Part shown: piece after piece, positions 1-64,000 of the stretch
Layout: each line of letters begins with the position of its first letter
Numbering within the stretch: position 1 is the stretch's first letter
Source of the DNA: Acidimicrobiia bacterium
GTDB taxonomy: Bacteria; Actinomycetota; Acidimicrobiia; Spongiisociales; UBA11373
Assembly: GCA_016215655.1 (NCBI GenBank)
Contig: JACRIT010000077.1
Coordinates: 6,928-70,927, forward strand
Direction of reading: 5' to 3'
Length of the DNA stretch: 64,000 nt
The notes under the pieces: generated by a model
Told to the model about the DNA's origin: nothing
Databases searched by the model: none
What the model saw: only the letters and a program-made list of their open reading frames with translations
Program-made: the position numbers and the translations under genes

Positions 1-532
1 GGCCCTCGTCACTGGCCAGTGCCCGAATCTGGAGGCCGAGACGCGACTTCTGGATGAACCAGTACAGCGCCAGTGAGACGACGGCCACGCTGACGAGAGC
101 CAGGAGCCGGAAGGTGCTCACCCCGGTGCCGAGGACCCGCAGTGTGTCTGGTGGCGGCACGTCGTAGAACCGCACCGGATATCCAAAGACGAACTGCAGC
201 CCGTACCGCATGAAGATCGACAACCCGAAGGAGATGATGACCAGCTCCAGCGTGCCCACGTTGCGGCGCTTGGCGGGGCGGAAGACCGCGAAGTAGGTGC
301 CGACGCTCACCAGTCCCGCCATGATCCCCGCCGGAAGCAGCACGGCGTAGAAGTTGAGATCGAAGGTCGTGTTGACCCACATCCCGAAATAGGCGCCGAG
401 GGTCACCGTCTCGGAATAGGCGACGTTCATCAGCCCGGTGAGGCGATACAGCAGGGCAAAGCCGATGGCGGCCAGGACGAGGGGGGCGTGCTCGGTGAGG
501 CCGATGACCAGGGAATCACCGATCAGTTGCAT
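1..532 (-). CDS. branched-chain amino acid ABC transporter permease (LivH-like), truncated by window edge
   Basis: Not in the ORF track. Manual translation from ATG at 532 gives MQLIGDSLVIGLTEHAPLVLAAIGFALLYRLTGLMNVAYSETVTLGAY...KSRLGLQIRALASD, with the LivH patterns 'L.AIGF.L.Y...G..N.A' and 'SRLG..IRA'. GGGGAG RBS upstream. Confidence 0.85.
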   Translation of the reverse strand, partial: MQLIGDSLVIGLTEHAPLVLAAIGFALLYRLTGLMNVAYSETVTLGAYFGMWVNTTFDLNFYAVLLPAGIMAGLVSVGTYFAVFRPAKRRNVGTLELVIISFGLSIFMRYGLQFVFGYPVRFYDVPPPDTLRVLGTGVSTFRLLALVSVAVVSLALYWFIQKSRLGLQIRALASDEG

Positions 533-708
533 CAGCCGCGGACTCCCCGACTCATGGGGTCGCCTGGCAACGGGTTCGGAGCACCGGGGAGACGTCCCGG
601 TCGATCGAAGGTGGATGGAAGGCCCATACGACACCCGTTCTCCAGGCCGGTCCGCCTGCGGTACCTGCCGCTCGGCAGTCCACCGCCCGGTCGAAGTCGG
701 CGCCCATT

Positions 709-746
709 GATAATCGATGATAGGTGAGTGATTACCGACCCGTCAA
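709..746 (-). promoter_or_regulatory. sigma70-type promoter (TTGACG-18-TATCAT) overlapped by operator variant GATAATCGATGATA
   Basis: Minus-strand -35 at 741-746 and -10 at 717-722. 709-722 matches the palindrome at 2863 and 26862 at 12/14 positions. Confidence 0.6.
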
Positions 747-882
747 TCGGAGGACTCGCTGCCATCCCATCCCCGTGTTCGACGCCCGACGGACCGTATC
801 CCGCGCCCCGGTGTCCGGCCAGGGCCCTCCGACCCTCCCCACCCGGCGTTCGGTGAAGGCCCGAGCGGTACCCTCGCCGGCG

Positions 883-2112
883 ATGCACCGGGTCATCCAG
901 CACTTCCCCCGCCCCACCCTTCCCGACCTCGGCGCCGCGATCCGCGCCGAACTGGATCGCCCGGAGGTGGCAGCCCGCCTCGAACCGCTCCACACGGTCG
1001 CGCTGGCCGTGGGGAGCAGGGGCATCGCCCACCTCGCCGAGATGGTGACGGCGCTCGTGGCAGCGTTGCGCTCCCGTGGCCTCGACGTCTTCATCGTCCC
1101 CGCCATGGGCTCACACGGCGGAGCGACCGCCGCCGGCCAGGAGGCGGTGCTGGCTCACCTCGGGGTCACCACCGAGCGGGCCGGAGCTCCGATTCGCAGC
1201 AGCATGGAGACGGTCGAGATCGCCACGGTGGCATCTCCCCACGGCCACGACATCCCCGTCATGTGGGATGCCATCGCCTGGAGGGAGGCCGATGCGGTGA
1301 TCCCGGTGAACCGCATCAAACCGCACACCGGCTTTCGGGGCCCGGTCGAGAGCGGCCTGTGCAAGATGCTCGCCATCGGCCTGGGCAAGCACGCCGGGGC
1401 CCGAGTCCTCCACGGTGAGGGTTATGTCGTCTTCGACCGGCTCATCCACGACGCCGGCCGGGCCATCGTCGCCACCGGCCGGGTCGCATTTGGACTGGGG
1501 ATCATCGAGAACGCCTATGGCGACGTGAGCCTCATCGAGGCCGTGCCGGCAGATCGGATCCCCGAGCGCGAGCCCGAACTCCTCGACCAGGCGCGCCGTC
1601 TCATGCCCCGCCTCCTCATGCCCGCGGTCGACGTGCTGGTCGTCGAGGAGTTCGGCAAGGACATCTCCGGTGTCGGCATGGACGCCAACATCACCGGACG
1701 GGGTGAGACCGGCGGGGCGCTCCCCCGGTTCGACGGACCGGTGATCACGCGCATCGTCGTGCTCGGCCTCACCGAAGCCGCCGGAGGCAACGCCCACGGA
1801 ATCGGACTGGCCGACTTGATCACCCAGCGCGCCTTCGACCAGATCGACCGCAACGCCACCTGGATCAACTCGCTCACCGCGGGGTCGCTGGCGGCGGGGA
1901 AGACCCCCATCGCCCTCCCCACCGACGACGAAGCGATCGCCGCCGCCACCCGCTCGCTCCCGGGAATCGCGCCCGAGGCCGCCCGGGTGGTGCGCATCAA
2001 GAACACCCTGCACCTCACCGACATCGCGGTGTCCGACACCCTGCTCGAGACCTGCCGGGCCACGCCGGGGTGCGAGGTCGTGGGTTCCTGGGACGGCACC
2101 TGGCGAGTCTGA
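883..2112 (+). CDS. LarA N-terminal-like / DUF2088-DUF362 family protein
   Basis: Motifs AVGSRGI, PAMGSHGG, NRIKPHT, ESGLCKM.AIGLGK, GKDISGVGMD.N. Start uncertain (853 GTG or 883 ATG). Confidence 0.7.
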   Translation: MHRVIQHFPRPTLPDLGAAIRAELDRPEVAARLEPLHTVALAVGSRGIAHLAEMVTALVAALRSRGLDVFIVPAMGSHGGATAAGQEAVLAHLGVTTERAGAPIRSSMETVEIATVASPHGHDIPVMWDAIAWREADAVIPVNRIKPHTGFRGPVESGLCKMLAIGLGKHAGARVLHGEGYVVFDRLIHDAGRAIVATGRVAFGLGIIENAYGDVSLIEAVPADRIPEREPELLDQARRLMPRLLMPAVDVLVVEEFGKDISGVGMDANITGRGETGGALPRFDGPVITRIVVLGLTEAAGGNAHGIGLADLITQRAFDQIDRNATWINSLTAGSLAAGKTPIALPTDDEAIAAATRSLPGIAPEAARVVRIKNTLHLTDIAVSDTLLETCRATPGCEVVGSWDGTWRV

Positions 2113-2203
2113 TGGCGTCACCACGAGGTGACCAAAGCCAGTGGTGGGCATGCACCGCGGCGGCATACCGTGCTCAGGGGCGACGCGTCCATGGAGACGG
2201 ACC

Positions 2204-2704
2204 ATGCCCGATTCGGAGCTCTCGGTTCGCACCCGTCAGTTGTTCCTGCGTGACGACAACACCTACGGATGTGCCGAGGCGACCCTGATCGCCCTCCAGG
2301 AGCACTGGTCGCTGCCCGACCCGGCCGATTCCGGTGCCGCCATGGCCCTCAACGGCGGCATCGCCTACTCCGGAGGACCGTGCGGGGCGATCACGGGTGC
2401 GGCCCTCGCCGTGGGTCGCCTCGCCCAGGAGCGCATCCCCCATCACCGGTGGGCCAAGATCGCGGCGCGGCTCATCATCCAGGAGTTGATGGCCGACTTC
2501 ACCGCGGCGCACGGTGCCACCGACTGCCACACCCTCACCGGGTTCGACATGACGACGAACCATGCCGAGTTCATTGCCAGCGGCGTGTGGCGCACCCGGT
2601 GCATGGACCAGATCGACTTTGCGGTCGCCCGGCTCGCCCCCCTCGGTGATTGCGACGTCTGGGATGCGCTGATGCAGCGTTTCGGCATCCCGGGGGCCGG
2701 CTGA
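2204..2704 (+). CDS. C-GCAxxG-C-C family redox-active protein
   Basis: YGCAEA...GGPCGAITGA...TDC...C cysteine pattern. GGAG RBS before ATG 2204. Confidence 0.8.
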   Translation: MPDSELSVRTRQLFLRDDNTYGCAEATLIALQEHWSLPDPADSGAAMALNGGIAYSGGPCGAITGAALAVGRLAQERIPHHRWAKIAARLIIQELMADFTAAHGATDCHTLTGFDMTTNHAEFIASGVWRTRCMDQIDFAVARLAPLGDCDVWDALMQRFGIPGAG

Positions 2705-2825
2705 CGACCCGCCCGAATCAACCCCGCCGGTCTGGCGGGGATGGCACCCCCGCTGGAGCCCCCGCAGATCGGGTCGCCCCGGAATCCCTGATCGAACCCG
2801 CCATCGCGATTCGTGGGTGCTCGGG

Positions 2826-2876
2826 TTGACTGGTCCAGACCGGCTGCGTATCGTAATACATCGATAATCGATTATC
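2826..2876 (+). promoter_or_regulatory. sigma70-type promoter (TTGACT-17-TATCGT) followed by perfect palindromic operator GATAATCGATTATC (2863-2876)
   Basis: -35 at 2826-2831, -10 at 2849-2854. The palindrome lies just downstream of the predicted start site, upstream of the cupin gene. Confidence 0.7.
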
Positions 2877-2894
2877 CGACCGAAGGGGTCCCGC

Positions 2895-3290
2895 ATGCTC
2901 AAGGCGGTACGGCGTGAAGAGGCCCAGGTCTTCCATCTCCCCGGACGCGACTGGTACCACTCCATCGGCCCGGAGACCGTGGGCGCCCACCACATCACCG
3001 TCGGGTGGGCCTCCTTCCCGGAGGGATCCGCTCCCCCCGGGCACGTCCACCCCACCCAGGAGGAGGTCGTCTTCATCGTCTCCGGCCACGGCCAGCTGAT
3101 CTCCCCCGACTCCACCGTCGCACTCGAGCCCGGCGTCGCCGTCTACATCCCCATCGGCACCCTCCACGCCACCGTATCTCACGGCCCCGGGCCGCTCGAG
3201 ATGGTCTGTTCGTTCTCACCACCGGTGGCTCCAGGCTCCTACGAGGATCCGAGCAAGGTCACCAGGTCCCAGCAGGGAGATGCTCGATGA
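2895..3290 (+). CDS. cupin domain protein
   Basis: GHVHPTQEEVVFIVSGHG and YIPIGTLH cupin metal-binding motifs. Confidence 0.85.
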   Translation: MLKAVRREEAQVFHLPGRDWYHSIGPETVGAHHITVGWASFPEGSAPPGHVHPTQEEVVFIVSGHGQLISPDSTVALEPGVAVYIPIGTLHATVSHGPGPLEMVCSFSPPVAPGSYEDPSKVTRSQQGDAR

Positions 3291-4165
3291 CCCAACAGGC
3301 CCATCTCGCCGCACCCGGCATCGCCGAACTCGAAGACCTGGCCCGCCAGGCCCGCGCCCACATCGTGCGCACCATCGCCGGCGCGCATGGCGGGCACCTC
3401 GGTGGTCCCCTGTCCGTGATCGACATGCTCATCGCCCTGTACTTCCGAGTGCTGCGCGTCCGACCCGACGAGCCGACGTGGGACGATCGTGACCGCCTGG
3501 TCCTCTCCAAGGGGCACTCCTCGATCGCGCTCTACACGGCGCTGGCGATGCGGGGCTACTTCCCCATTGCCGAGCTGAGGACCTTCGACGCCATCGACTC
3601 CCGCCTCCAGGGCCATCCCGACATGACCATCACCCCCGGGGTGGACATGTCATCGGGGTCCCTCGGACTGGGCTTTTCGGCGGCCCTCGGCATCGCTCTC
3701 GGTGCCAAGGCCGCCGGCAAGGGTTTCACCACCTATGCCATTCTCGGCGACGGCGAGTGCAACGAAGGCATCGTCTGGGAGGCGGCGCATGTCGCTCCAC
3801 GCCACGGCATCGACAACCTCATCGCCATCATCGACCACAACAAGTTGCAGCAGTTCGGGTGGCGCGGAGCGAGCGCGACCGATCGCCTGCCCGCCTACAC
3901 CGGTACCCAGTTGGTCGATCGCTGGTCCGCCTTCGGGTGGCGGGTCCTGGAGATGGACGGTCACGACATGTCCTCCATCCTCACGACGCTCGAACAGGCC
4001 CGCGCCGTACGGGGCGTGCCCGTGGCGATCGTGGCCCACACCGTCAAGGGCAAGGGTGTCTCCTTCATGGAGAACGACTTCACCTGGCACGCCCGGGTGC
4101 CCAATCCGCAGGAGGCCGCAGCCGCGCTGGCCGAGCTGGAACCCGCGGGAGGAGGTGGGTCATGA
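3287..4165 (+). CDS. transketolase, N-terminal (TPP-binding) subunit
   Basis: GGHLGG, DRLVLSKGH, LQGHP, GSLGLG, GDGECNEG TPP motif, TVKGKGV. ATGA overlap with the cupin stop. Confidence 0.92.
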   Translation: MTQQAHLAAPGIAELEDLARQARAHIVRTIAGAHGGHLGGPLSVIDMLIALYFRVLRVRPDEPTWDDRDRLVLSKGHSSIALYTALAMRGYFPIAELRTFDAIDSRLQGHPDMTITPGVDMSSGSLGLGFSAALGIALGAKAAGKGFTTYAILGDGECNEGIVWEAAHVAPRHGIDNLIAIIDHNKLQQFGWRGASATDRLPAYTGTQLVDRWSAFGWRVLEMDGHDMSSILTTLEQARAVRGVPVAIVAHTVKGKGVSFMENDFTWHARVPNPQEAAAALAELEPAGGGGS

Positions 4166-5118
4166 CGCTGGCGCCGGGAAAGGCCCTGCGATTCGTCTGG
4201 GGCGAGGAGTTGGCAGAGCTCGCCAAACGAGATCCACGCATCGTCGTCCTCGACGGTGACCTCGGCAGCTCCACGGGCGCCTACATCTTCGAGGAAGCAC
4301 ATCCCGACCGCTTCTTCCAGATGGGTATCGCAGAACAGAACCTGCTCGGCGCCGCGGCCGGCATGGCCACCGTCGGGTTCGTCCCCTTCGTCTCCACCTT
4401 TGCCTGCTTTTCGGTGGCACGCGCCCTCGACAGCATTCGCGTGCTGATCGCCCAACCGAAGCTGAATGTGAAGATCACCGGCGGCTACGCCGGATTGCTG
4501 GCGAGCATGACCGGCAAGACCCATCTCATGTGGGACGACGTGGCGATCATGCGCTCCATGGCCTACATGACCGTCGTCGCACCCGCCGACGACAACGAGG
4601 CCCGCCAGGCGATTCGCGCCATCGTCGACTATCACGGTCCCGTCTACCTGCGCCTCACCCGATCGGACTCCCCGACCCTGTTCGGCCCCGACTACCGGTT
4701 CGTGCTGGGCGACTCGGTGGTGGTTCGGGAAGGGAGCGACCTCACGGTGTTCTCCACGGGGGTCCACACCACCCGGGTGTACGAGGCCGCCGAACTCCTC
4801 GCGGCCGACGGCATCGACGTGCATCTGGTGCACGTCCCGACCATAAAGCCCCTCGATGAGGAGGGCATCGTCACCGCGGCACGGCGCACCGGATTCGTGG
4901 TGACCTCGGAGGAACACACCATCATCGGCGGGCTCGGGGGTGCGGTTGCGGAGACGCTGTCGGACAGGTACCCGGTACCCGTGAAGCGGATCGGGCTCGC
5001 CGACACCTTCGGCGAGTCGGGCAGCGACGCGGCCCTGCTCGACAAGTACGGCATCTCCTCGGAGAAGACGGCTTCCGCCATCAAGGCACGGTTTCTCGAC
5101 TGGAAGAAGAACGCCTGA
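4162..5118 (+). CDS. transketolase, C-terminal subunit
   Basis: DGDL..ST, QMGIAEQN, GPVYLR, TIKPLD, EEH..IGGLG. Confidence 0.92.
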   Translation: MTLAPGKALRFVWGEELAELAKRDPRIVVLDGDLGSSTGAYIFEEAHPDRFFQMGIAEQNLLGAAAGMATVGFVPFVSTFACFSVARALDSIRVLIAQPKLNVKITGGYAGLLASMTGKTHLMWDDVAIMRSMAYMTVVAPADDNEARQAIRAIVDYHGPVYLRLTRSDSPTLFGPDYRFVLGDSVVVREGSDLTVFSTGVHTTRVYEAAELLAADGIDVHLVHVPTIKPLDEEGIVTAARRTGFVVTSEEHTIIGGLGGAVAETLSDRYPVPVKRIGLADTFGESGSDAALLDKYGISSEKTASAIKARFLDWKKNA

Positions 5119-5188
5119 GCGGGCGGCCGGCGCAGGCGCGGCTGGGAGTGCGGTCCTCGCGCGGGAAGAGCTCGTACAAGGAGACGAC

Positions 5189-5974
5189 ATGAACATCCAA
5201 GACCGGTTCCGGCTCGACGGGAAGGTCGCCCTCGTTCCCGGCGGCGGCGGCGCCATCGGCTCGGCCATCGCCATGATGCTCGCCGAGGCCGGGGCCTGCC
5301 TCGCGGTGGTGGATCGCTCGGCGGAGCTCGTCGAGAAGACCGTGACCGTGATCTGCGAGCGCGGTGCCAACGCGCTTCGCCTTCCCGGCGACATGACCAC
5401 CGAGGCCGATGCCGACCGGGTGGTGGCCCAGACCCTGGACACCTACGGACGCCTCGACATCATCGTCAATGCCATCGGCGGTGGCGCCGGCAAGGTGCTC
5501 TTCGCCGCCCAGGAGTACCCCCGCAAGGAGTGGGATTGGATCTACGAGCTCAATGTCCGCGCCACGCTGCTGCCCACCCAGGCGGCGGTGCGGGCGATGA
5601 TCGCCGGCGGCCATGGCGGCCGGGTGATCAACATATCGTCGGTGCGCGGCCAGCTCGGCATCAATGCCGGCTACTCGGCCTACGTCGCAGCCAAGGGGGC
5701 GATCAGCTCGCTCACCCGGCAGTGGGCCACCGAGTGGGCGCCGCACGGCATCACCTGCAACGCCATCGCCCCCACCTTCGTCGACACCCCGCAGGTGGCG
5801 ATGCTGCTCGGCGATCCCAAGTTCAAGCAGGCTCTGGTATCGCGCATCCCGGTGGGCCGGGTCGGCCAGCCCGAGGACCTGTTCGGCGCCGTGCTGCTGT
5901 TCGCCTCGGAGGCCTCCTCGTTCATCACCGGACAGATCCTCACGATCGACGGGGGTCTGACCGCCACCCAATGA
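5189..5974 (+). CDS. SDR family oxidoreductase
   Basis: GGGGAIG Rossmann motif, NISS, YVAAK catalytic YxxxK, NAIAP, ITGQ.L.IDGG. Confidence 0.92.
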   Translation: MNIQDRFRLDGKVALVPGGGGAIGSAIAMMLAEAGACLAVVDRSAELVEKTVTVICERGANALRLPGDMTTEADADRVVAQTLDTYGRLDIIVNAIGGGAGKVLFAAQEYPRKEWDWIYELNVRATLLPTQAAVRAMIAGGHGGRVINISSVRGQLGINAGYSAYVAAKGAISSLTRQWATEWAPHGITCNAIAPTFVDTPQVAMLLGDPKFKQALVSRIPVGRVGQPEDLFGAVLLFASEASSFITGQILTIDGGLTATQ

Positions 5975-6027
5975 ACCGGCCCTCGCCGTCAACCCATCCC
6001 CACCCGATGTGCCCCGAAGGAGCTTTC

Positions 6028-6891
6028 ATGGAACAGGTCACCGCCAAGGTCTACACCAACACCAAGCTGCGCGGGTGCAACCCGAGCTTCGTGGTCACCA
6101 ACGACGGGGTGGTGGTCATCGACACCCCGCAGCTGCCCACCAAGGCGGTGGCGATGCGGAAGGAGGCCGAGCGGCACGGCCCGATTCGCTACCTGATCAA
6201 CACCGAGCACCACGTCGATCACATCTTCGGCAACTACTTCTTCAAGGGTGCCGGCACGGTGATCGCCCACCGCCGCCTCGACGAGAACTTCATGGTGGTG
6301 GGGCCGGACCTCGATCCCTTCGCCTACGCCAAGGAGGCGATCCCCACCGACGATCCCGACGGGGCCAAGATCTTCCCCGAGCGCGACGAGTACTACAACG
6401 ACCCCAACCGCCCCTCGGTGACCTTCACCGGCGACGTCACCATCAAGCTCGGTGGCCTCACCTTCGAGTTGATCCATACCCCGGGCCACACCCCGGGCCA
6501 GGTCACGGTGTACATCCCAGAGGAGCGGGTGGCGTTCACCGGTGACACCATCTTCAGCGAGTGCCAGACCTGGCTGCTCACATCGAACATCGACGAATGG
6601 CTCGCCGCGCTGGATCGCATCCGTGAGCTCGACTTCGACCACCTCGTCCCCGGCCACGGTCCGGTGACCACGAAGGCGTACCTCGACGTCCAGCGCAGCG
6701 TGCTCATGGAGTGGGTGACCGCGGTGGCGGCGGCCATCGCCAAGGGTTGGTCGCGCGACGAGGTCATCGCCCGGGTCCACTTCCGTGAGCGCTGGCCGGT
6801 GGATGTCGGCCAGGGCTACATGATGGATCACATTCAGACCAAGAACGCGGCATCCCTCTACGACAAGTTGATCGCGGGACGACGGGCCTGA
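6028..6891 (+). CDS. MBL-fold metallo-hydrolase
   Basis: NTEHHVDHIFGN, TPGHTPG, FTGDT, VPGHG. AAGGAG RBS. Confidence 0.88.
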   Translation: MEQVTAKVYTNTKLRGCNPSFVVTNDGVVVIDTPQLPTKAVAMRKEAERHGPIRYLINTEHHVDHIFGNYFFKGAGTVIAHRRLDENFMVVGPDLDPFAYAKEAIPTDDPDGAKIFPERDEYYNDPNRPSVTFTGDVTIKLGGLTFELIHTPGHTPGQVTVYIPEERVAFTGDTIFSECQTWLLTSNIDEWLAALDRIRELDFDHLVPGHGPVTTKAYLDVQRSVLMEWVTAVAAAIAKGWSRDEVIARVHFRERWPVDVGQGYMMDHIQTKNAASLYDKLIAGRRA

Positions 6892-6956
6892 CCGACGGCC
6901 CGGACCGGGCCGCGATCGACACGACACCGCGGCGATCACCACGACGAGGAGGCCTC

Positions 6957-8162
6957 ATGACAGCGACCACAACGGCGCCCTCGCAGTTGCCCATCGCGGA
7001 CAAGCGCCGCCTCGCCTTCGTCTTCTACGCCGCGGTGCTCCTCGAGGGGATCATGCTCGCTTCGATCGGGCCTACGCTCGATGCACTGTCGGACAAGAGC
7101 GGCTCCACCACCGGCCAGATCAGCATCCTGGTCACGGTCAACTCGATCGGCTACATCACCGGCTCGCTCCTGGCGGGACGGCTCTATGCCCGGCTGCGCG
7201 GCAACGCCGTGCTGGCGGTGGCCCTGGTCTGGATGGCCGTGCTCACCGCCACCATTCCCGCCCTGGGCTCGCTGGGGCTGATGATCGGGGCCTTCACGCT
7301 CATCGGGCTCTCCATCGGGCTGATCGACGTCGGCGGCAACACCCTGCTGGTGTGGCTGTTCCGCCGTGACGTCCATCCGTACATGAACGCCCTGCACCTC
7401 TGCTTCGGGATCGGGGCCTTCCTCTGCCCGCTCATCGTCGACCGCTTCGCCGTGGCCGCCGGCGACGCCACCGATGCGTTCTTCTTCTTCGCCGCGCTCA
7501 TGATCCCGGTGGCGATCTGGCTGACCCGGGTCCCCAGCCCCGACAGCCCTCCCGAGACCTCCTCCCCGGCCGCCGGCAGCGGCCTGGTGCGCCGCTATGC
7601 CGTCTTCCTCGGTCTCATGGGCGTGCTCTTCTTCATGCACGTCGGGGGCGAGCTGGCCTTCGGCGGTTGGATCTTCTCGTATGCCGACGAGCTCGACATC
7701 GGCGGCTCCACCACCGCCCGGGTGCTCAACTCCGCCTTCTGGGGCGGCCTCGTGGTGGGGCGGCTCATCGCCATTCCGCTGTCGCGGCGGATGTCGCCGC
7801 GGGCCATGCTGCAACTCGATCTGGTCAGCGCCATCGGGTTCCTCGCCGTGATCGGTCTGCTCCCCGATTGGCCGCCGGCGCTGTGGATCGGCACCATCGG
7901 CTTCGGCATGGCGCTGGCCTCGGTGTTCGCCACCTGCATCAACTATGCCGAGCAGCGCATCCCGCTCCCCAGCCAGGTGATGGCGGTGTTCATGGTCGGT
8001 GGCAGCATCGGCTCGATGACGCTCCCCTGGGTCGCCGGCCAGCTGTTCGATCGCCGGGGCCCCGAGACCCTGATCTGGCTGGTCGGAGGAGCCATCGTGG
8101 TGGCGCTGGCCTTGTTCATCACCGTCGACCGCACGCGGACGGCCAAGGTTCGATCTGCATGA
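6957..8162 (+). CDS. MFS transporter (FucP/MFSD4-like)
   Basis: About 12 hydrophobic segments; N.LH..FGIGA..P and GGE..FGGW patterns. Confidence 0.85.
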   Translation: MTATTTAPSQLPIADKRRLAFVFYAAVLLEGIMLASIGPTLDALSDKSGSTTGQISILVTVNSIGYITGSLLAGRLYARLRGNAVLAVALVWMAVLTATIPALGSLGLMIGAFTLIGLSIGLIDVGGNTLLVWLFRRDVHPYMNALHLCFGIGAFLCPLIVDRFAVAAGDATDAFFFFAALMIPVAIWLTRVPSPDSPPETSSPAAGSGLVRRYAVFLGLMGVLFFMHVGGELAFGGWIFSYADELDIGGSTTARVLNSAFWGGLVVGRLIAIPLSRRMSPRAMLQLDLVSAIGFLAVIGLLPDWPPALWIGTIGFGMALASVFATCINYAEQRIPLPSQVMAVFMVGGSIGSMTLPWVAGQLFDRRGPETLIWLVGGAIVVALALFITVDRTRTAKVRSA

Positions 8163-8187
8163 GAACCGATACCCGCATCACGATCCT

Positions 8188-8312
8188 TCCCCCCTTGTGG
8201 GGGAAGTGCCTCGGCGAGCGAAGCGAACCGAGGCGATGGGGGGTCACAGCCCCGCACGCCCAAACACCCCCCACCGCCCGCCTGCGGCGGTCGGCTCCCC
8301 CACAAGGGGGGA
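8188..8312. repeat. REP/RIME-like miniature palindromic element
   Basis: Perfect 17-bp terminal inverted repeat TCCCCCCTTGTGGGGGA (8188-8204) / TCCCCCACAAGGGGGGA (8296-8312), with nested internal hairpins. Confidence 0.75.
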
Positions 8313-8385
8313 GCGATGGCGCCGTCCATCGGGCATCTGGCATCTGGTGTCTGATTCCTCGCAAGTGGCACCTGGCGCCTCGCTG

Positions 8386-9279
8386 ATGTCCGACTACCAC
8401 CTCCACCTCTACCCCCACCGGCGCGGCGAGAGCACCCCGCCTCCGCCCGAGGAGATCCCGCTCTCCCACATCGAGCGGTACGTCACCGCGGCCGCGGAGC
8501 GCGGCGTGCACGAACTGGCCTTCACCGAGCACCTGTTCCGCTGCGTGGAGTCCGCCGAGGCACTCGGCCCCTTCTGGGAGCAGGCCGCCGATCCGGTGAC
8601 GAGGGGCCACACCGAGGCCGATGTCCGCGCCGACCGCACCATGTCTCTGGAGCGATACGTCGAGGCGATCCTGGGAGCCAAGGATGCCGGGCTCCCGGTG
8701 CTGCTCGGGCTCGAGGTCGACTTCGTCCCCGGTACGGTCGAGTCGGTCCTGGAGCTCATCGCTCCCTACCCGTGGGACGTGCTCATCGGGTCGGTGCATT
8801 GGATCGAGGGCTGGTGGTTCGATCGCAGGCATTCCATCCACGAGTGGGAACGGCGCGGCCATCGCCGCGTCTACGAGCAGTATTTCGCCCTCGAGACCGC
8901 ACTCGCCGATTCCGGCACCGTCGATGTGCTCGCCCATGTCGACCGGATCAAGTACCAGGGACAGCGCCTCGCCGAGCCGCCGCTCGATCTGTACGAGGGG
9001 CTGGTGAAGGCGGCGCGGCGCGCCGACGTCGCCATCGAGCTCTCCAGCGCCGGTCTGCGCCATCCCATCGCCGAGGCGTACCCCGCTCCCCCGCTGCTCG
9101 AGATGTGCCGCGTCGCCGGTCTCGACATCACCTTTGCCAGCGACGGACACCTCCCCGAGCAGGCCGGGTGGGGGCACGACGAGATCCGCCGCCTCGCCCG
9201 CGACGCCGGCTACACCCACACTGCCCGCTTCCGCGCCCGCAAGCGCGATCTCGTTCCGATCATTCCGCCTCGAGGCTGA
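8386..9279 (+). CDS. PHP-domain histidinol-phosphatase HisJ family protein
   Basis: DYHLH, FTEH, GLEVD, IGSVH, LAHVD and ASDGH PHP motifs. Confidence 0.8.
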   Translation: MSDYHLHLYPHRRGESTPPPPEEIPLSHIERYVTAAAERGVHELAFTEHLFRCVESAEALGPFWEQAADPVTRGHTEADVRADRTMSLERYVEAILGAKDAGLPVLLGLEVDFVPGTVESVLELIAPYPWDVLIGSVHWIEGWWFDRRHSIHEWERRGHRRVYEQYFALETALADSGTVDVLAHVDRIKYQGQRLAEPPLDLYEGLVKAARRADVAIELSSAGLRHPIAEAYPAPPLLEMCRVAGLDITFASDGHLPEQAGWGHDEIRRLARDAGYTHTARFRARKRDLVPIIPPRG

Positions 9280-9307
9280 GAGTGCGCGCAGATAGGCTCA
9301 CCCCGGA

Positions 9308-9343
9308 ATCAGGTATCGGCCCAAGATCGGGCCGATATCTGAT
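9308..9343. terminator. stem-loop between hisJ-like and LLM genes
   Basis: ATCAGGTATCGGCCC-AAGATC-GGGCCGATATCTGAT forms a 15-bp stem with one G-U pair. No U-tract. Confidence 0.45.
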
Positions 9344-9384
9344 GGAACCCGTGACCTATGTGCGCGCACTCTGAGGAGCCGACG

Positions 9385-10245
9385 ATGAGAGTCTCGTTCC
9401 AGACCCGACCCCAGGATTCCGACTGGCCGTCCCTCGTGGACTTCTGGAAGGAGGGCGATCGCATCGAGATCTACGACGCGGCGTGGACCTTCGATCACTT
9501 CTACCCCACTGTCGGCGGCGGCCGCGTGGGAGGCATGAGCACCAAGCCCGGCCCGGTGTTCGAGGGGTGGATGATGCTCGGCTGCATGAGCGGCATCGTG
9601 CACCGGCTTCGTCTCGGGATGCTGGTGAGCTGCGCCACCTACCGCCATCCCGCCGTACTGGCCAACATGGCCGCCACCCTGGACATCGCCTCGGACGGCC
9701 GGCTGGAGATCGGTCTCGGGGCGGGGTGGGCGGAGGCCGAGCACCTCGCCTACGGGATTCCGCTCTCCTCGTGGAAGGAGCGGTTCGACCGCCTCGAGGA
9801 GACCTGCGCCATCGTCGACTCCCTGCTCACCAACGAGACCACCACCTTCGACGGCACCTACTACCGGCTGCGCGACGCCCGCTGCGACCCCAAGCCCATC
9901 CAGCGTCCCCGCCCCCCGATCCTCATCGGCGGCACCGGGGAGAAGCGAACCTTGAAGATCGCGGCACGCTGGGCCGACCAGTGGAACCTTCCCGGAGGCG
10001 ATCCCGACGTGCTGCGCCAGCGGCTCGAGGTACTCGGCGAGCACTGCGCCGCCATCGGGCGCGATCCGGCGGAGATCGAGGTCTCGGTCAAGCTGGTCGC
10101 CGACGGCGACCCCGGCGAGTTCGCCGAACTGACGGCCCGCTACCGCGACGCCGGCGCCCAGCACGTGATCGCCCAGTTCATCGCCCCGTTCCAGCCGGCC
10201 AAGCTGGGAGCGCTCGCCGAGAGGCTGCAGGGGTTGGCGGGGTGA
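9385..10245 (+). CDS. LLM class F420-dependent oxidoreductase
   Basis: WTFDHFYP, YRHPAVLANMAATLD, GRLEIGLGAGW, PPILIGG.GEKRTL. Confidence 0.88.
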   Translation: MRVSFQTRPQDSDWPSLVDFWKEGDRIEIYDAAWTFDHFYPTVGGGRVGGMSTKPGPVFEGWMMLGCMSGIVHRLRLGMLVSCATYRHPAVLANMAATLDIASDGRLEIGLGAGWAEAEHLAYGIPLSSWKERFDRLEETCAIVDSLLTNETTTFDGTYYRLRDARCDPKPIQRPRPPILIGGTGEKRTLKIAARWADQWNLPGGDPDVLRQRLEVLGEHCAAIGRDPAEIEVSVKLVADGDPGEFAELTARYRDAGAQHVIAQFIAPFQPAKLGALAERLQGLAG

Positions 10246-10488
10246 CGGTCGGCACGGAGTGAGCGCTCCTCAGCTCGACGCGTCTCCCGCACCTTCAGAA
10301 CCTTCCAGCACGTGCCATGCGACGGGATGGTGTCTCCACGCGGACGCGGCGCCCGGCTCGACGTGACAAGGTTCGTCCGCGCAGCGACATTGGCCTCTAT
10401 GCCGGAGCGGCTCGACCCTCGTACGGTGCGTGCACGGAGTCGGAGCAGGGGGCCCGGGGTTCTGCGCCACATCCCAGGAAGGAGCGCC

Positions 10489-10971
10489 ATGAGGATCGAG
10501 TACTTCCACGCCTCGAAGTCGGGCAACGGGGCCCGGGTCGCCGAGGAGTTTCGCCAGGGCATGCTCGCCCGCGGAGTCACGGTGAATGTCCATCACATTC
10601 GCGACGCCACACCGTCGGGGCTGCCGCCGGCCGACCTCTACCTCTTCAGTTCGCCCGGACGCCTCGGCAAGCCGATCCGCGGGATGCGTCGCTTCCTCGA
10701 GAAGGTGGCGCTCCCGGCCGGGACCAAGTACGCCATCCTCACCACCGAGGCCGCACCCAAGCCGGACAAGAAGACGGGACTGATGCCCAGCGACGAGGAA
10801 GTCGCCAAGTGGCAGCGGGTTCGGCCGATCATGAGTCAGATCCTCGAGGACAAGGGGCTCGTCGAGGTCGCCGAGGACAAGGTCTTCGTGACGGGGCTCA
10901 AGGGACCGCTGGAGGAGGGCTGGCAGCAGAAGGTGGCGGCCTTCGAGGCCCGGATTCCCGTCCGGTCCTGA
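10489..10971 (+). CDS. flavodoxin-like protein
   Basis: YFHASKSGNG..VAE phosphate-binding loop; C-terminal KGPLEEG. Confidence 0.7.
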   Translation: MRIEYFHASKSGNGARVAEEFRQGMLARGVTVNVHHIRDATPSGLPPADLYLFSSPGRLGKPIRGMRRFLEKVALPAGTKYAILTTEAAPKPDKKTGLMPSDEEVAKWQRVRPIMSQILEDKGLVEVAEDKVFVTGLKGPLEEGWQQKVAAFEARIPVRS

Positions 10972-10976
10972 CTGGC

Positions 10977-11447
10977 GTGGCGCGGATCAAGGGCTTGCGC
11001 GGGGGCCATCGCGCTGACCACATTCCGGCGTCACACCGCGACTTGGTCGAGTGCCCACCGGTCGCTGCCCTGACGACGATCGGCGCCGATGGCTACCCCC
11101 AGACCTCGCCGGTGTGGTGCGACTTCGACGGCGAATTCGTCCGCATCAACACCATGCGGGGCTTCGCCAAGGAGCGGAACATGCGCCGCTTCCCACGGGT
11201 GACGTTGCTCTGTTTCGATCCCCGACAGCCGCTCCGCTACCTCGAGGTCCGAGGCAGGGTCGTGGCAATGACCGAGACCGGTGCCGGCGAGCACCTCGAC
11301 GCCCTCGCCTCCAAGTACATCGGACGACCGGTGAAGTACTTCGGTGATGTGATCCCGGATCGGTTCGCCGCCACCGAGACCCCCATCGTGTGCCGCGTTC
11401 GCCCACACCACGTCGTCGCTCTCGATGCCACCGGAGACGAGCGATGA
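10977..11447 (+). CDS. PPOX class F420-dependent oxidoreductase
   Basis: LTTI..DG.PQTSPVW, NT.RG..K.RN, YLEVRG, HLD.LA.KY. Start approximate. Confidence 0.82.
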   Translation: MARIKGLRGGHRADHIPASHRDLVECPPVAALTTIGADGYPQTSPVWCDFDGEFVRINTMRGFAKERNMRRFPRVTLLCFDPRQPLRYLEVRGRVVAMTETGAGEHLDALASKYIGRPVKYFGDVIPDRFAATETPIVCRVRPHHVVALDATGDER

Positions 11448-11887
11448 CGAGCGCCCCAGAACCCGAGCCCGTTCCGATCCCGGAATCCCATCTCGATCTG
11501 CTGACCCGGCCCGTTCATGGCCTGTTCACCACCATCGGTGTCGACGGTCAGCCGCAGTCGAGCCTGGTGTGGCTCGACACCGATGGCACCTGTGCCCGCG
11601 TCAACACCACACTCGAGCGGCAGAAGGGCCGCAACCTCGCCTCCAACCCCAAGGTGAGTCTCCTGGTGATCGATCCGGAGAACACGGCCCGCTTCATCCA
11701 GATCCGCGGCGACGCCGAGGTGACCACCGATGGCGCCATCGAGCACCTCGATGCGCTGACCCGCGCCTATACCCGGCATCCCCGGTACTACGGGTTCGTG
11801 TATCCCGTCGACCAGCAGCCGCACGAGACCCGCATCATCTGCCGGATCCGAGCCCGGCGGATCACGCTGGACGCGATCCACGCCTGA
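11444..11887 (+). CDS. PPOX class F420-dependent oxidoreductase (tandem paralog)
   Basis: TTI..DGQPQSSLVW, RQKGRNL..NPKVSL, IQIRG. ATGA overlap with the previous gene. Confidence 0.85.
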   Translation: MTSAPEPEPVPIPESHLDLLTRPVHGLFTTIGVDGQPQSSLVWLDTDGTCARVNTTLERQKGRNLASNPKVSLLVIDPENTARFIQIRGDAEVTTDGAIEHLDALTRAYTRHPRYYGFVYPVDQQPHETRIICRIRARRITLDAIHA

Positions 11888-11901
11888 GACGCGCGCCAGG
11901 A

Positions 11902-11925
11902 GTCAGAGGCCCTTCGGGACCCCTG
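11902..11925. repeat. 24-bp direct repeat, copy 1 (GTCAGAGGCCCTTCGGGACCCCTG)
   Basis: Matches 16651-16673 at 22/24 positions. Confidence 0.55.
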
Positions 11926-12063
11926 TCGGGAGTTCGCCGCAACACGACCCCGTTCTCACCATCTCGATCGAACAGTGAGACCACACCATCTGGTCGATCT
12001 CAGGCGGTGGGCCTCTGGACTGGGCGTGGGGCGGCGAGTCCCGAGCATCCATACACTCCTGCC

Positions 12064-15000
12064 ATGCCTGCCTGCCCAGTGTGTGGCTCTCCCGTCGCCG
12101 CCGACGCCCGATTCTGCGCGTCGTGCGGAACGGCATTGGTGCTGAGGTGTGATTCCTGTGGGACCGCCCTGCCTGCCGATGCGCGGTTCTGCCCATCGTG
12201 CGGCAAGGCGACCTCACCGGGGGCCGAGGCTGCGGCGGCCAAGGCAGCTGGAGAGGAACGCAAGGTGGTGTCGGTGGTATTCGCCGACCTGGTCGGTTTC
12301 ACCGCCGCCGGGGACGGTGCGGACCCGGAGGACATCAGCCGTCGGCTGTCCCCGTTTCACCAAGCGATCCGCCAGGAGGTGGAACGTCACGGCGGAAGGA
12401 TCGAGAAGTTGATGGGTGACGGGGTTCTCGCCGTGTTCGGGGCTCCACTGGCACATGAGGACGACGCCGAGCGAGCGGTGCGTGCCGGTCTCCGCATCCA
12501 GGAACGGGTCGCCGAGATGGCTGGCGGGATCCTCAGTGCCCGGGTAGCGGTGGGAACCGGCGAGGCCGTTGTTGTGATCGAGGGAACGACGATGGACCAC
12601 GAGGGTCTGGTGGGCGATGTGGTCAACACCACCTCGCGACTCCAACACGAGGCTCCCCCGGGTTCGGTGCTGGTAGACGAGCCGACCTACCGGTTGACCC
12701 GGCGCGTGTTCCAATATGAAGAGCGTCGACCGGTGGTGGTACGAGGCAAGAGCGAGCCATTGACCGTCTGGATGGCGGTCGCCCCGATCGGACGGTTCGG
12801 CGCAGACGTCGATGACGACGGCGTCGCCCTGTTCGGGCGCGAGATCGAGCTCAGCCTGCTCATCGACGCCTTCTCGAGGTCCAGGAGCGACCGCAGGAGC
12901 CAGATCGTGACCATCTCCGGGGAGCCCGGTGTCGGGAAGTCGCGCCTGGTCCGCGAACTCCGGCGACACATCGACGATCTTCCCGATCTCGCGCGATGGC
13001 GCCGGGGTCGATGCCTGCCCTACGGGGAGAGCATTGTCTACTGGGCGTTCGGTGAGATCGTCAAGGCGGAGGCCGGAATCCTGGAGACCGACCTGCCCCG
13101 CACCGCCGCGGCAAAGCTGCGAGCCTCTCTCGAACCCTTGATGGACGAAGGCGACGAGCGCACTTGGGTCGCGGGCCGACTCGCTCCGCTCGTGGGCATC
13201 GAGGAGGAGGCGATCGCGGATCGCGAGGAACTCTTCGCCGCCTGGTCGCGCTACGTCGCCGCCCTGGCCGAGCAGCGGCCCACGGTGCTCGTGTTTGAGG
13301 ATCTCCATTGGGCGGATCCCGCCCTACTCGCTCTTGTCTCCGGCATTCCCGAAGCCGCGCAGGGCACCCCGCTGCTCGTCGTGGGTACCGCCCGCTCCGA
13401 GTTCTTCGAGGACCAGCCCACATGGGGCAGCGGGCAGCGCAACGCGATCACCATTCACCTCGAACCACTCGACCCCGCCGCCACCTCGCGCCTGCTCGAC
13501 GCGCTACTTGCAGACGTGGAGGTCTCCGAGGACCGTCGGGCGGCGATCGCGACACGCTCCGGCGGCAACCCCTTGTGGGCGCAGGAGTTCGCCCGGATGC
13601 TGCGCGATCGTCCCGACGTGGCCACGAACTCGGTGCTGCCCGAGAACGTCCAGGCTGTGGTCGCGGCCCGGATCGACCTTCTCGATGCGGAACCCAAAGC
13701 GGTGATCCAGGCCGCAGCGACCCTTGGCAATTCCTTTTGGCCGGGAGCGGTCACCGCCATGCTTCCTGATCAGGACGACGATGTCGACGCCATCTGTCGC
13801 GAACTGGCGCGCCGGGAACTGATTCGGCGCGCCCGAGTGTCGACCATGGCGGGAGAAAGCGAGTACGCCTTCAGCCATGGCGTCATTCGCGACGTTGCCT
13901 ATGGCCGCGTGCCGCGGCGGGTTCGGGCAGACCGACACCATCGCGTTGCCCGCTGGATCGAAGCCCAGGCGGGGGAACGACTGGGCGATCGCGCCCAGGT
14001 GATCGCCCATCACGACGCCGAAGCACTGCGCCTGGCGATAGCGACCGACACACCCGATGTCACCCGCTTCGTAGATGCGGCCATCCCATCGCACCTACGG
14101 GCTGCGGTCCAAACGGCACACCTCGATCTCGACGTGCACCGCTCTCACCTCGAAGCCGCTCTCGAACTGATGCTCGCGGGCGACCCGCGCCGGGCGCCGG
14201 CGCTGCTCGACCTTGCCAATGCCGTGGGCGCCAGCGGGTTGGTGGACACCGCCCGCAAGCTGTCCCTCGAAGCGCGCGGCGAGTTCGAGATGCATGGCGA
14301 CACCGAGGGTTGGGCCAGGGCCTCTGTCTATCTGGGCCGCAATGCCTGGTTGGCAGGGGATCCCGATGCTGCCGCGACCTTTGGCGCCGCTGCCATCACT
14401 GCCCTCGAGGCGCTGCCTCCTGGGTCGACCCTCGCTGAGGCGTACGCATTCGCTGCTTCTCGCCTCTGGCTACTGGGTGAGAACCCGACCGAGGTGCTGG
14501 CGCTCGTCAATCGCGTGCGGTCCACGGTCGACACGCACGGCTCCGCGCGAACCCGCACCCGATTGCTCCAGGCCGAGGGCGGCTCGCGATTCGATCTGGG
14601 CGATCCCGCTGCCATTGGTACCTTTCGGTCGGCATTGGCGATGGCGATCGAATCGGACAACTCGGAGGCCATCTCCACCGCGCACCTCAATCTCGGGGAG
14701 CAACTACGCACCGGGTGGGGGCTGCGAGAGGCGATTCTCGTCCACGAGCGGGGTATGGAGGTCGCCCGACGGCGGCGAGTACGAGGCTCCGAGCAGTTCC
14801 TGGCCCTGGCTCTGGCGTACGACTACTTCCTCGCTTTCGAGTGGAACGATGCGGCCGCCTGTCTCGACGTATTCCGGGCCATGCCCGAGAAGCTCCCGTA
14901 CCTTCGGCAGAATCTCGAAATCGAGGCCATGGCGCTTGAAGCTTGCCGGGGCCTGCTCGTGCCACTCGAGCGCGTGGATTCAGCGATCGATGCCGCCCTG

Positions 15001-15501
15001 GGCATCCGCGACCTGCAGGTCGTGATCCCCACGCTCGACAGCGCCTGCTGGGCCCTCGAGCTCGGCGATAGCCGTGACCGTGCCGCTGCCGCGGCGCGCC
15101 AGATCGTCGAGCGAAGCGGTCCTTCGCGCTTCCTCATCGACGCGTTCCCGATGACCCTCCGGGTCTTGCGCGCCGTGGGAGAGCTGGGACAGATCGAGCC
15201 GCTTCTCCCCGAGCTGCGCCGGTTCACCATGCCCCGGCCCGAAGCGCTGGTCGCGTTCGCCGCGGCTCTGCTCGGGGAGGAAGCGGATCCCGAGTCGGCC
15301 TGCAGGGTCATCGAGGATGCGGCAGTTCGCCTCGCTGACCTCGACGCCACGCTGGAGGCGACGGTTCTCCTCGCCGAGGCGATGCGAGTCAGCCGAGACA
15401 CCGGAGATGAGGCTGGAATCGGTCGCATCCGGGAGCGAGTTGCCGCCCTCGCATTGCCCCCCGAAGGCGAGTTCCTGCTCGCCCGGCTCGGGCTCGACTG
15501 A
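12064..15501 (+). CDS. double zinc ribbon - class III adenylate/guanylate cyclase - AAA ATPase (STAND-like) - helical repeat protein
   Basis: Four N-terminal CxxCG motifs, ERKVVSVVFADLVGFT, GDGVLAVFGAP.AHEDD, GEPGVGKS Walker A, FEDLHWAD Walker B, SGGNP. Confidence 0.9.
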   Translation: MPACPVCGSPVAADARFCASCGTALVLRCDSCGTALPADARFCPSCGKATSPGAEAAAAKAAGEERKVVSVVFADLVGFTAAGDGADPEDISRRLSPFHQAIRQEVERHGGRIEKLMGDGVLAVFGAPLAHEDDAERAVRAGLRIQERVAEMAGGILSARVAVGTGEAVVVIEGTTMDHEGLVGDVVNTTSRLQHEAPPGSVLVDEPTYRLTRRVFQYEERRPVVVRGKSEPLTVWMAVAPIGRFGADVDDDGVALFGREIELSLLIDAFSRSRSDRRSQIVTISGEPGVGKSRLVRELRRHIDDLPDLARWRRGRCLPYGESIVYWAFGEIVKAEAGILETDLPRTAAAKLRASLEPLMDEGDERTWVAGRLAPLVGIEEEAIADREELFAAWSRYVAALAEQRPTVLVFEDLHWADPALLALVSGIPEAAQGTPLLVVGTARSEFFEDQPTWGSGQRNAITIHLEPLDPAATSRLLDALLADVEVSEDRRAAIATRSGGNPLWAQEFARMLRDRPDVATNSVLPENVQAVVAARIDLLDAEPKAVIQAAATLGNSFWPGAVTAMLPDQDDDVDAICRELARRELIRRARVSTMAGESEYAFSHGVIRDVAYGRVPRRVRADRHHRVARWIEAQAGERLGDRAQVIAHHDAEALRLAIATDTPDVTRFVDAAIPSHLRAAVQTAHLDLDVHRSHLEAALELMLAGDPRRAPALLDLANAVGASGLVDTARKLSLEARGEFEMHGDTEGWARASVYLGRNAWLAGDPDAAATFGAAAITALEALPPGSTLAEAYAFAASRLWLLGENPTEVLALVNRVRSTVDTHGSARTRTRLLQAEGGSRFDLGDPAAIGTFRSALAMAIESDNSEAISTAHLNLGEQLRTGWGLREAILVHERGMEVARRRRVRGSEQFLALALAYDYFLAFEWNDAAACLDVFRAMPEKLPYLRQNLEIEAMALEACRGLLVPLERVDSAIDAALGIRDLQVVIPTLDSACWALELGDSRDRAAAAARQIVERSGPSRFLIDAFPMTLRVLRAVGELGQIEPLLPELRRFTMPRPEALVAFAAALLGEEADPESACRVIEDAAVRLADLDATLEATVLLAEAMRVSRDTGDEAGIGRIRERVAALALPPEGEFLLARLGLD

Positions 15502-15747
15502 CGATCGCCCCGGGGTCCCGGGCTTCTCTTGGACAATGACCGCTCCGAGACGCCGAAGAGGGCAAGGGCCGAACCCTTCCGATGAACTGACGAGGCGGAG
15601 CCCCGGCACTTGTCAGCAGTTCGCCTGTCTTCACTGCGTTCACCCTTACCCGTAGCCGTTGAGGCGGATGAACTTCGCTGAGACACCTGAGAATCCTCGA
15701 TCGCGCCGTGGCTCACGCAGAACCACACGTGAAGTGTGGTTCGGGAT

Positions 15748-16566
15748 CTACCGGGGGCGCCGCTCCAGGCCCGCGGTGCCCGTGGCGCGACCGATAAGGG
15801 TGTTTCCCTCCCATACCTCGAGATCGCCCACCAGCGTGTTCACGATGCGCTCTCCGAGATCGCCGTAGCTGGATCCGGTAGCGCGCAGTCGGATCGAGGG
15901 CTTTCCCAGGCGTCGAAAGGCTATCTCGAACTTCTCGGGAGTGCCGCTCACCCGGGTGCGGGCGGTGGGTGACATGATGAGCTTGCGAAGTTCTCCGTGC
16001 TTGATGAACAGGTAACCCGCAGGTGCCGAAGCCGGGATTCCCCAGACGCCACTGCGAAAGAGGTCGCACTCGACTGCCAGATCGGGCGCGTCGAACTGGT
16101 TGGTCGAGATCCACCACCACTCCCGGGGGAGCCGGCGCCCCCAATACTGGGCGAGCACTCCTTTGGCCCCGGCGACCTCGAACGACTGGCCGGCGTGGGT
16201 CATCGAACCGGTAAACCGGACCTCGGGTGCAACCACGACAGCCAAGTCGAGGAGGTGGAGCAGCCGCGCCGGGAAAACATCGGGGGCGATTGGGGGATCG
16301 AGGATCTCCATGGCGAGATCCCACGTCACGTCCTCGACCCGACCCTTGGTATGGGTCTCGGTGAGGGTGTTCTCACCCTCGGCGAGGGACACAACCGGAA
16401 TCGGTAGAAAGCGAACCGCGCGGCCGCGCGGGGAGTGGATGCTGACCCGAACCGCGTGATCGCCGCTGCGGCGGCGAGCGATCCAGTCGACCAGGAGTGC
16501 CTCGCCTCCCGAGTTCACCTTGAAGAACCAGTACTCGACCGCGCTGCCGGGGTGAGGGTCGAGCAT
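15748..16566 (-). CDS. hypothetical protein, tocopherol cyclase/AttH-like fold suspected
   Basis: EYWFFK near the N-terminus and QYWGRRLPREWWWISTNQF, resembling the 'NWG..FP..W.W.Q.N.F' motif of tocopherol cyclase-like proteins. Confidence 0.5.
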   Translation of the reverse strand: MLDPHPGSAVEYWFFKVNSGGEALLVDWIARRRSGDHAVRVSIHSPRGRAVRFLPIPVVSLAEGENTLTETHTKGRVEDVTWDLAMEILDPPIAPDVFPARLLHLLDLAVVVAPEVRFTGSMTHAGQSFEVAGAKGVLAQYWGRRLPREWWWISTNQFDAPDLAVECDLFRSGVWGIPASAPAGYLFIKHGELRKLIMSPTARTRVSGTPEKFEIAFRRLGKPSIRLRATGSSYGDLGERIVNTLVGDLEVWEGNTLIGRATGTAGLERRPR

Positions 16567-16650
16567 CGCCCGAGGATACCGAGTCGGGCACCGCCGGTCC
16601 GGCGGTCGCCGAAGGGTGGTGAGGAGTATCACCCTCGACAGCATCTCAAG

Positions 16651-16673
16651 GTCAGAGGCCCCCGGGACCCCTG
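16651..16673. repeat. 23-bp direct repeat, copy 2 (GTCAGAGGCCCCCGGGACCCCTG); minus-strand hairpin after the flavodoxin stop
   Basis: Matches 11902-11925. Confidence 0.55.
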
Positions 16674-16690
16674 ATCTCTCCGTAAGGTGA

Positions 16691-17191
16691 TCAGGCGCGC
16701 CGTGCTGCCTCGGCCAGTTCCTTGCCCCAGGCCCGGGCGCGTTCGATCTCACCCTCCCGCAGCGGGCCGAACTTGCCGGTGACGATGAAGCCGCGCCCCT
16801 TGGCGATGGGCTGGTACCCGGCGGCGCCGAGTGCCTTGGCGATCGCCGGAGCAGCACTGCCAAACGGTCCCTTCGCCCTGGTGTCGAACGCCGCCGAGTG
16901 GCCCTTTCCCGGCGTCAGCGACGCCAGCCACTCCCGCATCGGCGGGTGGGAGAGATCGGGCGGCCGTGGTGCCCCCGACTCGTTGCGCAGGCTGTCGCGG
17001 ACCTTGGCGCTCGGCATGCGAAAGGCGATCACCGGCGAACCCGCCACGATCAGGTCGCAGCCGGCGATGGCCTCCGGGGTGGCTTCTCGTGTGGAGAGGC
17101 AGCGGGTGCCCGAACCCAGGCCCTCGGCAATGGCCCGGGCGATGGCGGCGGTGTTGCCCCACAGCGACTCGTAGACGACGACGGCTCGCAT
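16691..17191 (-). CDS. flavodoxin domain protein
   Basis: VYESLWGNT..IA.AIAEG, AAFDTR, GPLREGEIERARAWG. Confidence 0.88.
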   Translation of the reverse strand: MRAVVVYESLWGNTAAIARAIAEGLGSGTRCLSTREATPEAIAGCDLIVAGSPVIAFRMPSAKVRDSLRNESGAPRPPDLSHPPMREWLASLTPGKGHSAAFDTRAKGPFGSAAPAIAKALGAAGYQPIAKGRGFIVTGKFGPLREGEIERARAWGKELAEAARRA

Positions 17192-17205
17192 GGTCCTCGG
17201 CTCCT

Positions 17206-18261
17206 CTATGGCTCGACGATCACCTTGATGGCGTCCTCACGGCGCTCGTTGAAGGTCGCCAGGGCCTCCCCGAACTCGGTCAGCGGGAAGGTGTGGGTGT
17301 GGAGTTCGCTCACCCGGATCCTGCCGTCGGCCACCAGCGGGATGACATGACGCATCTCTCCCGCGGTGGCGCGAACTCCGATCAGCTGCTTCTCGAACAG
17401 CACCAGATCCTGAAAGGAGATGGCGACGTCGCGCACCGGGATGCCCACCACCGCGGCGGTACCGCCCTTGCGCAACATCGCCAGCGACCAGCGGAACGAA
17501 TCGTCGGCGCCGGCGCAGTCCAGGACGATGTCGACGCCGAGGCCCGCCGTCGATACCCGCACCGTGGCCACCGGGTCGACCGCGGTGTAGTCCACCACCT
17601 CGCTGCCCATCTCGGCCGCCTTCTTGAGCCGCCCTCCCCGTCCCACCACAATGACCCGCCCCGCTCCCCGGGCACGCGCCGCGTCGGCGGCGAGCAGGCC
17701 GATCGGGCCCGGGCCGACCACGGCGACGTTGTCGCCGGGGGCGATCCCCCCGCGGTTGGCGGTGTGGAGGGCTATCGACGCCGGATCGAGCAGGGCGCCC
17801 TGGGCGAATGTCAGCGTGTCGGGCAGATGGAACACCGCCTTGAGGCCGTGCACCACGAAGTCGGCAAAGGCGCCCTGCCAGGTGTGGCCGTAGTGGCGGT
17901 GGACCGAAGGATCGCCGTAGTTCTCGCAGAGGTTGTAGCGCCCCTCGACGCACAACTGGCAGAAGCCGCAAGCGTCGTGCGAGGTGCCGGCCACCCGGTC
18001 GCCGACGGCCCAGCCGTGCGACGCGGCGTTCTCGCCGAGGCCGACCACCTCGCCGGCCCACTCATGGCCGGGGATGAAGGGATAGGCCGGGGGCCAGAAT
18101 CCGGCGTAGTCGCCCTTGACGAGATGCGAGTCGGTGCCGCAGATCGAGATCGCCCGCACCCGGCACAGCAGCTCGTTGCGCCCCGGCACCGGCAACGGCA
18201 CCTGCTGGATGGCGAAGTCGTTGGGCGCAGCCAGCACCAGCGCCCGCATGGTGTCTGCCAC
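17206..18261 (-). CDS. zinc-dependent alcohol dehydrogenase (MDR, sorbitol/threonine dehydrogenase-like)
   Basis: ICGTD, GHEWAG, CGFCQLC...C structural Zn site, GPGPIG. Confidence 0.9.
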   Translation of the reverse strand: MADTMRALVLAAPNDFAIQQVPLPVPGRNELLCRVRAISICGTDSHLVKGDYAGFWPPAYPFIPGHEWAGEVVGLGENAASHGWAVGDRVAGTSHDACGFCQLCVEGRYNLCENYGDPSVHRHYGHTWQGAFADFVVHGLKAVFHLPDTLTFAQGALLDPASIALHTANRGGIAPGDNVAVVGPGPIGLLAADAARARGAGRVIVVGRGGRLKKAAEMGSEVVDYTAVDPVATVRVSTAGLGVDIVLDCAGADDSFRWSLAMLRKGGTAAVVGIPVRDVAISFQDLVLFEKQLIGVRATAGEMRHVIPLVADGRIRVSELHTHTFPLTEFGEALATFNERREDAIKVIVEP

Positions 18262-18262
18262 C

Positions 18263-19153
18263 TCAGATGACCGCCAGCGGATCCACCATCGAACCGGTGG
18301 CCCCGCGGATCTTCACCGGGAGCATCACGAAGAGGAACTCGTACACCCGGTCGCGGGCCACCTCCTCGAGGTAGACGCTCTCCATGATGTAGATGCCGTT
18401 TTCGATGAGCAGCTTGGTGTGCACCGGCTGCGGATTCGCCGGGATCCCCCGGTCGGGAGCGGGTTGCACCTCGTAGGTCTCGGTGTCGGTGCCGGTGGCG
18501 ACGACCCCACGCTCCAGCAGCCACTCGGCGGCGGAGAGATCGGGCCCGGCGGTCTTGTGCGCCAGCATCGCCGCGGCATCGGGCCAGAACTTGAGGTAAC
18601 CGGTGCGGATGAGGACGACGTCCCACGGCCGCACCTCGACCCCCTGGTGCTTGGCGATCGCCTCGAGTTCGGCCGCCCCCACCGGCTCACCGGCGGCCAG
18701 GGCGTCGACCCCGCGGTATCCGGGAGGATCGAGCAGCACCCCCCGGGTGAAGAACGGCGGCAGCTTCTCGGCATCGCCGACCGATGGCCCGTGGTCGGTG
18801 AGGTGCTCCCGGGTGTTGCCTCCGCCGTACCAGTGGTTGTCGTCGCCGACGGTCATGTGGCCGAGGGCGTCGACATGGGTGCCGGAGTGCGAGGTCGCCA
18901 TGACGTACTCCGCCATGTAGCCCAATCCGACGTCGTTGGGGGGACCCCAGGGCTGGGCCTGCTCGGCGCGGATTCCCGGAGGGGTGCGGTAGTTGAGCAC
19001 CTGGAACGGGGGATGGCCGGGAAAGAGCGGCATCCCGGGGAACCGCGCCACCGCCAGCGAGTACTGGCGGCCCGTCTTCACCATGCGCGCCGCCTCGACG
19101 GCGACCGCAGGCGGAATGTCTCGTACCGGGCCGACGTTCTGGTGCTCGGTCAT
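18263..19153 (-). CDS. cyclase family (kynurenine formamidase-like) metal-dependent hydrolase
   Basis: HSGTHVDALGH, RGVLLD, VLIRTG, VH..LL...G.YIME, GATGS. Confidence 0.85.
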   Translation of the reverse strand: MTEHQNVGPVRDIPPAVAVEAARMVKTGRQYSLAVARFPGMPLFPGHPPFQVLNYRTPPGIRAEQAQPWGPPNDVGLGYMAEYVMATSHSGTHVDALGHMTVGDDNHWYGGGNTREHLTDHGPSVGDAEKLPPFFTRGVLLDPPGYRGVDALAAGEPVGAAELEAIAKHQGVEVRPWDVVLIRTGYLKFWPDAAAMLAHKTAGPDLSAAEWLLERGVVATGTDTETYEVQPAPDRGIPANPQPVHTKLLIENGIYIMESVYLEEVARDRVYEFLFVMLPVKIRGATGSMVDPLAVI

Positions 19154-21396
19154 GGGCGCTCCTGCAATGCCCGCCACACCCGCTCGGGTGAGAGGGGCAG
19201 GTCGCGGATCACGGCACCGGTGGCATCGCGCACCGCCGCCGCCACCGCCGGTGCGGTGCACAGCAGGCTCCCCTCGCTGATGCCCTTCACCCCGTAGGGG
19301 CCCGGGCCGTCGCCGTTCTCCACGCTGAAGCTGTGCAGCTCCCTGGGGAGGTCGAGGCTGGTGGGGATGCGGTAGTCGATGGCACCGAGGTTGCGGGTGC
19401 GGCCGTCGTCGCCCCAGATGAGATGCTCCATCAAGGACAAGCCCACCCCCATCACCGCGGCGCCCTCGTCCTGGCCGGTGACCTGGATCGGGTTCAACGC
19501 CAGCCCGACGTCGCCGACGGTGACGTGGCGCAGGATGTCGGTCTCACCGGTCTCCTCGTCGACCTCGGCCTCGATGGCGGTGCAGTTGAACTCGAAGAAG
19601 AGGGCGGTGCCGCCGAGCGGGTGCTCGGGCAGGGCGTCCTTGCGGGCCTCGCCGTTGCCGACGATCTCGCCGCCCATCCGTCCCAGCACCTTCTTCAGGA
19701 CTGCGGGAAGCGCCTCCTCCCCGCCGGGGAGACGCATCACCCCGCGATCGACGGAGATGGCGGCCTCCTCGATCCCCTCCATGTCGGCCATACGCGCCTT
19801 GAGCTTGCGCTGGATGTCGCGGCAGGCGTTGAGGACCGCATTGCCCATCAGCACCGAGGAGCGGCTCGCCGAGGTCTGCTGGTCGTAGGGCACGACCGCG
19901 GTGTCCCCCATGACCACCGAGACGCTGTCGAGCGGGATCCCGAGTTCCTCGGCGACGATCTGGGCATAGATGGTGCGGGCGCCCTGGCCCATGTCGGAGG
20001 TGCCGGAGAACACGATGGCGCTGCAGTCGGCGAGGAACCGCACCGTCGAGTAGGACAGCCCGGTGGTCGGTCCCGACTTCAGGCCGATGGCGATGCCGCG
20101 GCCCCGGCCCGGCGGCACCGGCGTCCCCCACCCGATCTCCTCGGCGGCCTTGCGCACGGTCTGCGCCCAGTCGCCGTCGGCGGGGGTGTCGCCCGGGACG
20201 TGCTCCTCGCCGTACTTGACCAGGTTCTTCAGCCGGATCTCGAGCCGGTCGACTCCCGCAGCGATGGCCGCCTCATCGAGATTCGACTCGCGCGCCCAGG
20301 TGACCTGGGGGATGCCGAAGCCCCGCATCGGATGGGTCGGGGTGGTGTGCGACAGCACCGCCCGCGAGACGATGCGCACCGCCGGGGTGCGATACGGCCC
20401 CGCCGAGAGGAACGAACCCTTGGCACTGACCCGGTCGCCGGTGTCGCCGTAGCACCCCACGAGGAACTCGTTGACGAAGTCCTGGAACACCAGGGTGCCG
20501 TCCGCCTTGATCCCGGTGCGGACCCGCATCCGGGCGCCGGTACTGCGCACCGCCTGGAACGCCTCCTCGAGGGTGAGGATCAGGCGGACCGGCTGCCCGG
20601 CGCGCACCGCCATGAACGCCACCAGCGGCTCGAGCTTGGTGTGCTGCTTGCCCCCGAATCCTCCACCGGGGTCGGGCGCAAACACCCGCACCTTGGCCAT
20701 GGGGATCCCCAGCACCTTGGCGACGGTCTTCTGCAGCTGATAGGGATGCTGGATGCTGCTCCACACCGCGATGCCGTCTCCATCGGGAGCGGCGATGAAC
20801 CCGTGGGGCTCGATGGCGAACTGGGTCTGGCTGGGCCAGTCGTAGGTGTTCTCCACGACGATGTCGGCGTCGGCGGCGGCGGCATCGACGTCGCCCCATC
20901 CGAATCGGTACTCGGAGAGGATGTTGCTGGCGATGTGCGGTCCCGGTCTGCGGATCGCCGGGTCCTGGACCAGCTCGGCCCCGGGAGCCAGGGCCTCTTC
21001 CAGCGTGTGGATCGCCGGCAGCACCTCGTACTCCACCTTGACCAGGAGCGCCGCCTCCTCGGCGATGTCCTTGGTGTCGGCGACCACGGCAGCCACCGCC
21101 TCACCGTGGTACTTGGTCTCGCCGTCGGCCATGACCGGACGGTCCTGATACTCCGGCCCGAAGCGCGGCATGGGCTTGGGGAGGTCGTCCGGCGTCATCA
21201 CGAAGTGGACTCCGGGGAGGGCGATGGCGGCGGAGGTGTCGATGGAGAGGATGCGGGCGTGGGCGCAGTCGAGGGTCACCAGCTTGGCATGCAGCATGTC
21301 GGCGAGAGGGATGTCGGCGACGTAGCGCTGGCCTCCGGTGACCCGTCCCACTCCCCCGATGCGCTGCGCCCGGGCCCCGACGCCCTGATCCTTCAT
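19150..21396 (-). CDS. xanthine dehydrogenase family molybdopterin-binding (large) subunit
   Basis: VTG...Y..D, IEPHG, GGGFGGK, MRGFG, DMGQG, GPYGVKGISE. Confidence 0.92.
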   Translation of the reverse strand: MKDQGVGARAQRIGGVGRVTGGQRYVADIPLADMLHAKLVTLDCAHARILSIDTSAAIALPGVHFVMTPDDLPKPMPRFGPEYQDRPVMADGETKYHGEAVAAVVADTKDIAEEAALLVKVEYEVLPAIHTLEEALAPGAELVQDPAIRRPGPHIASNILSEYRFGWGDVDAAAADADIVVENTYDWPSQTQFAIEPHGFIAAPDGDGIAVWSSIQHPYQLQKTVAKVLGIPMAKVRVFAPDPGGGFGGKQHTKLEPLVAFMAVRAGQPVRLILTLEEAFQAVRSTGARMRVRTGIKADGTLVFQDFVNEFLVGCYGDTGDRVSAKGSFLSAGPYRTPAVRIVSRAVLSHTTPTHPMRGFGIPQVTWARESNLDEAAIAAGVDRLEIRLKNLVKYGEEHVPGDTPADGDWAQTVRKAAEEIGWGTPVPPGRGRGIAIGLKSGPTTGLSYSTVRFLADCSAIVFSGTSDMGQGARTIYAQIVAEELGIPLDSVSVVMGDTAVVPYDQQTSASRSSVLMGNAVLNACRDIQRKLKARMADMEGIEEAAISVDRGVMRLPGGEEALPAVLKKVLGRMGGEIVGNGEARKDALPEHPLGGTALFFEFNCTAIEAEVDEETGETDILRHVTVGDVGLALNPIQVTGQDEGAAVMGVGLSLMEHLIWGDDGRTRNLGAIDYRIPTSLDLPRELHSFSVENGDGPGPYGVKGISEGSLLCTAPAVAAAVRDATGAVIRDLPLSPERVWRALQERP

Positions 21397-21869
21397 GAGC
21401 CCACCTCCTCGGCGGCGGCAAGCACCGCCTGGCGACTCTGTTCGTACCCGGCGCAGCGGCACAGGGTGCCGGCGAGCGCTTCGTTGATCTGCTCGGGTGT
21501 CGGATGGGGGGTGCGTTGCAGGAGGGCGCGCGCCGACATCAACTGGCCGGGAATGCAGAACCCGCACTGGGCGGCACCGGTGTCGAGGAACGCCTGCTGC
21601 AGGGCGTCGAGTTGCCCGGAGGGCGCCAGGCCCTCGACGGTGAGCACGTCGGCGCCATCGGCCTCGGCTGCGAGCATGAGGCAGGAGTTCACCGATCTGC
21701 CGTCCACGATCACCGTGCAGGCACCGCACTCGCCGACCACGCAGCACTCCTTGGTGCCGGTGAGGCCGATGTCGTCGCGCAACACGTCGAGCAGGGTGTG
21801 GCTGGCGGCGATGTCGAGCACCCGGAGGCGGCCGTTGACGGTGAACTCGAGGTGGAAGGTGTCGGTCAT
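21393..21869 (-). CDS. xanthine dehydrogenase family 2x[2Fe-2S] (small) subunit
   Basis: GTKECC..GECGACTV, QCGFCIPG, CRCAGY. Confidence 0.93.
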   Translation of the reverse strand: MTDTFHLEFTVNGRLRVLDIAASHTLLDVLRDDIGLTGTKECCVVGECGACTVIVDGRSVNSCLMLAAEADGADVLTVEGLAPSGQLDALQQAFLDTGAAQCGFCIPGQLMSARALLQRTPHPTPEQINEALAGTLCRCAGYEQSRQAVLAAAEEVGS

Positions 21870-22726
21870 GCGGTCCTGCCTAAGCGTTCGATGGCGGTGT
21901 TCAGGGCCCGGGCTCCGAGAACCGGAAGCATGGCGGCACGGTATTCGGGTCCGGCGCGCATCGAGGTCTTAGAGGGGGTGGCCTTGGCGAACAGCGCCGC
22001 CAGCACCGGCGCCTTCGCCTCCCGGCTCGCCGCGGGATCGGCGAGCACCCCGGTGTCGTCGACCACGAGCCAGGCTCGGGGACCGACGCTCCCATAGGCG
22101 ACCCGGGTGGTCCCGGAGGCATCGACCCCGCAGCACAGGGTGATGGAGGCGAGATCGGTGCCGTGGCGACGGGTCAGCCGGGTGTAGGCGGCGGCGATGG
22201 TGCGATCCATGGGCAGCTCGATGGCGACGACCATCTCCCCCGGGCCCAGCGCCACCTTCCCGGGGCCGAGGACGAACTCGTCGATGGAGAGCCGGCGCCT
22301 CCCCTTCGGCGAGGCGATCACCATCTCCGCCCCGTACACGAGCAGGGGCGGGGTGGTGTCGGCGGCCGGCGACCCATTGCAGATGTTGCCCACGAGCGTC
22401 GCCCGGTTGCGGATCTGCACCGACCCCACCACCGCGGCGGCCTCGGCCAGGGCGGGGAACCGCTCCGCCACCACCGGGTCACGCTCCAGATCGGCCATGA
22501 CGGTCGCCGCGCTGATGACGAGCCGCCCGCCCTCGACACGGATGGACGGGCGCAACTCCTCGATCCCCTTCAGGTCGATGACGACCTCGGGAGTGCGCCA
22601 GCGATTGCGCAACTCGATGACCAGATCGGTGCCACCGGCGAGGAGCCGCGCCTTGTCGCCATGCTCCTCGAGGAGGGCGAGCGCCTCCTCGACGGTCGAC
22701 GGCCGGAGATACCTGAAGGCCTGCAT
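21866..22726 (-). CDS. xanthine dehydrogenase family FAD-binding (medium) subunit
   Basis: LAGGTDL, QIRNRATLVGNICNGSPAAD. Confidence 0.93.
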   Translation of the reverse strand: MQAFRYLRPSTVEEALALLEEHGDKARLLAGGTDLVIELRNRWRTPEVVIDLKGIEELRPSIRVEGGRLVISAATVMADLERDPVVAERFPALAEAAAVVGSVQIRNRATLVGNICNGSPAADTTPPLLVYGAEMVIASPKGRRRLSIDEFVLGPGKVALGPGEMVVAIELPMDRTIAAAYTRLTRRHGTDLASITLCCGVDASGTTRVAYGSVGPRAWLVVDDTGVLADPAASREAKAPVLAALFAKATPSKTSMRAGPEYRAAMLPVLGARALNTAIERLGRTA

Positions 22727-22730
22727 CAGA

Positions 22731-23615
22731 TCACCTCAGCACCTTGTCCGCCTCGTCCATCAACGCCTGGGGGTTGGCGGCTCGGATCATGTAGTAGGGC
22801 CGGACACAGAAGGTACCCAGGAAGGCTGCCCGGCTCCGGCGCCGTTCCACGGTGTCGACCACGGGCATCGGCCACCCGGAGACGAGCAGCTCGTTGAGGT
22901 GCAGGTAGTTCTGCACCGAGTGCAACGACTGGTACTCCCGCTCGTAGGGGATCATCTCCTTGAGGCTCGGATCGAAGTTGCCGTCGATGGCGGGGACCAG
23001 CACGACATCGACGTTGCTCGCATCGCGATACTCGGTCCACGTCGGCATCGTGTCGCCGAAGAAGATCTGCGCGCCCCGCTCGGGAGCGGCCTTGTCGGCC
23101 CGCTCGGTGCCCTTCTCGCGATTCTTGATGAACACCGTCTTCGAACCCAGGACGGCGACGCCCTTCTCGTCGATCACCGTGGTCTCGGTGGAGATCAGCT
23201 GTCCGCCCCGACGGCAGGCCTCGATCTGGCTCATGCTCTTGCCGTGGTTCGACTCGCCCCCGAGGAGAAGCACGGTCTTGCCGTGGTAGCGGACGGCGGC
23301 CGAGTGAAAGGGGTGCAGGCCGTGATCTTCGAGCTTGAGGGTGAGCAGGGAGATGATGGCCTTCTGGATCGGGCCGACGGCCCACGGCCCATCGAAGCGC
23401 ATGGTGCGGCCGTCCCACTCCACGGACAGCGGGGCATCGAGGTTCCACACGAGATCGGGATCGCCGAGGGTGACCTGGGGATCGACCCGAACCTCGGCGA
23501 GGCGGTAGTTGAGGAACTCCATGCTCTCGAGGACGTGCTCGGGCACCTTGGTGCCGGTCACGTCCACCCGAATCCGGGCGGGCCCGGCCGACATCTGCTC
23601 CGTGAGCTGTGACAT
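22731..23615 (-). CDS. hypothetical protein with HprK/PEPCK-like P-loop kinase signature
   Basis: FHSAAVRYHGKTVLLLGGESNHGKS...RGGQLISTET resembles the 'HASAV..G..L..G.SG.GKST...L.DD' pattern of HprK-like kinases. GAGGAG RBS. Confidence 0.55.
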   Translation of the reverse strand: MSQLTEQMSAGPARIRVDVTGTKVPEHVLESMEFLNYRLAEVRVDPQVTLGDPDLVWNLDAPLSVEWDGRTMRFDGPWAVGPIQKAIISLLTLKLEDHGLHPFHSAAVRYHGKTVLLLGGESNHGKSMSQIEACRRGGQLISTETTVIDEKGVAVLGSKTVFIKNREKGTERADKAAPERGAQIFFGDTMPTWTEYRDASNVDVVLVPAIDGNFDPSLKEMIPYEREYQSLHSVQNYLHLNELLVSGWPMPVVDTVERRRSRAAFLGTFCVRPYYMIRAANPQALMDEADKVLR

Positions 23616-23633
23616 TCCTGCTCCTCGTCTACA

Positions 23634-23664
23634 CGCAATTCGCAGTGCGCAGTGCGCAGTGCGC
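23634..23664. repeat. heptamer tandem repeat (CGCAGTG) x~4
   Basis: CGCAATT CGCAGTG CGCAGTG CGCAGTG CGC. Confidence 0.75.
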
Positions 23665-23684
23665 CACTCAACCCTCCCGCGGGA

Positions 23685-23709
23685 GCCCGGGCCCCGTCGG
23701 GGCCCGGGC
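23685..23709 (-). terminator. GC-rich hairpin after the PEP-utiliser gene
   Basis: GCCCGGGCCCC-gtc-GGGGCCCGGGC, 11-bp perfect stem, about 20 nt after the stop. Confidence 0.5.
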
Positions 23710-23729
23710 ATCACCGCGTTCTCTTCCTC

Positions 23730-25457
23730 CTACGACAGGATCTCGACGAGACCCTTCGTGCCGTCGACACGGATCTTGTCGCCGGTCTTGATCTTCAACG
23801 TGGCCACCGACGTGCCGATCACCGCCGGGATCCCGAACTCCCGGGCCATGACCGCCGGATGCGACACCACGCCGCCTGCGTCGGTGACGATGCCGGCGAT
23901 CACCGCAAACAGCGGCGTCCAGGCCGGGTTCGTCATCTGGCAGACCATGATGTCGCCGGGGTTCACCTGATCGAACTCGTCGATGCTCAGGACCACCTTG
24001 GCGGTGCCTTCGACCACGCCCGGCGATGCCGCCAGACCGGTCACCTGGCCCTTCTCCGCCTTCGCCCGGGTCAGCTTCTCGGGGAAGCCCCACAGGTTGA
24101 GATACGGGAAGGCCAGTTGGCTCTCCGTGGCGGTGCCGATGAAGTCCGGCGGGCGCAGCTTGTAGGACTGCTTCCGCTCCTCACGGCGCTTCTTCACGAT
24201 GCTCCGGGCGTCGTATCCCTTGAGGTCGCCGAGCAGATAGCGCAGCTCGTTGTACTTCAGGAAGATGACGTCGTCGGGCTCGTCGAGCGCCCCTTCCTTC
24301 ACCAGCTTCTTGCCGATGCAGATCAGGACCACCCGCATGTGCTGGTTGGTCCCCTGGTCGATGTAGAAGTGGTGGTCCGGTGTCAGCGGCGCCATCTTCA
24401 GGTTGATGTCGTTGGCCGCCTTCATCTTCTCCAACGCCTCGCCCTTGAGCCCCTTGAGCATCTCCTCGGAGGCCGCCTTGATGTCGGCCGCGAGCGCCTT
24501 CATCGCCTTCGGGTTGTCGTAGTCCGAGTCGAGATAGCCCTTGATCACGTCGAGCACCGGGCCGGCCTCTTCGTAGCGGCTGGGGAAGATGAACTCGTGG
24601 CTCCACACGGCGTGCCAACCGAATTCCTTCTGGTACTCGGCGACCTCGTCGAGGAGCTTCTTGCCCTCGGCCGACTTCATCAGTTCGGCGTGGATGTCCA
24701 TGCCGGTCTTCTTGAAGGCCTCGGTGAGGACCTTGCTCTTCTTCGCCGTCTCCTTGATCTTCCACAGCTTGTCGAGGGCGTCCCAGTTGCGGTCTGCCGC
24801 CGAGTTCTGCAACCGGCCCAGCAGGGTCTGATCGACCTTGCCGTGCACCTCCTGCATCACCGCCTGGAGGTTCAATGTCGCCGACAGCTGGGCGAAGTTC
24901 AGCATCCAGTGGATCTTCCAGTGGCGATCATGGATGTCCATCGCATCCTCGAGGATCGTCGCCCACTCCATCAGCGGGATCTCGTCCCACTTGAAGATCT
25001 TCGACTCGAGGTAGTCGAGGTTGCGCCGCATCTCGGGGACGAGGCGCTCCCGCCACCAGGTGGCGAAGTTGAGCCCGTAGGTGGGCAGCACCGCGCCCAG
25101 GTAGGCCCCGATCCGCGTCGCATACTCCGGATCGAGGTTGATCCGCGGGTGATACGTGCTGCCGTACTCCATCGCCGGGACCTCGAAGTCGTGGTCCTGA
25201 GGGATGGCCGCCGTGTAGAGATACCCGTTCACGTTCTTGGCCGTCCAGTCGACGGCGAACGGCGTCCCGAAACGGCGGAACATGTGGTCGCAGCTCAGCC
25301 ACCAGCCGCCGATGTCGAAGTACATCGGGGACAACGGCTGGGGGCAGTGCAGGTCGTCGTAGACCCAGAAGAGCTTCTTCTCGGCCTCGGACTGCCACTG
25401 GACGGGGAACTCCGGTGACCCGAAGAACTCCGCCACCACCTTGCTCGTGTCTGCCAT
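23730..25457 (-). CDS. PEP-utilising enzyme with C-terminal phospho-histidine swivel domain (phenylphosphate synthase alpha / rifampin phosphotransferase-like); no ATP-grasp domain
   Basis: C-terminal G..ASPG.VEG.A, MTNPAWTPLF, TDAGGVVSHPAVMAREFGIPAVIGT. N-terminal FWVYDDLHCPQPLSP resembles PpsA-like proteins. Confidence 0.8.
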   Translation of the reverse strand: MADTSKVVAEFFGSPEFPVQWQSEAEKKLFWVYDDLHCPQPLSPMYFDIGGWWLSCDHMFRRFGTPFAVDWTAKNVNGYLYTAAIPQDHDFEVPAMEYGSTYHPRINLDPEYATRIGAYLGAVLPTYGLNFATWWRERLVPEMRRNLDYLESKIFKWDEIPLMEWATILEDAMDIHDRHWKIHWMLNFAQLSATLNLQAVMQEVHGKVDQTLLGRLQNSAADRNWDALDKLWKIKETAKKSKVLTEAFKKTGMDIHAELMKSAEGKKLLDEVAEYQKEFGWHAVWSHEFIFPSRYEEAGPVLDVIKGYLDSDYDNPKAMKALAADIKAASEEMLKGLKGEALEKMKAANDINLKMAPLTPDHHFYIDQGTNQHMRVVLICIGKKLVKEGALDEPDDVIFLKYNELRYLLGDLKGYDARSIVKKRREERKQSYKLRPPDFIGTATESQLAFPYLNLWGFPEKLTRAKAEKGQVTGLAASPGVVEGTAKVVLSIDEFDQVNPGDIMVCQMTNPAWTPLFAVIAGIVTDAGGVVSHPAVMAREFGIPAVIGTSVATLKIKTGDKIRVDGTKGLVEILS

Positions 25458-25484
25458 GCGTGTGCTCCTTCCTGGCTCACTCCA

Positions 25485-26813
25485 TCAGACGGTCTGTCGA
25501 ACGGGGGCCGGCTGACGCCGGCTTGCCTCGCGTCCTCTTCCTCCTCCATCACGCGTGTAGCTGGGGTCTCGGTCCGTTGCCTGGATACCTGCCGGGCGCC
25601 ATGTGCGATAGAGCCGATTGGCGCATTCGGCCATGGCCTCGGCGAAGCGTGGATCGTTGATGTCGGTGTCGCTCGCCACGACCTCGATCGCTGGCAGGAG
25701 CGAGCCGCGCAGGGCTTCGAACAATGCGGCATCTGCCGCCGGATCGTGGAACGGCCCCCCCTTCACCGCCAGGGCCGAGATGCCCCGCAGCGGGATGAAG
25801 ACCGCCACCGGCCCGCGGGAGGCGTTGAGCTTCCCGGCCAGGATGGCTCCGAGCTGGGCACACTCCTCGGGTGTGGTCCGCATGAGCGTGATCGCCGGGT
25901 TGTGCACCAGCAGGTTGCGATGCCGGTACCGCGGCGGCACCGTGTGCATCGGGCCGAAGTTGGCGATGTCGAGTGCGCCCAGCGACACCACCTGGGGCAG
26001 GCCGAGAGCACCCGCCACCTCGAGGCGTTCCGCTCCGGCCGACAACTCGCCGCCCACCAGCTCGTCCACGAGCTCGGTGGGGGTGACGTCGAGCACCCCG
26101 GTGATGAGGCCCTGGCGCATCAACGCCTCCATCGAGCGGCCCCCGGCCCCGTTGGCATGGAACACGAGGACCTCATAGCCGTGGTACTCGAGCCAGCGGC
26201 GCGCCGCGGTCACCCCGGGAGACGTCACTCCGAACATCGTGGCGCCGATCACCGGCGCCGGGGCGTCGACGATGCGCTCGGCGGCGTACGCCCGGGCCAT
26301 CCCGGTGATGGCTCCCGCGGCTTGGCCGAGGACCCGCCGCAGGATCCGGTTGTTGCCGGCGATGTCCACGACCGAGTGCACGATGGCGATGTCGGCTCCG
26401 CCGACGAAGGCCCTCATGTCGCCGCCGGCCATGGTCGAGACGATGAGCTTGGGGAACCCGATGGGCAGCGCCTGCATGGCCGCCGCCACCACCGCGGTCC
26501 CGCCGGAACCCCCCATGCCTGCCACCGCATGGATCCGCCGGTCGGCCACCATCCGCGCCAGGAGCGCTCCGGCCCCCCTGCCCATGGCGGTGACGATGTT
26601 GCCCCGATCGCCCTCCGCCAGCAGCCCCTCGAGGTCGGCGCCGGCGGCCGCCAGGACCGCGCCGCGACCGACATCGGGTCCGATCTGGGGTTCACCGAGC
26701 ACGCCCACGTCGACGAGGACGACCCGACATCCGGCTTCCTCGACCCGCCGTTTGAGGAATCCGTACTCCTCGCCCTTGGTGTCGAGCGTTCCGACCAAGG
26801 CGACCGTGGGCAC
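25485..26813 (-). CDS. Tm-1-like ATP-binding domain protein (UPF0261)
   Basis: GTLDTKGEE, GGSGGT, LPIGFPKLIVST, SVVDIAG.N, TMFGVT, VFHA.G.GGRSME, HNP.ITLMRTT.EEC. Confidence 0.88.
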   Translation of the reverse strand: MPTVALVGTLDTKGEEYGFLKRRVEEAGCRVVLVDVGVLGEPQIGPDVGRGAVLAAAGADLEGLLAEGDRGNIVTAMGRGAGALLARMVADRRIHAVAGMGGSGGTAVVAAAMQALPIGFPKLIVSTMAGGDMRAFVGGADIAIVHSVVDIAGNNRILRRVLGQAAGAITGMARAYAAERIVDAPAPVIGATMFGVTSPGVTAARRWLEYHGYEVLVFHANGAGGRSMEALMRQGLITGVLDVTPTELVDELVGGELSAGAERLEVAGALGLPQVVSLGALDIANFGPMHTVPPRYRHRNLLVHNPAITLMRTTPEECAQLGAILAGKLNASRGPVAVFIPLRGISALAVKGGPFHDPAADAALFEALRGSLLPAIEVVASDTDINDPRFAEAMAECANRLYRTWRPAGIQATDRDPSYTRDGGGRGREASRRQPAPVRQTV

Positions 26814-26861
26814 TGTGACTCCCGTGCCGTGGCTCCGAAAGGGAGCCCCTGCGAAATCCTC

Positions 26862-26904
26862 GATAATCGATTATCAGCCTACGGGAGGGGCTAGGCTGCG
26901 TCAA
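26862..26904 (-). promoter_or_regulatory. sigma70-type promoter (TTGACG-17-TAGGCT) immediately followed by perfect operator GATAATCGATTATC (26862-26875)
   Basis: Minus-strand -35 at 26899-26904 and -10 at 26876-26881. The palindrome is identical to 2863-2876. Confidence 0.72.
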
Positions 26905-27035
26905 ACCGAACCCGAAGGGAGCCGAACCCGCTCCTCCGCAAACCAGGACCCGGCGCCGCCGGCCGTCTCGCATCCAGGGGCAATGGTGCGAACCCCGCTC
27001 GTCCGGGTGCCACCCGAGACCCCGAGGTGATCGAC

Positions 27036-28550
27036 ATGACACGACGACTCACGTACTTCGTGGATGGGGAATGGCGCCAATCCGCCACCCAGGAGTGGTA
27101 CCCCATCACCAACAGCAGCACCGGCGAGGTGATCGCCGAGGCCCCGCGTTGCACCGCCGAGGAGGTGGACGGCGCCGTCGCCGCCGCGGTGAAGGCGTTC
27201 GGGCCGTGGCGGGACACTCCCCTCCCCGAGCGGGTCCAGGTGATGTTCCGCTTCAAGGAGCGCCTCGAGGCCAACGTCCACGACCTCGCGGTGCTGCTCT
27301 CCACCGAAATGGGCAAGACCTACGCCGAGGCTCGGGGCGACGTGCTCAAGTCGATCGAGGTGGTCGAGCTGGCGTGCGCCCTCCCCATGACCATGCAGGG
27401 CGACTCGCTCATGAACGTCTCGCGGGGCTTCGATACCGTCACCTACCGTGAACCGCTCGGCGTATTCGTCGGGATCGCCCCGTGGAACTTCCCGGCGATG
27501 ATCCCGATGGGCTGGATGACACCACTGGCGGTGACCACCGGCAACACCTTCGTGCTCAAGGCGGCCTCGTTCGTGCCCCAGACCGCGATGCGGATGGCAG
27601 AACTCCTCCACGACGCCGGGCTGCCCCCGGGGGTGTTCAACCTGGTGACCTGCTCCCGCCACGAGGCGGAGCGGCTCCTCACCCACCGCGATGTACGCGG
27701 GGTGAGCTTCGTGGGGTCGCGGTCGGTGGGTCTGCACGTCTACGCCACCGCCAGCGCCGCCGGCAAGCGGGTTCAGGCCCTCACCGAGGCCAAGAACCAT
27801 GCCCTCGTGTTGCGCGACGCGCCACTGCGGGCCACCGCGCAACGGGTGATCAACTCGGCGTTCGGCTGTGCCGGAGAGCGCTGCATGGCCCTGCCGGTAG
27901 TCGCCGTGGAGGAGTCCATCGCCGACGACTTCGTGGCGACGGTGGCCGAGCTCGCCCGCGACCGCAAGCTCGGCCCGGCCTGGGATCCGGCGACCGAGCT
28001 GGGCCCGTTGGTGAACGAGGAACACCGCGACTTCGTGACGCGGTGGATCGAGAAGTCGGTCGGTGAGGGCGCCGTGCCCGTGCTCGACGGGCGCACCGTT
28101 GAGGTCCCGGGCTATGAGGGCGGTTACTTCCTCGGCCCCACGATCTTCGACCGCGTCACCCAGGACATGGCGTGCGGCCGCGACGAGGTCTTCGGCCCGG
28201 TGCTCTACATCAAGCGGGTCAAGGACTTCGAGGAAGGCATCCGCATCATCAACGAGAGCGAGTTCGCCAACGGTGCCTCGATCTTCACCCGCAGCGGCCA
28301 CCATGCCCGCGAGTTCGCCCGGCGAATCGACGCCGGGATGGTGGGGATCAACGTGGGCATTCCGGTGCCGATCTCGGCCTTCGCCTTCAGCGGCCACAAG
28401 GGGAGCTTCTTCGGCGATCTCCACGTGATGGGACGCGACGGCGTCGCCTTCTTCACCGAGACCAAGGCGGTGACCAGCTACTGGTTCGACGCCGCCGATC
28501 TCAAGGGTGACAAGGTGGGCACGTGGGAGGGGACGATCAGCAGGACGTAG
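27036..28550 (+). CDS. mmsA: CoA-acylating (methyl)malonate-semialdehyde dehydrogenase
   Basis: PWNFPAMIP, SFVGS, GKRVQAL..AKNH, AFGCAGERCMA, GMVGINVGIPVP, GHKGSFFGDLH. RBS GAGGTG. Confidence 0.88.
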   Translation: MTRRLTYFVDGEWRQSATQEWYPITNSSTGEVIAEAPRCTAEEVDGAVAAAVKAFGPWRDTPLPERVQVMFRFKERLEANVHDLAVLLSTEMGKTYAEARGDVLKSIEVVELACALPMTMQGDSLMNVSRGFDTVTYREPLGVFVGIAPWNFPAMIPMGWMTPLAVTTGNTFVLKAASFVPQTAMRMAELLHDAGLPPGVFNLVTCSRHEAERLLTHRDVRGVSFVGSRSVGLHVYATASAAGKRVQALTEAKNHALVLRDAPLRATAQRVINSAFGCAGERCMALPVVAVEESIADDFVATVAELARDRKLGPAWDPATELGPLVNEEHRDFVTRWIEKSVGEGAVPVLDGRTVEVPGYEGGYFLGPTIFDRVTQDMACGRDEVFGPVLYIKRVKDFEEGIRIINESEFANGASIFTRSGHHAREFARRIDAGMVGINVGIPVPISAFAFSGHKGSFFGDLHVMGRDGVAFFTETKAVTSYWFDAADLKGDKVGTWEGTISRT

Positions 28551-28615
28551 GCACAGGCACTAGGCACCAGGCACTGGCGCATCGCTAGTTGCGAATTGCG
28601 AATTGCGAATTGCGA
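28549..28615. repeat. two adjacent heptamer tandem repeats, (AGGCACY) x~4 and (TTGCGAA) x~4
   Basis: Fills the gap between the convergent mmsA and pgk stops. Confidence 0.8.
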
Positions 28616-28620
28616 CGGCC

Positions 28621-29847
28621 CTACTCCCCAAACGCTTCGAGGAGCGGCAGCCGATTCCCCGCCACGTGGCGGATGAGCGCTCCCCCGCCGGTGCTGACGT
28701 GGTCGATCCTGGAGGTGTCGACAAAGCGGTGGGCGCTGGCCACCGTGTCGCCGCCCCCGATGATGGTGAGCGCCGGCGTCGCCGCCACCGCCTCCCAGAG
28801 GCGGCGGGTGCCCACGTCGGCTCCGGCCTTCTCGTAGGCCCCGGGGGGACCGTTGACGAACACGCTGCCGGCCGCGGCGATCTCGGTCTCGTAGGCGGCG
28901 ATCGTCTCCGACCCGATGTCGAGCAGCATCCACTCGCTGGGCAGTGCGCTCACCGCCATCTCCCGGCGCTTGCCTTCGACGAGAGCGGCGACGTCGGTGG
29001 GCAGCGCGATCCTGTCCCCGAACTTCGCCAGCAGCTCCCTCGAGGTGGCCACGTAGCGGGTGAGATCCCGATCGGCGATGAAGGTCGTCGTAGGTGCCCC
29101 GGGATCGACCCCCGCCGCCATGAGCATGATCTCGCCGACCACGCCGGTGGTGAGCACCCGGTCGGCCAGGCCCTCCCCCAACACCCGGCCCATCACCGCG
29201 AATCCGTCCGACACCTTCAGCCCGCCGAGCACGAACACCGCCGGCCGGGGCGGATCCGCGATGAGCCTGCCTACCGCGCCGAGTTCGGCGAACAGCAGGC
29301 GGCCCGCCCCCGACGGCATGAGCCGCTGGAAGGCCGTCATCGAAGGCGAGGCACGATGAGCGGCGGCGTAGGCATCGTTGACGTACAGGTCGAAGAGCGG
29401 GGCGAGGTTGCGCACCAGATAGGTTCCGGCCATCTCCTCCGGGGTGAGCTTGACGTCCCGCTCGAACGTCGACACCTCCTCGGTGAGATACCGCAGGTTG
29501 TCGAGCAGCAGGATGTCACCATCATCCAGAGCGGCGATGCGCTCCCGGGCGGCAGGGCCGGCGACGTCGTCGATGAACCCCACCGGCTGTCCCAACTTGG
29601 CGGCGAGCCGCTCGGCGTGCTGGTTCAGCCCGACCAGGTTGTGGTAGTCGAGGGTGTCGCCCTGGTGGGCGATGATCACGAGGCGCGCTCCGCGCTCGGC
29701 CAGGTCACGGATGGTGGCCAGGCTATGATCGATGCGGTTCTCGTCGGTGATCTTCCCCGAGGCGGGGTCGATCGGCGAGTTGATGTCGACGCGGAGCAAC
29801 ACCCGCTTCCCGGCGACGTCGAAGTCGTCGATCGAGGGGATCGCCAT
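28621..29847 (-). CDS. pgk: phosphoglycerate kinase (archaeal-like subtype suspected)
   Basis: LLRVDINSP, AHQG, LLDNLR, YVNDAYAAAHRASPS, LGGLK, NGPPG.YE, GGGDT, HVSTGGGA. Confidence 0.88.
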   Translation of the reverse strand: MAIPSIDDFDVAGKRVLLRVDINSPIDPASGKITDENRIDHSLATIRDLAERGARLVIIAHQGDTLDYHNLVGLNQHAERLAAKLGQPVGFIDDVAGPAARERIAALDDGDILLLDNLRYLTEEVSTFERDVKLTPEEMAGTYLVRNLAPLFDLYVNDAYAAAHRASPSMTAFQRLMPSGAGRLLFAELGAVGRLIADPPRPAVFVLGGLKVSDGFAVMGRVLGEGLADRVLTTGVVGEIMLMAAGVDPGAPTTTFIADRDLTRYVATSRELLAKFGDRIALPTDVAALVEGKRREMAVSALPSEWMLLDIGSETIAAYETEIAAAGSVFVNGPPGAYEKAGADVGTRRLWEAVAATPALTIIGGGDTVASAHRFVDTSRIDHVSTGGGALIRHVAGNRLPLLEAFGE

Positions 29848-29849
29848 GG

Positions 29850-30869
29850 CTACTTCATGCCGAGGTAGCGGTTGGTGAGCGCCACCGCCTCGGCCTGCAC
29901 CTTCTGCATCGGCATCGCCGCCCGAATGGCGTCGATGGTCTCGGGGATGGTGACCGACTCCTGCGGGATGTTGATGGCGAACATCAGATCGTCGCCGGAA
30001 TGGCCCACCGTCTCCTCGAACAGCCCGATCTCGTACATGTCACCCCTGGGGTGGCCGAGGAAGCGGGCGTAGTTGAACAGGGAGGTGTTCGTGTTGAAGC
30101 CGTCCTTGATCCGGACCGACCGCACCCGGGGATGGGCCCGGAACACCTCGATCGCCTCGGCATCGGTGATCGGCTTCTTGGGGGTGGCGACGATGGTGAT
30201 GATGTGGCCGTGGGTGATCGGGGTGTGCACCAGGAGGCCGGTGGCATCGACATGCGGCATGATCGACATGAGATCCACCGCCTGGTGATTGGGGATCGGC
30301 TCGATCAGGAGTGAGTCGACCAGGCCGCGATGCGTGTCACCCGGATCGGCCACCCGGCGGATGATGGTGATGGCGACCTTGTGGATCCCCACGGCCTGGT
30401 CGAGGGCGTGCACGGCGCGGATCAGGCCGGTGGTGTTGCACGAGGTCAGCTTGAGGTAGTTCTGGCCGACCCCCTTCTCGTAGTTGGCATACCCGTGGAA
30501 GAAGACATCGGCGATCTTGCCGGACTCCCCTCCCTGGAACACCGCCTTGCGGCCCGCCGCCAGGTACATCTCCTTGTTCTTGGCGCCGACCCCTCCCGGG
30601 GCGGCATCGAGCACGATGTCGCACGCCGCGATGAGGTCGGAGAACGAGCCGGAGACCTTGATGCCCGCCGCGGTCAGGGTGTCCTCGGCGCCGGGAGCGG
30701 CGGCAAAGAGCCGATAGGGCATCCCCCGCTCGGCAAGGGCCAGCACCGGGAGGGTGGGGGCGATGTCGGCGACACCGACCAGCTCCATGTCCTCCTGGCG
30801 GGCAACGCCGTCAGCGAGCCGCTGACCGATGACCCCGAATCCGGCGACTCCGACCTTGACCTTGCCCAT
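29850..30869 (-). CDS. type II (archaeal-type) glyceraldehyde-3-phosphate dehydrogenase
   Basis: GFGVIGQRLADGV..Q.DM.LVGV, FQGGE, SCNTTGL.R (not the class I SCTTN), RRVADP, QESVTIPETIDAIRA. AAGGAGG RBS. Confidence 0.88.
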   Translation of the reverse strand: MGKVKVGVAGFGVIGQRLADGVARQEDMELVGVADIAPTLPVLALAERGMPYRLFAAAPGAEDTLTAAGIKVSGSFSDLIAACDIVLDAAPGGVGAKNKEMYLAAGRKAVFQGGESGKIADVFFHGYANYEKGVGQNYLKLTSCNTTGLIRAVHALDQAVGIHKVAITIIRRVADPGDTHRGLVDSLLIEPIPNHQAVDLMSIMPHVDATGLLVHTPITHGHIITIVATPKKPITDAEAIEVFRAHPRVRSVRIKDGFNTNTSLFNYARFLGHPRGDMYEIGLFEETVGHSGDDLMFAINIPQESVTIPETIDAIRAAMPMQKVQAEAVALTNRYLGMK

Positions 30870-30981
30870 CACGCCTCCTTGCCGATCACCGACTGCGCCG
30901 ATCTCCTGCCGATTCTTGCCACCACCCCACCAGGATGCGAATGGTCATTGGTCACGATTCGATCCGACGTCGACGGGACGC

Positions 30982-31013
30982 GAAGACGCCCCGGCCGTGG
31001 CCGGGGCGTCTTC
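30982..31013 (-). terminator. hairpin after the small secreted protein gene
   Basis: GAAGACGCCCCGGC-cgtg-GCCGGGGCGTCTTC, 14-bp perfect stem. Confidence 0.6.
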
Positions 31014-31032
31014 AGATCGTCACCGCTCGGAA

Positions 31033-31485
31033 TCAGCAGGGCTGGTCGTCGGTCTTGCCCACTGCCGCCGGTCCGTTGCCGGTTATCACATGGCCGATCG
31101 ATGCCCCGGGCACCACACCGGCGCAACCGCCCTTCGCAGGTCCAGGGGCCAGTGAGGCGGTCACACCATGGCCGTTGTCGGGGGCGTCGGGGTCGACTCC
31201 CGAGTTGGAGGTGTTCCCGTAGTAGCCGCCGGAGATGGCGCCTCCCAAGGTGTCGACCACGCCACCGGGCGTGGGCGAACCGGTCGGCTCGACATTGGTG
31301 TAGTACCAAATCAACGCCGCCTTGTTCTTTCCCGGGGCCCTGTCCGAGTTGCCGCCGCCGGCGAAAGCGACACCACTCGACACCAGACCGAGGAGGACCA
31401 CGAAGGTCAGCACCAGGCTCATGCGGTGCTTCCGCCGCGGACGGCGCTCCAGAGTGACCCACGCAGGTTGCTGCATGCCTCGCAT
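31033..31485 (-). CDS. small secreted Gly-rich hypothetical protein
   Basis: Basic stretch plus hydrophobic core ending VAFA (signal peptide). Gly/Asn/Pro-rich mature part with 2 Cys. AAGGAG RBS and its own downstream hairpin. Confidence 0.65.
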   Translation of the reverse strand: MRGMQQPAWVTLERRPRRKHRMSLVLTFVVLLGLVSSGVAFAGGGNSDRAPGKNKAALIWYYTNVEPTGSPTPGGVVDTLGGAISGGYYGNTSNSGVDPDAPDNGHGVTASLAPGPAKGGCAGVVPGASIGHVITGNGPAAVGKTDDQPC

Positions 31486-31564
31486 CCCATCTCCTTCCCA
31501 TGGTGGGAGCAAGGAGGATATCAACGACCGAGGGTGTCTGTCCTGGCCACCACGGGTGGCGGAC

Positions 31565-32557
31565 CTAGGCCCGCGGGCTGGCCACCACCTCGTTGCGGAT
31601 GGTCCCGATCCCGGGGATCTCGATCTCCATCACGTCGCCGACCTCGAGCCAACGCTTCAGCGTGGAGGTCATGGCCGTGCCGTGATCGCAGGTTCCCGAG
31701 GCGATGAAGTCGCCCGGATACAGGTACTCCTCCTGGGAGATCCATTCGATGATCCTGGGGAATTTGTGGTACATCGCCGAGGAGTTGTCGTCGACGATGG
31801 TCTCCCCGTTGACCCGGGCGGTCATGCGGAGGTCGTCGTAGTCGATCTCATCGAGGGTCACCAGGCACGGCCCCATCACGTTGGCCCCTTCGAAGTTCTT
31901 TCCCTTGGCCGGGCCCAGCATCATCTCCATCTCGCGGAACTGGACGTCCCGGGCCGAGATGTCGTTGTAGATGGTGAAGCCGGCGATGTACGACTCCGCC
32001 TCCGCGGCGGGGATGTTGATGCCCTTACGGCCGATGACGGCTCCGAACTCGACCTCGAAGTCCAGCTGCTCGGTGAAGCGTGGCTTGACGATCGGATCGT
32101 GTGGACCGGCCACGATCGCCCCGCTCTGGGTGAAGTAGGGCGGCCACTCGAAGAACACGTCGGGGATCACCGGACGACCCATCTTCACATGCTCGTGGAA
32201 CACCATCGAGTCCCACACGATGTTGGGCCGGGGCACCGGGGCCAGGAGGTGCACCTCGTCGAAGCCATAGCCCAGGCGGGCGCCATCGGGAGCCAGCGTC
32301 ACCCCGGAGCCGACCGCGTCCCGCACCAGCGTCAGGCTCTCGTCGACCACGCGGCGGGCCTTGTCGCCCCGCTCCAGGTAGGTGACCAGGTCCGGGGGGA
32401 CCAGGAAACCGGCGTATTCGGTCCAATCCGGCTCGCCGCGATCGTGCAGCAGCAGGGTGGCAGCGGCGGTGAGATCCACCAGACCCCCGTCCTGCTCGGC
32501 GCCGATGCGGACGATCGGACCGGTGGGGGACGCCACCCGGAACGTGTAATACCTCAT
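31565..32557 (-). CDS. fumarylacetoacetate hydrolase family protein
   Basis: LDFEVEFGAVIG, GFTIYNDISARDVQ, GPAKGKNF, PGD.IASGT. Confidence 0.9.
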   Translation of the reverse strand: MRYYTFRVASPTGPIVRIGAEQDGGLVDLTAAATLLLHDRGEPDWTEYAGFLVPPDLVTYLERGDKARRVVDESLTLVRDAVGSGVTLAPDGARLGYGFDEVHLLAPVPRPNIVWDSMVFHEHVKMGRPVIPDVFFEWPPYFTQSGAIVAGPHDPIVKPRFTEQLDFEVEFGAVIGRKGINIPAAEAESYIAGFTIYNDISARDVQFREMEMMLGPAKGKNFEGANVMGPCLVTLDEIDYDDLRMTARVNGETIVDDNSSAMYHKFPRIIEWISQEEYLYPGDFIASGTCDHGTAMTSTLKRWLEVGDVMEIEIPGIGTIRNEVVASPRA

Positions 32558-32712
32558 GCTCCCGCTCCTCGAATCGCTGCGGTCCCCGACGGTACCCGGG
32601 TTGGCCGCGCCCGATAAGTGCCCTTCGCCCCTCCCGGAAGGCACTCGTGGCGCGATCCCGTCCCATCGCCGGCCGGTACCGTATCGGTGTCGCGATCGCA
32701 GAGGAGATGGTC

Positions 32713-33180
32713 ATGAGCGCTGCCGAGGACTCCCGGGCCTACTTCGACATCGACCCGAGGATCGCCGCGGGCACCTACGACGACTCCGGGGCTTCGATCG
32801 TCCACATGGACGACTACCCGCGCTACGAGATCGCCGAGGGCGTCGTCTTCTGCCCGGTCTTCGCCAACAACATCTCCCTCAACTTCGTCACCTTCCCCGC
32901 CCACAGCGGCTTTCCCTCCCACACCCATCCGGAGGAGCAGATCAGCATCGTGCGCGAGGGCGAGATCGAGATCACCATCGGCGACGTCACCAAGATGGCC
33001 CGGCCGGGCGATGTGATCATCTTCCCGCCCGACGTGGCCCATGCCGGCCGGACGTTCGACACCCTGTGCCGGGTCATCGACATCTTCTCCCCGCCCCGCT
33101 ACGGGATGCGGGAGCTGATCGCCAACGCCAACCCGGTCCGGTCGGCCGAGGTCGACCGGTGGTGGCGTGCCGGGGAATGA
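32713..33180 (+). CDS. cupin domain protein
   Basis: HTHPEEQ..IV.EG, PPDVAH, IDIFSPPR. Confidence 0.85.
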   Translation: MSAAEDSRAYFDIDPRIAAGTYDDSGASIVHMDDYPRYEIAEGVVFCPVFANNISLNFVTFPAHSGFPSHTHPEEQISIVREGEIEITIGDVTKMARPGDVIIFPPDVAHAGRTFDTLCRVIDIFSPPRYGMRELIANANPVRSAEVDRWWRAGE

Positions 33181-33193
33181 CCAGGAGGTGAAC

Positions 33194-33517
33194 GTGCTGC
33201 GACACATCGTTCTGTTCAAGTGGAAGCCGGAGACCCCGCCAGAGGTGATCGCCGCCATCGAGGCGGCGATGAACGCCCTGCCGGGCCAGATCCCGCAGAT
33301 CGCCGGATACGAGTGGGGCACCGACGTCAGCGTCCAGGGGCTCTCCCAGGGCTTCACCCACTGCTTCGTGGTGTCGTTCCGTTCCGAGGCCGATCGCGAC
33401 ATCTACGCCACCCACCCCGACCACGTCGCCTTCCTGACGCTGAGCAAGCCCCATCGCGACGTGGTGATGACCTTCGACTACTTCGCTCGCCGGGCCGAAG
33501 GGTCGATGCTCGACTAG
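33194..33517 (+). CDS. Dabb family (stress-responsive A/B barrel) protein
   Basis: RHIVLFKWK, LP.QIP, GFTH, Y..HP.H, FDY. GGAGG RBS. Confidence 0.85.
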   Translation: MLRHIVLFKWKPETPPEVIAAIEAAMNALPGQIPQIAGYEWGTDVSVQGLSQGFTHCFVVSFRSEADRDIYATHPDHVAFLTLSKPHRDVVMTFDYFARRAEGSMLD

Positions 33518-33600
33518 CGCCGCCCGGCCCGGTCGAAATCCCCTGGCGGGCCGAGGCCGGGCAGGCTCTACTGGCGAATACGCTCGGCGAAGGAGACCGA

Positions 33601-34608
33601 ATGCTGCACGCGGCGCAGGTGGGACTGGGATGGTGGGGAAGCCAGGTCACCAAGGTCCTGCGAGGAAGCGACAAGATCGAGGTCGTCTGCGGGATCGATC
33701 CGGCCGAGCCGATCCGCGCCAAGTATCGCGATGCCCACGGCCTGCCCGTGCATGCCGACTTCGAACACGCCCTGCGCGACCCCGGTGTCGACGCGGTGAT
33801 CCTCACCGTCCCCCATCGCCTTCACGAACAGGCGGTGATCGCGGCAGCCGCCGCCGGAAAGCAGGTGTTCTGCGAGAAGCCGCTGTCGCTGAGCGTGGCG
33901 AGCGCCCGCCGCATGATCGACGCCTGCGACAGAGCGGGCCTCGTCCTCGGCATCGGCCACGAGCGCCGCTTCGAGCCGGCCTGGGAAGAGATCAAGCGGA
34001 TGGCCGAGGCCGAGGAATTCGGCACGATCCTGCACCTGGAGGCCCACTGGAGCCACGATCGCTGGCTCAACATGGCGGCGGACAACTGGCGGGGCAGCAA
34101 GGAAGAGGCACCGGCGGCGGGATGGACCGGAATGGGGGTCCATCTCAGCGACATGATGCTGAGCCTGGCCGGACAGGTCGTCGAGGTGCAGGCCCACACG
34201 GCCCGCCGCATCCTGGCGATCCCCACCGGCGACGTGGTCTCGGCACACCTGCGGTTCGGCGATGGCACCACCGCTCATATCGCCGCCCTGTCGGCGACCC
34301 CCGACTACGCCCGGTTCACCGTTTTCGGCAGCCACGCCTGGGCCGAGGCGCGCGAGACCCAGCACGTCGATCCGGGTGGCACCACCCAGTTCTTCGTCCG
34401 CCGCCGCGGCGACCAGGAGCAGACCCGGCGCGACTTCGCCCCCGCCAGCCCGGTGCGCGCCGGCTACGAGCATTGGGCCGACGCCGTCGAGGGCCGGGTG
34501 CCCTATCGCTTCACCAACCCGCAGCGCCTGGGCAATGTCGCGGTACTCGAAGCGGTGGTGCGGTCCGCAGAGAGCGGCAAGCCGGAGGTAGTGGCACAGT
34601 ACGCGTAA
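33601..34608 (+). CDS. Gfo/Idh/MocA family oxidoreductase
   Basis: GLGWWG, VFCEKPL, GHERRF, MGVH..D. Confidence 0.9.
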   Translation: MLHAAQVGLGWWGSQVTKVLRGSDKIEVVCGIDPAEPIRAKYRDAHGLPVHADFEHALRDPGVDAVILTVPHRLHEQAVIAAAAAGKQVFCEKPLSLSVASARRMIDACDRAGLVLGIGHERRFEPAWEEIKRMAEAEEFGTILHLEAHWSHDRWLNMAADNWRGSKEEAPAAGWTGMGVHLSDMMLSLAGQVVEVQAHTARRILAIPTGDVVSAHLRFGDGTTAHIAALSATPDYARFTVFGSHAWAEARETQHVDPGGTTQFFVRRRGDQEQTRRDFAPASPVRAGYEHWADAVEGRVPYRFTNPQRLGNVAVLEAVVRSAESGKPEVVAQYA

Positions 34609-34638
34609 AGGGGGCGGCTCAGCCTGCGCCAGGGGTGT

Positions 34639-35328
34639 TCACACCACCGCGCCGAACGCCTTCCCGATGGCCGCGGTGACGATCATCGCCAGCGCCCCCC
34701 AGAAGGTGACGCGGGCCGCGGCCTTGCCCGCGGGAGCTCCCCCAAGGCGGGCCCCGACGACACCCAGGGCGGCGAGGAACACCAGGGCGCTGCTGCCCAC
34801 CAACCAGACACGCAGCGACCCGGTGAAGAGCGCGGCGACCAGGAGCGGAAGGGCCGCCCCCACGGTGAATGCCAGGGCGGAGGTGACCGCGGCCTGCACC
34901 GGCCGGGCCGAGGTCATCTCCGTGATCCCCAGCTCCTCGCGGGCGTGGGCGCCGATGGCGTCTCGGGCGGTGAGCTGCTCGGCAACCTCCTGGGCGACCT
35001 TCGCATCGACGCCTCGCGCCTGGAACAACCCGGCGAGCTCCGCCAGTTCCGCCTCGGGCTCGGTGCGCAACTCCTTCCGCTCCACCGCCAGCGCCGCCCG
35101 CTCGGTGTCGGCCTGCGAACTGACGGATACGAACTCGCCCGCGGCCATCGACATCGCACCGCCGACCAGCCCCGCCATGCCGGCAATGAGGATGGCGGCA
35201 CGATTGGCGCCCGCGGCCGCCACCCCCACCACCAGGCTGGCCGTCGACACGATCCCATCGTCCGCTCCGAGCACTGCGGCCCGCAGCCATCCGATGCGGT
35301 GGGTCCGCTGCACCTCGATGTGCTTCAT
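34639..35328 (-). CDS. VIT1/CCC1 family iron/manganese transporter
   Basis: WLRAAVLGADDGIVS, AMSMAAGEFVSVSSQ, HAREELG, P.QAA..SA. Confidence 0.9.
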   Translation of the reverse strand: MKHIEVQRTHRIGWLRAAVLGADDGIVSTASLVVGVAAAGANRAAILIAGMAGLVGGAMSMAAGEFVSVSSQADTERAALAVERKELRTEPEAELAELAGLFQARGVDAKVAQEVAEQLTARDAIGAHAREELGITEMTSARPVQAAVTSALAFTVGAALPLLVAALFTGSLRVWLVGSSALVFLAALGVVGARLGGAPAGKAAARVTFWGALAMIVTAAIGKAFGAVV

Positions 35329-35354
35329 TCCGGCTCCTCGTCCTGACGTGATCG

Positions 35355-36194
35355 TCACACCCGGTAGCCGTCCATGATGGTCCGGCATCCCTCGGTCGCG
35401 GCGGCGAGGTCGAGCGCCGCCGGACCCGGATCGGGCACGAACGCCGCCGGACCACCCCGATACACGATGCCCGTCGGAATCCGCCCCTCCCCCATCACCC
35501 GCAGGCAGGTGGCAAAGGCGGCGGCGCGATCGCTCGGGTCGTAGCCGGTCTCCTCATCGAGATCGGCCACTGCGGCGTCCCAGGCCGGGTAGGTGTCCTG
35601 GTAGGTGACGCAGGGCGACAGCACCTCGACGAAGCCGAAGCCGCGGCCGGCTCGGGCATGGTCGAGAGCCGCGGCGATGAGCCGGAGGAGTTGGTCGGGA
35701 CGGCCGCTGTATCCCCGGGCGAGGAAGGTGCTGGCGGTGATGCCGAGTCCGAGGAGGATGCCATCCAGCGCCTGCTCGCGGTGCTCCGGATGCACCAACG
35801 CCGCGGTGGGCGAGCCCTGTCCCTTGGTGAGCCCGTAGGTGGCATTGTTCATCAGGAGATAGGTGAGAGCAGGATTGCGCCGGAAGGTGTGCACCAGGTG
35901 TCCGGCGCCGATGGCGTACCCGTCGCCGTCGCCACCGGCGGCGATCACGGTCAGCGACGGATCTGCCAGCGCGGCGCCGGTGGCGGCCGGGAGCACGCGG
36001 CCGTGCAGGGCGTGGTATCCATAGGTGCCGAGGTTGTTCTGGATGGTCCCGGAGCACCCGATCCCCGCCAGGATGAGGGTGGCCTCGGGTGGGATGCCCG
36101 CCTCGCCGAGCGCCCGATCGAGGGCCGCCTGCACGCCGAAGTGACCGCATCCCGCACACCAGATCGGCGGACGCGGCGCATAGGTGACCGTCAT
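35355..36194 (-). CDS. 2-oxoacid:ferredoxin oxidoreductase beta subunit
   Basis: WCAGCG, GIGCS, HGR, GGDGD TPP motif, NN.TYGLTKGQ.SPT, SPCVT. Confidence 0.9.
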   Translation of the reverse strand: MTVTYAPRPPIWCAGCGHFGVQAALDRALGEAGIPPEATLILAGIGCSGTIQNNLGTYGYHALHGRVLPAATGAALADPSLTVIAAGGDGDGYAIGAGHLVHTFRRNPALTYLLMNNATYGLTKGQGSPTAALVHPEHREQALDGILLGLGITASTFLARGYSGRPDQLLRLIAAALDHARAGRGFGFVEVLSPCVTYQDTYPAWDAAVADLDEETGYDPSDRAAAFATCLRVMGEGRIPTGIVYRGGPAAFVPDPGPAALDLAAATEGCRTIMDGYRV

Positions 36195-37954
36195 CGCTCG
36201 ACCCCGGCGGCGATACGAGAGGCCAGCTCGGCCGGAGTGAATGCCAGGCCGTCGCTCCTCCGGATTCCCCGCATCGCGGCGAGGGGAACGCCCTCGGCGG
36301 CGAGGACGTCGTGGATCTGCCCTTCGTCGTTGTGTTCCACGACGAAGGTGAGCCGGCGCCGGCGCACGAACTCCAGGGTCTCGTCGAGCACCGGCCACAG
36401 CGTGCGCGGCTGGAGGCCGGCCAGCGTGATGCCGGTCGCCGCCAGCCGCTCACACGCCTCGACCACCGGAGCCACGGCGAACCCCGTGGCGAGGACACCG
36501 ATCTCGGCGGCGTCGTCTCCCCAACGGCGTCCTCGGGGAAACAGGTCCTTCGCCGCCGCGATCTTGCGGGCTCGCTTTGCCATCATCGTGCGGCGCGTCT
36601 CCGGGTCGATGCTGACCTGGCCCCACTCGTTGCGCTCGTTGCCCGTCACCAGGTTCATCCCTCCGGGCGTTCCCGGCACCACCCACGGCGACACCCCGTC
36701 CGGGGTCACCCGGTAGCGCCGGTACTCGCCGAGAGCGGCGAGGCCGACCGCGTCGAGGACCGCGCCGGGCTCCACGGCGACATCGAGGTCGAAGGGGATC
36801 ACGGTCGAGGCGTGCTGGGCGATCGCCTGATCGAGCGCCACGTACACCGGACATTGCAGACGCCGGCTGAGGGCCGTTGCCGCCACGCCGAGGTGGAAGC
36901 AGTCGGCCGTGTCGCCCGGAGTCAGCACCACCCGAGGAAACTCGCCGTTGCCACCATGGATGAGCATCGCCAGGTCGCTCTGCTCGGGACGGGTCGGCAT
37001 CCCGGTCGATGGTCCCGCCCGCTGACAGTCGACGACGACGAGGGGGATCTCTGCCGAGCCGGCATGCCCCACGCCCTCCTGCATGAGGGCGAGACCAGGC
37101 CCCGATGTCGCCGTCATCGCCCGGACCCCAGTGAGGGCGGCGCCGATCGCCATGTTCACCGCCGACAACTCGTCCTCCGCCTGGACGACGACTCCTCCGA
37201 GGCCCGGGAGATGTCGCTCCATCCACTCGAGGATCTCCGATGCCGGAGTGATGGGATATCCGGTGAAGAAGCGGCCGCCGGCGGCGATTAAGCCGAGCGC
37301 CAGCGCTTCGTTGCCGCTGATGAGGAGATGGTCGGCCGCGGGCCCGGTGGCGAGCGACCACGGACCACTCCCCTCGTCGAGTCCGACCGAGTCGGCATGC
37401 TCGAATCCGAGCCGCAGGGCGCGCTCATTGGCCTCCCGCACCCCGACGGCGAGGCGGGCGAGTCCGGAGCGAAGGCAGGACACCGCTTCGGCATCCGGAA
37501 TCGAAAGCGTCCGGGCGAGGAGGGCGAACGCGAGGCTGTTCTTGAAGAGGTCGCGACGCAGGTCGCGCACCGCCATGCGGGACAACGGTGCCTCGATCAC
37601 CGTCGCTCCCGGCGGCAACGCCGCGGTCGGGGCGGGACCGGCCGAAGAGTCGAAGATGACGATGGCATCGCCGGCCAGATCGGGGCCGATGCGCACGACC
37701 GCCTCGTCGTCGAAGGCGACGAGCAGATCGACGTGATCTCCGAGGCCGCCCCGGTCGGCCAGCGACGCCCGCAACCGCGCCGCCGCATGTCCCCCCTTGA
37801 TCCGCGACGCCACGTTTCGAGCGGAGTAGAGATGAAAGCCGCGCGGGCTGAGGATGCGGGTGAGCAGCCCGATCAGCGTCAGCGAGCCATCGCCCCCCTG
37901 GCCGGCCACCGCCACCGTGAGGTCGTCGCGCAGCCGGGGAACGACGGCGGTCAT
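36191..37954 (-). CDS. 2-oxoacid:ferredoxin oxidoreductase alpha subunit (gamma-alpha fusion)
   Basis: GQGGDG, SRIKGGH, GNEA.A.G, GYPITPASE, QAEDE, ATSGPG..LM.E, GPSTGMPT. Confidence 0.9.
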   Translation of the reverse strand: MTAVVPRLRDDLTVAVAGQGGDGSLTLIGLLTRILSPRGFHLYSARNVASRIKGGHAAARLRASLADRGGLGDHVDLLVAFDDEAVVRIGPDLAGDAIVIFDSSAGPAPTAALPPGATVIEAPLSRMAVRDLRRDLFKNSLAFALLARTLSIPDAEAVSCLRSGLARLAVGVREANERALRLGFEHADSVGLDEGSGPWSLATGPAADHLLISGNEALALGLIAAGGRFFTGYPITPASEILEWMERHLPGLGGVVVQAEDELSAVNMAIGAALTGVRAMTATSGPGLALMQEGVGHAGSAEIPLVVVDCQRAGPSTGMPTRPEQSDLAMLIHGGNGEFPRVVLTPGDTADCFHLGVAATALSRRLQCPVYVALDQAIAQHASTVIPFDLDVAVEPGAVLDAVGLAALGEYRRYRVTPDGVSPWVVPGTPGGMNLVTGNERNEWGQVSIDPETRRTMMAKRARKIAAAKDLFPRGRRWGDDAAEIGVLATGFAVAPVVEACERLAATGITLAGLQPRTLWPVLDETLEFVRRRRLTFVVEHNDEGQIHDVLAAEGVPLAAMRGIRRSDGLAFTPAELASRIAAGVER

Positions 37955-39237
37955 GTCCCGTCCTCGGCAGCGACTCCGGCCGGCGCTCCCGGCCCCTTCG
38001 TGTAATACGTCTTGGGGTCGAGCCACCCCTGGGCGCGCCGTTCGGAGAGGGATGGCATTCGTGCCGGATGCGGCCGGTTGGCCTTCTTGTCGGCGGAGAG
38101 CTTCTCGAGGAGCATCATCCCGCGCGGTTCGTCGGCGAGCGGCCGGACCTCGATGACCCCGGCGTGCAGCGCGGCCTCGAACGCCTCGTGGCCCCGTTCG
38201 GTCCGCACCAGGGTGAAGGTCCACCCGTCGAGGCCGATGCCGCCCAGTCCGATGTCGGCATGTTCGGCGCCGTAGTCCACGCAGTAGAGGCAGGCCGGGC
38301 GAGCGAACTCGCGATAGCGCTTCAGCGACGTGGTGCGCACCTCACCATCGTCGAGGCGGACCACCACCTTCCCCTTGATGTTGATGTTGGCGATCCGGCC
38401 ACGCTCGACCCCGAGCATCTCTCCGAGCCGGTCGAGGCTCTCATGGGTGAACGCTTCGGAGCAGAACAGCCCGAGCACGAGGGTGACATTGCTGCGGTAC
38501 CAGTCGGCCATCTCCAGCCGGATCGAGGAGTGCTGCTGCAGTCTCATCCCGTCCACCTGGCAGGGCACCCCCACCACGGCGAGCGGCGCGACCTTGGAGC
38601 GCATGGCCTCCTGGAGGGCGAGGGTGTTCGGCGAGTAGGTGTAGCGCGAACCGGCACACGCCAGGACCGCATGTCGATCCCTGGCAAGGCGAGGGCGGCC
38701 GATCTGCGAGTCGTCGGGCATCACGTCGCCGAGCACCGCTCCGGCGATGCGGCCCGTCTCCAGGGCGTGGATGAGGAGCGCCGAGGCCACCCCGCCGTCC
38801 TGGGCCCGGTCTCGTATCGCAGGGTCGGTGGCCCGGGCATACCATCCGTAGGCGTACGCACCGAAGCCGCGGTCTTCGGCCGGGTCGCGGTACCCAAGGA
38901 GATCGTCGAGGTCACGATCGGCGGGACGCAACACCGGGCACACATCGGCACACAGGACACACAGCACGCAGGCGTCGGCCCGAGTGGGGATGGGGGCCTC
39001 GTCCGCGTACTCGAACACGTCCACGGGACACACCGTGACGCAGGAGGCACAGCCCACGCACCGGCCGGCCGCCACCACCCGATCCATGAGGAAGTCCACG
39101 GCGCGGAATCCCCCACGATTCAGCTCGGTACGCCAGGCGTAAGCCCACTCATGAGGGTCGCCGCCCGAATCGAGCATGGCCTCGTATCGTGCGGAGACGC
39201 GCATCGTCACCGGATCGCGTTTCAGCGGCGGTGTCAT
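37951..39237 (-). CDS. FrhB/FpoF-like coenzyme F420-binding subunit with N-terminal 2x[4Fe-4S] ferredoxin domain
   Basis: CVGCASCVTVCP and CVLCVLCADVCP. FrhB motifs QDGGVASALL, GSRY, VGVPCQ, GLFCSE, CLYC.D...ADIG.G. Confidence 0.85.
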   Translation of the reverse strand: MTPPLKRDPVTMRVSARYEAMLDSGGDPHEWAYAWRTELNRGGFRAVDFLMDRVVAAGRCVGCASCVTVCPVDVFEYADEAPIPTRADACVLCVLCADVCPVLRPADRDLDDLLGYRDPAEDRGFGAYAYGWYARATDPAIRDRAQDGGVASALLIHALETGRIAGAVLGDVMPDDSQIGRPRLARDRHAVLACAGSRYTYSPNTLALQEAMRSKVAPLAVVGVPCQVDGMRLQQHSSIRLEMADWYRSNVTLVLGLFCSEAFTHESLDRLGEMLGVERGRIANINIKGKVVVRLDDGEVRTTSLKRYREFARPACLYCVDYGAEHADIGLGGIGLDGWTFTLVRTERGHEAFEAALHAGVIEVRPLADEPRGMMLLEKLSADKKANRPHPARMPSLSERRAQGWLDPKTYYTKGPGAPAGVAAEDGT

Positions 39238-39268
39238 CGGCCACCCCCTCGCGGCATCCCGGCTCCTC

Positions 39269-39556
39269 TCACACCTCGAGCACGATCGAAGCGCCCTCCG
39301 TCAGGTCGAAGGTCCCGCACCGCTCATCACCGACGTACAGGCACACGCGTTGCGGCGTCTCAGGGTGCTGATCGCGGAAGATGGCGACTCCATCGCCATT
39401 CGTGATCGCGGTGCTCCATGTCGAGGCCGCCTGCGGGTAGCTGAACCGGGCCCCGACCTCGAGTTCGGGAACCGCCATGACCTCGCCGTCGACGGCGCGG
39501 ACCTCGAAGGTGAGCAGCAGGTCGTTCACGAAGCCATTGAACCGACGGGAAGGCAC
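39269..39556 (-). CDS. small hypothetical protein (beta-rich)
   Basis: 95-aa ORF with protein-like composition, 31 bp upstream of the FrhB-like gene on the same strand. Start uncertain. Confidence 0.5.
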   Translation of the reverse strand: MPSRRFNGFVNDLLLTFEVRAVDGEVMAVPELEVGARFSYPQAASTWSTAITNGDGVAIFRDQHPETPQRVCLYVGDERCGTFDLTEGASIVLEV

Positions 39557-39584
39557 GAGGGACGGAGGCGAAAGTCACAAAAGA

Positions 39585-39712
39585 AGTCACCAGTCACCGG
39601 TCACCAGCCGGAACGAGGAACCCTCGGGCGGCGGGTATGGGAATCGGGACAGACCCCCGCATCGGGTGCCGGGCATCATGCATCTTCTGCATCGGGCAAC
39701 GGGCAACGGGTA
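39585..39712. repeat. heptamer repeats (RGTCACC) x3 at 39585-39605 and (CGGGCAA) x2-3 at 39693-39712
   Basis: Direct reading of the intergenic sequence. Confidence 0.55.
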
Positions 39713-39748
39713 CCCTTCCCCCTTCCCGCCCGTCCCGAGGAGTAGCAG

Positions 39749-41035
39749 ATGGCTCTGGCGTACCTGTCCGGCTTCGGCAATCACCATGCTTCCGAGGCGG
39801 TGGCGGGAGCGTTGCCCGTGGGGCAGAACAACCCGCAGCAGCCCCCGCTGGGGCTCTACACCGAGCAGCTGAGCGGGACCGCCTTCACCGCGCCGAAGGG
39901 CCAGAACCGGCGCACCTGGTTGTACCGCATCCGTCCCTCGGTGCTCCACGTCCACGATCTCCGTGAAGTGGATGCGGGACTGATCCGCACCGCGCCCTGC
40001 CGGGAGTCGGAGCCGCCGATCGGCCAGCTGCGCTGGGATCCCATCCCGGCCGAGGCCGGGCTCACCTGGCTCACCGGCCTGCGCACCATCGCCACCAATG
40101 GCGACGCCCATGGCCAGTTCGGGATGGCCGCCCACATCTACCTCGCCGACACCTCGATGACCGACACCTACTGCTACGACGCCGACGGCGAGCTGCTGGT
40201 GGTACCCCAGCAAGGGCGGCTGCGGATGGTCACCGAGTGCGGCATCCTCGAGGTGGCACCCGGGGAGATCTGCGTGATCCCGCGGGGGATGAAGTTCCGC
40301 GTCGAGCTGCTCGACAAGACCGCCCGCGGGTACGTCTGCGAGAACTACGGTGCCTACTTCACCCTTCCCGAGCGGGGGCCGATCGGTGCCAACGGCATGG
40401 CGAACGAGCGGGACTTCCTCGCCCCCACCGCCGCCTTCGAGGAGACCGAGGACGCCTGCACGCTCTTCGTGAAGTTCGACGGCCGCCTCTTCGCCGCCGA
40501 CCTCGACCACTCCCCGCTCGATGTCGTCGGCTGGCACGGCAACCACGTCCCGTACAAGTACGACCTCGCCCGATTCAACACGATCGGGTCGATCTCGTTC
40601 GACCATCCCGATCCGTCCATCTTCACCGTGCTCACCGCACCCTCGGACCGACCCGGGACCGCCAACGTCGACTTTGTGATCTTCCCCGACCGCTGGCTGG
40701 TGGCGGAGCACACCTTCCGCCCTCCCTACTACCACATGAACATCATGAGCGAGTTCATGGGGCTGATCCACGGCGTCTACGACGCCAAGCTCGAGGGGTT
40801 CGACGCGGGCGGGTTCAGCCTCCACAACGCCTACTGGCCGCACGGGCCTGACAACGACGCCTGGCAGGCGGCGACCACCCACGATCTCACCCCGCAGAAG
40901 CTGGCGGGGACCCTGGCCTTCATGTTCGAGACCCGCTACCCGCTCATCCCCACCGGGTACGCCGCCACCTTGCCCGCCCTGCAGGAGGACTACCAGGAGG
41001 TCTGGTCGAGCTTGCGCCGCCACTTCCGCCGGTGA
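39749..41035 (+). CDS. hmgA: homogentisate 1,2-dioxygenase
   Basis: [74 protein letters not shown]. Confidence 0.96.
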
Positions 41036-41163
41036 CAAACCGACGCTGCCACCGCGGGCGACTCGCCGAGGGTTCGACATCATCGGGAACGGGGGGCAGC
41101 CCGTGACCCATCCCGTCGCCTTGCCTACTGCCTGCTGAAGGCTGACGGCCCCACGACTGAGCC

Positions 41164-41946
41164 TCACACCCCCGGTATCGGCAACAGGGCACCTTGGGGC
41201 ATCTGCCGCTCCACCCCGGTCACCTGCACGATCCCCAGTTCGTCGGGGATCACCGTCGAGTTGTCGCAGCCGCCGGCTTCGCGGGACTGATAGTTGACCC
41301 GCACCCGGGCCGGGCGAATCACGGCGCCGCCACCGTCGACGGCACGCAGATCCGACCACCGTGCCGCCACACCGGGCTGCTCACAGCGGGCGAACGCCTC
41401 GGTCCACACCACCGGGGCGGCCAGGAAGGCGCCCTCGGTGTGCAGATCTCGCACCACGGTCTCCCTGCCCGACTCGAGATCCGTGATCGTGCCCCTCCAG
41501 GCGTGCACCTCGGCGGATGCCTCCGGAGAGGGTGCCACCCGCAGCCGGTAGCGGCGACCCGGCTGCCAATCGAAGTCGCGGGTGTTCGGGTCGTTGCGGG
41601 CACTCGGCAGCGGCGAGGTCGAACCCTTGAGCAACCCGCCGATCTCGGCGGGGGCGTAGCCGCCCCAGTTGGCCGCGGTGAGCCCGGGAAAGCGCGGATT
41701 CCACTGCAGGCCGATGTGTGCCCCGCCGCGCAGGCTGCGATCCGTGGCGAAGCTCACCTGGAGGGCCCAGAAGAAGAGCCGCCGGACCACGGGCGGTTGC
41801 AGGATCTCGAGCACGGCCGAGACCTCGATGAGGGGCACCTGGGGAATCTCCCAGGCCAGGTGGAGCGATGAGGCCCCATTGGCGCTCGTGGGCTGGCCGA
41901 CCGTCCGCTCCCGCAGCCCCGACGCCTGGCGCATCCGCCGCCACAT
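41164..41946 (-). CDS. hypothetical protein
   Basis: Trp/Gly-rich globular ORF (SSLHLAW, FFWALQVSF, GGAHIGLQW, NWGGY) directly downstream of the SLT gene. Confidence 0.65.
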   Translation of the reverse strand: MWRRMRQASGLRERTVGQPTSANGASSLHLAWEIPQVPLIEVSAVLEILQPPVVRRLFFWALQVSFATDRSLRGGAHIGLQWNPRFPGLTAANWGGYAPAEIGGLLKGSTSPLPSARNDPNTRDFDWQPGRRYRLRVAPSPEASAEVHAWRGTITDLESGRETVVRDLHTEGAFLAAPVVWTEAFARCEQPGVAARWSDLRAVDGGGAVIRPARVRVNYQSREAGGCDNSTVIPDELGIVQVTGVERQMPQGALLPIPGV

Positions 41947-41951
41947 GGCGA

Positions 41952-43238
41952 TCACGGTGCGGTCTGCTGGGTCGCCCAGGGATGGACCCACGCCGAGTCG
42001 AAGACACCCACTCGCGGACCGCAGGTCCAGTGGCCCCACGGGTTCGGCCCCTTGCCCCAGGCCGAGTAGCCGTATCCGGAGGTGGCGAAGCGCTCCCAGT
42101 TGAACTCGGGCCACTGCACTCCGCCCACCGACCCTCCCCCGCGGTTGCCGAGCAGCGTCTCGCGGGACTCCCACACCAGCATGGCGGCGACGATGGTGTT
42201 GTACTCGGGGTTCCAGATGCTGGCGTCGGCGGGGATGCTCGATTTGTCCGAGTGGTAGGTCCTCACCCGATTCACCCGCTCCTGCCAGTAGTACGGCATG
42301 TTCTGGAACAGACCGGCGGCACCCGAACGCGGGTTCTCGGCAAAGGGGATGCCGCTGCTCTCGCACCTCATCACCTTCAACGCGTTGTCCACCTGTCCGG
42401 GCACGCAGAACTCGATCCCGTTGCGCGTGGCGCACTTCGTTTCGGTGAGACCCCAGTCCGCAAACACCTCGGTGACGATCGGACGCCACTGCTCGACCCC
42501 GGCGCCGGGGACGTACCCGTAGTCCGGCCGCGTCGTCGTGGTGGTCGCCGCGGCCGTGGTGGTGGAGGCGATCTGTGCGGCGAGTGCGGCCTCCTGACGA
42601 CGCAACTCCGCTTCCTCCGCGGCGATGCGAGCCGCTTCCTGCCGGTCCCAGGCCTCCTGCACCTCGTCGAGGGCGGCGAGCGCCGAGTCGAGCTCGGCCG
42701 TCCGTTGCGCCTCGACCGCGGTGAGCTCGCCGATCCTCGCCTCGGTGAGCAGCTGCTGCTCCGCGGCGGAGATTCGCAGCAGGTCGAGTTCGGCAGCCGA
42801 CAGCACGAAGCGGTTGACCGCCGATCGATCGTCCTCGGTGACCGCGGCCAGGTAGGCGACACGGGTGGAGAAGCTCGTCACGTCGCCCACGACCACGGCG
42901 ACGCCGCGTGCGCCCGCCGACATGTACATCGTGGCGATGCGGCTGCGCAGAGTCGTCTCACGCACCACCGCAGAGGCCTGGTCGGAGCGCCGCCGCTCCT
43001 CGAGCCGGACGATGGTGTCGGCCAGGCGGGAGCGGCTCTCGAGGGCTTCTTGGAGGGCCGACCGTGCCGTGGCCAGATTCTGCGCGGCGGCGGCTACCGC
43101 TTCTTCGGCGGCGGCGAGATCGGAGCGGGTCACCGAGCCGAAGGCCACCGCCCCGCCGAATACCGCCACCGCCGACAGGACGACGGCGGGCAGCCACGGG
43201 AGGAGGCGCCGCAGGACCGTCGGCGCACCGGAGTTCAT
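41952..43238 (-). CDS. secreted coiled-coil protein with C-terminal lytic transglycosylase (SLT)-like domain
   Basis: N-terminal hydrophobic signal, Ala/Glu coiled coil, Thr-rich linker, VMRCESSG...SGAAGLFQ...NPEYN SLT motifs. Confidence 0.75.
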   Translation of the reverse strand: MNSGAPTVLRRLLPWLPAVVLSAVAVFGGAVAFGSVTRSDLAAAEEAVAAAAQNLATARSALQEALESRSRLADTIVRLEERRRSDQASAVVRETTLRSRIATMYMSAGARGVAVVVGDVTSFSTRVAYLAAVTEDDRSAVNRFVLSAAELDLLRISAAEQQLLTEARIGELTAVEAQRTAELDSALAALDEVQEAWDRQEAARIAAEEAELRRQEAALAAQIASTTTAAATTTTTRPDYGYVPGAGVEQWRPIVTEVFADWGLTETKCATRNGIEFCVPGQVDNALKVMRCESSGIPFAENPRSGAAGLFQNMPYYWQERVNRVRTYHSDKSSIPADASIWNPEYNTIVAAMLVWESRETLLGNRGGGSVGGVQWPEFNWERFATSGYGYSAWGKGPNPWGHWTCGPRVGVFDSAWVHPWATQQTAP

Positions 43239-43313
43239 TGCGGGGATGATATTGGAGCCCGGGAGTCATGGGTGGGGCCCTAGAGGTGCCCCGGCAGGTA
43301 GCGTCACCCCGAA

Positions 43314-43724
43314 ATGAGCGAGTGCGCCTTTTGCGAGGTCGCCGCCGGAAAACGACCGGCCGCCATCGTCCTGGAAACCGAGGCGATAGTGGCCTTTCTC
43401 GACCATGCCCCGCTGTTCCCGGGCCACACGCTGCTCGTCCCTCGCATGCACACGCACACCGTCGAGGACCTCACGCCCGACGCAGCCGGGCCGTTCTGGG
43501 CGACGATCGGCCGCGTCGCTCGAGCGGTGCGCCTCGGAACCGGTGCCCAGGGCACCTTCGTGGCGATCAACAACGGCGTCAGTCAGTCGGTACCCCATCT
43601 CCACGCCCACATCGTGCCCCGCACCCGTGGCGACGGGTTGCGGGGGTTCTTCTGGCCGCGAACCCGATACGAGGACGACCGCCACCGCGAGGCGGTCCGC
43701 GCCGCCATCTCCGCAGCGATGTGA
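43314..43724 (+). CDS. HIT family protein
   Basis: CAFC, AFLD..PL..GHTL.VP, QSVPHLHAHIVPR histidine triad. Confidence 0.92.
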   Translation: MSECAFCEVAAGKRPAAIVLETEAIVAFLDHAPLFPGHTLLVPRMHTHTVEDLTPDAAGPFWATIGRVARAVRLGTGAQGTFVAINNGVSQSVPHLHAHIVPRTRGDGLRGFFWPRTRYEDDRHREAVRAAISAAM

Positions 43725-43743
43725 TCCCCCTGCATGATCATCT

Positions 43744-43983
43744 GAGGAGCCGCGGGCCGGTGACCTCACCATCCACGGAACGACGGAGGGGGTCACGATC
43801 GACCTCGAGGTTCGACTCGTGGACGGTCGGATCGTCGTCGTCGGTTCGGCTCCCATCCTCTTCGCCAACTGAGCCATCGATCAGCCCGAGGCGATCGTGG
43901 TGCTCGCCGTCGATGACGACGGGATCGTGGAATCCCAGCTCGTCTTCACCCGCGGCCGGGGAGCGAGCACGACGGCGGGTTAG
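43744..43983 (+). pseudogene. YceI family C-terminal fragment with internal stop
   Basis: Manual translation: AGDLTIHGTTEGVTIDLEVRLVDGRIVVVGSAPILFAN*AIDQPEAIVVLAVDDDGIVESQLVFT. GDLTIHG.T is the YceI signature. TGA at 43870-43872; no start codon or N-terminal half. Confidence 0.7.
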
Positions 43984-44882
43984 GTGTCGACCGGGACCTG
44001 GCTGCGCCGCATCTGGGCGAGGCCGACCAGCGCCACCCCGAGGAGGATGATGGGGAGCCCGGCATAGGTCCACCCCCCGACCACCTCGTCTCCGAACGAA
44101 ACACCGAGCACCACCGCCACCACCGGGTTCACGTAGGCGTAGGAGGTGGCCACCGCCGGGCGAGTGTGTGCCAGCAGGTAGGCATACGCGGTATAGGCGA
44201 CCAGCGATCCGAACACCGCCAGGTAGGCCAGCGCCAGCCAGGCTCTCACCCCTGGGGTGCCGACGATGCGCTCACCGCGCACCATGCCCACGATCGTCAG
44301 CGAAACGCCGCCGCCGAGCATCTGCGCCGCCGAACCCATGAGGCCCTTGGGATGGCGCAGGCGCGAGGTGATCACCGAGCCGAACGCCCACATCAGCGGT
44401 GAGAGCACCATGAGCACCGTGCCGAGGGGGGATCCCTGGAAGTCGCCTTCCCGGCTCAACATCGCCACCCCGGCAAGGCCGACGGCGAGCCCGATCCACT
44501 CCAGGCGAGTCGGCCATCGCCCGAACAGCCCACTCCACAGGGCAGCCCACAGCGGCATGACCGCAACCGCGGAGGCCACCAAACCCGAGCCGACCCCGTT
44601 GTCCTCGGCCATCGTCACGAATCCGAGACCGCCGATGAACAGGATCGTGCCGGTGAGGAGGGCATTGCGCCATTCGATCCGCGCCGGGGCCGCACTCCCC
44701 CGCCATCGTGCGATCAGATAGAGCGCAGTGCCGGCAACGACCAGTCGGATCCCACCCATGAGGAACGGGGGGAAGCCCTCGAGGCCATACCGCAACGCGA
44801 GGTAGGTCGATCCCCACACGACATAGACCGTCACCAGGGAGAAGGCGACGAGCGATCGGTGCGGCATGGCGGTGTCGTGCAT
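43980..44882 (-). CDS. EamA/DMT drug-metabolite exporter (YedA-like)
   Basis: VYVVWGSTYLA, PPFLM.G.R, YLAVFGS.VAY.AY, SYAYVNPVVAV.LG. Confidence 0.9.
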   Translation of the reverse strand: MHDTAMPHRSLVAFSLVTVYVVWGSTYLALRYGLEGFPPFLMGGIRLVVAGTALYLIARWRGSAAPARIEWRNALLTGTILFIGGLGFVTMAEDNGVGSGLVASAVAVMPLWAALWSGLFGRWPTRLEWIGLAVGLAGVAMLSREGDFQGSPLGTVLMVLSPLMWAFGSVITSRLRHPKGLMGSAAQMLGGGVSLTIVGMVRGERIVGTPGVRAWLALAYLAVFGSLVAYTAYAYLLAHTRPAVATSYAYVNPVVAVVLGVSFGDEVVGGWTYAGLPIILLGVALVGLAQMRRSQVPVDT

Positions 44883-44908
44883 CGGAATGTTGAACCCCGG
44901 CGGAGGAG

Positions 44909-44941
44909 GAATTGTTGCATCCCCTTGGGATGCAACAATTC
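44909..44941. promoter_or_regulatory. 15-bp perfect inverted repeat (operator or terminator)
   Basis: GAATTGTTGCATCCC-ctt-GGGATGCAACAATTC between the gabD stop and the YedA-like start. Confidence 0.55.
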
Positions 44942-44945
44942 GGTG

Positions 44946-46400
44946 CTACCAGTTGGTGCCGATGTACTTGGGTTCGAGGAACTCGTGGATGCCGTGGTGC
45001 GAACCCTCCCGCCCCAGACCGGATTCCTTGACCCCGCCGAACGGCGCCGAGGGATCCGAGATCAGGCCGCGGTTGAGCCCCACCATCCCGGTGTCGAGGC
45101 GCTCCGCCACCTTGAGTCCGGCCCGCTCGTCGCGGGTGTACAGGTATGCCACCAGCCCGGTGTCCGTGTCGTTGGCCTGGGCAATGGCATCGTCGAGGTC
45201 GTCGACACGCACGATCGGGGCCACCGGCCCGAAGATCTCGGTGGTGAGGATGCCGGCATCCCGGGCCACGTCCTTGATGACGGTGGGCAGATAGAAGTAG
45301 CCCCTTCCCTTGGGGGCCGTGCCGCCCGTGAGCACCGTCCCTCCGTCCGCGGCCTCGGCGACGAGCGCCGCCACCTTGTCGCGAGTCGGCGCATTGATGA
45401 GCGGTCCGACATCGACCCCGGGCTCCATCCCCGATCCCACCCGCAGCGAACCCATCGCCGCCGCCAAGCGATCGGCGAACTCGTCGGCCACCTCCGCCGC
45501 CACGTAGAAGCGATTCGCCGCGGTACAGGCCTCACCGGCGTTGCGCATCTTCGCCTGCATCGCCCCGGTGACGGCAGCATCGAGGTCGGCGTCGCCCAGG
45601 ACGAGAAACGGAGCATTGCCGCCGAGTTCCATCGACACATTGAGCACTCGCCTGGCGGCGAGCCCGAGCAGCGTCTTGCCCACTTCGGTGGACCCGGTGA
45701 ATGACAGCTTGCGCACCCGGGAATCCGCCACCGCGGCAGCGACCACGGGACCGGAGCGGCGCGCCGGAACCACGTTGATGACACCGGGAGGGCACCCCGC
45801 CTCGGCGAACACGTCGGCGAGCGCCAGCGCCGCCAACGGGGTGTCCGAGGCGGGCTTGAGCACGACGCTGCACCCCGCCGCCAGCGCAGGCGCGACCTTG
45901 CGGGTGCCCATGGCGATGGGGAAGTTCCACGGCGTCACCAGCAGCGACACCCCGACCGGCTGGTTCACCACGAAGATCCGCTTGTCTCCGGACGGCGAGC
46001 GATACACCTCGCCGCGGTTGCGCACCGCCTCCTCGGAGAACCAGCGGAAGAATTCGGCGCCGTAGCGCATCTCGCCAAGCGAGTCGGACAGCGCCTTGCC
46101 GTTCTCCCGGGTGATGAGCTCGGCGAGTTCGTCTTCTCGTTCGGTGAGCAGTTCGAACACCCTGCGCAGGATCTCGCCCCGCACACGGGGCGCCGCCTCG
46201 GCCCACGCCGGAAACGCATCGTGGGCGGCACCGATGGCAGAGGCCATGTCGCCCTCCGAGCCACTGGACACCTCGGCGATGGTCTCCTCGGTGGCGGGAT
46301 CGACGACCGGGAAGGTGCTGGCATCGCCGGCAGGCACCCACTCGCCGCCGATGTGCAGGCGGGTCTTGCCCGAGGCGACGAGGCGATCGAGGAGGGACAT
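44946..46400 (-). CDS. gabD: NAD(P)-dependent succinate-semialdehyde dehydrogenase
   Basis: FFRWFSEEA, TPWNFP.AM.TRK.APALAAGC, SFTGSTEVG, MELGGNAPF, KMRNAGEACTAANR, EIFGP, PFGGVKESG.GREG. Confidence 0.88.
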   Translation of the reverse strand: MSLLDRLVASGKTRLHIGGEWVPAGDASTFPVVDPATEETIAEVSSGSEGDMASAIGAAHDAFPAWAEAAPRVRGEILRRVFELLTEREDELAELITRENGKALSDSLGEMRYGAEFFRWFSEEAVRNRGEVYRSPSGDKRIFVVNQPVGVSLLVTPWNFPIAMGTRKVAPALAAGCSVVLKPASDTPLAALALADVFAEAGCPPGVINVVPARRSGPVVAAAVADSRVRKLSFTGSTEVGKTLLGLAARRVLNVSMELGGNAPFLVLGDADLDAAVTGAMQAKMRNAGEACTAANRFYVAAEVADEFADRLAAAMGSLRVGSGMEPGVDVGPLINAPTRDKVAALVAEAADGGTVLTGGTAPKGRGYFYLPTVIKDVARDAGILTTEIFGPVAPIVRVDDLDDAIAQANDTDTGLVAYLYTRDERAGLKVAERLDTGMVGLNRGLISDPSAPFGGVKESGLGREGSHHGIHEFLEPKYIGTNW

Positions 46401-46469
46401 GGAGCCAGGGACTCTAGGTCTCCATCAGTCGCCAGGCTTCGTCACCGGTGCCCAAGTCGGGCACCCGGC

Positions 46470-47423
46470 TCACCCCGTCACCCGCTCCCACGTCTCGTCT
46501 GCCACGTTGCCACCGCTGATCACGGCGACGGTCGCGACCGTGGCGTCGACCTTGCCGGCGAGGAGCGCGGCAACGCCGACCGCTCCCCCGCCTTCGACCC
46601 GGAGGCCGTGCCGGCGCCGCAGGTGACGCATCGCCGCGGCGATCTCCTCCTCGGAGACGAGCACGACATCGTCGAGAAGGTCCCGGCACATGCGCAGGGT
46701 GTGCCGATTCTCCGCGCCGAGGCCTCCGGCGAGAGCATCGGCAAGGGTGTCCTCTTCGACGACGTCGGTCAGACGGCCGGCACGGAGCGAGTCGTACATG
46801 GCAGGTCCCCGGTCCTGGCTGACGCCGATGACCTTGATGCGGGGACGCAGCGCCTTGGCGGCGAGCGCCAGACCCGAGATGAGGCCTCCCCCGGAGAGCG
46901 GCACCACGATGGTGCTGGTATCCGGAGCCGCCTCCACGATGTCACACCCCAGAGTTCCCTGTCCGGCGATGACGCGGGGGTCATCGAAGGGATGGATGAA
47001 CGTGGCACCGGTCTCCAGGCCCAGCCGGTGCGCAGCAGCCTCCGCCTCATCCTGACCCGGCCCTCCGACCACCACCCGGGCACCGAGGGCGCCGATCGCC
47101 TCGACCTTGACCGCCGGCACCCGCGCCGAGACGCACACCGTGGCGGCGATGCCGAGCGACCGGGCCACGAAGGCCACCGCCCGCCCGTGATTGCCGGAGG
47201 ACACCGCCACCACTCCGGCGGCGCGTTCGGCGGCGTCGAGCATGAGGAGGGCGTTGGCAGCGCCGCGCACCTTGAACGAACCGGTCTCCTGGAGGCTCTC
47301 CACCTTCAGCGACACGGTGCCCAACTCCGCCGCCGTGACCAGCGGAGTACTGCGGATCAGCCCGGCGATGCGCCTGCGCGCCGCGACGATGTCGGCAAAG
47401 GTCGGGGCCGCCTGCGAGATCAC
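46470..47423 (-). CDS. PLP-dependent threonine/serine dehydratase family (EutB-like)
   Basis: K.ESLQ.TGSFKVRGA, SSGNHG, HPFDD..VIAGQGT, PLSGGGL.SG, SGGN. Confidence 0.88.
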   Translation of the reverse strand: MISQAAPTFADIVAARRRIAGLIRSTPLVTAAELGTVSLKVESLQETGSFKVRGAANALLMLDAAERAAGVVAVSSGNHGRAVAFVARSLGIAATVCVSARVPAVKVEAIGALGARVVVGGPGQDEAEAAAHRLGLETGATFIHPFDDPRVIAGQGTLGCDIVEAAPDTSTIVVPLSGGGLISGLALAAKALRPRIKVIGVSQDRGPAMYDSLRAGRLTDVVEEDTLADALAGGLGAENRHTLRMCRDLLDDVVLVSEEEIAAAMRHLRRRHGLRVEGGGAVGVAALLAGKVDATVATVAVISGGNVADETWERVTG

Positions 47424-47514
47424 CCGGTCACGGTAAACGGGGATGGCGCAAAGCTGCCCCGGCAGGAAGCCCAGGAGAGGCAAGTGGCCTACGATCCCCC
47501 GTTCGAGGAGGCCC

Positions 47515-49146
47515 ATGGCGAAACCGGCGATTCTCACGGTCGACGACGACCCCCAGGTTCTCGATGCAGTGCAACGCGACCTGAGGGCGCGCTACGCCGC
47601 CGACTACCGGGTGATCGCCGCCCCTTCGGGCGCCGCGGCCCTCGAGGCGCTCACCACGCTCAAGCAGCGTGGCGATCTCGTCGCACTGTTCCTCGCCGAT
47701 CAGCGGATGCCGGAGATGACGGGTACCGAGTTCCTCCTCGCCGCCGCCCCCCACTTCCCGGGAGCCCGCAAGGTGCTCCTCACCGCCTACGCCGACACCG
47801 ACGCCGCCATCCAGGCGATCAACGAGGTGGGACTCGACCACTACCTCCTCAAGCCGTGGAGCCCGCCCGAAGACCGCCTCTACCCGGTGGTCGACGAGCT
47901 CTTATCGGACTGGAGGGCCAACACCGAAGCACCCTTCGACGGGATCCGCGTCCTGGGCACCACCTGGTCGCCGTCGACCCATGAGGCGAAGGACTTCCTC
48001 GCCCGCAATCAGATCCCCTATCGGTTCCTCGACATCGAGCGCGACCCGGACGCTGCCGCCATCGTCCTCGCCGCCGGAGATGGCGCCCTGCCGGTGGTGC
48101 TCTTCCCCGACGGGTCGTCCCTGCTGCAGCCGGACCGGCGCACGCTGGCCGGCAAGGTCGGACTGCACACCGAAGCCTCGGCTGCCTTCTACGACTTGAT
48201 CGTCATCGGAGCGGGCCCTGCCGGACTCGCCGCCGGTGTGTACGGAGCATCCGAGGGTCTGCGCACCGTCCTCGTGGAGCGTGAGGCCACTGGGGGCCAG
48301 GCCGGCACCTCTTCGCGCATCGAGAACTACCTGGGATTCCCCAACGGGATCTCCGGCACCGATCTCGCCCGGCGCGCCGCCACCCAGGCGCAGCGCCTCG
48401 GTGCCGAGATCATCACGGCCGGCGAGGTGGTGTCGGTCCGCGTGGAGGATCCGGTCAAAGTCGTCCGCTTGAGTGACGGCACCGAGCTCACCGCCCGGGC
48501 TGTGATCCTCGCCACCGGGATGACCACCAGAGTGCTTGACGTGCCCGGGTACGCCGAACACCTCGGGGCCGGGGTGTACTACGGGGCTGCGGTGACCGAG
48601 GCAACCACCTACCGCGATCAACCGGTGTTCGTGATCGGCGGGGCCAACTCCGCAGGGCAGGGAGCGATGATGCTGTCGCGCTTCTGCTCCAAGGTCACCG
48701 TGGTGGTACGGAGCACCCTTGCCGAGAAGATGTCGCAGTACCTGATCGACCAGATCCACCGCACCCCCAACATCGAGGTGCTGGAGTCGACCAAGGTGAG
48801 GGCGGTTGCCGGGGGTCGTCGCGTGGAATCGATCACCCTCGAGCGTGACGGGGTCGTCACAGAACAGCCCGCCTCCGGGGTCTTCATCTTCGTCGGGGCG
48901 GTGCCGCACACCGACATGGTGAAGGGTGTGGTGGCGCTCAACCCGCAGGGGTTCATCCTCACCGGACCGGCAGTTCCTCGCGAGCAATGGCCCTTGACCC
49001 GGGACCCCTTCCTCATGGAGACCAGCGTGCCCGGGATCTTTGCCGCCGGCGACGTCCGAGACGACGTGGTCCGCCGGGTGGCTTCGGCGGTGGGTCAGGG
49101 GTCGGTGTGCGTCTCGTTCGTCCACCAGTACCTGGCGACGGTATGA
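47515..49146 (+). CDS. response regulator receiver - thioredoxin reductase-like fusion
   Basis: REC domain (VDDD, ADQRMP, LTAYAD, KPW), Grx-like middle, GAGPAG, GGQAG.SSRIENYLGFP, GGANSAGQ, ETS.PGIFAAGD. Confidence 0.9.
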   Translation: MAKPAILTVDDDPQVLDAVQRDLRARYAADYRVIAAPSGAAALEALTTLKQRGDLVALFLADQRMPEMTGTEFLLAAAPHFPGARKVLLTAYADTDAAIQAINEVGLDHYLLKPWSPPEDRLYPVVDELLSDWRANTEAPFDGIRVLGTTWSPSTHEAKDFLARNQIPYRFLDIERDPDAAAIVLAAGDGALPVVLFPDGSSLLQPDRRTLAGKVGLHTEASAAFYDLIVIGAGPAGLAAGVYGASEGLRTVLVEREATGGQAGTSSRIENYLGFPNGISGTDLARRAATQAQRLGAEIITAGEVVSVRVEDPVKVVRLSDGTELTARAVILATGMTTRVLDVPGYAEHLGAGVYYGAAVTEATTYRDQPVFVIGGANSAGQGAMMLSRFCSKVTVVVRSTLAEKMSQYLIDQIHRTPNIEVLESTKVRAVAGGRRVESITLERDGVVTEQPASGVFIFVGAVPHTDMVKGVVALNPQGFILTGPAVPREQWPLTRDPFLMETSVPGIFAAGDVRDDVVRRVASAVGQGSVCVSFVHQYLATV

Positions 49147-50510
49147 ACGTCGTCGATCGCCTCGCCACGGTGGCGCTGTTCTCCGGCCTCTCCCGATCCG
49201 ACCTGGAACGGCTGTGCCGTGATGCGCGCGAGATCGACATCGCCCGCGGCACCAAGCTCTTCGTCGAAGGAGATCCCGGTGGCGAGGCCTATGTGATCAC
49301 CTCGGGCGAGATCGAGATCATCAAGCAGAGCGTGGGGCGCGACGTGCTGCTGACGGTGCGCCGGGAGGGCGATGTGATCGGTGAGATGTCGCTGCTGGAG
49401 GATGCCCCGCGGATGGCCACCGCTCGCGCCCGCACCGACGCGACCGCCATCGCCCTCTCCCGGGACAGCCTCGACGAGCTGCTCGACACCAGTCAGACCG
49501 CGATGCGGGCGCTGTTCCAAGTGCTGCTCGCACGACGCCGGGAGAACGAGGGCCGTCTTCTGCAGAGCGAGAAGATGGCGCAGCTGGGCACGCTCACCGC
49601 GGGGCTGGCGCACGAGATCAACAACCCGGCATCGGCCGTGCAGCGCGCCGCGACCTCGCTCGATGCCGCCGTCGCGGCCTACGCGACCGCCCGCGCCGCG
49701 GTGGGCCGAGATGTGCCCGAGACGATCGCTCCCCTCCTCGCCAGGGTCTCCGATCCGAGGGCGCGTCCCCATCTCGATCCCCTCAGTCGAAGCGACGCCG
49801 AAGCGGAACTCGAGTCATGGCTCGGCGAGCGCGGAGTGGCCGACCCATGGCTGGCGGCGCCTGCCCTCGTGGGAGCCGGGATCGATCGCGCCGCACTCGC
49901 TTCGGTCGACGGCGTCGATCTGTCCGCGGCGATCGAGCTCCTCGTGACCTCCGGCACCGCCCACGAGTTGCTGTTCCAGATCGTGGAGGGCTCGAAGCGG
50001 GTCTTCGAGATCGTGAGCGCCCTCAAGTCCTACTCGTTCCTGGACCGGGCACCGGTCCAGGAGGTGGACATCGAGCGGGGCATCGCCGATACGCTCCTCA
50101 TCATGCGCACCAAGATCGGCGATCTCAGGGTCACCCAGGAGTTCGGTGGTGTGCCCCCCATCTCCGCCTATGGATCCGAGCTGAATCAGGTGTGGACCAA
50201 CCTCATCGACAACGCCGTCGACGCCATCCGCGATGGCGGTGGCAGCACGATCACGATTCGTACCCGGGTCGAGGGCGAAACGGTGATCGTCGAGATCGAG
50301 GACGACGGTCCGGGGATCCCGCCCGAGGTCGTACACCGGATCTTCGATTCGTTCTTCACGACCAAGGCCCCCGGCAAGGGCACCGGCCTCGGCCTCGACA
50401 TCTCCTACGGCATCGTCGTGAATCGCCATGGTGGCGACATCACCGTCGACACCGTTCCCGGGCGCACCACCTTTCGCGTGATCCTTCCCCTGAAAGGACC
50501 CCCCTCATGA
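49143..50510 (+). CDS. cNMP-binding domain sensor histidine kinase
   Basis: N-terminal CAP/cNMP domain ([20 protein letters not shown]), H-box [34 protein letters not shown]. Confidence 0.9.
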
Positions 50511-50788
50511 GTCCCTGCCAGCACCTCGCCACCGTCACGAATGGTCCCAAGCCGCCGGGCGGCTGCCGAGCCTGTCTCGCCAAGGGCGACACCTGGGTAC
50601 ACCTGCGCTGGTGCCTCACCTGCGGCGAGATCGGCTGCTGCAACGAGTCGAAGAACCGTCATGCCAGCCGGCACGCCGCCGCCACCGGCCATCCCGTGGC
50701 TCGCTCGCGCGAGCCGGAGGAGATGTGGGCGTGGTGCTACCCCGACGAGGACTTCGTGGACCTCGAAGGACCGGAGATCTGGGGCTGA
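50507..50788 (+). CDS. UBP-type zinc finger protein
   Basis: C.HL, C..C, WVHLR.CLTCG.IGCC..S.NRHA..H, W.WCY.D. Confidence 0.88.
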   Translation: MSPCQHLATVTNGPKPPGGCRACLAKGDTWVHLRWCLTCGEIGCCNESKNRHASRHAAATGHPVARSREPEEMWAWCYPDEDFVDLEGPEIWG

Positions 50789-50819
50789 GGCCTTCGGGTG
50801 CCACCGATAGGCTGACCTG

Positions 50820-52064
50820 GTGGACACCCCTGATCTCATCCTCCGCTTTGCGCTCGCTCTGGCGCTCGGCGCTCTGATCGGCCTGGAGCGTCAGATCGGC
50901 CACGGGGACGAGTCCCGGGCCGCCGCCGGGTTGCGCACCTTCGCCCTCTACGCCCTATGGGGAGCCGGAGCGGGCTTCATGGGATCCGAGTACGGCGCAG
51001 GCGGCTTCACCGTGGCGGCGGCCGCCTTCGGCGGGCTGCTCGTCGTCGAGTACTGGATGGTGGGACGCCGCGGCGACACCGGCACCACCACCGAGGCGGC
51101 GGCGTTCGCCGCCTTCATCGCCGGGGTTCTCGCCTGGAACGGCGAGGAGGTCACCGCCCTGGCGCTCGCCGTCAGTGTCGCCGCGCTCCTGCAGGCGAAG
51201 GCCTGGGTGCATGGCACGCTGTCGCGCTTCTCCGACGAGGATCTGCGGGCGCTGATCCGATTCGGCGTGCTCACCGCGGTGATCCTCCCGCTCGTGCCCA
51301 ATGAGGCGCTGGGACCGTTCGATGCGATCAACCCCTTCCAGATCTGGCTGATGGTGGTGTTCGTCGCCGGCATCGGTCTCGCCGGATACATCGCCCTCCG
51401 CCTGCTCGGGCCGAAGGGCCTCGCCCCGACCGGGCTTCTCGGTGGCCTGGTGTCGTCGACGGCGGTGACCCTGGGCTTCGCCCGGATGTCGAAGCGAACC
51501 CCAGACGTCACGGATGCGCTGTGTGCGGGCGTCCTCGCCGCCAGCGGCCTCATGTACGTGCGGGTTCTCATCGAGACCGCGGTCGTGGACGCCGACATCA
51601 CACGCCCACTCATCTTCCCCCTGGCCGGGCTCTTCGTCTTCGTCGAAGGAGCCGCGGCGTGGTGGTGGTGGCATTCGCGTCGACGACAGGCCGACTCCGG
51701 GCTCAAGGTGCGCAATCCCGTCACGATCGGCAGCGCCCTCCAGTTCGGACTCGTCTACGGAGTGGTGGCCTTCGCCGCCACCGTGCTCGTGGACCGGGTT
51801 TCCGAGGCATCGCTCTCCATCGTGGCGGCGGTGTCAGGCGTCAATGATGTCGATGCCATCACCCTGGCCGCGTCGAACCTCGTCCACGACGGTCAGGTGG
51901 CAGCCACCTCGGGCGCCCGGGCCGTACTCGCCGCGGTGGCGGTGAACACCCTGGTCAAGGCAGCCCTCGCCGTGGCCGTGGGCAGCCGGCGTCTCGGCAT
52001 GCGGGTCGCCGCGGTGCTGATCCCCGCCGCGATGGGAGCCGGGGCCGCCTGGGCGCTGGTGTGA
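50820..52064 (+). CDS. MgtC/SapB family + DUF4010 membrane protein
   Basis: LGALIGLERQ, AGLRTF, GTTTE.A, NP..IWLMVV, GGLVSSTAVT, DVDAIT. Confidence 0.85.
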   Translation: MDTPDLILRFALALALGALIGLERQIGHGDESRAAAGLRTFALYALWGAGAGFMGSEYGAGGFTVAAAAFGGLLVVEYWMVGRRGDTGTTTEAAAFAAFIAGVLAWNGEEVTALALAVSVAALLQAKAWVHGTLSRFSDEDLRALIRFGVLTAVILPLVPNEALGPFDAINPFQIWLMVVFVAGIGLAGYIALRLLGPKGLAPTGLLGGLVSSTAVTLGFARMSKRTPDVTDALCAGVLAASGLMYVRVLIETAVVDADITRPLIFPLAGLFVFVEGAAAWWWWHSRRRQADSGLKVRNPVTIGSALQFGLVYGVVAFAATVLVDRVSEASLSIVAAVSGVNDVDAITLAASNLVHDGQVAATSGARAVLAAVAVNTLVKAALAVAVGSRRLGMRVAAVLIPAAMGAGAAWALV

Positions 52065-52093
52065 GCCCGCCTCATACAATCGACTCGCCCCTC

Positions 52094-52167
52094 GGGCCGG
52101 TAGCTCAGTTGGTCAGAGCAGTGGACTCATAATCCGTCAGACGCAGGTTCGACTCCTGCCCGGCCCA
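52094..52167 (+). tRNA. tRNA with CAT anticodon, most likely tRNA-Ile2 (lysidine)
   Basis: GGGCCGG/CCGGCCC acceptor stem, TAGCTCAGTTGGTCAGAGC D-arm, CT-CAT-AA loop, GGTTCGACTCC T-arm. The GGGC start and GACTCATAATC context are Ile2-like. CCA not encoded. Confidence 0.88.
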
Positions 52168-52169
52168 CG

Positions 52170-52218
52170 GCAACCCTCGCTTCGCTCGGGTTGCTGTGGA
52201 GTTTGCTTCGCAAACTCC
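52170..52218. repeat. REP-like double hairpin after the tRNA
   Basis: GCAACCC-tcgcttcgctc-GGGTTGC and GGAGTTTGC-ttc-GCAAACTCC. Confidence 0.55.
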
Positions 52219-52277
52219 GGGCATGCCTTCTTGTCGGTCGAATCAGCCCCTGCGCACACTCTCCTCGAGATTCCGAG

Positions 52278-52362
52278 GCGGGAAGCGGGGAGCGGGAAGC
52301 GGGAAACGGGCAGCGGGCAGCGGAGGCCGGACTTCGTGACTGGAGACTGGCGACTGGCGACT
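52278..52362. repeat. heptamer tandem repeats, (GCGGGNA) x~6.5 and (GACTGGM) x~3.5
   Basis: 52278-52323 and 52338-52362. Confidence 0.8.
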
Positions 52363-52368
52363 TCGGTC

Positions 52369-52689
52369 TCAGTGCCCGTGCTGTTGGAGTGCCCGATAGA
52401 CCCGGGCGAGGTGCTGCTGCACCTCCTCGTAGAGCGGCATGCGCTTCTCCGAGCAGCACGCCACCTGGAGCCATCCCACCTGGGCGCCGGCGTCGGCGAG
52501 GGCCGACATGGTGTCGTCCACCGGACCGCCTTCGGTGAGCGACCTCTCCAGGACCGTGAGGGTCTCGCTGAGCCGCTCCATGCGGGGACTGCGACCGGGC
52601 TCGCAACACGTGGCGTGCAGGCGGTGCACCACCGCGGCCGAGTCGGCAACCGCGCTCGCAGTACTGGTGACGTCGAAGGGGGCATCCAT
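52369..52689 (-). CDS. small helical hypothetical protein with CC motif
   Basis: 106-aa ORF containing HATCCEPGR and QVACCSEKRMPLY. Confidence 0.6.
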   Translation of the reverse strand: MDAPFDVTSTASAVADSAAVVHRLHATCCEPGRSPRMERLSETLTVLERSLTEGGPVDDTMSALADAGAQVGWLQVACCSEKRMPLYEEVQQHLARVYRALQQHGH

Positions 52690-52744
52690 GGGACCGGCAG
52701 CCTAACCGAGCCACGGCGAAACCCACCGGCCATAATCCCCACCC

Positions 52745-54361
52745 ATGGCATTCGAGATGATCCTGGTGGCATACGTCCTCGGGTTCATCGCCTCGCGGGT
52801 CGGGCTTCCCCCGCTGGTGGGGTATCTGGTTGCGGGGTTCGTGCTCCACGAGATGGGCCACACCGCCGGCGATGGTGTCGCCGCCATCGCCGACCTCGGG
52901 GTGCTGCTCCTGCTCTTCGGCATCGGCCTCAAGCTTCGGCCCGCCACCCTGGCCAAGCCCGTGGTGTGGGCGACCACCACGGCTCACACCGTGGTCGCCA
53001 GCCTCCTCATCGGTGGTGCCCTGTTGGCCGCTGGCATCATCGGGCTCCCCCTCGCCGAGGATCTCGACCTCGGTCAGGCACTCGTACTCGGCTTCGCCCT
53101 GTCCTTTTCGAGCACGGTCGCCGCCGTCAAGGCCCTGGAGGACCGCAGCGAGTCGACCTCCCTCGCCGGCCGCATCACCGTCGGCGTCCTCGTCGTGCAG
53201 GATGTGTTCGCGGTCGGCTACCTCGCCTTCACGACGGATGAACCGGTGTCATGGTGGGCTCCGGCCGTCGTCGCCGGGGTCGTCGTGCTCCGGCCGGTGT
53301 ACGGCTGGTTCCTCACCCACACCGGCCACGGCGAGCTGTTTCCCCTGTTCGGCCTCGCCCTGGCGGCGGGGGTCGGCGCCGCCGGGTTCGATCTCGTCGG
53401 GCTCAAGCCCGACCTCGGAGCGCTGCTCGTCGGGGTGATCCTGGCCGGCCATGCCCGCAGTGGCGAGCTCGCCGATCGCATCCTGGCGCTGAAGGATCTG
53501 CTCCTCGTCGGGTTCTTCCTCTCCATCGGCCTGGCGGGGGTCCCTCCGGCGATCGCGTGGGGAATCGGCGGCGGACTGCTGCTGCTGCTCCCCCTCCAGG
53601 CGCTGGTCTTCCTCGTCGTCATCACCCGATTCCGGGTGCGCTCCCGCACCGCGCTCAACACGACACTGTCGCTGGCCACCTACAGCGAGTTCGGGCTCAT
53701 CGTCGTCGTGGCAGCGGCCGCCGCAGGCGATCTCGAACCCGAGTGGGTGTCATCCATCGCCGTCGCCGTCGGTCTCTCGTTCGTCGGCGCCGCCATGCTC
53801 GTCCGATGGCGCGAAGCGGCGTACCGGATCGGCGGCTCGGTCCTGCCGCGGCTGGAACGCCACCCGCTTGATCCCGAGGACGCCGTCATCGACTTCGCCG
53901 GAGCCCGCGTCATCGTGTTCGGCATGGGCCGGGTCGGCGAAGGAGCGTACGACGAGGTGGCACGACGCCGGGGCGATGTCGTCGTGGTGGTGGATCGCAA
54001 GGCAGAGGTGGCGGCGGCACACCGCGCGGCCGGTCGCAACGTCGTGCGCGGCGATGCCCTCGATGGCGACTTCTGGTCCCGCGTCCGCTTCCACGAGGAC
54101 GTCGAGCTCATCGTGGTGGCCCTCAACAGCCACACCGCCAATCTGGAATGCGTCGAACGGGCGCGGGCGCATCGTCCGCTCGCCCGGATCGCCGCCATCG
54201 CCGCCTATCCCGACGAGGTCGCCCAGCTGCGCCACGCCGGGGTCACCGTCGCCAGGAACCTGTATGAGGAAGCCGGGCAGGCGCTCGCCGACGACGCCCT
54301 GTCGATCCGCGAAGGGCGGGACCTGCCCGGCAGCCCCACGGCGGCCTCCGGTCCCGTCTGA
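52745..54361 (+). CDS. cation:proton antiporter (CPA2/Kef-like) with TrkA-N domain
   Basis: LPPLVGYL.AG, LLLFGIGLKL, FSST...K.LE, QD, FFLSIG, SEFG, GMGRVG. Confidence 0.88.
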   Translation: MAFEMILVAYVLGFIASRVGLPPLVGYLVAGFVLHEMGHTAGDGVAAIADLGVLLLLFGIGLKLRPATLAKPVVWATTTAHTVVASLLIGGALLAAGIIGLPLAEDLDLGQALVLGFALSFSSTVAAVKALEDRSESTSLAGRITVGVLVVQDVFAVGYLAFTTDEPVSWWAPAVVAGVVVLRPVYGWFLTHTGHGELFPLFGLALAAGVGAAGFDLVGLKPDLGALLVGVILAGHARSGELADRILALKDLLLVGFFLSIGLAGVPPAIAWGIGGGLLLLLPLQALVFLVVITRFRVRSRTALNTTLSLATYSEFGLIVVVAAAAAGDLEPEWVSSIAVAVGLSFVGAAMLVRWREAAYRIGGSVLPRLERHPLDPEDAVIDFAGARVIVFGMGRVGEGAYDEVARRRGDVVVVVDRKAEVAAAHRAAGRNVVRGDALDGDFWSRVRFHEDVELIVVALNSHTANLECVERARAHRPLARIAAIAAYPDEVAQLRHAGVTVARNLYEEAGQALADDALSIREGRDLPGSPTAASGPV

Positions 54362-54364
54362 TAC

Positions 54365-54802
54365 CTACCCGGGTCCCTGTCGCCGGCGCAGCTCCTCCTC
54401 GAGGGCGTCCGCGGCGTATCCCATGAGCGCCGCGTCCCACGGCTTGGAGCCGGCGATGATCGGCTGCTCGCGAGCGACGAGATCGGCCACCGGATCGCGC
54501 AGCGTGCGCGCCCAGGCTCGCCCGGTGGCGGTGGCATGCAGCGTGATGGTGGCGTCGGTGTTGACCGAGTACACCCTGGCCTCCGCTTGGGGGTTGCCCC
54601 GCGATCCCTTCTCCCCGTAGACGAGGAGCACGCTCGGTGCGGGGAGGTCCTGGATTCCCCCGGTGGCGACGAACTCCCCATCGAAGGCCCAGCCTCCGTT
54701 GAGGCCCGTGTCCACGTTGCGCACGATCTTCGCCCAGTTCTTGAGGCGCCCGTCGCCGACGAGCGGCACCTCGATGGGCACGGTGAGATCGTCACTCATC
54801 AT
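54365..54802 (-). CDS. hypothetical protein
   Basis: Globular 145-aa ORF (KNWAKIV..VD...GGWAFDGEF). Confidence 0.65.
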   Translation of the reverse strand: MMSDDLTVPIEVPLVGDGRLKNWAKIVRNVDTGLNGGWAFDGEFVATGGIQDLPAPSVLLVYGEKGSRGNPQAEARVYSVNTDATITLHATATGRAWARTLRDPVADLVAREQPIIAGSKPWDAALMGYAADALEEELRRRQGPG

Positions 54803-54820
54803 TCGCGGTGGCCGGGGACA

Positions 54821-55210
54821 TCACCCGGCGCGGGTGATTCCGGCCTTCTTCAACACTGCGGCAGGCACCCCGCTCTCCCGCCACGCCGCATAGGTGATGC
54901 CCTTGCGCTCGCTGTAGGCCCGGGCGTGTTCGATGAATGCCGCTTCGAGCGCGGTGGTGTCGGCGGTGTCCTTGGTGGCGTCGAGTGCCTGCTGGGCATC
55001 GAGGCGAGCCTGGCGCAGATCGACGGCCTTCAGCGGATTCGCCTCCGCCGCGATCCGCCTCTCCAAGTCGGCGACGCGTGCCGCCAGCGTCTCGGCGGTC
55101 ACCGGCCGACCGGGGCGACGGGCGGCCAGGGCTCCGAGGTACTCCTTGATGGCCCGAGACTCGCGCCGACCAGCGGCGAGCGCAGCCTTGTGTTCGGCGG
55201 ACATCGCCAT
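54821..55210 (-). CDS. basic helical hypothetical protein
   Basis: GGAGG RBS; MAMSAEHKAALAAGR...RRPGRPVT...GITYAAWRESGVP..VL.KAGI. Confidence 0.7.
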   Translation of the reverse strand: MAMSAEHKAALAAGRRESRAIKEYLGALAARRPGRPVTAETLAARVADLERRIAAEANPLKAVDLRQARLDAQQALDATKDTADTTALEAAFIEHARAYSERKGITYAAWRESGVPAAVLKKAGITRAG

Positions 55211-55358
55211 GCCGATTACCTCCAATGAGGGACGAATCTGCAGGCAGCATATCCCCGATGGCGCCGGTTCGGGATCGGGTCGATACGAGGAAATGGCGAG
55301 CACTTGGCCCCGCTGATTTCGACTGCTCACCCCGGCACCGGTCCTATCGTGGCGACCC

Positions 55359-55661
55359 GTGACCAAGATCTCCGAAGGCCGACGCCGCCAGATCCTCGCC
55401 GAGGCGCTCACCGACGCCAGGGTACGCGCCGAAGCCAAGGGTCACCCGTTCGCCATCGAGTCCCGCGGGGACTTCGAGGCGATCTTCACCGTCACCCAGC
55501 CTCCCGATCATTGGCTCCACAAGCGCCTCACCATCCAATCGCTCGGGTTGTGGGCACCGGTGTGGTGGTACGCCACCCGCAAGGGCGACACCCCGAAGCG
55601 CTATCGGCTCGAGGTGGACGATGAGGGCGATCTGAGCATCACCCGGAGACGCCGGGGCTAG
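55359..55661 (+). CDS. hypothetical protein
   Basis: 100-aa ORF with protein-like composition and a short aromatic/hydrophobic patch. Confidence 0.55.
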   Translation: MTKISEGRRRQILAEALTDARVRAEAKGHPFAIESRGDFEAIFTVTQPPDHWLHKRLTIQSLGLWAPVWWYATRKGDTPKRYRLEVDDEGDLSITRRRRG

Positions 55662-55820
55662 CCGGGCACACCCGAGAGCCGCGATCCGGCCGACGGTTCG
55701 CGATGCCCGCTGGCGACTCCCCTCCCACGGCCGAACGCATCGATGCGCCGCGTCGATGTCCGAGGCCATCGATCTCCTAGCCGCCAGATCTGTCGATAGA
55801 GTGCCCGGGGAGGGGAAGCC

Positions 55821-57572
55821 GTGAGTACCGAGCCCGAGATCCACATCACTCCGAACGGCCCGATCGAGGTCCGGGTCGACCTGCCGATCGTCCCCAAGCG
55901 GATCGTCCGGTCCGAAGCGGGCGAACCGATCACCTGGGCCACCGACCCCGCGCTCCCGCACCGCACCCCGGCACGGCTGTGCCGATGCGGCGAGTCGGGC
56001 ATCAAGCCCTTCTGCGACGGCTCCCACAAGGCAGCCGGATTCGACGGCACCGAGACGGCAGCCATCGAGTCGTTTGCGGCGCAGAGCACGACGATCGAAG
56101 GGCCTGACCTCAGGGTGCACCGCGCCGGGAGCCTGTGTGCCGACACCGGCTTCTGCGCCAATCACCTGAACCGCTGGAAGGACCTGCTCCCCAGGGCAGC
56201 AGACCCCGACATCCGCGTCGAGCTGGCGTCGATGGTGCAGCACTGCCCGTCGGGAACGCTCGTTCTCGAAATGGCCGGCGAGGTGATCGAGCCCGACCTG
56301 CCACGCGCCATCTCCCCGGTCGAAGACGGTCCATTGTGGGTCACCGGCGGCGTGACCATCGTCCGCAGCGACGGGATCACCCTCGAGACGCGCAATCGGG
56401 TGACCCTGTGCCGGTGCGGCCGGTCCGCCAACAAGCCGTTTTGCGACGGCACCCACAACGCGATCGGGTTCCAGGCGAAGAACGAACGGACCGCGGCGAC
56501 GGTGCCGCTGACACCCGGGCCGGCTGGATCTCCCCCCGTCGCCGTACCGGGTGCGGCCCCGACCGCCCCGCAGCACCGGGTGCCCGCGTATCGGCGGGTG
56601 GTGGTCGGGGTCCACGATGCCACCACCGAGAGCACGTTTCGCGCCGCAGCCATGGTTGCCGAGGCGTCCGGCTCCGAGGTGGCCCTCGCCCATGTCGGCA
56701 GTGATGCCCCGGAGGTGATCCTCGAGGAGGCCCTTCGGCGCGCCGAGGCCGCCGGCGTGCCGGCCAAGCGGATCACCCCTATGCACGAGCGAGGTGACCC
56801 CGCGGATGCCCTTCACGCAGTGGCCCGGCGCCGCGACGCTGGTCTGATCGTGGTCGGGCGCGGCGGCGATCGCCTCGCCCGACTCCCGGCGCGCGTCTCC
56901 CATCGCTCACCGTGCGACGTCCTCGTCGTGAGCCGAGCCGCTGGCGATCGGCCGCGCCGCTACCGCAAGATCCTCATCGCCACCGACGGGTCGAAGACGG
57001 CAGATCGGGCCGCCAGGCGCGGATACGATCTTGCCGCAGCGCTCGGAGCGACGGTGGAACTGCTCTTCGTGGGGCATCCCGCCACCGGAGATCTCATCCT
57101 CTCCGACACCATGGCCGTCGCCGCCGGCGCGGTGGACACCATCCCGCGTCTGCTGCGTGGCGAGGCCGCTCCGCTGATCCTGGCGAGCGCGGACAGGGCG
57201 GGCGCCGACCTCATCGTCGTCGGCAACAAGGGCATGACCGGCCTCCGCATCCGCGCCGGCACGTCGGTTCCGGGCGAGGTGCTCAAGGGGGCACACTGCG
57301 ACGTCCTGCTCTGCAGGACCGTCACCCAACGCGAAGCCGACCTGGAGCCGGGAGATGGCGGGGTGATCGAACGCGACGGAGAGCCGGTGGCGGCCTGGAT
57401 GGATGAATCCGGTGAACTTCGCCTCATGTCCGCCAAGTGCACCCACCTCGGATGCACGGTCGCCTGGAACCCGGGAACTCGAACCTTCGATTGCCCCTGC
57501 CACGGATCCCGCTTCGGGCCCGATGGCGCCGTCGTCGAAGGCCCGGCGACCAAGCCATTGCCGCCGGTCTAG
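55821..57572 (+). CDS. CDGSH - divergent 4Fe-4S - CDGSH - 2x universal stress protein - Rieske fusion protein
   Basis: [15 protein letters not shown]; LCADTGFC...HCPSG; [16 protein letters not shown]; two USP domains (GDPA..L, LIVVG, PCDVLVV; [18 protein letters not shown]); CTHLGC...[10 protein letters not shown]. Confidence 0.85.
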
Positions 57573-58420
57573 CGCGCCAGCTGGGCCACGTAGCGCGCCA
57601 CCCCATCGAGTTCTTCGGCAGTCAGGGTGATTTCGGTCATGTCGCTCACCCATCTCAAGGCGTCGGCGATGTCCTCCTTCGACTCGCCGGCGATCCGGGG
57701 GCCAAACGACGTCCCCTCGCCCCGGTACCCGTGGCAGAACGCACAGCCCAGCCCGCCCGCGGTGACGTCGAAGACCTCCTGTCCGAGGGCGAGCAATGCC
57801 GCCTCCGCGCCGTCCGCGACCGTTGTGCTGGTACTGCCTGCCACGGTCGTGGACGCACCGGCAAGCGTTGGGGTGCTCGATCCCACCGTCGTGGTAGGCG
57901 AGCTGGTCGTCGTGGCCGAGATGGGGGGACGAGTCGAGGCAGCGCCGAGGTCGGGACGGAACATCATGAGATAGAGGAGCAAGAGCAGGCTGACGACGCC
58001 GATCAGGGTGATCACGTGAACCCGTCCCGAACCGAGGATCTCGGCCAACTCCTCGTCCGACTTCCGCGGCACCCCTGTCGGTCGCATTTCGCAGGCTGCC
58101 CGGATCCGGGCGGTGAACGGCTTCGCCACCGCCAGCATCAGGCCCGTGGTGGCGGCAAGGACGATGAGCGCCAGCCAGAACCAGCGCTTCTCCAGCCACA
58201 GATGGCGCAGCGCTCCGAGCCACAGTCCCGTTCCGACGATCCCACCGAGCATGACGTACATCGCAATCGCGGTTCGACCGGAAGCGTCCAGCATCGCCAA
58301 GATGCGCTTCCGGTCCCGCTCCCGGCGGGCGGCGTAGAGCACGACGATGGACGCGCCGTGCACGGCGACGAACCCGATGGCTGAGGCAATGTGCAGGTAC
58401 TTGACCCACTCGTATAGCAC
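57569..58420 (-). CDS. four-TM membrane protein (DUF2269-like) with Thr-rich linker and C-terminal c-type cytochrome
   Basis: K.LHI.SA N-terminus, 4 hydrophobic helices ending LYLMMFRP, Thr/Ser linker, CAFCHG heme motif, distal Met. Confidence 0.75.
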
Positions 58421-58673
58421 CCGGTCACGCTAGCCCACCATCGCCGACGGGCCAGCCTGGGACCGGCAGTGATCTCGCCACGTGAGTGGGAAGGGCACGC
58501 CCTTCCGTGCGATGGCCGATGCCACCCGAGAGGAGTCGACAGATCTTCCTCGACTCCTCGCACCCACGCCCCAAGCGACCACTGCCCTCACCGCGAGGGA
58601 GCCGGGGGCTCGCACCCTCGGATTCGCTCGGCTAGGTTGACCGCCTCCACGATCGAGCAGGCAAGGAGCCACC

Positions 58674-59186
58674 ATGTCCGATAGCGCCAGTGCGGCCCTC
58701 TTCATCGTCCGGGTGGCGATCGGGATCGTCTTCCTCGCCCATGGGATCAAGCACTTCCGCAACCGCGAGAAGACGATGCGGTGGACCGCGAGCATCGGGT
58801 TCTCCAGCCCATCCATCCAGTGGTTCTTCATGTCGTTTGCCGAGATCGGCGTCGGCTTGTCACTGATGCTGGGGCTGCTCACCTCGTTCGGCGCCGCCGG
58901 TGTGATCTCGCTGATGACGGTGGCGTTCTGGACGGTGCATCGCCACGCCGGGTTCTGGATCACCGCACGTCCCGACGAGGGCTGGGAATACGCCTTCGTC
59001 CTCACCGCCGCGGCCTGGGCCCTGGCGCTGCTGGGCGCGGGCGAGTGGTCGCTCGATCATGCCCTCGAGATCGGCGCCGACCTCGACGGCACCCTGGGGG
59101 CGATCATCGCCGCCGGCGGGTTCGCCGCAGCCGTCGGTCAGTTGATCCTGTTCTTCCGGCCGAATCGCGCCCGAGCCACCTCCTGA
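58674..59186 (+). CDS. DoxX family membrane protein
   Basis: RV.IG.VF.AHG..K, AEI..G..L.LGLLT, G.EY, GAG.WSLD. Confidence 0.88.
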   Translation: MSDSASAALFIVRVAIGIVFLAHGIKHFRNREKTMRWTASIGFSSPSIQWFFMSFAEIGVGLSLMLGLLTSFGAAGVISLMTVAFWTVHRHAGFWITARPDEGWEYAFVLTAAAWALALLGAGEWSLDHALEIGADLDGTLGAIIAAGGFAAAVGQLILFFRPNRARATS

Positions 59187-59391
59187 GGACACGCGGCCAC
59201 ATCGACGGGTCGATCAACGCCACCATGGCAGTCGCGTGCGGGCTCACCGCGATGGTCGGCCCCGGCATCGCGGCTGTGGCACGCCTCGCCGCCCGACACA
59301 CTCACCCGCGTCGGCGACCTCGCTCCTGGACCCGTGACGCGGGAACGCGCCGGTAATGCCACCGGCGCGTTCCTTTCTGCTCGCAGCTTGA

Positions 59392-59715
59392 TCAGGGGGC
59401 GAACGGCGGCGGCGCTGCGCCATTGCCGCACAGGCTGGAGTTGTTGTAACTCGTTGTCGCCCCAGACGCGGCCGGGAACTTCCAGTTGCTGGCCCCAGCC
59501 TTGCCGTTGGAGCCCAGATTGTTGATCCCGAAGTCGTGGATGACATCCCCGGTCGTGCCGAACGCGCCGAACGCGCCATGGCCTGCACAGGGGGTATTGG
59601 CGTTCGCGATCCCGTAGCCGGGCTGAGTGCCGTACCCGTCCCCGGCAAGTGCCGCTCCCGCCGGGATGAGGGAAGCCCCCACCACGGCCAGAACGACCAA
59701 CAGTGTCCTTCGCAT
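59392..59715 (-). CDS. small secreted Gly/Asn-rich hypothetical protein
   Basis: Signal peptide MRRTLLVVLAVVGASLIPAGAALA, GGAGGAG RBS, mature part with 2 Cys. Confidence 0.7.
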   Translation of the reverse strand: MRRTLLVVLAVVGASLIPAGAALAGDGYGTQPGYGIANANTPCAGHGAFGAFGTTGDVIHDFGINNLGSNGKAGASNWKFPAASGATTSYNNSSLCGNGAAPPPFAP

Positions 59716-60026
59716 GCTTTCGCTCCTCCCGTTGTCGCGTGGCTGACCGAGTCCGCCATCGCGATGCGAGCGCAGCCGGGGCTGGTCCCCGCGCTACGCG
59801 TCCTGGGATGTTATGGAAGCCGCGCCGCTTCGATTAGAGGAATACGACCCTGGGACTTGCGGCGATCGCTGCCCTGGTCGACCGACACGGATGCGACATT
59901 CGAGCGTGACGTTCACCCTCCACCAATGCCCATCTCGGCCCGTCAGCGCGGGAGAAACACCGCTCCGGGTCCGCCAGCATGGGCATCGCAATGACAAAGG
60001 AAGCCGTGTTCGTATCCGGTCTTGCC

Positions 60027-60101
60027 TGGCTCCGGGGGTGAGATTCGAACTCACAACCTGCGGATTAACAGTCCGTTGCTCTGCCGTTGAGCTACCCCGG
60101 A
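60027..60101 (-). tRNA. tRNA-Asn(GTT)
   Basis: Reverse complement TCCGGGGTAGCTCAACGGCAGAGCAACGGACTGTTAATCCGCAGGTTGTGAGTTCGAATCTCACCCCCGGAGCCA; GTT anticodon, CCA encoded. Confidence 0.95.
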
Positions 60102-60130
60102 AAGGGCGGGGAAGGGTACCACCGGCCCAT

Positions 60131-61261
60131 TCAGCTGCCTTCCAGGTAATCCTTGAGCTTGCCGGCGCGCGAAGGCTGCCGCAGCTTCGCCAGCGCCTTC
60201 GTCTCGAGCTGCCGCACCCGCTCGCGGGTGACCTTGAAGTGCTTGCCCACCTGCTCGAGCGTGTGGATCTTGCCGTCGGCGAGTCCGAAGCGCATCACGA
60301 GCACCTGGCGCTCCCGCTCCGAGAGTTCTTCGAGCACGATCCGCAGGTAGTCCTGAAGGAGGCGGAACGATGCCGATGCCACCGGGGCCTCGGCATCGTG
60401 GTCCTCGACGAAGTCGCCGAGGGTGGAGTCGTCCTCCTCGCCGAGGGGCGACTCCAGCGACAGCGGGTCCTGGGCGATGCGACGCAATTCGGAGACCTTG
60501 GCGGGTTCCAGTTCGAGGTCGACGGCGATCTCCTCGATCGTGGGTTCGCGCCCCAGCTCCTGGCTCAATGCCCGCTGCACCGCGGCCAGCTTGTTGATCG
60601 TCTCCACCATGTGCACCGGGACCCGGATGGTGCGGCCCTGATCGGCCAGAGCCCGCGTCACCGACTGCCGAATCCACCACGAGGCGTACGTGGAGAACTT
60701 GAAACCCTTGCGGTAGTCGAACTTCTCCACGGCTCGCATGAGGCCGAGGTTGCCCTCCTGGATGAGGTCGAGCAGCGGCATCCCCCGACCCACGTACTTC
60801 TTGGCGATCGACACGACGAGCCGGAGGTTGGCCTCGACCAGTCGCTGTTCTGCACGCGATCCCACCCGCACCGCCCGTTCCAGGAACACCCGGTCGGCGG
60901 GCAGGGTGCCCTCGGGGAGTCCCGGGAGCTTCTCGGCGGCCTTCACCCCCGCCTCGCGCTGCATGGCCAGCTCCACCTCCTGCTGGGCATCGAGCAGCGG
61001 TACCCGGCCGATCTCCTGGAGGTACATCCGCACCGGGTCGGTGACTTCGATCTCGTCGTCACTGGGGAGGATGTCGAAGATGGCGTCCTGCGAATCCTCA
61101 CGCAGCTCGACCCCCTGCTTGCGCAGGGTATCGACGACACGGTCGAAGGCCTCAGGTGTGGCGTCGGCCTCCTCGAGTTCCTGCTGGATCTCGGCGGTCA
61201 TGATGAACCCGCGCTGACGGGCGCGGGAAGCCAATTCGGCGACGATCTTGTCCAAGCTCAT
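60131..61261 (-). CDS. rpoD: primary RNA polymerase sigma factor (sigma70/SigA)
   Basis: Region 1.1, [74 protein letters not shown]. Confidence 0.95.
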
Positions 61262-63012
61262 TCCTGACTCGCGAGTTCGCGACGGCGACGCTCCAACGCT
61301 ATCAACTCCTGAAAACCAGCGGTATACGCCTCCGAGTCGGGAGCGAGTCCCTCGACGGCCAACCTGATCTCTTCGATTCGGCGTTCCACCGCGCCGACCT
61401 GAACCTTTCTCAACACCTCTTCGGCGACCGGGAGGGGCGTCTCGAGGAATGCGAGTCCCCGCAGCATCACGGCGACATCGCCATCGTCGTCACCGAGCAG
61501 CGACCCCAGGTCGGGTGGCATGCCCGGGTCGAGGGCGGACAGCACCGGCAGGAGGAGGTCGTATGCCGCCCGGTGCTCATCGCGTGAGAACAATCCGGAG
61601 AGATCGTGCTTGCGGACCCCTGCATCGTTGGCCAGCATGAGCCTGAGCAGTTCGCGTTCCGCCTTCTCCACGCCATCGAGGGGGCGGGCGGGCCGCGGGC
61701 CGGCGGGGCGCGCCGTCTGCGCCCCGGTGACCGCAGCCTCGACCGTGCGCACCACGACCTCGAGTTCGACCCCGGTGCGGCGTGACACCAGTACCCCGTA
61801 CTCGTGGCGCGTGACCCGATCGGGATGGCGGGCGACGATCTCGGCGGCGGAACGCACCGCCCGGCCACGCGCCTCGGGCTCGGACAGATCGAAGCCCTCG
61901 AGGAGGCGCTCGAGGCGGAACTGGAGGAGGGGGGTGGAGGCGGCGAGCGCCGCGTCGATCACGGCGCGCTCCCCCGCCGCCACCACATCCGCCGGGTCAC
62001 GCCCCTCGGGCAGGACCGCCACCCGCAGGTCGAGATCGCCGGGGACGCTCCGCTCGAAACCGCGCAGGCTGGCATTCGTACCGGCCTCATCGGCATCGAA
62101 CATGAGCACCACCCGCTCGCTGAAGCGGCGCAGCAGGTCCAGGTGCTCCTCGCCGAGTGCGGTGCCGCAGGTCGCCACCGCCACCGGCATGCCCGCCAGG
62201 TGGAGGCCGATGACGTCGGTGTAGCCCTCGACCACCACCGACTGGCCGCTGCGCACGATCTCCGACTTCGCCCAGTTGAGCCCGTAGAGCAGGCTCGACT
62301 TGTGATAGATCGGCGTCTCCGGCGAATTCAGATACTTGGGGCCCTCGCCGCCCTCGAGGAGACGGGCTCCGAAGCCGACGGCGTCACCCCGAACGTCGTA
62401 GATCGGGAACATCACCCGCCCCCGGAAACGATCGAACACCTTGCCGGTGCGGGCCCGCACCGCCAGCCCGGCGGTGACCATGACGTCCTCGGGGACCTTG
62501 TGCCTCCGCAGATGGCCGACGAGGGCTTCGCCGTGCGGCGGCGAGTAGCCGATGAGGAACCGATCCACCACCGCGGCGTCGTAGCCCCTGCCCCGCAGGT
62601 AACCGCGCGCCCCCCCGGCATCGCGGCCCGTCTTCAGACTGTCGTGATAGAAGGCGACGGCCAGCACCGTGGTATCGACGAGAGTCTGACGGCGGTCGCG
62701 GCGCTTCGACGCTTCGGCGTCTTCGTGCAGGGTGATCCCGGAGCGACGGGCGAGGACCTCCACCGCATCGGAGAAGTCCACCATCTGGGTGTCCTGAACG
62801 AAACGGAACAAGTCGCCGCTCTTCCCACATCCGAAGCAGTGATAGAGACCCCGGGCGGGGTCGACGCTCATCGAGGGCGTCTTCTCCTGGTGAAACGGGC
62901 ACACCGCCATGACCGAGCGCCCCGAGCGCCGCACCTTGGTGACTTCGGCGACGAGTTCGACCAGATCGGTGGCGTCACGAACCCGTTCGATGTCTTCTCG
63001 GCGGTACGCCAT
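61258..63012 (-). CDS. dnaG: DNA primase
   Basis: CPFH.EKTPS...HCFGC Zn ribbon, [41 protein letters not shown]. Confidence 0.97.
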
Positions 63013-63056
63013 CGGGGGCGAGTGTACGGGAGCCCGCGGCAGGAGTCACCGGGGCA

Positions 63057-63142
63057 GTTACCCGCTACCCGTTACCCGTTACCCGACGCCAGATGCCAGA
63101 CGTCAGTCGGAGATTCCTACTGAGGACTGAGGACTGAAGACT
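63057..63142. repeat. heptamer arrays (GTTACCC) x4, (GAYGYCA) x3 and (ACTGARG) x3
   Basis: Seven in-phase 7-mers at 63057-63105, then 63119-63142. Confidence 0.8.
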
Positions 63143-63145
63143 TCC

Positions 63146-64000
63146 TCAGCCCAGCGCCACCGTGAGGTGCTCCACCAGCTCTGCGATCGGCACCCGCACC
63201 TGGGTGGCGGTGTCGCGCTCGCGGATCGTGACGGCGCGGTCGTTCAGGGTGTCGAAGTCGATGGTGACGCAGAACGGGGTGCCGACCTCGTCCTGGCGGC
63301 GATAGCGCCGGCCGATCGACTGGGTGACGTCCACCTCGATCATCCAGCGCCTTCGCAGGGTGGCTGCCACTTCCTCGGTGACCGCCACCAGCTCGTCCTT
63401 CTTGGAGAGCGGCAGCACCGCCACCTTGATGGGGGCCAGCCGGGGGTGGAGGCGAAGCACGACACGCTTCTCCCCGGCGAGCTCGTCCTCGTCGTAGGCG
63501 TCGATGAGGAAGGCAAACGCGGAACGGGTCACCCCGGCGGCGGGCTCGATCACGTAGGGGTAGAAGCGCTCGTCGGCGTCCTGGTCGTAGAAGCGGAGAT
63601 CCACGCCGCTCGCCTCGGAGTGGGCTTTGAGGTCGAAGTCGGTGCGGTTGGCGATGCCTTCGAGCTCGTCCCACCCCCAGGGGAAGCGATACTCCACGTC
63701 GCTCGTGGCGGCGGCATAGTGCGCCAGCTCGCTGCGCTCATGGGCGCGCAGGCGCACCCGCTCCGGATCCATCCCCAGATCGAGGTACCACTGCAGACGG
63801 GCATCAAGCCAGAAGCGGTGCCACTGCTCGGCCTCCTCGGGCCGGCAGAAGAACTCCATCTCCATCTGCTCGAACTCCCGGGTGCGGAACACGAACTGGC
63901 CCGGGGTGATCTCATTGCGAAACGACTTGCCGATCTGGGCGATGCCGAAGGGCAGCTTCATCCGGGCGGTGCGGCGCACGTTCTCGTAGTTGATGAAGAT
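63146..64000 (-). CDS. glyQS: glycine--tRNA ligase (alpha2 type), 5' end outside window
   Basis: [70 protein letters not shown]. Confidence 0.96.

Follow-up and report, generated by a model that had tools for sequence, protein, structure and literature searches.

The DNA analysed here is a window of 64,000 nucleotides on contig C53, which belongs to the genome (G000) of an uncultured groundwater Acidimicrobiia lineage. As shown in Table 1, a Liv-type ABC transporter operon, a divergent gene pair, two long operons and an aldehyde dehydrogenase gene are present in its left part. The open reading frame of the LarA-like gene covers 724-2112, with the likely start at 853 or 883, and its product matches NCBIfam NF052515 (476.5 bits; cut-off, 400). 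The C_GCAxxG_C_C protein (Pfam PF09719) is encoded at 2141-2704. The dehydrogenase matches TIGR01722 with 564 bits (cut-off, 448.5). In the UPF0261 operon, the product of 22731-23714 belongs to a 327-aa P-loop protein family, in which Pfam gave only faint matches at E ≤1 (PEPCK_ATP in 9 of 24 members and Hpr_kinase_C in 4 of 24). Therefore, a fold search was needed to place this family, and the PEPCK/HprK fold was assigned by a structure model and a Foldseek search. The first-pass annotation had described the cupin and UPF0261 operons as two distant clusters. Their promoters are indeed 24 kb apart, but the distance was overstated: the operons are convergent and only one 4-kb gene (11425-15501) lies between them. 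Thus, about 30 genes form a single uninterrupted catabolic island of about 31 kb. When a substrate was sought with NCBIfam, the island genes gave generic or below-cut-off matches only.

Table 1. Genes, promoter-like sites and palindrome copies (window coordinates unless C53 is given)
Feature	Position	Strand	Remarks
Liv-type ABC operon	permease 1 start at or before 634; runs left out of the window to C53:2707	-	Pfam BPD_transp_2, ABC_tran, Peripla_BP_6
LarA-like nickel-pincer isomerase and C_GCAxxG_C_C protein	853..2704	+	divergent from the ABC operon
Operon: cupin, split transketolase, SDR, metallo-beta-lactamase-fold protein, MFS, PHP phosphatase, F420-type LLM, 219-aa protein	2895..10971	+	Pfam, NCBIfam; order kept in relatives
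Operon: UPF0261, PEP-utiliser swivel-domain protein, PEPCK/HprK-fold P-loop protein, FAD/2Fe-2S/Mo hydroxylase subunits, PF04199 cyclase, Zn-ADH, flavodoxin-like protein, 371-aa protein	15748..26813	-	order conserved
CoA-acylating methylmalonate-semialdehyde dehydrogenase family gene	27027..28550	+	divergent from the UPF0261 operon; Pfam Aldedh; TIGR01722
Promoter-like site TTGACG-18-TATCAT	717..746	- (746->717)	promoter scan; faces the Liv-type ABC operon; -10 inside copy 1
Promoter-like site TTGACT-17-TATCGT	2826..2854	+	promoter scan; cupin-transketolase operon; ends 8 nt before copy 2
Promoter TTGACG-17-TAGGCT	26876..26904	-	by eye; -35 26904->26899, -10 26881->26876; palindrome directly after
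Operator copy 1 (candidate)	709..722	.	GATAATCGATGATA, 12/14; overlaps -10 of the ABC-permease promoter; region shared with the divergent LarA-like gene
Operator copy 2 (candidate)	2863..2876	.	exact; begins 9 nt past -10, about +2 to +15
Operator copy 3 (candidate)	26862..26875	.	exact; abuts -10 of the UPF0261 operon promoter; 152 nt upstream of the divergent aldehyde dehydrogenase gene

A 14-bp palindrome, GATAATCGATTATC, had been reported to occur twice exactly and once in a 12/14 form (GATAATCGATGATA, two mismatches) in this region, and our scan confirmed all three copies. No further similar site was found in the 64-kb window at up to three mismatches. In shuffled windows the mean number of such sites was 0.56, and three were reached in 1 of 100 shuffles. 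The palindrome has a 6-2-6 layout with the core AT-CG-AT, and at copy 2 another ATCGAT core (2860-2865) stands 7 bp upstream, which makes a three-heptad block. Across the whole genome (2,089,098 bp), the numbers of sites with 0, 1, 2 and 3 mismatches are 2, 0, 2 and 8, respectively. A zero-order model at 68% G+C predicts 0.00026 exact sites, 0.47 sites at two or fewer mismatches (four were observed) and 7.8 sites at three mismatches for the whole genome. All four sites with up to two mismatches are on C53 within 31 kb; the motif is rare in the genome. The fourth site (two mismatches) is at C53:2572-2585, corresponding to window positions -4355 to -4342, about 4.3 kb left of the window. With a weight matrix built from the sites of relatives, the four sites score 30.1, 29.9, 24.7 and 21.7 and the next match scores 16.8. 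It should be mentioned that the information content of this matrix is inflated because its source sites were selected for their similarity to the consensus in G000. Four of the five next-best matches inspected, which are on other contigs, fall within long open reading frames.

A promoter had been proposed at each copy. The promoter scan detected two of them; at copy 3 it gave nothing above threshold, and this promoter was recognised by eye, its -10 hexamer TAGGCT being weak (three of six consensus bases). However, TTGAC(G) and a GTAGGCT-type -10 at the same position are conserved among the aligned relatives (alignment A4), and in eight of the nine aligned UPF0261 promoters the TAATCGATTATCGAGGAT block is kept. 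For the promoter of the ABC permease, TTGAC and the -10 are kept in 7 of 8 aligned genomes, with TATCAT, TATGAT or TACTAT at the -10 place, and the palindrome is conserved as a TATCATCGATTATC-type copy (alignment A5). The claim that both mismatches of copy 1 sit in the -10 hexamer holds. For the cupin promoter, the nine aligned genomes show little or no variation in TTGAC and TATCGT, and TCGATAATCGAT is invariant in 9/9. Conservation in the aligned promoters is limited to TTGAC, the -10 and the operator block.

The motif precedes the orthologous operons in relatives. Counting this genome and eight relatives, a site is present upstream of the UPF0261/PEP-utiliser operon in 9/9 (one with three mismatches) and upstream of the cupin operon in 9/9; upstream of the ABC permease it is found in all eight genomes with a close orthologue (three with three mismatches). 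Furthermore, many Chloroflexota loci possess ATCGAT-centred copies upstream of UPF0261/PEP-utiliser/Mo-hydroxylase, cupin-transketolase and Liv-type ABC operons. Such loci contain 26 occurrences of the motif in 301 kb and 84 in 844 kb, and the reversed control gave 0 in each. These results agree with the proposal of the first-pass annotation that the three promoters form one regulon. In relatives the outer positions of the operator vary freely (GGTAATCG, AACAATCG and CACAATCG), the ATCGAT core is invariant, and dyad symmetry is conserved across two phyla. A wider set of 51 PEP-utiliser operons includes 19 that lack a site at three or fewer mismatches within 350 bp, and a TCATCGATGATCGAT-type variant is present instead at 7 of the 11 site-less loci inspected by eye. 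The LarA-like/C_GCAxxG_C_C pair also stands between sites in relatives, and the dehydrogenase gene (27027..28550) adjoins sites there; these genes are possible members of the regulon.

Pfam scans of 46 open reading frames from the window (at least 95 aa each; about 55 frames passed the GC3 filter) detected no DNA-binding domain in them. A look to the left for a LacI or GntR gene had been suggested. The LacI part failed, but 4.4 kb left of the window C53:1810-2541 (- strand) encodes a GntR/FCD regulator with its own copy of the motif: the fourth site fills the spacer of a promoter-like site, CTGACA-16-TATGAT, in front of this gene. Read-derived short DNA contigs span the gene and the fourth site (X1 record 8, 2093-3000; X2 records 14 and 15, 1666-2569 and 2556-2721). 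The product has a GntR winged helix-turn-helix (PF00392, residues 21-81, 49.2 bits; cut-off, 27) and an FCD domain (PF07729, 93.8 bits; cut-off, 24.3), the best of three FCD matches in the genome. Among NCBIfam models it belongs to no named equivalog; the best match, TIGR03338 (PhnR-type), gave 122.6 bits against a cut-off of 271.5. Residues N142, H146, H190 and H212 align with the metal ligands of Atu1419 from Agrobacterium fabrum, namely Asn137, His141, His192 and His214 (PMC7797058), and each of the three histidines shows at least 90% conservation across the 19 members of the regulator's clade. From these residues, the FCD domain is predicted to contain a metal. In the DNA-binding domain, the phosphate-contact residues R41, E44, S54 and R59 are retained in the clade. 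Gln55 is invariant in 19/19 members and aligns with Arg45 of FadR and Atu1419; four of the five best solved relatives have Arg at this position. The residue after Gln55 (Gly or Ala) did not correlate with the A/T or C/G variant at operator positions 4 and 11.

The C53:1810-2541 gene is the only member of this clade found in the assembly. Most relatives and Chloroflexota loci have a GntR gene of the same clade within the operon, after the PEP-utiliser gene and before that of the P-loop protein. The co-occurrence has exceptions on both sides. G018 and G020 possess a clade member and no site at two or fewer mismatches, and 7 of 26 relatives without a clade member have at least three matches at two or fewer mismatches, regardless of their positions in the genome. 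In our literature search, no paper was found that links TAATCGATTA with GntR, and the papers containing ATAATCGATTAT were all unrelated, as judged on title and abstract.

Together, these observations suggest, with a probability of about 80%, that the palindrome is the operator of a repressor of this GntR/FCD (FadR-subfamily) clade, which would control one catabolic island. We infer that a dimer of the clade repressor would bind the ATCGAT-centred inverted repeat. At the ABC transporter promoter the site overlaps the -10, at the promoters of the cupin-transketolase and UPF0261 operons it is found at about +1 to +15, and at the gene of the regulator itself it occupies the -35/-10 spacer. Because of this placement, a bound repressor would keep RNA polymerase off the promoter or stalled, in line with the repression that had been proposed earlier. 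A substrate or intermediate of the pathway may bind the FCD domain and release the repressor, and the C53:1810-2541 gene would be autoregulated through the fourth copy.

Which paralogue acts in this organism has a serious second answer. The binder of the three window sites may be an operon-embedded paralogue encoded in the unassembled stretch left of C53, and the assembled regulator may then control only its own racemase operon, or cross-bind. We consider this quite plausible, at somewhat less than even odds. Most relatives carry the embedded type, which is absent from this assembly, and wherever this type or its stand-alone equivalent occurs in relatives, a canonical site is found at the operon or gene concerned. 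Moreover, G013 and G022 (98% and 96% complete) possess the embedded type only, yet all three sites are present. C53 ends inside a gene, and same-genus G006 has an embedded-type gene with a site about 3 kb past the equivalent point; synteny with G006 and G012 places the gene just past the contig end. The assembly also lacks orthologues of the genes next to it, namely E1 alpha, E1 beta and the 5' part of the Iso_dh gene. In contrast, the assembly is 97.4% complete and the embedded-type gene was not found in it, and a two-mismatch copy occupies the promoter spacer of the assembled gene. Between the two types, the recognition helices hardly differ (SQGPVREALRDLA versus SQAPVREALRDLA), and the G or A at the differing position does not track the motif variant. 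In G009, G024 and G007, the promoters of the assembled-type paralogue carry ATCGAT-centred palindromes, followed in G009 and G024 by a TATGAT- or TACGAT-like -10; the boxes in these three genomes are without a TAATC half-site, a point in favour of the embedded paralogue as the binder. The tree splits the clade into two paralogue types with moderate support (86/77), with the other type unresolved. Attempts to extend C53 gave little: an exact 40-mer from its end had no match among metagenome contigs, the longest overhang of read-derived short contigs was 49 nt, and a protein scan with the partial Iso_dh fragment gave 80 loci, the best 73% identical and none from this organism.

Regulators outside the clade explain the motif far less well. 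The first-pass annotation had attributed the palindrome to the LacI family. A central CG, which the 14-mer contains, is typical of LacI-family operators, but this feature, read directly from the sequence, is not LacI-specific. A PF00356 search gave no match in the 97.4%-complete genome, whereas the same search was positive in 9 of 14 control genomes. Furthermore, when the cluster genes were compared across relatives, no LacI-type gene was found and the GntR/FCD gene co-occurred instead, as the only regulator that travels with the cluster. The attribution is therefore not supported, and a LacI/PurR-type operator is very improbable. A Fur/Zur-type metal-regulator box is even harder to credit. 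The GATAAT and ATTATC hexamers of the palindrome resemble the Fur box; however, the Fur box is laid out as 7-1-7 or as three hexamers, the layout here is 6-2-6 with variable outer positions around an invariant ATCGAT, and the target genes are catabolic rather than metal-related. It is likewise very improbable that the repeat is a promoter element itself or functionless. GATAAT shares five of six bases with the -10 consensus TATAAT and one copy doubles as a -10, but the position relative to the conserved -35/-10 differs among the four promoters (on the -10, after it or in the spacer), dyad symmetry is kept in two phyla, and the motif is confined to this gene set.

A wider reading of the clade repressor is more tentative, and we would not bet on it as a whole. 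The clade may have swapped the family DNA contact, from Arg45 to the invariant Gln and from GT-NN-AC to AT-CG-AT, and may read tandem self-complementary GATNATC heptads with a third, degenerate heptad at every promoter. The pathway under its control would be an undescribed one of Acidimicrobiia and Chloroflexota. It might open with a three-part phosphotransfer system, consisting of the UPF0261 kinase, the His-swivel protein and the PEPCK/HprK-fold P-loop protein, and continue with the molybdenum hydroxylase and the split transketolase.

If the operator assignment is right, about 30 mostly unnamed genes would be joined in a defined regulon, for which the candidate repressor and the exact operator can be named, and the same unit recurs in many Chloroflexota (Limnocylindrales-type) metagenome genomes. 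The regulon would also offer a handle on the substrate, with the FCD domain for ligand screens and the operator as a reporter. The pairing of Arg-to-Gln with G-to-A would be a natural test of DNA reading in the GntR family, and a UPF0261 kinase, from a family with a single reported activity, would be placed in a new multi-protein setting.

Among known systems, the candidate can be compared with Atu1419 (PDB 6z74, 6za0-6zab), an FCD-type GntR repressor of hydroxycinnamate genes, although the similarity is low (47.7 bits). Both have a winged helix-turn-helix and an FCD domain with metal-site residues, both repress catabolic genes beside their own gene (proposed here), and in both the short palindrome has two bases between the contacted dinucleotides (GT-AT-AC there, AT-CG-AT here). 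Arg45 of Atu1419 reads the essential G of ATGTATACAT by a base-specific contact (PMC7797058). In contrast, Gln55 takes the place of this Arg here and the operator has A instead of the essential G. The operator signature given for the GntR family is (N)yGT(N)xAC(N)y (PMC7797058). The operator here departs from it in the contacted base, with unchanged symmetry and two-base spacing. The regulator has the domain architecture of the FadR subfamily (FadR, PdhR, LldR, NanR and McbR) and matches solved FCD regulators. Further features in common with the subfamily are autoregulation (proposed here) and a palindromic operator that overlaps the promoter; the operator without GT...AC and the replaced base-contacting Arg set it apart. 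The best PDB match is 7xp0/7xp1, a full-length FCD-GntR named 'Probable transcriptional regulator' (the clade profile matched at E = 4.6e-39, the single protein at E = 1.4e-25), which, unlike the clade, has Arg at the Gln55 position. It was considered that 7xp0 might be PmiR; however, the text of the PmiR paper does not contain that code and the identification was dropped. Papers mentioning 7XP0 were unrelated. Operators of the LacI/PurR/CcpA type are likewise AT-rich inverted repeats, about 14 bp long and centred on CG, whose position at a promoter implies repression, but no LacI-type helix-turn-helix was found in the genome and the co-occurring regulator is GntR/FCD. For the enzymes, the comparison is with MarK of Novosphingobium aromaticivorans, a UPF0261 aromatic kinase, whose ATP-dependent phosphorylation of aromatic monomers is presented as the first catalytic activity shown for the UPF0261 domain (PMC12624787). 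Here, a full-length UPF0261 protein is encoded by the first gene of the largest regulated operon. Unlike MarK, it precedes a PEP-utiliser swivel-domain protein and a PEPCK/HprK-fold P-loop protein, and the likeness to MarK is at the domain level.

The first-pass annotation had reported a perfect 14-bp palindrome at two positions and a variant at a third. A scan of the 64-kb window reproduced all three copies: GATAATCGATTATC is exact at sites 2 and 3, site 1 reads GATAATCGATGATA, and no further copy with three or fewer mismatches was found in the whole window. We then give the counts over the source assembly, GCA_016215655.1 (G000; 2,089,098 bp, 96 contigs, 68% G+C, 97.4% complete; the public runs cover the source organism thinly, at a word depth of about 4-7). 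There were 2, 0, 2 and 8 sites with 0, 1, 2 and 3 mismatches, respectively, and the zero-order expectations were 0.00026, 0.016, 0.45 and 7.8. In this genome scan, which had been proposed earlier, all four sites with at most two mismatches are on contig JACRIT010000077.1 (C53; the window covers C53:6928-70927) and fall within 31 kb. The fourth copy, site 4 (GATTATCGATGATC), is outside the window, 4.3 kb to its left. The four sites scored 30.1, 29.9, 24.7 and 21.7 with a weight matrix and the next genomic match 16.8, scores that are partly circular because the matrix was made from relatives' sites seeded by likeness to the G000 consensus. Of the next-best matches on other contigs, four of five inspected fall within long ORFs. 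A search of the published literature for the motif, supplementary files lying outside it, found no paper.

A promoter had been proposed at each of the three window copies. The promoter scan recovered those at sites 1 and 2 and gave no match at site 3, where the promoter is read by eye only. As judged from its position at all four promoter-like sites, the placement is of the repressor type. The two mismatches of site 1 had been noted to fall within the -10 hexamer, and TATCAT, TATGAT or TACTAT is found there in seven of eight aligned permease promoters. In permease promoters the left half-site also serves as the -10 element, which accounts for these mismatches. In alignments of the three promoter sets, TTGAC, the -10 element and the operator block (TCGATAATCGAT, TAATCGATTATCGAGGAT or TATCATCGATTATC(A/G)ATG) are the sole conserved stretches. 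A third degenerate heptad adjoins the 14-mer at every promoter; therefore, ATCGAT-like cores repeat every 7 bp. Either one dimer or two overlapping dimers may bind this arrangement.

The first-pass annotation had also suggested a scan of related genomes, and the motif was found ahead of the orthologous operons. Cluster loci came from eight relatives (G006, G007, G012, G013, G014, G022, G024 and G026), the closest of the same genus and the most distant of the same order. With G000 included, all nine genomes have a site ahead of the UPF0261/PEP-utiliser operon (with three mismatches in G007), and all nine have one ahead of the cupin operon. The ABC permease is preceded by a site in all eight genomes with a close orthologue (three mismatches in G012, G013 and G024); the G026 permease, which is only 50% identical and is within another operon, has no site. 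Two unpublished genomes, G028 and G039, are confined to tallies over relatives, and no claim is based on either.

A wider scan with the regulator profile, one genome per species, gave 78 loci in Acidimicrobiia and, mostly, Chloroflexota MAGs (for example, Limnocylindrales). One of its two search seeds was the recognition-helix peptide, so constancy of the helix in these loci is by construction. Genes in the order PEP-utiliser, GntR, P-loop protein, hydroxylase, cyclase, ADH are met again there, and ATCGAT-centred sites precede this operon as well as the cupin-transketolase and ABC operons. Among operons with upstream sequence available, 25 of 51 PEP-utiliser operons have a site with at most two mismatches, seven have three mismatches and 19 have at least five; the corresponding numbers are 13 and one of 19 cupin operons (remainder, five) and six and one of 11 permease operons (remainder, four). 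Some Chloroflexota promoters instead carry TCATCGATGATCGAT, and a variant of this type was present in 7/11 loci inspected by eye. At two or fewer mismatches, cluster loci contain 26 copies of the motif in 301 kb and 84 in 844 kb; the reversed-motif control gave 0 in both.

The promoters had been described as distant. This was overstated: the cupin and UPF0261 operons converge on each other, and all the parts make up one island. Its genes, annotated by Pfam and NCBIfam profile matches, are listed in the table.

Sites, promoters and genes of the island (window positions unless C53 or its alias L005 is given)
Feature	Position	Strand	Remark
Isocitrate/isopropylmalate-dehydrogenase-family (Iso_dh) gene	L005 1-292		contig starts inside gene; last 96 codons only
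255-aa protein, Asp/Glu/hydantoin-racemase-family protein, GntR+FCD regulator	left of window; regulator C53:1810-2541	-	
Site 4	C53:2572-2585		
Promoter CTGACA-16-TATGAT of regulator gene	left of window		promoter scan; site 4 occupies 14 of 16 spacer bases
G+C-rich hairpin (GGCGGCAGCGGG...CCCGCTGCCGCC), then CCCTTTC	L005 2590-2700		strong; between binding-protein and regulator genes
Liv-type ABC operon: binding protein, two ATPases, two permeases	between sites 4 and 1; first permease starts at 634 or lower	-	
Site 1	709-722		702-722 with third heptad
Promoter TTGACG-18-TATCAT	746->717	-	promoter scan; -10 is left half of site 1
LarA-like nickel-pincer isomerase, then GCAxxG (C_GCAxxG_C_C) protein	724-2112 (LarA-like)	+	between sites 1 and 2; likely start 853 or 883
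Promoter TTGACT-17-TATCGT	2826-2854	+	promoter scan; site 2 starts 9 nt past -10
Site 2	2863-2876		2856-2876 with third heptad
Cupin, split transketolase, SDR, MBL-fold, MFS, PHP phosphatase, F420-type LLM, 219-aa protein	2895-10971	+	
1358-aa double zinc ribbon/adenylate-guanylate cyclase/AAA_16 protein	11425-15501	+	between convergent operons
UPF0261, PEP-utiliser swivel-domain protein, 327-aa protein, FAD/2Fe-2S/Mo subunits (molybdenum hydroxylase); later PF04199 cyclase, Zn-ADH, flavodoxin-like protein, 371-aa protein	26813->15748	-	first three genes, 22731-26813
Site 3	26862-26875		26855-26875 with third heptad
Promoter TTGACG-17-TAGGCT	at site 3	-	read by eye; palindrome directly after -10
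Methylmalonate-semialdehyde-dehydrogenase-family gene	27027-28550	+	right of site 3
Phosphoglycerate-kinase-family gene and gene with GAPDH C-terminal domain match only	28621-30872	-	adjoin island
Fumarylacetoacetate-hydrolase-family gene	31565-32644	-	right of island
Homogentisate 1,2-dioxygenase gene	39749-41035	+	right of island

The LarA-like gene has no Pfam match but scores 476.5 bits (cut-off, 400) against the NCBIfam equivalog "nickel pincer cofactor-dependent isomerase, group 22". No DNA-binding domain was detected in the 1358-aa protein, homologues of which (36-40% identity) flank the cluster in G013 and G024. The hairpin resembles a terminator and would end the ABC operon; it was not called by the scan tool. 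The phosphoglycerate-kinase-family pair is syntenic with the island in most relatives, and a motif copy precedes it in G022; none was found here. The fumarylacetoacetate-hydrolase and homogentisate dioxygenase neighbours hint that the island may be connected with products of aromatic ring cleavage. In G024 and G007, a homologue of the hydrolase lies between the regulator and racemase genes.

The conserved, consecutive trio at the head of the UPF0261 operon looks like a multi-part phosphotransfer system. A single activity has been reported for UPF0261, that of the aromatic kinase MarK (PMC12624787). The sole Pfam match of the 575-aa second protein is a C-terminal PEP-utiliser swivel domain. The 327-aa protein has an invariant GGESNHGKS P-loop, and in Foldseek its predicted structure (mean pLDDT 83.8) matched ATP-dependent PEP carboxykinases (E 3e-8, TMq 0.41-0.44), with weaker matches to HPr kinases. 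The UPF0261 gene is placed elsewhere in some relatives. The genes of the island as a whole point to ATP-dependent phosphorylation, molybdenum-dependent oxidation and C-C cleavage with thiamine, together with a CoA-acylating aldehyde dehydrogenase.

The palindrome had been attributed to a LacI-family protein. This was not supported: a search of the 97.4%-complete G000 assembly found no PF00356 match. For a Fur-type box, the motif has the wrong spacing and variable outer positions, and a bare promoter element is unlikely because the motif is placed differently with respect to -35 and -10 from one promoter to another. The search left of the window, which had been recommended, found a GntR+FCD gene. 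Its product belongs to a clade (support 99/99), separate from other FCD regulators, that is formed by the 19 homologues recovered from relatives by protein search.

The serious competing reading stays within the GntR/FCD family and turns on which paralogue binds the sites. The clade holds an embedded type (subclade support 86/77), whose genes lie within the operon or are free-standing with an upstream site, and a racemase-linked type ahead of the racemase gene, whose basal position is not settled in the tree. The G000 regulator is of the racemase-linked type (64-67% identical to the G012, G009 and G024 proteins), and no embedded-type gene was found in the G000 assembly. In G006, of the same genus, the equivalent of the contig end is closely followed by an embedded-type gene together with a site and two E1-like genes, and orthologues of these genes are absent from the entire G000 assembly; therefore, a second regulator may have been left unassembled beside the end of C53. 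The recognition helices of the two types are nearly identical (SQGPVREALRDLA and SQAPVREALRDLA), and the racemase-linked promoters of G009, G024 and G007 carry ATCGAT-centred palindromes, followed in G009 and G024 by a TATGAT- or TACGAT-like -10. From these features, both types plausibly read one common core.

We compared the regulator with solved relatives. Arg45 of Atu1419 and FadR makes a base-specific contact to an essential guanine, operators of the family follow the signature (N)yGT(N)xAC(N)y, and ATGTATACAT is the sequence bound by Atu1419 (PMC7797058). In the HMMER alignment, R31, E34, S44 and R49 of Atu1419 correspond to R41, E44, S54 and R59 of the G000 regulator, R45 to Q55 and T46 to G56; the metal ligands N137, H141, H192 and H214 align with N142, H146, H190 and H212. 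Q55 is invariant in 19/19 clade members; among the five best solved relatives, four have arginine at the equivalent position. The core GT-AT-AC of the Atu1419 operator and AT-CG-AT here have the same two-base spacing, with A replacing the contacted G; Gln55 would read this adenine. The system is of an ordinary kind, a predicted GntR/FCD repressor that would control its own gene and the catabolic operons beside it. Its operator and contact residue differ from the family norm.
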